From assembly GCA_003221005.1 (NCBI GenBank), contig QHTZ01000102.1, positions 1 to 26,489 of the forward strand: a stretch of 26,489 nt of DNA, read 5' to 3'. Numbering within the stretch: the stretch's first letter is position 1; every line of letters begins with the position of its first letter. The position numbers and the translations under genes were made by a program. Of this stretch, positions 1 to 26,489 are shown piece after piece. The notes below the pieces were generated by a model. The model did no database searches. It saw only the letters and a program-made list of their open reading frames with translations, and had not been told where the DNA came from. The stretch comes from Gemmatimonadota bacterium (GTDB lineage Bacteria; Gemmatimonadota; Gemmatimonadetes; Gemmatimonadales; GWC2-71-9).

Positions 1-1206
1 AGAATCGCCGTCCTGGAGGCCGGTGCCGGCGTAGACCCAGCTCGAGCTGTTGGTCACAACGTAGGGCACCGTGCCCCCAAAGGCGATCGACGAGGTGAAC
101 TGGACGCCCTCGAGCGTTTGCTCGGGTCGATTGACCGGCGGATCACGGAATTCGACGGTGGTCGTCGGCCCCTGAACGGGATCGATGGCGGCGTCCTTGT
201 AGCAGACGATGACCCGATTGGCCGAGCCTGAGGCTGAAGCCTCGAATCGCATCTGCCAGGTGGCGGCGTCCGATGTGAAGAAACCGAGGTTCACTCCCGC
301 GTCGCGTGCGGCCGCGGCCGCGTCGAACATCTCGTTCGACCAGTACTCGTCGTGCGCCACGGACAGGAATCCTTTGCTGTTCAGCAGCGCGCCGCCGTTG
401 GCGTGCGTGTCCACATCGGTCGTGTACGTGACGTCATAGCCGTTGCGCTCGAGCCAGCGGACGTAATAGACCTCCCAGTAGAAGAACTGTCCCGACCCAT
501 TCGCTGTGTAGGGGCGGTCGAACGACACCTTGACCGCGCGTGGGTCTCCCGCGACGGTGTTGGCCCCGTAGCTGTTGTACGTGTAGAGGCTCTTGCCGGT
601 GACGCCGTCATTCGGGTAGTCGTTGTAGGCCTCGTACGTCGTGACCGCCTCCTGGTACAGAAGAGGCGCCGCGCGGCCGTCCTTGACCACGAAGAGCACG
701 TAGTTCTGGTACCCCTGCGCGTTCGTCAGCAGCGCGACATAAGTCCCGGTCGTCCAATCGCCGGGAACGGTCAGGGTGTAGCTCGAAGTCCAGTCACAGG
801 CGATCAGTCCCGTGCTGGGGTCGGTCGGGCACGCTGGCTGCGGCGTGCCGTCGAGCGGGCCGACGTGAAGGCGAAAGCGGCCCCCCAGGCCGCCGTACCA
901 GCCGATGCGATAGAAGTCGATCGTGTACGTCTGCGCAGGGTTGGTCGTGATGAAGAGCGCGATGCTCTGGTTCTGATTGACGCTGGTCGCAGAGGCATAA
1001 CCCTTGATCTGGCCGTTTGCGTCATCGGACTGCTGCGAGCCGATCAACCACGCTCCTGTACCGGGCTGCTGGTTCTCCGTGACGATCGGGTTGGTGGCTG
1101 CCAGCGCCGGCTTCACGGCATTCGGGGCGGCCGGGCCGAACAGGATGAGCGCGAGCAACATCGCGATCAGTAATCTGCCGCCGCCGGCTCTCACCCTTCC
1201 GTTCAC
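1..1206 (-). CDS. Secreted N,N-dimethylformamidase beta-subunit-like (DUF6605-type) protein, partial (3' end runs off the left edge)
   Basis: Absent from the ORF track because it has no stop in the window. Manual translation from GTG 1206 (alternative GTG 1194) gives a signal peptide (RLLIAMLLALILFGPAAPNAVKPALA), then TNPIVTENQQPG, IKGYASATSV, FYRIGWYGGLGGR, TTYEAYNDY, GKSLY, VSFDRPY, RWLERNGYDVTY and SVAHDEYWS, which are typical of this family. Confidence 0.85.
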   Translation of the reverse strand, partial: MNGRVRAGGGRLLIAMLLALILFGPAAPNAVKPALAATNPIVTENQQPGTGAWLIGSQQSDDANGQIKGYASATSVNQNQSIALFITTNPAQTYTIDFYRIGWYGGLGGRFRLHVGPLDGTPQPACPTDPSTGLIACDWTSSYTLTVPGDWTTGTYVALLTNAQGYQNYVLFVVKDGRAAPLLYQEAVTTYEAYNDYPNDGVTGKSLYTYNSYGANTVAGDPRAVKVSFDRPYTANGSGQFFYWEVYYVRWLERNGYDVTYTTDVDTHANGGALLNSKGFLSVAHDEYWSNEMFDAAAAARDAGVNLGFFTSDAATWQMRFEASASGSANRVIVCYKDAAIDPVQGPTTTVEFRDPPVNRPEQTLEGVQFTSSIAFGGTVPYVVTNSSSWVYAGTGLQDGDS

Positions 1207-1256
1207 GAGCGCATGCCACCTCGACGCGGACATGTCGCCATCTCGGCGCCGGACAT
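1203..1256 (-). CDS. Putative leaderless upstream peptide, 17 aa (MSGAEMATCPRRGGMRS)
   Basis: ATG at 1256 lies 7 nt after a TAAAGT -10 box; its TGA overlaps the GTG start at 1206 (GTGA). Confidence 0.4.
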   Translation of the reverse strand: MSGAEMATCPRRGGMRS

Positions 1257-1263
1257 TGATTCG

Positions 1264-1297
1264 ACTTTATGTGGCGGACCGGCGTCTGAAAATGAGC
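1264..1297 (-). promoter_or_regulatory. Putative promoter GCTCATTTT-N19-TAAAGT
   Basis: Same spacing as the motif at 5112, 10091 and 13872; GGGACT begins 28 nt upstream (1325, minus strand). Confidence 0.6.
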
Positions 1298-1345
1298 CAG
1301 GTTGCCGATTGGCGCCCAGAGTCCCGGAGGCGAGCGGGACAAACA

Positions 1346-1379
1346 CCCCATCGCGCCCTTCCAGTCATCGAGGTAGCGT
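1346..1379 (+). promoter_or_regulatory. Putative leaderless promoter CCCCATCGC-N19-TAGCGT
   Basis: CCCAT core at the conserved spacing; the in-frame GTG of the aminotransferase lies 7 nt after the -10 box. Confidence 0.5.
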
Positions 1380-1386
1380 CAAGACA

Positions 1387-2538
1387 GTGCTCAGAGGTCT
1401 CCGGCCCGAGGCTGCTCGCGTCACCCTGAACAGCCATGTGGCCTTCGTCGATCTTCGTGCGCAGACGCGTGCGCTGCACCCGGCACTGATCGCTGCGATC
1501 GAGACGGTGTTGAGCCGCGGGGACTACGTTCTGGGCGATGACCTGGAGCGCTTCGAGGCCGAGTTCGCGGCCTTCTGCGGGACCGGCCATGCCGTTGGCG
1601 TCGATTCCGGCCTCTCGGCGCTCGAGCTCGCCCTGCGCGCGGCAGATATCGGACCGGGGGACGAGGTCATCACCCAGGCAAACACCTTTATCGCCACCGT
1701 CGCGGCGATCCTTGCGGTGGGGGCGCGACCCGTCCTGAGTGATTGCGACGAGCAGGGCGGAATGGATCCGGCGGCCGTCGAGGCCTGCGTCTCGCCGCGC
1801 ACGCGGGCCGTCGTCCCAGTCCATCTCTTCGGCCGCATCGGAGAGATCGAGGTGATCCTGGCGCTGGCCGCGACACACGGCCTCGCGGTGATCGAAGATG
1901 CCTGTCAGGCGCACGGGGCCGTGTGGCTTGGCAAACGGGCGGGCAGCTTCGGCCTCGCCGGCGCGTTCAGCTTCTATCCCTCCAAGAACCTCGGCGCATT
2001 CGGCGATGGTGGAATGCTGGTCACGAACTCCGCGGCGCTCGCAGACAAGGTGCGACTCCTGCGGTCCTACGGCCAGCGGGTCAAGTACGTGCATGAGACG
2101 ACTCCGATGAACCATCGCCTGGATACGCTGCAAGCCGCGATTCTTCGGGTCAAGCTTCCGCACCTCGACAGCTGGAACTATCGCCGGCGCAGGCTCGCGG
2201 CCTCGTACATGGAGCGCCTTGGCGGCCTGCCGATCGGACTCCCCTGGGCCGAAGAGGACGGACGCCACGTCTATCACCTGTTCGTCATCGACGTGGACCG
2301 CCGCGACGAACTCCGCGCCGCCCTGGCATCGGACGGCATCGAGACCGGCATTCACTACCCCGTCCCGCTTCACCGCCAGCCTGCTCTGGCGGCGCTCGGC
2401 TATCGAGAGGGCGCTTTCCCCCGCACCGAACGCCTGGCCGAACGCAGCCTCTCCCTGCCCATGTACCCCGAGCTCCCGGTGGACCACCTGGAGCACGTCG
2501 CCACCTCGATCCGCCACTTGGTTGAAGGTTGGGCTTGA
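1387..2538 (+). CDS. DegT/DnrJ/EryC1/StrS-family PLP-dependent nucleotide-sugar aminotransferase
   Basis: VAFVDL, GPGDEVI, VIEDACQAHGA, FSFYPSKNLGAFGDGG (PLP lysine), HVYHLFVI, GIHYPVPLH, LSLPMYP. Start set at GTG 1387 (leaderless position); GTG 1438 is an alternative and ATG 1213 is probably too far upstream. Confidence 0.93.
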   Translation: MLRGLRPEAARVTLNSHVAFVDLRAQTRALHPALIAAIETVLSRGDYVLGDDLERFEAEFAAFCGTGHAVGVDSGLSALELALRAADIGPGDEVITQANTFIATVAAILAVGARPVLSDCDEQGGMDPAAVEACVSPRTRAVVPVHLFGRIGEIEVILALAATHGLAVIEDACQAHGAVWLGKRAGSFGLAGAFSFYPSKNLGAFGDGGMLVTNSAALADKVRLLRSYGQRVKYVHETTPMNHRLDTLQAAILRVKLPHLDSWNYRRRRLAASYMERLGGLPIGLPWAEEDGRHVYHLFVIDVDRRDELRAALASDGIETGIHYPVPLHRQPALAALGYREGAFPRTERLAERSLSLPMYPELPVDHLEHVATSIRHLVEGWA

Positions 2539-2542
2539 GGCT

Positions 2543-4136
2543 TCAGCCGCAGGAGGCGGTGCCAGCAGCGTAGAGGTCGTAGATTCGAATGACCTCTCTG
2601 CCCTGACTTGCTCGAAGAATCTGCTCGCGTTTCAGGAGCACGGCGTCGTAGCCCACATGCTGGCTGTCGGCGTCCTCGAGAAACTGCAGGCGTGACCAAT
2701 CGGCCGGGTCGTTGAATTCTGCAGCGGGCCGGCCGCACCCGAGCAGCTGGGCGAAGATCGGGCTCGCGCTCATCAGGAGGGCATGGGCGTCCACGACCAC
2801 CCAGCGCGCGCCGTCATGGCGCAGGCTCTCGATGGTCGAATCGCCGGCCGGCGTCACGATCCTGTGCCCGGGATCGAGCCCGGCGACGACGTCCCATCTC
2901 TGTTCGGTGTAGGCGACGTATACCGGGCCGCGAGTCGTCACGATCGGGCCAGGGTGTGCGGCCAGCCACCGGCCGGCCTGCGCGGTGCCGCTCGCGTCTC
3001 GTGCGAAGCTGCTTTCCGTCCAGCCGGTCACGAGACATGTCCCACAGAGCGTGAGGGCGACGGTCCACTGCAGCGCAGGGCTCCTCAGCAGCGTTACACC
3101 CCGGGCGATGACCAGCGCGGCGAACGGGACGCAGGCGACGATCGCCCGCGGCGCCTTGTCGTGAGCGGCGCTGAAGAAAAGGAGGGTGCCGACCATGCTC
3201 CCGATCGCGATCGCGGCCAGGGGATCGAGTCTCCTCCAGCTCCACAGGCAGGCGACCAAACCGCCGCCTGCGAGCAGGAGCGTCGGCCCTCCGAACTCCC
3301 AGAGCGTGCGGACGTAGAAATCTGGGAAGGCGAAGGGAAGGGCCGATTCAGCACCGGAGCGAATGAACTGCCGGCTCAGCAGAGCAGGCAAATGCGGGAG
3401 TCCGACGGCAGCCGCCCCGACAAGCAGCATGTATGTCCCCACGATGGCCACGGTGGGAACCAGGCACAGGAGCCCCAACCGTCCGATCGGCGCCCTCGGC
3501 GGCAGGTCATGACGCCGGTACCACCATGTCAGCCAGCCGAGCACCAGGACGATCGGCAGCAGGGCGGGCAGAAGGCGGTAGTTGAAGCTCAGGGTCGCCA
3601 CGATCGTGACAACGGTCAGCATGGCGAGCGTTCTCGAAGGTCGGGCATCCCACCAGCGGTCCAGGAGCAAGAGCACCAGCGCCAGGCCGGCCAGGCAGGC
3701 GGCGTCGGAGACGACCCGATGTCCGTAGACGATGCTCAGCGGCACCGCCGCTGCGAAGACACCGGCGACGGCGGCCGCGGGAGCGCCCCAGCGTCTCTCG
3801 GCTAGCGCCGCCAGCGCCGCCACCATCACGAGGCCGGCCAGGGCGCTGATCCAGGTCAGGTTCTCAGGCGCTACGCCGGCCGCCAAGCGTGATCCATTGC
3901 TGGGGGTGAGTCAGGACCGCCACCAGGAAGCGGCCGTTCGACAGCGACCAGCCTTCGTCGTACGCCACCGGCCCTCCACCCGGCAGCCCCCACGCGCGCA
4001 CGGCGACGGCCGACAGCAGAAGCGATCCGACGGCAATCATCTTTGCCAGCTGCGAATTGGGCACCGCACGAACGTCCGGGCCCGCGGTCCGAACCCGCCC
4101 CGCCCGTATGGATGAGGCGGCCGCGGAATTTTTCAC
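2543..4136 (-). pseudogene. GT-C superfamily (ArnT/PMT-like) membrane glycosyltransferase interrupted by a frameshift near 3866-3910
   Basis: The N-terminal part (GTG 4136, overlapping the upstream TAG, to TGA 3864) carries a first TM helix and YDEG. The multi-TM remainder (3886-2543; VVSDAACL, LSFNYRLLP, DKAPRAIVACVPF) is in a different frame. Confidence 0.7.
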
Positions 4137-5023
4137 TATCGCGGGATAGGCGGGCCGTGTTTGAGCGCCGGCCAGCCGCCGTTGAGAATGTCGACGCGGC
4201 TGTAGACGGCCAGACGCGTGCCGACGATGTGGAAGACCGGTCGATCCACGAGCGGTGAGAGCTCGTTTACGACTCTGTAGATGCCCGGGTAGTAGAGGTA
4301 ATCGTCCCAGACGATCGTGCCTCGATCGGACAGCATCCTGAAGGCCGCGTCGGTATCCGACCTGACGTAGTCCATGCTGTGGCTTCCGTCGATGAAGACG
4401 AGATCGATCTTGCCGTGGTACGGCGAGAAATCGAACGTCGCCGAATCCCCGAAGAGTTGTGTGATCCTGCCGGCTTCTGGGGTGCCACGGAACCGCGCGC
4501 CGCGGTCCCACACGACGAAGTACTCGGGGTCCGTGACCTCGTACTTGAGGTGATCGACGGCGTCAAGGGTGGGCAGATCGAGCGTGAAGACGTGGGCATC
4601 GGGATTGTTGTGAGCCAGAAGCCAGGTGGTCTGTCCGAGGTACGTCCCGATTTCGAACACGTTCCGGCACTCGAGGAGCTTGCACAGAGCGCCGAGAACC
4701 AGACGGCAGTGGCGCGTGACGTCTCCCTCGACCAGGGTGGTATCCATCCGGAGATCCGCGAGGTCGACGTTCAGGACGCCTGGCGCGAGAAAGCGCTGTA
4801 GCTCTAGCCAGATGTGCCCGAGCAGACGGTATCTGGATCCGTGCCCGCCCGTGATAAGAGTCCGGGCGAGACCGGCTGAGATCGACCCGATCAAGTAACG
4901 GTTGTCCCACAGCCGGGGTCCAACCTGCTGGCCGTTGAGCCGGCGCGCAAGGCGGCCGGGAGTAAGGCGCAAGAGATCGTCCGCCTTGCGGGACTGGTGG
5001 TCGCCGTGCGCTGCACGCAGCAC
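4136..5023 (-). CDS. Class I SAM-dependent (O-)methyltransferase, Methyltransf_24-like
   Basis: VFEIGTYLGQTT, VFTLD, QLFGDSATFDF, DLVFIDGSHSMDYVRSD, GTIVWDDY. GTG 5023 lies 8 nt after a TAACCT -10 box. Confidence 0.88.
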   Translation of the reverse strand: MLRAAHGDHQSRKADDLLRLTPGRLARRLNGQQVGPRLWDNRYLIGSISAGLARTLITGGHGSRYRLLGHIWLELQRFLAPGVLNVDLADLRMDTTLVEGDVTRHCRLVLGALCKLLECRNVFEIGTYLGQTTWLLAHNNPDAHVFTLDLPTLDAVDHLKYEVTDPEYFVVWDRGARFRGTPEAGRITQLFGDSATFDFSPYHGKIDLVFIDGSHSMDYVRSDTDAAFRMLSDRGTIVWDDYLYYPGIYRVVNELSPLVDRPVFHIVGTRLAVYSRVDILNGGWPALKHGPPIPR

Positions 5024-5031
5024 TACGACCG

Positions 5032-5066
5032 AGGTTAGGTCCGCGCCTGGGAGAGCCTCAAGGGGA
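5032..5066 (-). promoter_or_regulatory. Putative promoter TCCCCTTGA-N20-TAACCT (weaker motif match)
   Basis: TANNNT box 8 nt before the methyltransferase GTG; only a partial match to the shared upstream element. Confidence 0.4.
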
Positions 5067-5111
5067 CATTAGCCTTCTGTCTGGGACTGGGCGGTCCGCC
5101 CGCTTCGCGTT

Positions 5112-5145
5112 GCCCATTTCGGCGCCCTGTGATCAGCCCTAGCGT
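5112..5145 (+). promoter_or_regulatory. Putative promoter GCCCATTTC-N19-TAGCGT
   Basis: Exact 9-mer and spacing shared with 10091 and 13872; GGGACTG at 5083, 29 nt upstream. Confidence 0.62.
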
Positions 5146-5194
5146 CGTTTGCGAAAGCAATTTTTCGTCACCCCTGTCTCACCGCATCGTCAAC

Positions 5195-6358
5195 ATGAAC
5201 CCACACCCGGTCGTGGTCATCGGCGCCGGGCCATACGGCCTTTCCGTGGCTGCCCACCTGAGAGCAGCGGGCATTCCCACTCTCGTCTTCGGCCAGCCCA
5301 TGGCCTTCTGGCAGCGCATGCCGCGCGGAATGAACCTCCGCTCGGCATGGAGCGCTACGAGCCTCTCAGCTCCTGGCGGAGCCTATAGCCTCGACAGCTA
5401 CCGGGCCACCGTGGGAGCTCCGCAGCAGCTTCCAATTCCGCTGCCCTTCTTCATCGACTATGGCCTCTGGTTTCAGCAGCACGCCGTCCCGGACGTCGAC
5501 CCGACGCAAGTCCAGCTGCTGAGCAGCGAGGACGGTGGGTTCCGCGTCGAGCTCGCCGACGGGCGAACCGTTCGCGCGTCGCGTGCAGTGGTCGCCGTTG
5601 GCATCGACACCTTCGAGCACATTCCGGAGTTCGCCAGCTGCCTTCCCGCATCTCACGCGTCGCACACGCGCGAACACCGAGATTTCAGTCGATTCAGCGG
5701 AGCCAGCGTTGCGGTGGTCGGCGGCGGCCAGAGCGCAATCGAGTCGGCGGCGCTGTTGAACGAGGCCGGCGCGCGGGTCGAGCTGATTGCGCGAGCGGGC
5801 CTGCGATGGCTCAAGCTCCACGACTACCGCGGTCCGGGACGGCGGATCCTGTACGCGCCAAGTGACGTAGGGCCTCCTGGCCTGAACTGGCTGCTGCATT
5901 TCCCGCTCGCCTTCCGCCTTCTTCCGGACAACACCAGAAGCGCGATCACGAGGCGGGCTGTACGGCCTGCGGGCGCGCGCTGGCTCATCGAGCGGGTGGT
6001 CGGGCACGTCCGCCTGACCACCCACACCTCGGTGGTGGAAGCGATTCCGGACGCGCGTGGCGTCTATCTCGATCTGAGCGACGGCACGACGCGCCTGGTG
6101 GACCACCTGGTCCTTGGAACCGGCTACAGGCCAGCCGTGGAGAAGGTGCCCTTCATCGCTCCCTCGCTCCGGGATCGGATCCGCGAGCGGGGTGGGTTCC
6201 CCGTTCTCAACCGGTGGTTGGCATCGTCCGTTCCGGGCCTTCACTTCGTCGGCGCTCTGGCGGACGGCAGCTACGGCCCGATCTGCCGGTTTGTCTCGGG
6301 CGCGGACGTGGCCGCTCGCCAGATCGCCGCCTACGCCGCTCGAGAGCCGGCCGCGTGA
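5195..6358 (+). CDS. FAD/NAD(P)-dependent oxidoreductase (flavin monooxygenase-like)
   Basis: Two Rossmann motifs (VIGAGPYGLS; VAVVGGGQSAIESA), LVLGTGY and SSVPGLHFVG. ATG 5195 preferred over GTG 5129. Confidence 0.88.
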   Translation: MNPHPVVVIGAGPYGLSVAAHLRAAGIPTLVFGQPMAFWQRMPRGMNLRSAWSATSLSAPGGAYSLDSYRATVGAPQQLPIPLPFFIDYGLWFQQHAVPDVDPTQVQLLSSEDGGFRVELADGRTVRASRAVVAVGIDTFEHIPEFASCLPASHASHTREHRDFSRFSGASVAVVGGGQSAIESAALLNEAGARVELIARAGLRWLKLHDYRGPGRRILYAPSDVGPPGLNWLLHFPLAFRLLPDNTRSAITRRAVRPAGARWLIERVVGHVRLTTHTSVVEAIPDARGVYLDLSDGTTRLVDHLVLGTGYRPAVEKVPFIAPSLRDRIRERGGFPVLNRWLASSVPGLHFVGALADGSYGPICRFVSGADVAARQIAAYAAREPAA

Positions 6359-7530
6359 ACCGCGCCGACGGCGTCGGCGCCGTCGTCGTTGGAGGTGACT
6401 ACCAGGGTCTCGGGATCGTCCGCAGCCTCGGGCGGCGCGGCCTGCCGGTGTGCGTGATCGACGACGAGCGCTCGATCTCGCCGCACTCCCGATACACGAC
6501 CCACGCCGTGCGAGTGCCCAGCCTTCGCGACCAGGACCGATCGGTGGACGTGATACTCGAGGTCGGCAGCAGGCTCCGTCTCGACGGCTGGGTTCTGTTC
6601 CCCACCAGGGAGGAGACGGTCGCTGCGTTTTCCCGGCACCGGGATCGCCTCCGCGAACGATTTCGGGTGCCGACTTGCGGGTGGGATGCCGTGCGGTGGG
6701 CGTGGGACAAGCGCAACACCTACAGGCTGGCTCAGCAGCTGGGCATTCCCGTCCCGCGGACGTGGTATCCGAAGTCGATAGCCGACCTCCGGGATGTCGA
6801 CGCGGAGCCTCCGTTCGCGATCAAACCGGCGATCAAGGAACACTTCTTCTACGCCACGAAGGCGAAGGCATGGAAAGCCCGCACCCGAACCGAGCTGGAG
6901 GATCTTTTTCGGCGCGCTGCTTCCGTGGCCGGGCTCGGTGAGGTGATGGTCCAGGAATTCATTCCTGGGGATGGTTCGCAGCAGTTCGCCTGCTGCGTCT
7001 TCTTCAAACGCGGCACCGCCGTCGGCCAGATGGTGGTGCGGAGGCTGCGCCAGCACCCACCTGATTTCGGACGCGCCAGCACCTACGTGGAGACGATGGA
7101 CGTGCCGCTGCTGGAGAGCCTTTCTCACAGGCTTCTCCGGGCAGTGGACTACTACGGTCTAGCCGAGCTGGAGTACAAGCTCGACCCGCGAGACGGCCAG
7201 TACAAGCTGCTCGATTTCAATGCCCGGACCTGGGGGTATCACTCGCTCGGAGGCCGGGCGGGCGTGGATTTCCCGTATCTGCTTTTCGCCGACCAGATCG
7301 GCTGCGCCCCCGATCCGTGTCGCGCGCGGGCCGGCGTCCGTTGGGTCCGCATCCTGACCGACCTGCCCACAGCACTGTCGACGCTCGCCGGTGGCAAGCT
7401 GGCGTGGCGATCCTATGTGAACTCGCTCCGGATCGCGCACACCGAAGCCGTGTTCAGTCGGGACGATCCCATGCCGGGGCTGGCCGAGATCGCCTTGCTT
7501 CCATATCTATGGGTGAAGCGGGGCTTTTAG
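6355..7530 (+). CDS. ATP-grasp ligase (D-aspartate ligase-like carboxylate-amine ligase)
   Basis: GLGIVRSLGRRGLPV, WVLFPT, DKRNTY, PFAIKP, VMVQEFIPG, YGLAELEYKLDPRDGQYKLLDFNAR. GTG 6355 overlaps the upstream stop (GTGA). Confidence 0.88.
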   Translation: MNRADGVGAVVVGGDYQGLGIVRSLGRRGLPVCVIDDERSISPHSRYTTHAVRVPSLRDQDRSVDVILEVGSRLRLDGWVLFPTREETVAAFSRHRDRLRERFRVPTCGWDAVRWAWDKRNTYRLAQQLGIPVPRTWYPKSIADLRDVDAEPPFAIKPAIKEHFFYATKAKAWKARTRTELEDLFRRAASVAGLGEVMVQEFIPGDGSQQFACCVFFKRGTAVGQMVVRRLRQHPPDFGRASTYVETMDVPLLESLSHRLLRAVDYYGLAELEYKLDPRDGQYKLLDFNARTWGYHSLGGRAGVDFPYLLFADQIGCAPDPCRARAGVRWVRILTDLPTALSTLAGGKLAWRSYVNSLRIAHTEAVFSRDDPMPGLAEIALLPYLWVKRGF

Positions 7531-8306
7531 TCGTCAGGCTTGCGGGCAACGGCAAAAAGAAAGCAGCCAAAGAGCGATGGCGCCGTTGTCTCCAGCACTC
7601 GGTAGAGACTCGATGTCCGCAGGTCTCGGCCGGCTCGCAGGCGCCGTCCCATCCATGGAAGATCACCGAGCAGGCTCCCCGAATGCCCGCCCACTCGAAT
7701 CGACTGGAATCCGCACCAGGTGAGAAGCCGGCGCAGGGCCCCGGCGTTGAAGAAACGGATGTGTGGATCGGCCCACGGCCGCTCGACCGCCAGACCGTAT
7801 CCGAACGGGTTCCACCGGCCGAGGAGCGCGAGGTCCAGCCGCCTTCTCCAGTAGGCGACGTTGGGCGTGGTGACGATCAGCGTCCCTCCCGGACTCAGGA
7901 CACGCAGGATCTCCTGGATGCTTCGGTCGGGCAAGAAGACGTGCTCGATCACTTCGAGGCAAAGGACGACGTCGAAGGAGTTGTCTGCGAACGGAAGGTG
8001 GTCAGACCCCTTGATCAGCCGAGCGTCAAGAGCCCGACCTCGAGCCGCCGCAACAGCTCGTTGAGAGATGTCGACGCCGATATAGGCGCCGCCGCATCCG
8101 GTCACCACGGTCCCGGCCCTGCCGTCGCCGCAGCCCACGTCGAGGCAGCGCGCGCCCGGATACACGTGTTGCCGGAGCAGCATCTCGACCTTGCGGGGGG
8201 CCCGTTGGTCGGGTCGTTCGAAGGGCCGCCAGTAAACGTCGTAGTAGGTGTCGTAGTACTGCCGGAGCTCCGCGGCGGGTTCTTCGGCCGCGGGCTCAGA
8301 CGCCAT
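7527..8306 (-). CDS. Class I SAM-dependent methyltransferase (Methyltransf_11-like)
   Basis: CLDVGCGDG, YIGVDIS, LPFADNSFDVVLCLEVIEHV, PGGTLIVTTPN, HIRFF. ATG 8306 overlaps the GT2 3' end; the upstream part of the track ORF is a shadow of the GT2 gene. Confidence 0.9.
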   Translation of the reverse strand: MASEPAAEEPAAELRQYYDTYYDVYWRPFERPDQRAPRKVEMLLRQHVYPGARCLDVGCGDGRAGTVVTGCGGAYIGVDISQRAVAAARGRALDARLIKGSDHLPFADNSFDVVLCLEVIEHVFLPDRSIQEILRVLSPGGTLIVTTPNVAYWRRRLDLALLGRWNPFGYGLAVERPWADPHIRFFNAGALRRLLTWCGFQSIRVGGHSGSLLGDLPWMGRRLRAGRDLRTSSLYRVLETTAPSLFGCFLFAVARKPDD

Positions 8307-9273
8307 CAGGGCGCGCCTCCGCTCTGATCCCCGAACCGATTTCTCGAGATATCCCGCCCACCCTGTAGAAGCGGCGCACAAGTCGAGCCGCGAACACCTG
8401 CGCCGGCCGCACTTTGATGACATCGGCCGTCTCAAGCCCCGTGGTGAGCAGACGACCGAGCCGGTCCATCGCGCCCGAGCTCCAGCGCCAGCCCCGCGCC
8501 ACGCACCAGTCGAACGGTCCGCGGAGTGTCCCACCGGAAAACGCCTCCAGGGCCAGGCCGTGCTTTCGCGCCACGCGGACCACGGCGCGGCCTTCGCTGA
8601 ACGCGTGCTGCCCGTAGCGATGGGGGCTGACGGCGTGCATGTGGTAGGCAAGTGCTCGCGGCTCGAAGACGAAGGGGATGCCGAGAGCGGCGACGCGAAG
8701 GCCCAGGTCGGTGTCCTCGCCGCCATACGCCCGGAAGGTCTCGTCCCAGCCACCGACCGCGAGCCAGGTGTCACGGCGGATGGAGAAGTTGCCGCCCCAC
8801 ACGTGCCACGAAGCCGAGCCGTTGGTGACGAGCGCCGACATAGAGGCGCGCCGAGACCGCTCATACACGAGCGAGGCTCCACAGCTGCCATGGCTTGGGG
8901 CGAGCGGATAGTCTCCTTGCACCAGTACCGGACCAAGTCGTTCATGCGCCTCGAGGTGGGCGGCGACCAGATCTGGCGACGCCAGCTGATCATCTCCGAG
9001 AACGATCAGGACGTCGTAGCGCGCGCGGCGGCCCGCGGCGTTGGCGGCCACCACCGCGCCGCCGTTCTGCTGATAGAGCCAGCGCAGTTTGTAGGCGGGC
9101 TGCATTCCAGCCAGCGCGGCGACGGTCCCGTCGGTCGACCCGTCCACCGCCACGATCACCTCATAGCGTTCCGGTGGCACGGACTGATGCTCCAGGCTGG
9201 CCAGCGTCTCGAGAAGCACCGCACGACGGTTGTAGGTCGGGATGGTGATCGACGCTCGAAGGTCAGCCGTCAG
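8296..9273 (-). CDS. GT2-family glycosyltransferase, probable CTG start
   Basis: ASITIPTYNRR lies in frame upstream of the track start (9219); also EVIVAVDGSTDGT, VLIVLGDD, WGGNFSIRR, VGGWDETF and YGGEDTDLGLR. CTG 9273 overlaps the upstream TGA. Confidence 0.9.
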   Translation of the reverse strand: MTADLRASITIPTYNRRAVLLETLASLEHQSVPPERYEVIVAVDGSTDGTVAALAGMQPAYKLRWLYQQNGGAVVAANAAGRRARYDVLIVLGDDQLASPDLVAAHLEAHERLGPVLVQGDYPLAPSHGSCGASLVYERSRRASMSALVTNGSASWHVWGGNFSIRRDTWLAVGGWDETFRAYGGEDTDLGLRVAALGIPFVFEPRALAYHMHAVSPHRYGQHAFSEGRAVVRVARKHGLALEAFSGGTLRGPFDWCVARGWRWSSGAMDRLGRLLTTGLETADVIKVRPAQVFAARLVRRFYRVGGISREIGSGIRAEARPDGV

Positions 9274-9920
9274 TAGGCTCCGCGACAGCTGATGACGATG
9301 AAGATCGTCTTCAGGAGGATCACGGCGTCCAGCCCAAGCGATTGTCTAGCGATGTAGTCGCGATCGGCGGCCATCCATCCTTCGACAGTGCAGTCCGAGC
9401 GGCCGCTGACGACCCACAGACAGGTCAGGCCTGGCTTGGCGTTGAGCCGGATCAGGTCATCCGGCCTGAAGTGCTCGACATGGTCGGGGATGCACGGCCG
9501 TGGACCGACCAGGCTCATCTCTCCGCTGAGCACGTTGAGCAGCTGGGGGACCTCGTCCATGCTGGTGCGCCGCAAGATGCGACCCACGCGGGTGACCCTT
9601 GGATCCTGACGGAGTTTGTAGACCGGGCCTTCGACTTCGCCGCGCCTGCGCATCTCCGCGAGCCGGGTCTCGGCGTCGATCTGCATGGTCCGGAACTTGA
9701 AACAGCGGAAGTGCTTGCCGCTGAACCCGACGCGCTCCTGCACGAAAAGAACGGGACCGGGGGAATCCAGCTTGATGGCGACAGCGATCACGACCCACAG
9801 CGGGATGATGGCAACCAGCGCGGGGACGCTCACCAGTACGTCCATGACGCGCTTGGCCGTCGCATAGGAAAGCCACTGACGGCGGGTCGTTCCGACCCGC
9901 GCCTCCACCGCGGTGAGCAT
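9270..9920 (-). CDS. Priming sugar-phosphate (polyprenyl-phosphate glycosylphospho)transferase, Bac_transf family
   Basis: KRVMDVLVS, IKLDSPGPVLFVQERVG, FKFRTM, DPRVTRVGRILRRTSMDEVPQLLNVLSGEMSLVGPRP, KPGLT, C-terminal GAY. Confidence 0.95.
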   Translation of the reverse strand: MLTAVEARVGTTRRQWLSYATAKRVMDVLVSVPALVAIIPLWVVIAVAIKLDSPGPVLFVQERVGFSGKHFRCFKFRTMQIDAETRLAEMRRRGEVEGPVYKLRQDPRVTRVGRILRRTSMDEVPQLLNVLSGEMSLVGPRPCIPDHVEHFRPDDLIRLNAKPGLTCLWVVSGRSDCTVEGWMAADRDYIARQSLGLDAVILLKTIFIVISCRGAY

Positions 9921-9932
9921 TGGCCTGCCCCG

Positions 9933-9967
9933 AGGCTAGCCCATGCCGCCATCCCCGATAAATGGGA
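9933..9967 (-). promoter_or_regulatory. Putative promoter TCCCATTTA-N20-TAGCCT
   Basis: CCCATTT core; the -10 box ends 12 nt before the sugar-transferase ATG. Confidence 0.5.
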
Positions 9968-10013
9968 AACAGCCGAATACCGGATAGGCCCGAGCCCGAG
10001 GCATGGCCGCCAT

Positions 10014-10043
10014 GTCCCAGGACTTTGGCCCAGGGCCTGGGAC
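10014..10043. repeat. 8-bp inverted repeat GTCCCAGG-N14-CCTGGGAC in a divergent promoter region
   Basis: Read directly from the sequence; carries the recurring GTCCC/GGGAC element. Confidence 0.5.
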
Positions 10044-10090
10044 GGGGGCAGGCCCGACAGAGGGTACGAGGCGGCGGCTCCACGCCGAAC

Positions 10091-10124
10091 GCCCATTTCT
10101 ACCGGCTTGGCGACCACCTACGCT
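10091..10124 (+). promoter_or_regulatory. Putative promoter GCCCATTTC-N19-TACGCT
   Basis: Exact 9-mer and spacing; GGGTAC at 10062, 29 nt upstream. Confidence 0.62.
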
Positions 10125-10138
10125 TGCCCGGGGAAAGG

Positions 10139-11284
10139 TTGTCCATAGCCCTCGACATCGCGCGGAAGGCAAACGGAATACGCCGGCTTCCTACGCTCGG
10201 TCGCCGGGAGTCACCGTCCGCCGTCGAGGCCGTCGGCGAACCGGAGATACAGATCGGCGTCATCGGCTACGGGTACTGGGGACCGAACCTGGTCCGCAAC
10301 TTCTGGGACATCCCCGCATGTCGGGTTCGCGCAGTGAGCGACAAGCGCGAAGGCCAGCTGACGCTGGCAGCGGCGCGCTACCCGGCGATCACAACCACCA
10401 CCGACTGCCACGCGCTGCTCGCGGACCCCGCCGTGGATGCGGTGGTGATCATGACCCCAGTGTCCACGCATTTCGAGCTTGCGCTTGAAGCGTTGCGGGC
10501 CGGTAAGCACGTGCTGGTCGCCAAGCCCATCGCCACGAGCTCCGAGCAGGCGGCCGTGCTCATCGAGGAGGCGGAGCGGCGAAATCTTGTGTTGATGGTC
10601 GACCACACGTTCATCTACACGGACGCCGTGAGGCGCATCAAGCAGCTGGTCGACGATGGCAGCCTCGGGCGGCTCTATTACTACGATTCGGTCCGAGTCA
10701 ACCTCGGGCTCTTCCAGCACGACGTGAACGTCCTGTGGGACCTGGCGGTCCACGACTTATCGATCATGGACTACGTCCTGGGCGAGCAGCCGCGCGCTGT
10801 CGCGGCGACCGGGGCAGCCCACATCCCCGGCCAGCCGGTCAACATCGCGTACCTGACCTGCTTCTTCGACAGCAACCTGCTCGCGCATCACCACGTGAAC
10901 TGGCTGGCGCCGGTCAAGGTGCGGCGCACGCTCGTCTCCGGGGAGCGAAAAATGATCGTGTACGACGATTTGGAGCCGAGTGAGAAAGTCAAGCTGTACG
11001 ACCGCGGGGTCACGCTCAACAGTGAACCGGAACGAGTGGCTGAATCCATGATCAATTACCGGACCGGTGACATGTGGGCGCCGCAGATCAGCCTGACCGA
11101 GGGCCTGCGAGTGGAGGCCAATCATTTCCTGGAATGCATCCGGGATGGCCTGCAGCCGCTGTCCGACGGCCACGCGGGCTTGCGGGTGATCAGCCTGCTC
11201 GAAGCGGCCAGCCGGTCGCTCGCGCATCGAGGCCAGCTCGTGGAAACGTCCGCCGGTCTGGCTCGAGGGCAGCTGGCGGTCTAG
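10139..11284 (+). CDS. Gfo/Idh/MocA-family NAD-dependent oxidoreductase (nucleotide-sugar dehydrogenase)
   Basis: IGVIGYGYWGPNLVRNF, AGKHVLVAKP, LMVDHTFIY, RVNLGLFQHDVNVLWDLAVHD, WLAPVKVR. Start uncertain; TTG 10139 follows the predicted promoter and GGGAAAGG. Confidence 0.9.
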   Translation: MSIALDIARKANGIRRLPTLGRRESPSAVEAVGEPEIQIGVIGYGYWGPNLVRNFWDIPACRVRAVSDKREGQLTLAAARYPAITTTTDCHALLADPAVDAVVIMTPVSTHFELALEALRAGKHVLVAKPIATSSEQAAVLIEEAERRNLVLMVDHTFIYTDAVRRIKQLVDDGSLGRLYYYDSVRVNLGLFQHDVNVLWDLAVHDLSIMDYVLGEQPRAVAATGAAHIPGQPVNIAYLTCFFDSNLLAHHHVNWLAPVKVRRTLVSGERKMIVYDDLEPSEKVKLYDRGVTLNSEPERVAESMINYRTGDMWAPQISLTEGLRVEANHFLECIRDGLQPLSDGHAGLRVISLLEAASRSLAHRGQLVETSAGLARGQLAV

Positions 11285-11346
11285 GTAGGACGGGTAAGGA
11301 GCTGACAGCCGTCGATACCCCGGCCCCTGTCGCAGCGCACCTTCCC

Positions 11347-13821
11347 GTGCCGCGCGCCACTCGTCGGGTGTTGATGGTCAGCCAGCATCCGTATGCCTCC
11401 CATGAGACCCAGCCGCCGTTCTGGGGCCATCCGGTGGTGAGCCGGAACGTCGCCGAGCTGCTCGCCCATGGCGTCCAGGTCGATCTCGTGTGCACCACCC
11501 CACGTCTTTGCGTCGGTCACCAGCCACCCCGGCGGCCAGGGCTACGCGTCTACGGCATCCCGATGCGGGAGCATCGGTCGCCCGCGCTGTGGTACCCGAT
11601 TCAGTACTCGCTCTTCTTCCTTTGGGCGCTTCTCGTCGTGTCCGTCCTGGGATGCAGGCGGCGCTACGACGTCGTCCAGGTCGACAACCTCCCCGACTTC
11701 CTCGTGTTCTCGGCGGTCGTGCCCCGTCTGCGCCGGACGCCCGTGGTCTTCTTCCTTCTCGAGCTGATGCCGGACATGATGGCCGCGCGCTTACACCTCA
11801 GCGCCGGTGACCTGCGCGTGCGCCTGGTGACCTGGCTCGAGAGCAGGGCCACCCAATCCGCCGGCCGTGTGATCACGGTCAGCGACGGGCTTAGACGCAT
11901 CATGGCATCGCGCGGCCTCGACCCTGCCAGGGTCATGATCGTTCCGAACTCGCACCCCGTCGACGACGTACCGGCGCGGCGACCGCCTTCCACGCCGGTG
12001 CTGATCTTGCCCACCACGCTGATCGAGCGCTACGGAGCCCAGGTCGCGATCCGCGCCGTGGCAGAGCTTCGGTGCGAATGGCCGGAGCTGGTGCTCGAGA
12101 TCCTGGGCGACGGCGAGTACCGGTCCACCCTCGTCGCCCTGACGGAACAGCTGGGCTTGCAGGAACACGTGACTTTCACGCCCGGCTTCATCCCCTGGCG
12201 CCAGGCTGTGGAGCGGGTCCGCCAGGCAACCCTGGGAATCGTCCCGATCATTTCCGACGGCTATGGCGACCTGATGCTTCCAAACAAGGTCTGCGAGTTC
12301 GTCTTCATGGACATCCCATTCGCGTGCTCGGAGCTTGCCGGCATCGAGGAGCACCTTCCTCCCGACGCGGTCGCCTATTTCGAACCCGGCGATTCGTCCG
12401 GCCTGGCGGCGCAGATTCACAGGCTGCTCAGCCATCCTGACGAGGCGCGCCAGCAGGCAAAGAGGGCCAGGCTCGCCATGGCAGAGCTCGCGTGGGAGAA
12501 CGCCTCACGACGCTACCTGGAGGCGCTGGGGGTGGCGCCGAGCAGGACCGAGGTTCGGTCGCTCGCTCCGGTGGCACAAGGCCCCGCGGTCGCGGATCAC
12601 GCTGACGCGAGCTTGTTTTCCGCCAACACGCCATCGGCTTTCTGGCGGCTCATCGGCGAGCCGGTGCCCACCGGCGGCGAGTGGGCCGCCGCCGCCCGGA
12701 CAGCGATCGGACAGCTGCCCGAGGCCGTGCAGGCAGGCGGCGACGACATCGACGGGCTCCTCTTCTCCACGCTCGGCGAAGGACAGTTCGGGCCCGACCA
12801 CTGGCGCCTGTCCTCCGCCCTTCAGGCCTACTACGCCTTGAGACCGTTTCTGCCCCGCTGGCTGACACTGATGCTCCGCAGGTCGCGGAGCCTGACCGTC
12901 CGCAGCCAGTCGGTCCTCGGCTGGCCGGTCGAAGACCGGTACGTCCGGTTCTTGTGGATGACGGTTGCGCTTCTGCTGCAGCAGACCGGGCGAGCCGCCG
13001 TCCCCTTCATTCACTTCTGGCCCCACGGCCGGCGCTATGCCCTCGTGCTCACCCACGACGTGGAGACGGCCATCGGCCAGGCACGGGTGCGCGAGCTGGC
13101 GGACATTGACGCGAGTTATGGGTTCCGATCGTCATTCAACTTCGTCCCTGAGCGCTATGCACTCGATCTCGACCTCGTGGCCGAACTACGGCACAACGGC
13201 TTCGAGGTTGGCGTCCACGGCCTCAAGCACGACGGCCGGCTGTTTCAGTCCCACCGCGAATTCCTCCGCCAGGCGGAGCGCATCAACCGCCACGTCAAGG
13301 CGTTGGGCGCCTCCGGTTTTCGGGCGCCCTGCACTCACCGTCACCCTGGCTGGATGCAGGCGCTCGACATCGAATACGACCTCTCCTTCTTCGATTCCGA
13401 TCCGTACGAGCCGATCCCTGGCGGCACGATGAGCCTCTGGCCGTTCGAGATCGGCCGGTTCCTGGAGCTGCCGTACACGCTTGTCCAGGACTACACCCTG
13501 ACCTCGGTGCTGAAGGAGACGAGCCCGCGGTTGTGGCTGGAGAAGGTGGACTTCATCCAGAGGCACTGCGGAATGGCCCTCGTGAACACTCATCCGGACT
13601 ACCTGCCGGACCGAACGACGCGCGACGTCTACACGGCTTTTCTCGCGGCCATAAGCTCCCGGGGCGACTACTGGAACGCGCCCGCGCAGGAGGTCGCTCG
13701 ATGGTGGCGTGCGCGGCGAGAAGCGCCGTCGATCTCGGATCTCCCCGGCGCGGTGCAAGGCACGCTTTCAGCGGCCGACGCCACGGCCGCTCCGCAAGCA
13801 GGGCTCCGGCTGGCTGGCTGA
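11347..13821 (+). CDS. Fusion of a GT4 glycosyltransferase and a polysaccharide deacetylase-like (CE4/NodB-like) domain
   Basis: N-half: RRVLMVSQHPY, YDVVQVDNLPDFL, VITVSD, LEILGDG, LPNKVCEF. C-half: ALVLTHDVE, SSFNFVPERY, FEVGVHGLKHDG, GFRAP, YDLSFFDSD, LVNTHPDY. No stop between them. Start uncertain (GTG 11347, or CTG 11302). Confidence 0.85.
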   Translation: MPRATRRVLMVSQHPYASHETQPPFWGHPVVSRNVAELLAHGVQVDLVCTTPRLCVGHQPPRRPGLRVYGIPMREHRSPALWYPIQYSLFFLWALLVVSVLGCRRRYDVVQVDNLPDFLVFSAVVPRLRRTPVVFFLLELMPDMMAARLHLSAGDLRVRLVTWLESRATQSAGRVITVSDGLRRIMASRGLDPARVMIVPNSHPVDDVPARRPPSTPVLILPTTLIERYGAQVAIRAVAELRCEWPELVLEILGDGEYRSTLVALTEQLGLQEHVTFTPGFIPWRQAVERVRQATLGIVPIISDGYGDLMLPNKVCEFVFMDIPFACSELAGIEEHLPPDAVAYFEPGDSSGLAAQIHRLLSHPDEARQQAKRARLAMAELAWENASRRYLEALGVAPSRTEVRSLAPVAQGPAVADHADASLFSANTPSAFWRLIGEPVPTGGEWAAAARTAIGQLPEAVQAGGDDIDGLLFSTLGEGQFGPDHWRLSSALQAYYALRPFLPRWLTLMLRRSRSLTVRSQSVLGWPVEDRYVRFLWMTVALLLQQTGRAAVPFIHFWPHGRRYALVLTHDVETAIGQARVRELADIDASYGFRSSFNFVPERYALDLDLVAELRHNGFEVGVHGLKHDGRLFQSHREFLRQAERINRHVKALGASGFRAPCTHRHPGWMQALDIEYDLSFFDSDPYEPIPGGTMSLWPFEIGRFLELPYTLVQDYTLTSVLKETSPRLWLEKVDFIQRHCGMALVNTHPDYLPDRTTRDVYTAFLAAISSRGDYWNAPAQEVARWWRARREAPSISDLPGAVQGTLSAADATAAPQAGLRLAG

Positions 13822-13871
13822 ACCTGGCTCCATGCAGCGGCCGGGACTGCAGCCCAGACCGCGAGCCTTGC

Positions 13872-13905
13872 GCCCATTTCCCACCCCGCGGCGCCTACAT
13901 ACGCT
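13872..13905 (+). promoter_or_regulatory. Putative promoter GCCCATTTC-N19-TACGCT
   Basis: Exact 9-mer and spacing; GGGACTG at 13843, 29 nt upstream; ATG 7 nt downstream. Confidence 0.62.
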
Positions 13906-13912
13906 GAGGTGT

Positions 13913-13975
13913 ATGCCGCACTCATCCTGCTGCTCGCCGCCGCCTACGTCAGGTCAGCGGCCCGCGGTTATCTGA
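13913..13975 (+). CDS. Putative leaderless upstream peptide, 20 aa (MPHSSCCSPPPTSGQRPAVI)
   Basis: ATG 7 nt after the -10 box; its TGA directly abuts TTG-ATG of the co-polymerase, in the same frame. Confidence 0.35.
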   Translation: MPHSSCCSPPPTSGQRPAVI

Positions 13976-13978
13976 TTG

Positions 13979-15400
13979 ATGGAGGATCGGCCGCCACTGA
14001 CCCTGGGCGCCGCATTGCTGCAGCGGTGGCTGCTCGTGCTCGCGATCGTCGCCACCTTTGTTCTGGGGGGCGCAATGCTCTCGATGCAGGCGCCCGTGTA
14101 CGCGGCCTCGGCGATGATTTACCTGGACGTCTCGCGGACGGCACCAGGTTTCGATGAAGGCGCGGCCGCCGGCGAGCTGCTTCAACATGACCTCATCGTC
14201 CTGTCCTCCAGCCGTGCAGTGCTGGAGGCGGCCTGCACAGCTCCGGACGTCGCGTGCACCGACGAAGAGCGGGCGGCACCTGAAACGCTCGCGAGTCGGA
14301 TCACGGTCAGCGCCGACCGGGGCACGAGCACGCTTCGGGTGACCGCGAAGGCGCCGACCGCCATAGGGGCGGCGGCGCTGGCCAACGCAGTCGCGGAGGC
14401 GATGATCAAACAGGACCAAAGCGAGGTCGTTCGGCTGTTCAAGCCTGCTCGAGACGATCTCGCGAGCCAGCTCGCGAGCTTGAGCGCGGCGATGGACAAC
14501 GAGCAGCAGCAGCTCCGGTCCTCACCCCCGGGAAGTTCGGCCGCGGCCGCTCATCAAGCGCAGCTGAGCACGCTGCAGCTGCAGTATTCGGCCCTCTTCG
14601 GCCGTCTGCAGGACCTGGCCGAGCAGCAGGACAGGCTGACGAGCATGGCAACGATTTCGCAGAGCGCGTTGCCGCCGGCGAGCCCCGAATCCCCGAACCG
14701 ACTCCGCTACCTGCTCGCTGCGCTCGTCGCCGGCGCCGTCGTCGGCGTGCTCGCCGCGCTTCTGGCAGCGCGCTTCGACGACCGCATCCACAACGGCGAG
14801 GCGCTGGCCCGAGCCACGAACACCACGCTCGCCCTGGCCGTTCGCCCAGCAGGTCGCCGCGGCCCGCATTCGGCCACGGCGCAGCCCTACTCGCTGGCAT
14901 TGACACGTCTGCTCGCGCAGTCTCCGCGTGCACAGACGGTTCTCGTGACGGCCGCTTCGACCCGTGACAACAGCCTGGCGGCCGCAGTCAGCCTGGGAGA
15001 GGTGGCGCTGGACTCCGGCCAGCGAGTCGTCGTGGTTCACGGCAACGGGCATGCGCCCGCGCCTCGCCAGCTCACGTCCGGTGGTGACATCGCCGGACTG
15101 ACGACCATCGCCGCACCGTCCAACAACGGCGGCGACCTCGACGCGGCCGTCGCCAGCGCCAGGGAGGAGCACAACGGAGACTCCGCCAGGACTTTCGTCC
15201 TGGTTGCGGTTCCCTCTCCGGACACCAGTCCCTCCGCGGTCATGCTCGGCCGGACGGCGAAACGAGCGGTGCTCGCGGCGACGGCGGGCGTGACGCGCTT
15301 TCGAGACGCGCGCCGCACGGCGGACCTTCTGCGGCAGTCCGGTGTCGATGTAGTGGCGGCCATTCTGCTGCCCCGGCGGACCGCCAGAAAAGACCGGTGA
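13979..15400 (+). CDS. Polysaccharide co-polymerase / chain-length regulator (Wzz/Wzc-like) with a degenerate kinase-like domain
   Basis: N-terminal TM followed by PVYAASAMIY, SRAVLE, a coiled coil, ALPPASPESPN plus TM plus FDDRI, then a CpsD-like tail lacking Walker motifs. TTG 13976 is an alternative start. Confidence 0.85.
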   Translation: MEDRPPLTLGAALLQRWLLVLAIVATFVLGGAMLSMQAPVYAASAMIYLDVSRTAPGFDEGAAAGELLQHDLIVLSSSRAVLEAACTAPDVACTDEERAAPETLASRITVSADRGTSTLRVTAKAPTAIGAAALANAVAEAMIKQDQSEVVRLFKPARDDLASQLASLSAAMDNEQQQLRSSPPGSSAAAAHQAQLSTLQLQYSALFGRLQDLAEQQDRLTSMATISQSALPPASPESPNRLRYLLAALVAGAVVGVLAALLAARFDDRIHNGEALARATNTTLALAVRPAGRRGPHSATAQPYSLALTRLLAQSPRAQTVLVTAASTRDNSLAAAVSLGEVALDSGQRVVVVHGNGHAPAPRQLTSGGDIAGLTTIAAPSNNGGDLDAAVASAREEHNGDSARTFVLVAVPSPDTSPSAVMLGRTAKRAVLAATAGVTRFRDARRTADLLRQSGVDVVAAILLPRRTARKDR

Positions 15401-16425
15401 AGCCGATCGCCGGACGTCGACTTGTGGTCGCCTGGGACGAGTCCCAGCCGCGAACCCGCGCCCTTGGTCCGGCCCTGGGGGGCGAATCCCACCTTATATA
15501 TGGTGGCTGGCCAGGGCGGCAGGTCGCCCTCCTCCCGTTGCGGTATCTCGCCGACGCTTCACGGATGTGGCGGGTGCTGCGCAGCCGACGTCCGGAAGCC
15601 CTGGTCGTGATCTCGCCGCCAACCGTTGCGCCGCTGGTGGGGTGCGTCTGGAGCCTGGTCCATCCGTGCCTCCTCGTCGTTGACTGCCATACCGCCGCCC
15701 TTCATTCGCCGAAATGGGGCTGGACGCTGCCCCTCCACCGCCTCCTCTTCTGTCGCGCTGACGCGGTTCTGGTCCACACCGAGGAAGATGAGGCGCGAGT
15801 CAGCCGATGGGGTGTTCCGGCCTTGCTGCTGCCGGATGACCTGCCCGATGCTGACCAGGCGGATCCGTCCTTTCGGAGCACCAGCGTCCCGCGGGTCGTG
15901 GTCGCCGGCAGCTTCGACCGTAACGAGCCGGTCGCGCTCACGCTCGCCGCGGCTGCACTCCTTCCGGACATGGAGGTGCGGTTGACGGGCGATGTGCGGC
16001 GGCTTGCCCCGAACGTGCGCTCGAAAGCGCCCGCCAACGCCGTCTTCACGGGATATCTCTCTTACCCGCAGTTCCTCGGCGAGCTCCTGACCGCCGACGT
16101 GGTGGCGGCGTTCAGCACCGATCGGCACATCATGAATCGAGCCGCCTTTGAGGCGGTCGGCCTCGGCCGTCCTCTCGTCCTATCCGATCTCCCAGGCCTC
16201 CGGGCTCGATTCGGGGAGGCGGCCGTGCTCTGTCGAAACGAAGCGGCGGCGATGGCTCAGGCCATCCGCCAGGCGCACCGTGACGGGCAAGAGCTCGCCA
16301 AGCTCAGCCAGGTCCTCCGGGGCCGGCTGCAGGCCCAGCGAGAGGCCGCCCTCGCCGAGTTGATGTCGATGATGGAGATGGCCTCGGCCGGCTGGTCCCG
16401 CGGCCGGGTGCGCTCAGCGTCGTGA
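15397..16425 (+). CDS. GT4-like (GT-B) glycosyltransferase
   Basis: LVVISPP, LVVDCH, ADAVLVHT, VVVAGSFDRNEP, FTGYL, ADVV, AAFEAVGLGRPLVLSD; GTGA overlaps at both ends. Confidence 0.88.
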   Translation: MKPIAGRRLVVAWDESQPRTRALGPALGGESHLIYGGWPGRQVALLPLRYLADASRMWRVLRSRRPEALVVISPPTVAPLVGCVWSLVHPCLLVVDCHTAALHSPKWGWTLPLHRLLFCRADAVLVHTEEDEARVSRWGVPALLLPDDLPDADQADPSFRSTSVPRVVVAGSFDRNEPVALTLAAAALLPDMEVRLTGDVRRLAPNVRSKAPANAVFTGYLSYPQFLGELLTADVVAAFSTDRHIMNRAAFEAVGLGRPLVLSDLPGLRARFGEAAVLCRNEAAAMAQAIRQAHRDGQELAKLSQVLRGRLQAQREAALAELMSMMEMASAGWSRGRVRSAS

Positions 16426-17738
16426 CCGCCGGCCTCGTTGCCCGAGGCACGACTCTCATGCGGAGCGGGCTCATTCGCACCGCCATGGGTCTCTACGCCA
16501 TCCAGGCCAGCAGCTGGCTGGTGCCGCTGGCGACGATCTTCTTCCTGGCCCGCAGGCTGGGTCCTGAGCACTGGGGGCTCCTCATGTTCATGCAGGGTGC
16601 GGCCGCCTACGTGATCTTCCTCGTGAGCTATGGCTTCACCTATTCGGCCACCCGTGAGGTTGCTCGCAATCGCGGCGACCCGGACAGGCTCGCAGACATT
16701 CTCGCCGGCGTCCTCGGCGCCAAGGTGACGTTGGCCATCCTCTCACTCCTGATCGTCATCCCGGCAAGCCTCCTTGTCCCGGCCATCCATCGCAGCCAGG
16801 ACCTCCTCTGGCCGACCATGCTCTGGGCGTTTGCCTGGGCCTTCAGCGCGAGCTGGTACTACCAGGGACTTGAGCGCATGGGGGTCGCGGCCGGATGCGA
16901 AGCGTCGGCTCGCGTTCTCTCCCTGGCCGGCATCCTGGTGCTGGTGCGGTCCCCGAACGACACATGGAAGGTGCTCGCCATCCAGGGTGGTCTGGTCTTT
17001 GTCGCCGTCCTCGTCGAGACGGCGCTCGCGTATCGCCAGGTGGGCTTTCGAATGCCTACCCCTCGACTCGTGTGGAAGACGCTCCGCTGGGGCTGGAGCA
17101 TGTTCCTGCTCGGAGGTGCGCTCAGTCTCTACACGATCGGAAACGGTTTCATCCTCGGGCTCTTCGCATCTTCAACCGTGGTTGGCTATTACATGGGCGC
17201 CGAACGCATCAGCAAGAACTTCGCCACCCTGCTCAGCCCGATCACCCAGGCCGTCTTCCCTCGGACCAGTCACCTCGCCGTGCATGCTCGCGGCGAGGCG
17301 GCCAGGCTGACCCGGACGAGCCTCTTCGTGATGGGCGGCACCGCCTGCGCCATAGGCGTCCTGGTCTTCTTTGGCGCCCCGTTTCTGGTTCGCGTGGTCC
17401 TCGGGCCAGGTTTCGAGCCTGCGGTCGTGGTCCTCAGAATCCTGGCCTGCCTGCCGCCGCTGATCGTGGCGAGCAACGTCCTCGCGGTGCAGTGGATGCT
17501 GGCGCTGGGCCTGGACCGTCTGGTCAACACCCTCATGTTCTCGGCCGGAGTGCTGAACGTAATTCTGGCGGTGGCGCTGGTGCCCAGGTACATGCACGTC
17601 GGCATGGCGATCGCGGTGGTCGCCGCTGAAGCCTTGGTCACGTTCGGGCTCTACGCCGTGGTCCGGATCAAGCAAGTCGACCCGCTGGCGATCGCCAGGC
17701 TCGACGAGCAGGCAGAGCCTGCAAGGCTGTCGGCCTGA
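16422..17738 (+). CDS. wzx: Wzx flippase (polysaccharide transporter)
   Basis: FLARRLGPEHWG, YGFTYSATREVA, WYYQGLERM, VGYYMGAERI, QAVFPR, VLGPGF; about 12 hydrophobic segments. Confidence 0.92.
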   Translation: MTAGLVARGTTLMRSGLIRTAMGLYAIQASSWLVPLATIFFLARRLGPEHWGLLMFMQGAAAYVIFLVSYGFTYSATREVARNRGDPDRLADILAGVLGAKVTLAILSLLIVIPASLLVPAIHRSQDLLWPTMLWAFAWAFSASWYYQGLERMGVAAGCEASARVLSLAGILVLVRSPNDTWKVLAIQGGLVFVAVLVETALAYRQVGFRMPTPRLVWKTLRWGWSMFLLGGALSLYTIGNGFILGLFASSTVVGYYMGAERISKNFATLLSPITQAVFPRTSHLAVHARGEAARLTRTSLFVMGGTACAIGVLVFFGAPFLVRVVLGPGFEPAVVVLRILACLPPLIVASNVLAVQWMLALGLDRLVNTLMFSAGVLNVILAVALVPRYMHVGMAIAVVAAEALVTFGLYAVVRIKQVDPLAIARLDEQAEPARLSA

Positions 17739-17740
17739 CG

Positions 17741-19138
17741 GTGGGCGCGAGCTTGATCGAGGCCATCATGCCGCGGATCATCGCTCTGATCCCGCTCGTC
17801 CCGGCTATGTGCGCAGGGCTCGCGTTTCTCGTCTTGACCTTCTGGCGCCCCGCAGCGGGCTGCGGCCTGCTCGTGCTGTTGACGCCGCTGACGACTGGCC
17901 TGGGTCGAGGCACGATCGTGCCCTTCCTGCGCCCAAACGAAGCCCTGCTGCTCGCTCTCCTCGCGGGCCTTGCCCTGCACCGCCTTCACCACCCGCATCC
18001 GCGACCGATCACGAGCCTCGACCTGGCGGTCGGAAGCTTTGCCATCGGCACGGTCGTCGTGCCCTCCCTCGTGCTTTTGGTCTCGAACCAACCCGGTCTC
18101 CCGGGCGCGGACACACTCCATGATGTACTGGCGCCGGCGCAGTTCCTGCTGGTCTATCTGGTCTTCTCGAGGACCCCGTTCTCGAGCCGCAGCGTGCCGA
18201 TGATCCTCAACCTCGCGATGCTCGCCGGCGTCATTGTGGGTCTGGTGGCCATCGCGGAACTCGTGGACGTGGGCGGGATTCGGGAGCTGATGGCCAGGTA
18301 CTACCCGGTTCCCGTCACGCCAAGCTGGGATCCGGTCTACAGGCCGATGTCGACGCTCGGCCACTACAGCGCGGTCGGGGCTTTCGGAGCCATGAACTTC
18401 ACCCTGGCCCTGTCCCTGGCGACCGCGCGCCATCCCGACTTCTCCGGACCCTGGTTGATCGTGGTGATGGTGGTGAACCTGGCGGCCGTGGTCGTCAGCC
18501 TGACGTGGGCGCCGCTGTTGGTGATCCCGCTCGTGGCCGTGATCATCCTCTGGCACGGACGTCACGTACCGTGGGAGCTTGGCGTCACCGTCGTAGCCCT
18601 CGCCGTCGCCTTCGTCGTTTTCTGGCCGGCCGTCAGCGAGCGCATCGCCCAGCAGGGTCTGGCCTCGTCAGTCGGCCTGGTGGTCCCCCAGACCTTTCAG
18701 ACTCGCCTTGACCACTGGCAGCAATTCTTCCTGCCGGCGCTTGCGGACCACGTCTGGCTTGGGAGCGGGACGATCATCCCGAGCATCGTCCCGACGCCAT
18801 TGACCGATTTCGTCGACAACGAGTACCTGCGTGACGCTTTCCGGGCGGGTGTCGTGGGTCTGATGCTCCTGCTGGTCATGTTGCTGGCGATCGCCCTGAC
18901 CGGGTGGAGGAGCCGGCGGGCCGGCTCCGATCCGACGGCGCGGAGTCTCGGAAGCACGTGCCTGGCCCTTGTCGTATTCCTGGCGCTGATTGGAGTGACC
19001 GCCGAATACCTCTTCTTCGGCGGCGTCTCTCAGGAGTTCGCGATGCTGGTCGGGCTGCTGGCGGCTCAGAACCTGGTCGAGGCCCGCGTGGAGCAGCGAT
19101 CAGCGACGGGCTCGCTCACATCCCATAGCCCGGCTTGA
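17741..19138 (+). CDS. Wzy-like polymerase / O-antigen ligase-family membrane protein
   Basis: Polytopic; RPMSTLGHYSAVG, TRLDHW, WLGSG and VDNEYL...GVVGL match the Wzy_C-type loop layout; directly follows wzx. Confidence 0.8.
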   Translation: MGASLIEAIMPRIIALIPLVPAMCAGLAFLVLTFWRPAAGCGLLVLLTPLTTGLGRGTIVPFLRPNEALLLALLAGLALHRLHHPHPRPITSLDLAVGSFAIGTVVVPSLVLLVSNQPGLPGADTLHDVLAPAQFLLVYLVFSRTPFSSRSVPMILNLAMLAGVIVGLVAIAELVDVGGIRELMARYYPVPVTPSWDPVYRPMSTLGHYSAVGAFGAMNFTLALSLATARHPDFSGPWLIVVMVVNLAAVVVSLTWAPLLVIPLVAVIILWHGRHVPWELGVTVVALAVAFVVFWPAVSERIAQQGLASSVGLVVPQTFQTRLDHWQQFFLPALADHVWLGSGTIIPSIVPTPLTDFVDNEYLRDAFRAGVVGLMLLLVMLLAIALTGWRSRRAGSDPTARSLGSTCLALVVFLALIGVTAEYLFFGGVSQEFAMLVGLLAAQNLVEARVEQRSATGSLTSHSPA

Positions 19139-20153
19139 TCGTGCCTGCGGTAGCCGCCCCGACAGCCTGGATCATCTCGGTCCACGGGGCGGAGAAGTCG
19201 CCCGCATCCCAGTTCTGGTAGAGCCCGAAGCCGGACTCATGCATCACGAAGTGCACCCAGGAGACGCCCAGCTGGTTGAAGTCCGCGAGATCGTCCGGCA
19301 CGTACGCGGTGCCCTGCGAGAGGGGCGCGCCCACCTCGCCGACGAGAAACGGCCGCTTTGTCGGATTTGAGGGATCGGCGCCCGGAAAGTTGCAGCCCTC
19401 GGTCCCCATCGGCGCGTAGCAATGACCCGACCAGAGGATGCGGTCGCCATTGACCGATGGCAGATCCCAGTCGGCTGAGCTGACCTCGAGCAGTACGAAA
19501 TGGTTTGGATCGGCGGCGGTAATCGCGTCGTAGACCCCTTGCGCCCAGGAGTCGTAAGCGGCGACTGAGGGCGGCGCGGGCTCGTTGAACACGTCGTATC
19601 CGGCGATCGTGGAGTTGGCCTGGTAATGACTGGCGAAGTCGGCCCAGAAGTCAATCAGCGCCTGCTGGTTGGGCGCCGAGCTCCAGAATCCGTCCTGGCC
19701 ACCGTATCCACCGTCGGTGCCTCCGGGCGGCTCGTACATGACGGGGATCAACCAGAGATGATTGGCCATCGCCCAGGTGACTTGCCGATCGACCACGGCG
19801 AAGAACCTGGCGCGGTCAGCCGCGTACCAGGAATAGTCGAGACCGAAACGGATCACGTTCTCGCCCAGGACGCCGCTCGCCTGCTCATAGTCGGCGGTGT
19901 TGACGTTGATCAGGCTGATGTCCGGCCCGCCGCAGCAGGACAGCGCCGGCTCGTTGTTGAAATTCTCACCCCGCAGCACCACGTCCTGGCCTCCGTAGAC
20001 GAGCTTGCCGTCGCTGACAGTGAGGTAAGAAGAATCCGTGACAGGACGGGCCAAGTCTGCGGTCGCCGAAACCGAGGCGGGCTGCGCGGAGCTGGCCGGC
20101 GTCAGCAGCGCGGCCAGCAAGCTTGCAAGCAGGGCGATCTGGGTGTGACGCAA
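19116..20153 (-). CDS. Secreted GH5-family glycoside hydrolase
   Basis: Signal peptide (MRHTQIALLASLLAALLTPASSA; TTG 20153 with GGAG 6 nt upstream, GTG 20177 alternative), LRGEN, NVIRF, IAGYDVFNEP (acid/base), SGHCY, PFLVGEVG (nucleophile). Confidence 0.87.
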   Translation of the reverse strand: MRHTQIALLASLLAALLTPASSAQPASVSATADLARPVTDSSYLTVSDGKLVYGGQDVVLRGENFNNEPALSCCGGPDISLINVNTADYEQASGVLGENVIRFGLDYSWYAADRARFFAVVDRQVTWAMANHLWLIPVMYEPPGGTDGGYGGQDGFWSSAPNQQALIDFWADFASHYQANSTIAGYDVFNEPAPPSVAAYDSWAQGVYDAITAADPNHFVLLEVSSADWDLPSVNGDRILWSGHCYAPMGTEGCNFPGADPSNPTKRPFLVGEVGAPLSQGTAYVPDDLADFNQLGVSWVHFVMHESGFGLYQNWDAGDFSAPWTEMIQAVGAATAGTIKPGYGM

Positions 20154-20315
20154 AGTCGGCTCCAACAGCCAGTTCACCGCACGACCCCGGAACCCGTCAA
20201 CCCGGCAAGAGCCACCGCGCATGGGCGCTCGTCCCAAGCAGGCACGATGCTGTCCCGAGGCGGAGCTGGCGAACCCATTGCCGAGTGGCGTGCCCGCTGC
20301 TTTGGTTGAACCGAG

Positions 20316-20888
20316 ATGGGGAGCCGGGGAGTCACGATTCACCAGACCGCAGAGGTGTCGCCAGATGCCGCCGTCGGTGCGGGAACCAGGGTCTGGAACG
20401 AAGCCCAGGTCCGGGAAGGCGCCCGGGTCGGTCGCGACTGCATCCTCGCCAAGGGGGTGTACGTGGACGCCGGCGTCGTGGTCGGCGATCGCGTCAAGCT
20501 CGAGAATCGGGTGTCCCTGTTTCGGGGAGCGCGTCTGGGTTCGGGCGTGTTCGTCGGACCCCACTCATGCCTGTTGAACGACAAGCGGCCTCGCGCGACC
20601 ACCCTGGGAGGCAGGCCGAAGCGGGAGGCGGATTGGATCGTGAGCGGCGTGACGGTCGCCGAAGGAGCCTCGATCGGGGGCGGCTGCACCGTCCTGCCGG
20701 GCGTCCACATCGGACGTTTCGCGATGGTGGGAGCGGGCGCGGTTGTCACCCGAAACGTACCGGATCACGGTCTGGTGGTAGGCAATCCCGCGCGGCTGGT
20801 CGGCTACGTCTGCGAATGCGGTTGCCGGCTGCAGGCGGACGGCACCTGCGCGAGCTGCGGCGTTCGCCTCGAAGCTATGCCGGCCTGA
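20316..20888 (+). CDS. WbpD/WxcM-like hexapeptide-repeat sugar N-acetyltransferase with Cys-rich C-terminus
   Basis: IHQTAEVSPDAAVGAGTRVW, GVFVGP..LLNDKRPR, GASIGGGCTVLPGV, AMVGAGAVVTRNVP, VVGNPARLVGYVCECG...CASCG. Confidence 0.9.
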   Translation: MGSRGVTIHQTAEVSPDAAVGAGTRVWNEAQVREGARVGRDCILAKGVYVDAGVVVGDRVKLENRVSLFRGARLGSGVFVGPHSCLLNDKRPRATTLGGRPKREADWIVSGVTVAEGASIGGGCTVLPGVHIGRFAMVGAGAVVTRNVPDHGLVVGNPARLVGYVCECGCRLQADGTCASCGVRLEAMPA

Positions 20889-21285
20889 AGGCGGGGCCCG
20901 CCTCGACCAGCTCGGTGAGGATCGAACCTCTGAGCATGACGAAACACACCCGCCGGCCTTCGAAGGCCACCGCCGGCGTCGGCCGACCGAGGAGCCGCGC
21001 CCCCCTGGCCTGGAGCTTTTGCAGCTCCGGCTCCAGCGCGTCAGCCAGGAATGCCTGGTGGTAGATGCGCACACCTCTCGCGAGCCAGCCGTCGAGCACT
21101 GTCGATCCGGGTAGCTGCTCGAGCACCTCGAGCTGCGGTCCGCAGCCACGCAAGAACAGGCCCCTGACGCCCAGCACCGGATCGGTGAACGGCGTTCCCA
21201 CCGCCGCATAACCGAGGCTGGACAGGGCGTCGACCTCCGCGGTCAGGTCGGGCGAGGCGACGCCAAGATGATGAAAGGTCAGCAC
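20875..21285 (-). CDS. VOC-family protein (methylmalonyl-CoA epimerase/glyoxalase-like)
   Basis: FHHLGVASPDL, LEVLE, IYHQAF, AVAFEGRRVCF, LTELVE give an H/E/H/E metal-ligand pattern. Confidence 0.85.
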   Translation of the reverse strand: MLTFHHLGVASPDLTAEVDALSSLGYAAVGTPFTDPVLGVRGLFLRGCGPQLEVLEQLPGSTVLDGWLARGVRIYHQAFLADALEPELQKLQARGARLLGRPTPAVAFEGRRVCFVMLRGSILTELVEAGPAFRPA

Positions 21286-21875
21286 GCTGTTTCAGCGCTC
21301 CTGCATGCGACCGAGGCCACGCCCGCCGGCAGCCGCCACGACCACACGCGCCATTCCGGTGTCGTCCGCTCGGATAGGTCAGCGCCCAGCCAGTCGAGCA
21401 GGTTGGCGCCATCTGCTTTCGCCATCGCCTCCTTCTGCGTCCACAGCCGGTAGAAGCCTGCCCGGCCGCCGGAGGGGCCGGCACGTCGAAGGCGGCGTGC
21501 TTCTTCGGGTGCGAAGAACCGGTCCGCCAGGCCCCTCCAATCCAGGCCGGGCCGGAACAGCTCCACGTCGACCCCGACCTCGCCTCCTTGAGTCAGCGCG
21601 TAGAGGACGCGGTCTCTTGAGTGCGACACGCTGAAGCGAAGCGGTGGCTCACGCGCTGGAGATATCAAGATCGGCTTGCCATTGGACTCACGTCCGACAT
21701 GGATGCTGCGCGGCGTGACGCCCAGATAGCGCGCGAGGCGGACGCAAAGCTGGCTGTGACCGGCTTGCCGTTTCAGCGAGCCCAACCAGACGTGCACCTC
21801 TCCCGGCTCCAGCGGAGCAAAGTCCTCGATCTGCTTCGAGCGCTTGTCAGGAGCGGCCAGGACAAGAAGCTTCAC
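21279..21875 (-). CDS. Sfp-type 4'-phosphopantetheinyl transferase
   Basis: NGKP, FSVSHS, VGVDVE, FYRLWTQKEAMAKADG. Confidence 0.92.
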   Translation of the reverse strand: MKLLVLAAPDKRSKQIEDFAPLEPGEVHVWLGSLKRQAGHSQLCVRLARYLGVTPRSIHVGRESNGKPILISPAREPPLRFSVSHSRDRVLYALTQGGEVGVDVELFRPGLDWRGLADRFFAPEEARRLRRAGPSGGRAGFYRLWTQKEAMAKADGANLLDWLGADLSERTTPEWRVWSWRLPAGVASVACRSAETAC

Positions 21876-22369
21876 GCCCGGATCGGCTTCAGGTTGCGGT
21901 AGAACTCGACCGCCGACGCGTTCGGACCGAGGGGCACTCCACAGCGCGCCACCGGTCGGGCCGGATTGCCCTGCACAAGGGTCATCTCCTGTACGTTGCC
22001 GGACACCACGCTGCCGGCGGTCACCACCGCCCCACGACCGATCGTGACGCCGGGCAGGATGATCGCGCCCGGGCCGACCCAGGCCTGATCTTCGACCCTG
22101 ACGGAGACGGTACCGCGGGCCAAAAGCGTCGGGGTCACGTCATTGAAGTGGGCGATGATCATGCTGCGCGCACCGAGGAAAACGTCGTTCCCTATCGAGA
22201 CCAGCTCCGGATGCATGGTCTCGATGATCACGTCGGTGCTGATGAAGACCCCCTGGCCGATGTCCACCCCTCTCCAGCGGTGCAGGCGCAACCTGAGGTT
22301 GCTTCCTCCAGGAAGGAACAGAGCAGCCACCTGGAGAAGGCGGATCTTGACAGCGCGGAGAGTCTTCAT
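21872..22369 (-). CDS. Left-handed beta-helix (hexapeptide-repeat) acyltransferase
   Basis: RGVDIGQGVFI, PELVSIGNDV, IIAH, AWVGPGAIILPGVTIGRGAVVTAGSVV, VQGNPAR. Confidence 0.88.
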   Translation of the reverse strand: MKTLRAVKIRLLQVAALFLPGGSNLRLRLHRWRGVDIGQGVFISTDVIIETMHPELVSIGNDVFLGARSMIIAHFNDVTPTLLARGTVSVRVEDQAWVGPGAIILPGVTIGRGAVVTAGSVVSGNVQEMTLVQGNPARPVARCGVPLGPNASAVEFYRNLKPIRA

Positions 22370-22375
22370 GTGCGC

Positions 22376-22675
22376 CTAAGCGGAGCGCGCCTCGCCCTGG
22401 GACAGCTTCATCCGCAGCAATGCCTGCAGCTCGCCGAAAGTGGCCGACGCCCGCAGCTCCTCGAGCTCATCGTCATCGAAGCGAACGGCGAAGCTCTTCT
22501 CCACTTCGAAGATGACGTTGATCTGAGAGAGCGAATCCCATCCGGGGATGTCGGTGTATGGGGTGGCGGCCGCAAGCCGAACATCCGGCACCCGGAACAG
22601 TTTCTGCACTATCTCGACCAGCGTCGGGTGCAGTGCCCCGAGATCGCCTCCACCTACGAAGGGGAGGGCTCTCAT
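22376..22675 (-). CDS. Acyl carrier protein
   Basis: DIPGWDSLSQINVIFEVEKSFAVRF (DSL phosphopantetheine serine) and TFGEL. ATG 22675 is 7 nt after TATACT. Confidence 0.88.
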   Translation of the reverse strand: MRALPFVGGGDLGALHPTLVEIVQKLFRVPDVRLAAATPYTDIPGWDSLSQINVIFEVEKSFAVRFDDDELEELRASATFGELQALLRMKLSQGEARSA

Positions 22676-22682
22676 CGACTCG

Positions 22683-22717
22683 AGTATATGAACGAGGCCG
22701 GAAGGGCCGGCATGAGC
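22683..22717 (-). promoter_or_regulatory. Putative leaderless promoter GCTCATGCC-N20-TATACT
   Basis: Near-consensus -10 box, ATG 7 nt downstream, GCTCAT shared with the 1297 promoter. Confidence 0.6.
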
Positions 22718-22747
22718 TTCTTCGCCATAGTCCCAGGACAAGACGCC

Positions 22748-22776
22748 CATCGGGATTCCCGATGTCCCAAGGGACA
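22748..22776. repeat. Two overlapping palindromes: CATCGGGA-T-TCCCGATG and TGTCCC-AA-GGGACA
   Basis: Perfect 8+8 and 6+6 inverted repeats between the divergent ACP and FkbH starts. Confidence 0.55.
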
Positions 22777-22804
22777 ACGCGGTAGCGCAGGATCGTTTTT
22801 CACC

Positions 22805-22834
22805 TTGCGGCGACGTGCACGCCCGGCACACACT
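22805..22834 (+). promoter_or_regulatory. Possible sigma-70-type promoter TTGCGG-N18-CACACT
   Basis: Ends 8 nt before the FkbH ATG; imperfect -10 box. Confidence 0.3.
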
Positions 22835-22842
22835 CGAATGGC

Positions 22843-24843
22843 ATGGACGGAGCAGGGATCCTCGCGCCCAAGCTCGACCCTACCCGAGAAGATCTGCAGC
22901 GTGCTCTCGATCGCCAGCTGAAGGCAATCCCGGCCAGCGGCGCGGTGGGGTTCGAACGGTCCCTGGAGATCGCCGCCGCCTGCCGGCAGCTCGGACAGCC
23001 AGACTCGGCGTACGGCTGGCTGCGGCAGGCGGCACTTGAGGCAGAGACCTTCCTCCAGTGGCAGGCGGCGGCGCTCACCTTCAGGGACATGAGACGCGAA
23101 GCCGCTCCCAGGGCCAGGCGCAAGGCCCGAGTGGCGGTGCTGGGCAGCTATACGACGTCCCAGCTGGTGCCGCTCCTCGGTCTGGCGGCGTTCCGAGAAG
23201 GGGTCGACGTCGAAATCTATGAGAGCAGGTACGGGCAGTACAGCCAGGACCTGATCGACCCCGAGAGCGAGTTGCACGCCTTCCACCCCGAGGTGGTCAT
23301 CCTTGCCGTTCACGAGGGGACGCTCCGCTTGCCGGAGCTGAGCGACGATCCAGACGGCGCGGTCGGCGCCGAGCTCGAACGCTGGCGGGAGCTCTGGGCG
23401 CTGGCAAGCGAGCGTTCGTCGGCGCGCGTGATCCAGCACACGTTTGTGACCCACCCGGCCCTACCGCTCGGACACATGGCGGGCAGGCTCGGGTCGCGTT
23501 ACGCGATGATCCAGATGCTCAACTCTCGCATGATGCGAGAGGCCCCCGCCGAGGTCGCGTTCGTCGATTGCGAGAGGCTGGCTTCGTGGTGCGGGAAGCG
23601 CGCCTGGTTCGACGACCGCTACTGGTACCTGACCAAGCAGGCGGTCGCCCCGGACGCCCTGCCGCTGCTCGCCTGTCACACCGCCGCGGTGCTTGCGGCG
23701 ACGCTTGGCTTGAGCAGGAAATGCCTGGTCCTCGACCTCGACGGCACCCTGTGGGGCGGAATCATCGGCGAGGATGGGCTGAGCGGGATCACCCTGGGCG
23801 GCGGCCCGGCCGGAGAGGCCTTCGTCGACTTCCAGTCGTTCCTCCTCGGTCTGAAGAAGAAGGGAATCCTCCTGGCGGTCGCCTCCAGGAATGACGACTC
23901 CGATGCCCGGCTGCCCTTTGAAAAGCACCCCGACATGCGCCTACGGCTGGCCGACTTCGCCGCCTTCGTCGCCGGCTGGAAGGACAAGGCGAGCGATCTG
24001 CGCGACATCGCCGGCGAGCTGGGGCTGGGACTCGACGGCCTGGTCCTTGTCGACGACAGCCCCGTGGAGCGCGCGCTCGTGCGCGCTCAGCTGCCCGAGG
24101 TCGACGTGGTGGAGCTGCCAGCGGATCCGACGGAGTACGTCCGGACGCTGACGGGCTACCTCGGCCTCGAGACGGTGACTCTGACGGACGAGGACACTCG
24201 GCGCACCGAGCAGTATGTGGCCCGGCGCGAAGCGAGCCGGCTGGCGGGGGCCACCGGCAGTCTTGCCGAGTTCCACCGCAGCCTTGAGATGTCGGCTCGT
24301 GTGACGCCCTTCGACCAGCAGAACATGGCACGCGTCGCGCAGCTGATAGCAAAGACGAACCAGTTCAACCTGACCGGGCGGCGCCCCGGACTCGCTGAAC
24401 TGAATGCGCTCGTGCGGGATCCGAACACCCTGCATCTGTGCCTCAGGCTGCGGGACCGCTTCGGCGACCACGGCCTGGTCAGCGTCCTGCTCGGACGGCA
24501 GGACGGCGAGGCGATTGAGATCGACGTCTGGGTGATGAGCTGCCGTGTGCTCGGCCGCACCGTCGAGGCCAAGATGATCGAGCACCTCTGCCGAGAAGCC
24601 GCCGCCCGCGGCAGTCGCCGCGTGCGCGGAACCTATATCCCTACGACCCGCAACGAGCTGGTGCGAGACCTGTACGCGGATCTCGGCTTTGAACTGATCG
24701 CCGACACGGCCGGAACGACTACCTGGGAATATGACCTGTCAGGCAGGGGAGCGATCCGCAACGATCTCATCGCGGAGTGGGCGGACGATGGGTCGCGCCC
24801 GGCCGTCTCCACGCCGGAGGACGCCATCGCGTTGCCAAGATGA
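22843..24843 (+). CDS. fkbH: FkbH-like HAD-IIIC protein (glyceryl-ACP synthase family) with N-terminal extension
   Basis: VAVLGSYT, KCLVLDLDGTLWGGIIGEDG, GILLAVASRND, LVDDSPVER, QLIAKTNQFNLT, DRFGDHGLV, WVMSCRVLGR (acyl-carrying Cys). Confidence 0.93.
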   Translation: MDGAGILAPKLDPTREDLQRALDRQLKAIPASGAVGFERSLEIAAACRQLGQPDSAYGWLRQAALEAETFLQWQAAALTFRDMRREAAPRARRKARVAVLGSYTTSQLVPLLGLAAFREGVDVEIYESRYGQYSQDLIDPESELHAFHPEVVILAVHEGTLRLPELSDDPDGAVGAELERWRELWALASERSSARVIQHTFVTHPALPLGHMAGRLGSRYAMIQMLNSRMMREAPAEVAFVDCERLASWCGKRAWFDDRYWYLTKQAVAPDALPLLACHTAAVLAATLGLSRKCLVLDLDGTLWGGIIGEDGLSGITLGGGPAGEAFVDFQSFLLGLKKKGILLAVASRNDDSDARLPFEKHPDMRLRLADFAAFVAGWKDKASDLRDIAGELGLGLDGLVLVDDSPVERALVRAQLPEVDVVELPADPTEYVRTLTGYLGLETVTLTDEDTRRTEQYVARREASRLAGATGSLAEFHRSLEMSARVTPFDQQNMARVAQLIAKTNQFNLTGRRPGLAELNALVRDPNTLHLCLRLRDRFGDHGLVSVLLGRQDGEAIEIDVWVMSCRVLGRTVEAKMIEHLCREAAARGSRRVRGTYIPTTRNELVRDLYADLGFELIADTAGTTTWEYDLSGRGAIRNDLIAEWADDGSRPAVSTPEDAIALPR

Positions 24844-26450
24844 CGGCGCGAGTGGTGGGAGTCTTCCCTCCACGGGCGCGCGCCCTCCGGCGCCGCCTGT
24901 TCGATGCCCTCGAGCTCGCCTTTCCCATTCGGTTCGAGGGCCGTGATCAAGGCGACTTCGGAGGCCTCGATGCCGCCGTTTTCGTGGACGCACCGGCGCC
25001 AACCCAACGCCCACCATGTCCCTCTCTCTGGTTCGAACGCGGTGACGTCGAACGTCCGCAGAACGGTAAAGTCCGGCTCTCGAGTGACACGTTGCTCGAT
25101 GGACGCCTGAGGGGTCGGGTCCTGACGGATGGCGAGGCCGACGCCGCACCGGTCCTGCGTCCATCTTTCCCCGCGCGTGTGCTTGCGGCCACGGCGAACG
25201 GCCCGGTATGGGTTACTTCGCAGGACGCCGGGCCGCCGCGTCGCTACCTCGCCGCGTTCGCCCCCGCCGAGCTGGAAGTGGACGAGCCGCTGCGCGCGCG
25301 TTTCCGATCCGGATCATTCATCGGTCTGCTTCCACTCGTGCACCTTCTGCGCGAGATCAACACCGAGTGGTCCTGGTCCGATCCGCCACCCCGCGCTTGC
25401 TTCATCATCGACGACCCCAACCTCCACTCCCTGACCTACGGCCACGTCGACTTTCGCCGCCTGGTGGCGCATGCCGCGCGTGGCGGCTACCACGTGGCCA
25501 TTGCCAGCACTCCCATCGACTATGGCTTTGTGCACCCGGCGGCGCGCGCCCTCTTCGCCGCCCACACAGGACAGATCTCGCTGGCGATTCACGGCAACAA
25601 CCACGAGCGGCACGAGTTGTCCGGCGTTCGCAGTGAGGCGGAGGCGCTGGCCATCGCCGCGCAAGCCATCCGCCGCAGCGAGCGCCTCGAGCGGCAGTCA
25701 GGCCTGCGTGTCCCGCGGGTCATGTGCGCGCCACATGAAGAGTGCGGCCGGCTCATGCAGACCGCTCTTTTTCGTCTCGGGTTCGACGCCCTGTGCAAGG
25801 AGCCGAGCTGGCGAGTCAGCCACGATGCCGACAACCCCGAAGCCGTCCTCACCGGATGGGAGCCCGCTCAGACGCTCGCGGGCCTGCCCGTCCTCCCTCG
25901 CTATCGACTGTTGGGCGACGAGGAGGACCTGGTCTTCCGCTCATACCTGAACCTTCCGATTCTTCTGTACTTCCACCACTGGGACCTCGCCGGCGGGCCG
26001 GAAGTGCTCGATGCCGCCGCTGACCTCGTCAACCGCGTCCGGCCGCACGATTGGATGTCGCTTGCCGACTTGTGCCGATCCAACGTGGTCTCCCGCCGAA
26101 CGGGCGAGACGCTGGTCGTCAGGCCCTACGCGCGGCGGGTCTCGGTCCGTGTCGACGCAGATGTGCGGCGGATCGTCGTCGAAGCAGCACCGTCCGAACC
26201 GCCGGTCGAGGTACGCGTCTCGTGCGGCTCGCTGTCCACCCTCGGGCCGTCGGGGCGGTCGTTGTCCCTTTCTGGCCCCCTCGCCTCGCGGGCAGAGATT
26301 GAAATGGTGTCGGCGGAGGCTTTGTCCGGCGAGGCTTTCCCCCCACCGCCGCCACGGATGTGGCCAGCAGTTCGCCGAGCCATGACCGAATCCCGCGACC
26401 GTCTCGGGCCCCTGTCCGACCGGCTTTGGGGACGTCCCGCTAGCCGATAG
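24840..26450 (+). CDS. Hypothetical protein with a polysaccharide deacetylase-like domain
   Basis: ATG 24840 overlaps the FkbH stop (ATGA); ACFIIDDP, SLAIHGNNH, VMCAPHE and LYFHHWD follow the CE4-like motif order. Confidence 0.65.
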   Translation: MTARVVGVFPPRARALRRRLFDALELAFPIRFEGRDQGDFGGLDAAVFVDAPAPTQRPPCPSLWFERGDVERPQNGKVRLSSDTLLDGRLRGRVLTDGEADAAPVLRPSFPARVLAATANGPVWVTSQDAGPPRRYLAAFAPAELEVDEPLRARFRSGSFIGLLPLVHLLREINTEWSWSDPPPRACFIIDDPNLHSLTYGHVDFRRLVAHAARGGYHVAIASTPIDYGFVHPAARALFAAHTGQISLAIHGNNHERHELSGVRSEAEALAIAAQAIRRSERLERQSGLRVPRVMCAPHEECGRLMQTALFRLGFDALCKEPSWRVSHDADNPEAVLTGWEPAQTLAGLPVLPRYRLLGDEEDLVFRSYLNLPILLYFHHWDLAGGPEVLDAAADLVNRVRPHDWMSLADLCRSNVVSRRTGETLVVRPYARRVSVRVDADVRRIVVEAAPSEPPVEVRVSCGSLSTLGPSGRSLSLSGPLASRAEIEMVSAEALSGEAFPPPPPRMWPAVRRAMTESRDRLGPLSDRLWGRPASR

Positions 26451-26458
26451 CCCCGGCG

Positions 26459-26489
26459 TTACAGCTCGATCAGTGCCTTGCGGACGGCG
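26459..26489 (-). CDS. Possible 3' end of a convergent gene entering from the right edge (...AVRKALIEL*)
   Basis: Short open frame with GC-rich third positions ending in TAA 8 nt from the previous stop; too short to be sure. Confidence 0.3.
   Translation of the reverse strand, partial: AVRKALIEL

Follow-up and report, generated by a model that had tools for sequence, protein, structure and literature searches.

Members of the NarL family of response regulators read short words, among them the NarL heptamer TACYYMT and the GerE box TRGGY; the heptamers occur singly or variously arranged, and GerE binds beside or over the -35 of promoters that it activates. DosR (DevR) of Mycobacterium tuberculosis, from the same family, reads GGGACT/TGTCCC, with a box centre at -43.5 next to a suboptimal -35, according to the account in PMC13486717, and its Dev boxes are described in PMC3177182 as tandem elements in helical phase, at -42.5 and -63.5, that serve divergent promoters. 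Leaderless genes are marked, according to published work, by a TANNNT hexamer some 12 nt ahead of the start codon, which the leaderless promoters described for Actinobacteria and Deinococcus-Thermus combine with little or no -35 (PMC3160421).

We compared these systems with the promoters of a polysaccharide-biosynthesis cluster contained in a window of 26,489 nt, the whole stretch of DNA that was analysed, which makes up 0.95% of the genome bin that holds its contig (G000). The comparison set consisted of contigs with homologous clusters from five MAGs, G414-G418, whose NCBI titles read Dormiibacterota or Chloroflexi, and of the rest of G000. The original prediction had listed seven promoter sites in the window, and all seven are present, with CYCAT starting at 1347+, 5113+, 10092+, 13873+, 22716-, 9966- and 1296-. 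The pattern CYCAT-N22/23-TANNNT has 7 matches on both strands of the window, all of which are these sites. Five have the N22 spacing, where 100 dinucleotide shuffles average 0.10 and none of them reached 5, and two have the N23 spacing, against 0.17, with 2 of the 100 shuffles reaching 2; the search pattern was derived from the same seven sites, so these shuffle statistics are partly circular. When spacings between CYCAT and TANNNT of 10 to 35 were scanned, 22 gave 5 matches, 23 gave 2 and the remaining 24 gave none. The shuffle and spacing counts, which bear on the significance that the original prediction left to be determined, favour the motif over background in the window. Its recurrence at seven sites is confirmed, and we take the motif as real beyond the shuffles because of the spacing control, the starts 7 nt after the -10 box and the conservation at orthologous promoters.

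When gene starts are set by Pfam domain limits, all sites are intergenic and aimed at a gene, as had been claimed; 1347+ and 22716- lie within the longest possible ORFs, yet upstream of the in-frame starts GTG 1387 and ATG 22675. The leftmost promoter, GCTCATTTT-N19-TAAAGT (1264..1296, minus strand), lies upstream of a DMFA2_C-like gene and is conserved in G414; 7 nt after its -10 box, ATG 1256 opens a uORF of 17 codons that overlaps the ATG of that gene at 1233. Divergent from it, CCCCATCGC-N19-TAGCGT (1347..1379, plus strand) lies upstream of a DegT aminotransferase, and GTG 1387, in the aminotransferase frame and 7 nt past the -10 box, is a predicted leaderless start. Promoter (G)CCCATTTC-N19-TAGCGT (5113..5145, plus strand) precedes an FAD oxidoreductase gene with its likely start at ATG 5195 and has orthologous sites in G414, G417 and G418. 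The weak copy that had been reported opposite this promoter was also found: it reads CCCCT-N23-TAACCT, with one mismatch, on the minus strand (5032..5065), and the GTG of a methyltransferase ORF (5023) follows 8 nt after its -10 box.

Four further promoters complete the set. On the minus strand, (T)CCCATTTA-N20-TAGCCT (9933..9966) stands before a Bac_transf sugar transferase, whose ATG 9920 is 12 nt after the -10 box; divergent from it, (G)CCCATTTC-N19-TACGCT (10092..10124, plus strand) lies upstream of a GFO/IDH/MocA oxidoreductase and a 915-aa GT4 gene. The same element and -10 box recur at 13873..13905 on the plus strand, upstream of Wzz-like, GT4, Wzx and Wzy genes, and all three of these promoters have orthologous sites in G414, G416, G417 and G418. 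Between 13873+ and its first long gene lies a putatively leaderless uORF of 20 codons (13913..13975, plus strand), with its ATG 7 nt after the -10 box and its TGA in frame with the Wzz-like gene, 3 nt before that gene's ATG 13979; this layout is the same across all five lineages. The rightmost promoter, GCTCATGCC-N20-TATACT (22683..22716, minus strand), is conserved in G414 and would drive a leaderless acyl-carrier-protein gene (ATG 22675, 7 nt after the -10 box), followed in the operon by hexapeptide transferase, PPTase and GH5 genes. No recognisable motif-type promoter was found upstream of the FkbH unit (22843+). The spacers of the window sites have no sequence in common, which rules out a duplicated promoter cassette.

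An ATG or GTG thus stands exactly 7 nt after the -10 box at four of the seven sites, 8 nt after it at the weak site and 12 nt at one, and two of the seven have longer leaders; two of the four 7-nt starts open short uORFs and not the annotated gene. Leaderless mRNAs from these four sites would fit, since their start codons lie 7 nt past the -10 box. This layout had been overlooked by the original prediction. The -10 hexamer is TANNNT at 7/7 sites by construction of the pattern, and its internal bases (consensus TACGCT) resemble those of the leaderless promoter set of G415. There, in a 221-kb sample, long coding ORFs start 6 nt (13 cases) or 7 nt (10 cases) after TANNNT, against about 2 at other distances, and the corresponding counts in G000 are 119 and 120, against about 55-65.

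If transcription starts 6-8 nt after a TANNNT -10 box of the ordinary kind, in many cases at the start codon, then GCCCATT(T/C)C would occupy about -41 to -33 and CCCAT -40 to -36, which agrees with the earlier placement of the element in the -35 region. A TTGACA -35 at 17-nt spacing is absent from the sites, which have TTTCNN, TCGCGC or TGCCGG there; the GCCCA part lies upstream of the position expected for a -35 hexamer with a 17-nt spacer, and the TT, which would sit where the TTG of such a hexamer does, is the sole part of the sites' -35 position in common with the TTG signal of G000 promoters. A dedicated alternative or ECF sigma factor that reads GCCCATT as its -35 element, with no activator, would account for the location of the element in the -35 region and for a -10 distance fixed at N22/23 only. 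However, CCCATT taken as a hexamer gives a spacer of 21-22 nt instead of the usual 16-18, and the -10 boxes are the lineage's ordinary TANNNT at the ordinary distance from the start codon. ECF promoters carry AAC and CGT cores in -35 and -10 elements 16-17 nt apart, but the sites show no such signature and no AAC core. The 5 cluster contigs contain neither a sigma gene (Sigma70_r2 match) nor an anti-sigma gene; each genome has 21-34 sigma-70-family genes elsewhere, and the gene in question may be distant. We consider a sigma factor of this kind improbable, and less likely than activation by a NarL/DosR-like regulator. Comparably doubtful is the reading of GCCCATT not as a response-regulator half-site but as a new -35-region element, whose reader would be a dedicated sigma factor, sigma region 4 acting jointly with the receiver-only or atypical proteins encoded behind the element, or some other RNA-polymerase-bound factor. 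If that were true, the envelope polysaccharide genes of an uncultured leaderless soil phylum would have a separate promoter class, and with it would go the conserved leaderless uORFs whose TGA stands 3 nt ahead of the main start codon.

The same geometry bears on repression. The element could be an operator from which a repressor, bound over the -35 region, shuts the cluster off; it does overlap that region, and NarL-family proteins are able to repress. An operator, however, requires no fixed register with the -10 box, and here the spacing is invariant. The promoters also lack a good -35, which would be expected of activator-dependent ones. We regard a repressor as very unlikely.

The choice of background for genome-wide statistics depends on where the contig belongs. 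The window contig matches a contig from a MAG of another phylum at 99-100% identity, and because of this match it is probably mis-binned and not part of G000. That the contig probably lies in the wrong bin had been overlooked by the original prediction. The likely host is best explained as the uncultured, high-GC and largely leaderless soil lineage of G414-G418; the G414 contig is 93% identical to the window contig, and window-type clusters are present in G414 and G415, both of which are incomplete. With bins of two phyla sharing a near-identical contig, "genome-wide" statistics derived from the bin would use the wrong background. In each of 40 relatives of G000, CCCATTT-N20/21-TANNNT has 0-4 matches and its reversed control 0-8, so a conserved regulon in those relatives is rejected; we attribute this background level to the contig's probable membership of another lineage. 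The best Bac_transf match among the same 40 relatives has 53% identity.

In each of the six MAGs, G000 and G414-G418, the element is concentrated in the cluster. CYCAT-type matches in G000 fall within the window in 7 of 21 cases. For CCCATT-N21/22-TANNNT, the matches on the cluster contig are 4/6 in G414, 4/8 in G415, 4/7 in G416, 5/13 in G417 and 5/10 in G418, and the reversed motif gives 1-3 matches per genome in these five. Among the remaining 4 matches in G415, one lies before a kinase-regulator operon, one before a receiver gene and one before a GT4 gene. Matches at G417:C51, G417:C102, G414:C194, G414:C340 and G415:C13 resemble chance hits or unrelated promoters, and in the G417 homologue of the C9 locus of G000 the first 20 kb contain no match to the motif. 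Across 75 more distant Bac_transf loci there are 0-2 matches, the exceptions being two AT-rich Clostridium loci (4-5) and one Muribaculum locus (3). Leaderless-type promoters carry CYCAT in 1 of 338 cases in G000 and 1 of 30 sampled in G415. Because of the concentration in the cluster, the GCCCATT element is not the organism's general -35, a reading that the scarcity at leaderless promoters also excludes, and occurrence at ordinary promoters, the outcome named in advance as damaging to the prediction, is not borne out in the six MAGs. A further class considered, the -33/-7 promoter of Bacteroidetes, was dropped: the bulk of G000 shows TTG at the canonical -35, and the motif is cluster-specific. 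The pattern was chosen from the sites themselves, and the probable mis-binning makes the G000 comparison one against the wrong background, both of which would suit chance or a general -35 consensus. Against these stand the spacing control, the conservation, the leaderless starts, the concentration in the cluster in five genomes of the likely host lineage and the single case among the sampled G415 leaderless promoters, and we consider chance or a general consensus extremely improbable.

GCCCATT(T/C)C is kept at orthologous promoters of five homologous clusters. Identities were counted between the window and G416, G417 and G418 at 4 orthologous promoters (11 pairs); G417:1978+, which lies within coding sequence and has no upstream boxes, was omitted from the identity and offset counts. 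Core identity is 110/121 (91%), or 55/66 over the six positions free of the search pattern, and -10 box identity is 57/66, or 24/33 at unfixed positions. By comparison, identity is 38/99 and 41/110 (37-38%) in the spacers, 188/440 in the flank upstream and 18/77 in that downstream. A search of RNA runs for the window found none that contains it. Contigs from soil DNA vary in one intergenic stretch only, where one variant differs by 12 SNPs within 5042-5105 and by none within 5106-5265. All motifs and -10 boxes are spared, with SNPs in the spacer of the weak copy (5032..5065) and not in its two boxes. The conserved element, the diverged spacers and the concentration in the cluster fit the earlier proposal that a dedicated factor co-regulates at least seven units, and the sites are best explained as real promoters of the polysaccharide-biosynthesis cluster.

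Upstream of the CCCAT element, at distances of about 30 and 52 nt, there is a second element, GGGAC/GTCCC, which the original prediction had overlooked. The five promoter regions, 866 nt in total, contain 10 of its pentamers where 2.55 would be expected, and their offsets cluster at -29 to -35 and -50 to -54, at positions kept in the diverged clusters. An inverted pair, GTCCC-N10-GGGAC (1321..1340), lies between the divergent promoters 1296- and 1347+, and another, GTCCCAGG-N14-CCTGGGAC (10014..10043), is centred between 9966- and 10092+, with 52-53 nt separating each pentamer from its CCCAT, a position kept in G414, G416, G417 and G418. Two direct GGGAC pentamers on the plus strand (5063 and 5083; 5063..5087) stand at -50 and -30 from the CCCAT of 5113+, and the 12 SNPs of the soil variant miss both. 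The GGGAC at 13843..13847 (plus strand) is 30 nt upstream of the CCCAT of 13873+, at the same offset in G414 and also in G416-G418, as GTCCCGGGAC. Upstream of 22716-, GTCCC (22730) is followed by GTCCC-TT-GGGAC (22764-22775; the whole 22730..22775), which read on the minus strand places GGGAC at -18 and -52 from CTCAT. The spacings of the pairs vary (N0, N2, N3, N6, N10 and N20), which a dimer box of fixed geometry would not show. Two sites, 1347+ and C9:3013+, have a GGGAC 11 nt ahead of CCCAT, which would centre a box at -43.5 on the predicted start. These are the only 2 of 9 sites with a full GGGAC-N6-CCC box; elsewhere the distal half is unrecognisable, and the proximal site is usually a lone half-site, while GGGAC/GTCCC pairs are frequent.

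The earlier statement that the window lacks a regulator gene is correct for the window itself but does not extend to the G414 contig, where a kinase, a response regulator and a receiver-only gene lie 1-3 kb past the position of the window's right end. A HisKA_3 kinase and a REC-GerE (NarL-type) regulator adjoin the cluster in G414, just beyond the window's end, and sit inside it in G416, G417 and G418; in G415 such a pair occurs in a motif-bearing module. The regulator matches the VraR, NarL and DevR structures at E 2e-44 to 1e-35. Against DevR, E is 1e-35 for the whole protein and 4e-9 for the DNA-binding domain, which also matches NarL (3e-10) and GerE (2e-11), as family relatives and not orthologues. 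The original prediction left open an activator or a sigma factor with altered specificity; the activator branch is favoured because the orthologous contigs carry NarL-type two-component genes in synteny with the cluster, because the cluster contigs are free of sigma genes and because GCCCA lies upstream of the -35 slot, which makes the sigma branch less likely.

We give about even chances to class II activation by a NarL/DosR-like response regulator encoded beside the cluster. The motif and its spacing, conservation, confinement to the cluster and synteny with NarL-type genes are observed; the start sites, the binding, the direction of regulation and the pairing of proteins with elements are predicted. 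The GCCCATT element would be the promoter-proximal half-site of this regulator, and the same protein or a paralogue would bind the GGGAC/GTCCC half-sites about 30 and 52 nt upstream, in steps of roughly two turns on one face of the helix. Once phosphorylated by the HisKA_3 kinase beside the cluster, the regulator would act as a class II activator and bring in RNA polymerase, as DosR/DevR does at its box near -43. At least seven or eight units would be turned on in concert, and so would the regulator's own operon.

Two regulators might instead cooperate at each promoter, with GCCCATT read by a cluster-linked factor such as an atypical REC-GerE protein and GGGAC/GTCCC by the canonical NarL-type regulator. 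GCCCAT and GTCCC are indeed different words, and the vicinity of the cluster holds several NarL-type proteins: the canonical regulator, an atypical REC-GerE protein and receiver-only proteins. The gene for the atypical regulator lies directly behind a CCCAT promoter in G416, G417, G418 and the C9 locus of G000, receiver-only versions do so in G415, and the HTH of the C9 protein resembles that of the G417 atypical protein. However, only receiver-only proteins, and no atypical HTH-bearing protein, were found in the incomplete MAGs G414 and G415, and the C9 copy is split over two frames. For the receiver part of the C9 protein, the 40 relatives have no homologue closer than 36% identity, and a search of 400 genomes of the phylum found no match at E<=1e-12. 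We consider a pair of cooperating regulators unlikely.

Compared with the described systems, the single-regulator layout resembles DosR/DevR, as far as the published accounts of its promoters describe them, in its GGGAC(T)/GTCCC half-sites, in what would be a proximal box near -43 by a weak -35 with further tandem boxes at steps of about two turns, in intergenic regions that serve divergent promoters, and in a TANNNT -10 in a leaderless-rich, high-GC host whose regulator is encoded with a HisKA_3 kinase. It differs in that the most conserved word here, GCCCATT, is a lone half-site whose register with the -10 box is fixed, in that full palindromes are exceptional and half-site spacing is variable, and in that the regulon is a polysaccharide cluster in another phylum, with a regulator that is a family-level relative of DevR. 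CYCAT corresponds to the last five letters of the NarL heptamer, but the two bases before it are not TA; its complement, AAATGGGC, fits the TRGGY word of GerE. With the NarL heptamers the proposed system would share words that stand singly or in varied arrangements, and with GerE the binding beside or over the -35. With the general leaderless promoters of Actinobacteria and Deinococcus-Thermus, as described, the sites share TANNNT close to the start codon and little or no -35; unlike them, they add a specific upstream word, only at one cluster and its regulators.

For an uncultured soil lineage, the analysis thus yields a regulon prediction that names the cis-elements, the units they would drive and a candidate two-component system. 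The promoter layout that it predicts, leaderless, activator-dependent and DosR-like, would be one found outside the Actinobacteria.

The seven CYCAT-N22/23-TANNNT sites of the original prediction, named here by the start and strand of CYCAT (1347+, 5113+, 10092+, 13873+, 22716-, 9966- and 1296-), are all present where it placed them, and they are the sole matches to this pattern on both strands of the window. The copy that it described as weak reads CCCCT-N23-TAACCT on the minus strand, from 5065 to 5032. Against dinucleotide shuffles of the window, the 22-nt spacing was found 5 times (0.10 expected) and the 23-nt spacing twice (0.17 expected), and all other spacings from 10 to 35 nt gave zero matches in the window. 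Since the search pattern was derived from the same seven sites that it then counted, independent support was sought.

The window spans all of C12, one of the 141 contigs of a 2.79-Mb bin (G000), and Pfam identifies it as a polysaccharide-biosynthesis cluster. Its genes encode a DegT aminotransferase, a PMT_2-like membrane protein, methyltransferases, an FAD oxidoreductase, a Bac_transf priming transferase (9270-9920, minus strand), a GFO/IDH/MocA oxidoreductase, GT4 glycosyltransferases, a weak Wzz-like protein, Wzx, Wzy, a GH5 enzyme, a PPTase, a hexapeptide transferase, an acyl carrier protein and an FkbH-like protein. Within the PMT_2-like gene, 74 nt that are present in two related genomes (G415 and G414) and in soil contigs are missing from the window at 3885, whether deleted or lost in assembly; the gap shifts the frame, so that the apparently intergenic 3887-4135 is really coding.

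When public genomes were searched with the Bac_transf protein, this cluster turned up in five MAGs, titled Chloroflexi bacterium (G415), Candidatus Dormiibacterota (G414), Chloroflexi (G417), Candidatus Eisenbacteria (G416) and Candidatus Limnocylindria (G418). Window positions 1444-21157 share 99.2-99.9% DNA identity with the G415 contig, the whole window is about 93% identical to the G414 contig, and the G417 contig is collinear with it at 70-78% identity. The rpoB of G415 is 93.5% identical to that of G414 and 70% to that of G417, and the divergence of the cluster therefore tracks that lineage. Between G000 and a same-genus relative, G001, rpoB identity is 95%, and with G415, G417 and G414 it drops to 40-65% (40-60% with G415). 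The cluster is absent from all 40 relatives of G000, where the top Bac_transf match is 53% identical, and by tetranucleotide composition C12 is the most atypical of the 69 G000 contigs of at least 10 kb. Mis-binning of the window contig in G000 is the most likely explanation of these comparisons, with a very recent transfer as the alternative, and the right background is therefore that of G415-type genomes. Another G000 contig with a motif copy, C9, ranks fifth in atypical composition, and is likewise probably mis-binned.

An ATG or GTG stands exactly 7 nt past the hexamer at 4 of the 7 sites; at 9966- an ATG follows at 12 nt, and at the weak site the GTG of its ORF follows at 8 nt. The GTG after the -10 box of 1347+ is in frame with DegT, and the ATG after that of 22716- opens the carrier-protein gene. 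In high-GC bacteria, TANNNT about 12 nt upstream of the start codon is described as the hallmark of a leaderless gene (PMC3160421). Throughout G000, long coding ORFs begin 6-9 nt past TANNNT 100-120 times per distance, against about 55-65 elsewhere, and in a 221-kb sample of G415 long-ORF starts number 13 at 6 nt and 10 at 7 nt, against about 2 elsewhere. The leaderless signature is thus present genome-wide in both candidate hosts, in G415 as judged from that sample. Read from sequence, the seven motif sites are promoters, with inferred TSS positions.

Two of these starts open short upstream ORFs. At 13873+ the leaderless ATG begins a 20-codon uORF (13913-13975) whose TGA is in frame with the ATG (13979) of the Wzz-like gene and lies 3 nt before it. 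This layout is kept in G414, G416, G417 and G418, with 20 or 32 codons and always TGA-NNN-ATG/GTG GAG GA, although the peptide is poorly conserved, and it could serve termination-reinitiation or readthrough. At 1296- the leaderless ATG (1256) begins a 17-codon uORF (1203-1256, minus strand) that overlaps the ATG (1233) of the DMFA2_C-like gene in a different frame, an arrangement conserved in G414.

Intergenic TANNNT boxes of G000 are preceded by T, T and a weak G at 23-21 nt upstream of the hexamer, the TTG of a canonical -35 element spaced 17 nt from it. At the window sites the T of CCCAT and the T that follows it occupy these two T positions, so that GCCCA reaches 5 nt further upstream; CCCAT would lie at -40 to -36 if transcription starts 7 nt past the hexamer. 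CYCAT stands in register at 1 of 338 leaderless-type promoters in G000, that one being 1347+ of the window itself, and at 1 of 30 in the 221-kb sample of G415. The window contig, 0.95% of the bin, carries 7 of the 21 motif matches in G000. With leaderless-type promoters so seldom carrying CYCAT and matches so concentrated on the cluster, GCCCATT as a general -35 element is rejected.

In the loci first compared, the five homologous clusters have 4-6 motif copies each at orthologous places, and G414 has all seven over its whole contig. Four promoters that the window shares with G416, G417 and G418, those of the Bac_transf, GFO/IDH, FAD-oxidoreductase and Wzz-like genes, were compared in 11 pairs. 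Identity is 110/121 in the core (3 nt, CCCAT and 3 nt), with 55/66 at the six positions that the pattern leaves free, and 57/66 in the -10 box, with 24/33 at unfixed positions; outside the boxes it is 38/99 and 41/110 in the spacer halves, 188/440 in the upstream 40 nt and 18/77 in the downstream 7 nt. The consensus over 28 related sites, leaving out a coding-region match (G417:1978), is G-CCCAT-T-(T/C)-C followed by TACGCT(C). Of the matches to CCCATT-N21/22-TANNNT, the cluster contig carries 4 of 6 in G414, 4 of 8 in G415, 4 of 7 in G416, 5 of 13 in G417 and 5 of 10 in G418, and a reversed-pattern control gave 1-3 matches per genome. Three of the four off-cluster matches in G415 fit the regulon, lying upstream of a kinase-regulator operon, of a receiver gene right behind that operon and of a GT4 glycosyltransferase gene; the other outside matches inspected look like chance. 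Among 75 more distant Bac_transf loci there were 0-2 motif matches each, except that 4-5 occurred at two AT-rich Clostridium loci and 3 at a Muribaculum locus. By these sequence comparisons, the motif is real, conserved and cluster-specific.

In a population variant from three soil runs, 12 of the 64 positions of 5042-5105 are changed, a hypervariable patch between two divergent promoters, and none of 5106-5265; with one further difference in 4738-5265, the variant is otherwise nearly identical. That none of these SNPs falls in a motif or -10 box is a post hoc and weak observation.

A second element accompanies the first. In promoter regions of the window (C)TGGGAC is enriched (CTGGGAC found 4 times, 0.21 expected), CCTGGGAC occurs 3 times (0.064 expected), and non-overlapping GGGAC/GTCCC pentamers number 10 in 866 nt, against 2.55 expected. 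Taken in promoter orientation, the pentamers lie 29-30 or 50-53 nt upstream of CCCAT in the window and at the same offsets in the diverged clusters, often as GTCCCGGGAC or GGGAC-N6-GTCCC. The region 9921-10141 is symmetric, reading CCCAT(-), GTCCC, GGGAC, CCCAT(+). At 1347+ and at the C9 site (C9:3013+), GGGAC stands 11 nt upstream of CCCAT, and the two together make a box of 16 nt whose centre falls at -43.5 relative to the inferred TSS. A perfect palindrome, ATCGGGA-A-TCCCGAT (22755-22769), lies between GTCCC boxes upstream of 22716-.

As the original prediction stated, the window encodes no regulator: Pfam detected no DNA-binding regulator gene in its 26,489 nt. Candidates do lie just outside, on orthologous contigs. 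The G414 contig extends 4 kb beyond the right end of the window, and this extension encodes a hexapeptide transferase, a receiver-only protein, a REC-GerE response regulator and a HisKA_3 kinase. In G417, G416 and G418 an orthologous canonical regulator is inside the cluster, followed by a CCCAT promoter and then an atypical REC-GerE gene, and the G417 flank has an additional GAF-HisKA_3 kinase and GerE protein. The G415 module consists of a kinase, the canonical regulator, a CCCAT promoter and two receiver-only genes. A second polysaccharide locus, on G000 contig C9, is of uncertain host and has a homologue in G417:C11. In C9 a motif copy precedes an atypical regulator split over two frames, and the locus also has a divergent HisKA_3 kinase and a canonical regulator. 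The canonical regulator, encoded in G414 on contig C99 (about 1893-2540 of locus L127) and in G415 by an orthologue on contig C89, matches solved structures of VraR, NarL, ChrA and DevR.

Two details of these loci may be added. The split NarL-like regulator of C9 (3070-3775 of locus L021) comprises a receiver-like ORF without the usual acidic residues and a GerE HTH in another frame from 3491; it is either frameshifted, a pair of separate genes or misassembled. Upstream of the G417 GAF-HisKA_3 kinase (contig C203, about 6300-6420 of locus L129) are GGGAC-GTT-GTCCC and a canonical TTGACA-N17-TAGGCT promoter flanked by GGGACAT...ATGTCCC, an arrangement that could mark autoregulation of a regulator operon.

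Between the dedicated activator and the sigma factor of altered -35 specificity originally proposed to co-regulate at least seven units, the activator is the better idea, given the candidate regulators beside the cluster; Sigma70_r2 matches, at 21-34 per genome, include none on any cluster contig, and an unlinked alternative sigma factor is a less likely reading. The closest described system is DosR/DevR, which is reported to read GGGACT/TGTCCC with a box centred at -43.5 by a suboptimal -35 (PMC13486717), and to require boxes at -42.5 and -63.5, arranged in tandem and in phase with the helix, and to serve divergent promoters (PMC3177182). On the strength of this resemblance, we propose that a cluster-linked NarL-type regulator would bind the proximal GCCCATT together with the upstream GGGAC sites and, once bound, recruit RNA polymerase. 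Several features speak against a plain copy of DosR: the proximal word is GCCCATT and not GTCCC, full palindromes are rare, half-site spacing varies, and more than one NarL-type protein is a candidate. A two-regulator model is a less likely alternative. The kind of system is known, and what is new is the motif, the regulon and the lineage.

Follow-up and report, generated by a model that had tools for sequence, protein, structure and literature searches.

The window, a stretch of 26,489 nucleotides that forms an entire contig (C12) of the 2.79-Mb assembly of a Gemmatimonadota soil bacterium (141 contigs, 93.9% complete), holds a surface-polysaccharide locus with Wzx, Wzy, GT and Bac_transf genes. 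Inside this locus, the genes for a VOC protein, an Sfp-type 4'-phosphopantetheinyl transferase (PPTase), a left-handed beta-helix (LbH) acyltransferase (LbH2) and an acyl carrier protein (ACP) make up a single minus-strand unit that is divergent from an FkbH gene on the plus strand. A 6-nt gap separates ACP from LbH2, the LbH2 and PPTase genes overlap by 4 nt, and the PPTase and VOC genes overlap by 7 nt. Profile searches found each of the five genes named in the preliminary description (FkbH, ACP, PPTase, LbH and VOC) where it had placed them, but that inventory was not the complete set, since the FkbH-coupled gene U536 and the Wbp-like genes had been missed. Two genes absent from it lie on the plus strand, U536 (24840-26450) and a second LbH gene, LbH1 (20316-20888). 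LbH1 (190 aa) is a WlbB/WbpD-like N-acetyltransferase that matched PDB 3mqg (117.5 bits), the WxcM-like 4mzu (115 bits) and, under cut-off, the NeuD/PglB/VioB model TIGR03570 (105.5 bits). By these matches LbH1 is assigned to the amino-sugar pathway, outside the ACP unit. Near-identical copies of the stretch recur in soil metagenome runs, where 13 of 20 listed runs drawn from 17 studies contain half or more of the sampled words; the stretch is therefore not an assembly artefact.

The FkbH-type loader (22843-24843, plus strand; 666 aa) is a predicted glyceryl-ACP synthase that scored 279 bits against TIGR01686 (cut-off 146.65). An N-terminal FkbH_N domain (PF21211, 39.9 bits) is followed by a HAD-IIIC phosphatase domain (TIGR01681, 50 bits) and a C-terminal domain in which Cys567 is invariant, and PDB 3slr (BF1531) matched residues 78-444 with 208 bits. 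D298, D300, T302, S348, K382, D404, D405 and C567 are each conserved in at least 95% of 81 homologues, and C567 in 100%. Retention of all HAD motifs and the C-terminal cysteine supports the original assignment of this protein as a glyceryl loader. FkbH enzymes load D-glyceryl from 1,3-bisphosphoglycerate onto an ACP. Following this established family chemistry, the HAD domain is predicted to dephosphorylate the 1,3-bisphosphoglycerate-derived group and the conserved cysteine to deliver D-glyceryl to the ACP. The dedicated ACP (22376-22675, minus strand) has 99 aa counted from a conserved Met within a long ORF (22376-22831) and carries Ser48 in a G-W-D-S-L motif, of which W46-D47-S48 is invariant across 35 FkbH-linked ACPs. 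The long ORF scored 20.5 bits against PP-binding, just under the 20.8 cut-off, and the genome search gave 22.1 bits. The PPTase (21279-21875, minus strand; 198 aa) matched PF01648 (ACPS, 48.9 bits) and, under their cut-offs, HetI (86.6 bits) and AcpT (68.4 bits). Its family and gene linkage suggest that it would convert the dedicated ACP to holo-ACP, and a PPTase adjoins FkbH only in loci L001, L002 and L009 among 80 loci.

FkbH and an adjacent ACP are a conserved pair, adjoining in 76 of 80 loci elsewhere and in 12 of 12 further loci from the same phylum as the window. The neighbors in 18 scanned FkbH loci are glycan genes (GTs, Wzx, Wzy, Bac_transf and NeuB). Cassette-bearing strains available in culture include L008, L044 and L077. 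In the FkbH tree, all 12 LbH-associated rows group with one contig-truncated row (SH-aLRT 97), and the window's FkbH falls within this group. The LbH-associated clade spans Chloroflexota/Dormibacterota, Actinomycetota, Planctomycetota and Alphaproteobacteria (four or five phyla), and the LbH label changes 2 times on the tree compared to a shuffled mean of 11.5. An LbH gene adjoins FkbH in 12 of the 13 rows of the window's clade and MBOAT in none, whereas other FkbH clades pair with MBOAT, which is adjacent in 31 of 81 rows overall. The 12/13 adjacency supports the LbH enzyme as the acyl-ACP user, in agreement with the earlier proposal of a transferase fed by acyl-ACP. The FkbH-adjacent LbH genes belong to two unrelated subtypes, one LbH2-like and the other serine-acetyltransferase-like (about 215-250 aa), so the FkbH/LbH link is valid at the superfamily level only.

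The VOC metalloenzyme (20875-21285, minus strand; 136 aa; Glyoxalase_4, 49.5 bits) has a methylmalonyl-CoA epimerase (MMCE)-type topology. A score of 27.4 bits against the MMCE model TIGR03081 (cut-off 114.95) and the presence of a true MMCE (133 bits) elsewhere in the genome rule it out as an MMCE orthologue. Ten FkbH-linked VOCs share H6, H76 and E125 without exception, and conservation of D35 and E53 among them is at least 90%; the conserved metal ligands and the MMCE-type fold are points in favor of the proposed role. Foldseek comparison of the AF2 model (pLDDT 92.7) gave TM scores of 0.89-0.94 for 3hdp and 2qh0, 0.74-0.81 for MMCEs and 0.36 for E. coli GlxI. The nearest solved structure is a Clostridium acetobutylicum 'glyoxalase I', ahead of the MMCEs, which counts against an epimerase and against the MMCE type named in the preliminary description. 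The low MMCE score and the closer glyoxalase I structure make epimerization only one of several possible enediolate-type reactions. VOC is an optional accessory of FkbH-ACP cassettes (10 of 81 rows). Its partners there include LbH, MBOAT and AAC(3)-type transferases, and this co-occurrence with each transferase kind is consistent with an enzyme that works on the acyl-ACP common to them. In the weakest step of the proposed mechanism, VOC would edit a 2-hydroxyacyl-ACP thioester by way of a metal-bound enediolate, most likely inverting C2 to give L-glyceryl, at slightly less than even odds. The link to gellan and L-glycerate drawn earlier is not supported in the present analysis.

A somewhat unlikely alternative is that VOC is not an epimerase and carries out glyoxalase-I-type or dehydratase-type chemistry, so that the final transferred group is not L-glyceryl. 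Example products would be a lactoyl/hydroxyacyl thioester from the 2-oxoaldehyde hemithioacetal of holo-ACP, or a pyruvoyl/enol group via beta-elimination from glyceryl-ACP. The C. acetobutylicum glyoxalase and Ni(II)-bound glyoxalase-I entries are both the closest structures (rmsd 1.4-1.5 Å) and the top sequence hits, and the second metal ligand is Glu (E53) in place of the Gln of Streptomyces coelicolor MMCE. A MaoC dehydratase and an SDR replace VOC in four other FkbH-ACP loci, which points to frequent remodelling of the acyl group. However, FkbH already provides a 2-hydroxyacyl thioester, which would seem to make a second loading route superfluous, and the reverse glyoxalase reaction is thermodynamically unfavorable. 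The fkbH-domain gene cj1302 in the Campylobacter jejuni flagellin glycosylation locus also adjoins cj1301, which is described as 'annotated as an epimerase' (PMC7099621).

LbH2 (21872-22369, minus strand; 165 aa; Hexapep, 45 bits) is of the WcaF/maltose-O-acetyltransferase type, with H30 and H74 invariant in 40 homologues. Its top matches were the WcaF family model NF007797 in NCBIfam (73 bits, cut-off 192) and the maltose O-acetyltransferase 3srt in the PDB (48 bits). The nearest characterized relatives are acetyl-CoA-dependent O-acetyltransferases and the LbH2 sequence carries no sign of ACP use, both of which count against transfer from an ACP. The only orthologues found (58-97% identity) are those of L001, L002, L009 and L007, and all four lie within 2 kb of FkbH-ACP. 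Among 251 and 401 sampled genomes a single orthologue was found each time, in an already-known cassette genome. The wider family of 2397 hits, many with 55-60% identity and counted without genomic context, is a point against transfer from an ACP. Co-inheritance of FkbH-ACP and LbH suggests that LbH2 may accept a phosphopantetheine-linked acyl group instead of acetyl-CoA and transfer it to a sugar. LpxA and LpxD are the classical acyl-ACP-dependent LbH enzymes, and their models appeared among the weak LbH hits in the NCBIfam profile search. An ACP-fed LbH transferase, described at first as an unusual route, is therefore not new in kind.

It is unlikely that LbH2 works with acetyl-CoA as an ordinary sugar O-acetyltransferase and only happens to share the operon, with glyceryl-ACP used by another unrecognized transferase in the locus or by none. 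Family and PDB matches to WcaF, maltose and galactoside O-acetyltransferases are consistent with such an enzyme, genes of this kind are commonplace in polysaccharide loci, and few FkbH-linked cases are visible compared to the size of the family. The position of the LbH2 gene, tightly set between the ACP and PPTase genes, and the LbH-rich, MBOAT-free neighborhoods of the FkbH clade argue against it. The module has no other candidate acyltransferase, and the window's other LbH gene is accounted for as WlbB-like.

Profile searches of the 93.9%-complete genome detected no MBOAT and no condensation domains. Two full KS matches (frames of 415 and 436 aa, ordinary single-enzyme size) and three weak ones were found genome-wide, none of them PKS-type. 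The genome has two PPTases, the window's and one on contig C120, and two carrier proteins, the window's and one beside a KS on contig C106. These counts leave the module without another visible client and support its description as self-contained, with no PKS, NRPS or MBOAT client in the window or the rest of the genome. The characterized FkbH/stand-alone ACP pairs found in the literature all serve polyketide, tetronate or NRPS pathways, but it is highly improbable that this module serves small-molecule or lipid head-group synthesis (tetronate-like, glycerate ester) without involvement of the polysaccharide, given the genome's lack of condensation domains and PKS-type KS, the absence of a FabH-like partner from the window, and the placement of the module and its relatives in glycan loci.

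The ATG start codon of the gene for U536 (536 aa) shares bases with the stop codon of FkbH (ATGA). Pfam and NCBIfam searches gave no match for U536, and its 268 homologues include no functional name among the matches listed (hypothetical protein). The AF2 model (pLDDT 91.4) has a NodB/CE4-like N-deacetylase fold, and the predicted N-terminal domain resembles that of NDST1. The top Foldseek hits were human NDST1 (E 2.9e-8), PelA, ArnD and CE4 esterases, and Atlas structure rows named NodB and DUF2334. All 38 sequences compared retain D191-D192-P-N-L, H251-G-N-x-H255, R354 and H379. On this model U536 is a candidate for exposing a sugar amine. Its link to FkbH is confined to the window's lineage and one distant locus, L007, where a 29% identical homologue adjoins FkbH; U536 was found in 0 of 250 other genomes of the phylum, while the FkbH family occurs in 42 of the same 250. 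Both observations count against a place for U536 in the route.

A GFO/IDH/MocA oxidoreductase (9962-11284, plus strand; PF01408, 83 bits) is UDP-GlcNAc 3-dehydrogenase-like (WbpB/WlbA-like), a family-level assignment only at 159.5 bits against NF040723, UDP-N-acetylglucosamine 3-dehydrogenase (cut-off 450). As a context gene it would contribute to 3-amino sugar supply. A DegT/DnrJ/EryC1 sugar aminotransferase (WbpE/WlbC-like; 1213-2538, plus strand; PF01041, 367 bits) is likewise context only, with its top NCBIfam equivalogs all under cut-offs. All Wbp-like assignments in the window are family-level and under equivalog cut-offs, which counts against the proposed route. Taken together, the FkbH-coupled deacetylase-fold gene and the Wbp-like genes point to a possible exchange of acetyl for glyceroyl on an amine, in place of O-acylation. 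The acceptor may be an amine on a Wbp-type 2,3-diamino sugar exposed by U536, comparable to LpxC/LpxD or VimE/VimA, or a hydroxyl, as acylated by the nearest characterized relatives of LbH2. We lean slightly toward the amine.

The lipid A pathway uses the sugar N-deacetylase LpxC followed by the LbH acyltransferase LpxD with acyl-ACP as donor. The same deacetylase-then-ACP-fed-LbH logic is proposed here, but LbH2 is not a member of the LpxA/LpxD family (LpxD model 24 bits, cut-off 207), U536 has a NodB/NDST1-like and not an LpxC fold, and the proposed acyl group is a C3 hydroxy acid instead of a fatty acid. In the Wbp/Vim pathway of Porphyromonas gingivalis and Tannerella forsythia (WbpA/B/E/D, VimE, VimA), a Wbp-type di-N-acetylated sugar is proposed to lose its C-2 acetyl to the putative CE4 deacetylase VimE, and VimA then presumably adds an amino acid to the amine so exposed (PMC7468200). 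Comparable genes in the window are those like WbpB, WbpE and WbpD and the one for a deacetylase-fold protein, but U536 is not recognizable as CE4 by sequence, and the donor for re-acylation here would be an ACP thioester via LbH, not an amino acid via VimA (N-acetyltransferase-like; TIGR03019 pep-cterm_femAB match).

The methoxymalonyl-ACP and tetronate FkbH systems (tetromadurin Mad7/Mad8 and Mad14/Mad12; FK520 FkbH) share the family, the dedicated small ACP, the HAD motifs and the C-terminal cysteine. The window differs in having an extra N-terminal region in FkbH (FkbH_N plus about 90 aa) and in lacking FkbK/FkbI-type dehydrogenases, an adjacent FkbG methyltransferase and a FabH-like tetronate enzyme; its genome lacks PKS/NRPS, and the predicted destination of its ACP-bound acyl group is a sugar. 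Dlt D-alanylation (DltA, DltC, the MBOAT DltB, DltD) also hands a small acyl group from a dedicated carrier protein to a surface polymer. Loading here would be by FkbH and not by an adenylating enzyme, transfer would be cytoplasmic via a soluble LbH enzyme, and the genome has no MBOAT, although many relatives of the FkbH-ACP pair do adjoin one. C. jejuni NCTC 11168 is the only published case found of glyceroyl sugar decoration and an fkbH-domain gene in one glycosylation locus. Strain 11168 contains 2,3-di-O-methylglyceroyl-pseudaminic acid, and the transferase there is probably different, since Cj1295, with an aminopeptidase-like domain, is required (PMC3068675). No publication connecting cj1302 with the glyceroyl decoration was found in the literature consulted.

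The self-contained FkbH-ACP module with a probable LbH user is supported from the preliminary description; the MMCE assignment of VOC, the unusual nature of the ACP-fed LbH and the gellan link are not. With a probability of about 0.6, the LbH enzyme would transfer the glyceryl group carried by the ACP, possibly edited by VOC, to a sugar that may first have been de-N-acetylated. The literature search found no paper describing such an ACP-glyceryl to LbH to sugar route. Gene sets for the predicted FkbH-ACP glyceryl-to-sugar route are common in genomes. At the same level of confidence, the genes would constitute a cytoplasmic carrier-protein-fed module that decorates the Wzx/Wzy-type polysaccharide of its own locus.

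The window, with a G+C content of ~64-70%, is the whole of contig C12 in a 2.79 Mb assembly of 141 contigs that is 93.9% complete. Among the sequencing runs listed as matching it, none is an RNA run. Judged by its gene content, it is a Wzx/Wzy-type polysaccharide locus, with a Bac_transf initiating transferase (9270-9920), Wzx (16422-17738), a Wzy_C protein (17741-19138), GT2 and GT4 glycosyltransferases and a Wzz-like protein. A DegT aminotransferase (1213-2538) and a GFO/IDH/MocA oxidoreductase (9962-11284), UDP-GlcNAc-3-dehydrogenase-like at the level of family assignment, are also encoded. LbH1 (20316-20888, plus strand), a left-handed beta-helix (LbH) protein of the WlbB/WbpD-like N-acetyltransferase type (117.5 bits to 3mqg), groups with these two genes and not with the acyl carrier protein (ACP) unit. 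A 915-residue GT4 enzyme (11074-13821, plus strand) is extended at its C-terminus by a region that matches Polysacc_deac_1 weakly (18.8 bits). The GH5 glycoside hydrolase gene (19116-20564, minus strand) separates the Wzx/Wzy genes from the LbH/FkbH unit; the layout is the same in L002, a 91%-identical relative of the window, and a GH5 gene (5779-6924) likewise lies between Wzx and the LbH/FkbH genes of L006, a distant locus from Solirubrobacterales. A flavin monooxygenase-like gene (5129-6358, plus strand; Pyr_redox_2/3 and weak Lys_Orn_oxgnase matches) and a weakly matched ATP-grasp gene (6214-7530, plus strand) are flanked by two methyltransferase genes (4136-5023 and 7527-8993), a group that may provide further sugar decorations. 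At the edge of the locus, an open-ended minus-strand gene (1-1233) matches DMFA2_C, an N,N-dimethylformamidase beta-subunit-like C-terminal domain, at 308 bits and adjoins the sugar aminotransferase gene.

Open reading frames and Pfam/NCBIfam profiles confirmed, coordinates included, all five cassette genes named in the preliminary description, which had overlooked LbH1 and the 536-residue protein U536. FkbH (22843-24843, plus strand) scores 279 bits against TIGR01686 (cut-off 146.65), 281 bits in the genome-wide profile search, and 50.4 bits against TIGR01681 (cut-off 35.75). Residues D298, D300, T302, S348, K382, D404, D405 and C567 are kept in at least 95% of 81 homologues, and C567, a C-terminal domain cysteine that we take to be the carrier of the acyl intermediate, is present in 100% of them. 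The ACP (22376-22675, minus strand) is 99 residues long when read from a conserved Met inside the open reading frame 22376-22831; its Pfam matches are marginal (20.5 and 22.1 bits), and a W-D-S motif is invariant among 35 FkbH-linked ACPs. ACP, the acyltransferase LbH2, PPTase and VOC form a minus-strand run with a 6-nt gap followed by overlaps of 4 and 7 nt, and the ACP and FkbH genes are divergent on opposite strands, 167 bp apart. The Sfp-type PPTase (21279-21875, minus strand, 198 residues) scores 48.9 bits against PF01648 (cut-off 25); its AASDHPPT_N match of 21 bits falls under the threshold of 27, and its scores are below the HetI and AcpT equivalog cut-offs. Among the FkbH-bearing loci compared, the cassette includes a PPTase only in the window lineage (L001, L002 and L009).

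A PKS, NRPS or MBOAT gene lying a short way beyond the window could have been the true client of the ACP. The window ends at the contig end, so clients were sought over the whole 93.9%-complete genome, and none of these was found: MBOAT had 0 matches, which leaves the genome without a Dlt-like MBOAT partner, and condensation domains had 0 matches. Two full KS matches were recovered, in open frames of 415 and 436 residues, together with three weak ones, and one of the full matches adjoins the sole other carrier protein, on contig C106. The genome has two PPTases, that of the window and one on contig C120. So far as a 94%-complete assembly can show, the ACP and its PPTase have no visible client beyond their own neighbours.

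The FkbH query returned 539 relatives from species-representative genomes, and 80 loci were kept for a neighbour tally that used HMMs made from neighbours checked against Pfam. In 76/80 loci an ACP is encoded no more than 1.5 kb from FkbH, and two of the other four are cut by a contig end just past FkbH. The ACP was present in 12/12 further FkbH loci of the window's phylum. Glycan genes (GTs, Wzx, Wzy, Bac_transf, NeuB, LytR-Cps and polysaccharide deacetylase) were found around FkbH in a Pfam scan of 18 loci. The FkbH family occurs in 43/251 sampled genomes of the window's phylum (42 over the cut-off; 42/250 without the window's own) and was not found in either of the two other genomes of the window's genus, and FkbH is therefore a variable accessory in the phylum.

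Output enzymes were tallied, and an FkbH tree was built, over 81 rows that include the window. LbH adjoins FkbH in 12/81 rows, MBOAT lies within 5 kb in 31/81, and both were undetected in 38/81, chiefly one Acetobacteraceae clade. L021, L025, L028, L031, L033, L035 and ~30 other Acetobacteraceae-type loci make up this large FkbH-ACP clade, in whose flanks neither LbH nor MBOAT was detected; in L021, a VOC and then a 396-residue protein without a Pfam family come after the ACP. The 12 LbH rows and L004, a locus whose contig holds just 74 bp upstream of FkbH, form one group on the tree (SH-aLRT 97). This group covers Chloroflexota/Dormibacterota, Actinomycetota, Planctomycetota and Alphaproteobacteria, and its spread over phyla is real. 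The LbH label takes 2 changes on the tree compared with 11.5 when labels are shuffled, a type of contrast that is inflated by relatedness. Four other FkbH-ACP loci (L014, L051, L053 and L077) have a MaoC dehydratase and an SDR in place of VOC, a possible sign that the acyl group is tailored in other ways; if these enzymes dehydrated and then reduced glyceryl-ACP, a lactyl-type group would result. Cultured strains with related cassettes are those behind L008 (Hyphomonas pacifica), L044 (Acidisphaera sp.) and L077 (Mucilaginibacter sp.). The Bacteroidales locus L047 (34-7657) has the order GNAT, NeuB, FkbH, ACP, VOC, an AAC(3)-like + DUF4910 + DUF2172 + HTH_47 fusion and a TylF methyltransferase. 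This is a nonulosonic-acid context, and it resembles the C. jejuni case involving the aminopeptidase-like Cj1295.

LbH2 (21872-22369, minus strand) scores 45 bits against Hexapep, above the cut-off, and 73 bits against NF007797 (cut-off 192). Its best PDB match is 3srt (48 bits). H74 is invariant in 40 homologues and falls at most 2 columns from the His-Pro of 3srt, a region that presumably holds the catalytic His of LbH enzymes of the WcaF/maltose-galactoside O-acetyltransferase type. LbH2 is not an LpxD by sequence (24.4 bits against NF002060, cut-off 207), and LpxA is absent among the best 25 of the 40 families that it matches. ACP-dependent LbH acyltransferases exist in LpxA and LpxD, and because of these enzymes the earlier suggestion that an ACP-fed LbH transferase would be unusual holds for its subfamily and substrate and fails for the principle. 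What links LbH2 to an acyl-ACP donor is genomic linkage; predicted complexes of the LbH2 trimer with the ACP, built from two alignments, gave scores of 0.01 and 0.15 against a mark of 0.32, which speaks neither for nor against binding.

The LbH genes beside FkbH belong to two subtypes that are not related to each other. L001, L002, L009 and L007 have true LbH2 orthologues (58-100% identity), and the remaining FkbH-adjacent LbH proteins are serine-acetyltransferase-like, in stop-to-stop frames of ~215-250 residues. The sampled genomes show that LbH2 orthologues are rare: they occur in 1/251 genomes of the window's phylum and 1/401 of the phylum of L007, each a known carrier, and none was found away from FkbH-ACP. 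The wider family is large, with 2397 matches in a protein search. Metagenome contigs contained 14 near-identical loci (at least 83% identity) and one weak match, and gave no independent contexts.

The VOC protein (20875-21285, minus strand) is not a methylmalonyl-CoA epimerase (MMCE) orthologue. It scores 27.4 bits against TIGR03081 (cut-off 114.95), and the genuine MMCE of the same genome, on contig C3, scores 132.9 bits. The predicted VOC model (pLDDT 92.7) has MMCE-type topology: Foldseek gives TM values of 0.74-0.81 to structures of MMCEs and 0.36 to the domain-swapped glyoxalase I of E. coli (1f9z). Of the four conserved metal ligands, H6, H76 and E125 do not vary among FkbH-linked VOCs and E53 is kept in at least 90% of them, as is D35. 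E125 lines up with the C-terminal Glu of MMCE, and a Phe stands where the genome's own MMCE has its upstream Glu, with the conserved D35 nearby. We take the aligned Glu positions to be the catalytic acid/base residues of MMCE. FkbH-linked VOCs also share the motif P-A-x-A-(F/Y/I)-x-x-R-x-(V/I)-x-F, with P104, A105, A107 and R111 kept in at least 90% of them. This whole motif is also present in the C. acetobutylicum 'glyoxalase I' structures 2qh0/3hdp, and the protein they represent may belong to the FkbH-linked VOC subfamily rather than to the classical glyoxalases.

A VOC homologue accompanies FkbH-ACP in 10/81 rows. It is paired with LbH in the window lineage, with MBOAT in L026, L029, L042, L070 and L071, and with the AAC(3)/DUF4910/DUF2172 fusion beside NeuB in L047. 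Since VOC travels with the loader and the carrier whatever the transferase, its substrate is most simply the acyl-ACP. The leading guess for its reaction, and a chemically reasonable one, is C2 epimerisation of glyceryl-ACP. The highest TM values of the model, 0.89-0.94, are to C. acetobutylicum entries titled glyoxalase-I. Glyoxalase-type or elimination chemistry is a somewhat less probable alternative to epimerisation.

The ATG start codon of U536 (24840-26450, plus strand) and the stop codon of FkbH overlap in the sequence ATGA. The protein has no Pfam or NCBIfam match and falls outside CE4/NodB by sequence. None of its 268 homologues is functionally named, the listed names being hypothetical protein; one of them, the 926-residue P0044, carries GT4-family Pfam domains. 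The idea that U536 and the C-terminal half of the 915-residue GT4 enzyme are paralogues was considered and rejected, as BLASTP returned nothing (best E 7.4). By Foldseek, the confident predicted model of U536 (pLDDT 91.4) most resembles the N-deacetylase portion of human NDST1 (E 2.9e-8), PelA, ArnD and CE4 esterases; the probability is 1.00 for NDST1, PelA, ArnD and 2cc0, a CE4 esterase (TM by target 0.60). All 38 sequences compared keep D191-D192 and H251-x-x-x-H255, as expected for the active NodB-type metal hydrolase that U536 is predicted to be. A homologue of 29% identity adjoins FkbH in L007, and in another locus, L067, a Pfam polysaccharide deacetylase is directly upstream of FkbH. A genome search in which 5 candidates per genome were scored found U536 in none of 250 other sampled genomes of the phylum, though 42 carry FkbH. 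This count (0/250 versus 42) is evidence against a U536-FkbH link that is general across FkbH carriers.

In the proposed mechanism, the Sfp-type PPTase would activate the ACP, and FkbH would load D-glyceryl from 1,3-bisphosphoglycerate onto it. The FkbH step is suggested by the published role of this family with stand-alone ACPs, as described in PMC7489565, together with the conserved HAD motifs and Cys567. VOC would then edit the ACP-bound acyl group, and LbH2 would move it to a sugar. We infer all of these steps from family, conservation and linkage. An O-ester acceptor is favoured by the relatives of LbH2, which are O-acetyltransferases; replacement of an N-acetyl by a glyceroyl group is favoured by the coupled U536 and the WbpB/E/D-like genes, themselves family-level assignments. 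The route first put forward, from glyceryl-ACP made by FkbH through VOC epimerisation to LbH transfer, is on the whole partly supported. Our broader reading, to which we give a probability of about 0.35, is that FkbH-ACP cassettes are a general genetic basis of glyceroyl groups on bacterial glycans, and after tailoring possibly of lactyl or O-methylglyceroyl groups, with Tannerella Pse5Am7Gra and Campylobacter di-O-methylglyceroyl-pseudaminic acid (Pse) as examples and with interchangeable soluble LbH, MBOAT or AAC(3)/aminopeptidase-like outputs. On this reading, the window joins the LbH form to an NDST1-like N-deacetylase, a dedicated PPTase and an MMCE-fold enzyme, which would be the first epimerase to act on an ACP-bound 2-hydroxyacyl thioester; the joint outcome would be the cytoplasmic replacement of acetyl by L-glyceroyl on a diamino sugar.

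Deacetylation followed by acyl transfer is established for LpxC and LpxD, and the proposed acetyl-for-glyceroyl swap would mirror the deacetylation and re-acylation carried out there. It would also mirror the order of VimE and VimA in the Wbp/Vim pathway: PMC7468200 proposes that the putative deacetylase VimE strips the C-2 acetyl group and that VimA presumably then puts an amino acid on the exposed amine. The nearest published biology to the window cassette is that of C. jejuni NCTC 11168. PMC7099621 places the fkbH-domain gene cj1302 of the glycosylation locus beside cj1301, 'annotated as an epimerase', and the aminopeptidase-like Cj1295 is needed for di-O-methylglyceroyl-Pse according to PMC3068675. 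No text was found in the literature that ties cj1302/cj1301 to the di-O-methylglyceroyl-Pse of C. jejuni. For the N-glyceroyl group of Tannerella pseudaminic acid (Pse5Am7Gra), the genetic basis was called 'a major challenge' in 2017 (PMC5378307). The literature search found no account of FkbH-ACP-fed glycan acylation, in a body of sources that covers subscription journals thinly and so gives no proof of absence.

FkbH/ACP loading and ACP-fed LbH transfer are both known; what would be new is their proposed use to decorate a glycan. Of the cassettes compared, that of the window is the most self-contained: it brings a PPTase of its own, the optional and putative MMCE-fold editor and, coupled to FkbH, a deacetylase-fold protein, and its genome shows no other client. 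Glyceric-acid (glyceroyl) groups are present on the surface sugars of pathogens and commensals. If the proposal is true, FkbH, ACP and an exchangeable transferase would be concrete candidate genes for the glyceroyl question, with the C3 unit drawn from glycolysis, and genes annotated as 'HAD-IIIC phosphatase', 'acyl carrier protein' and 'VOC family' in polysaccharide loci could be better annotated. Carrier-protein chemistry would then extend from polyketides and teichoic-acid D-alanylation to general polysaccharide decoration.
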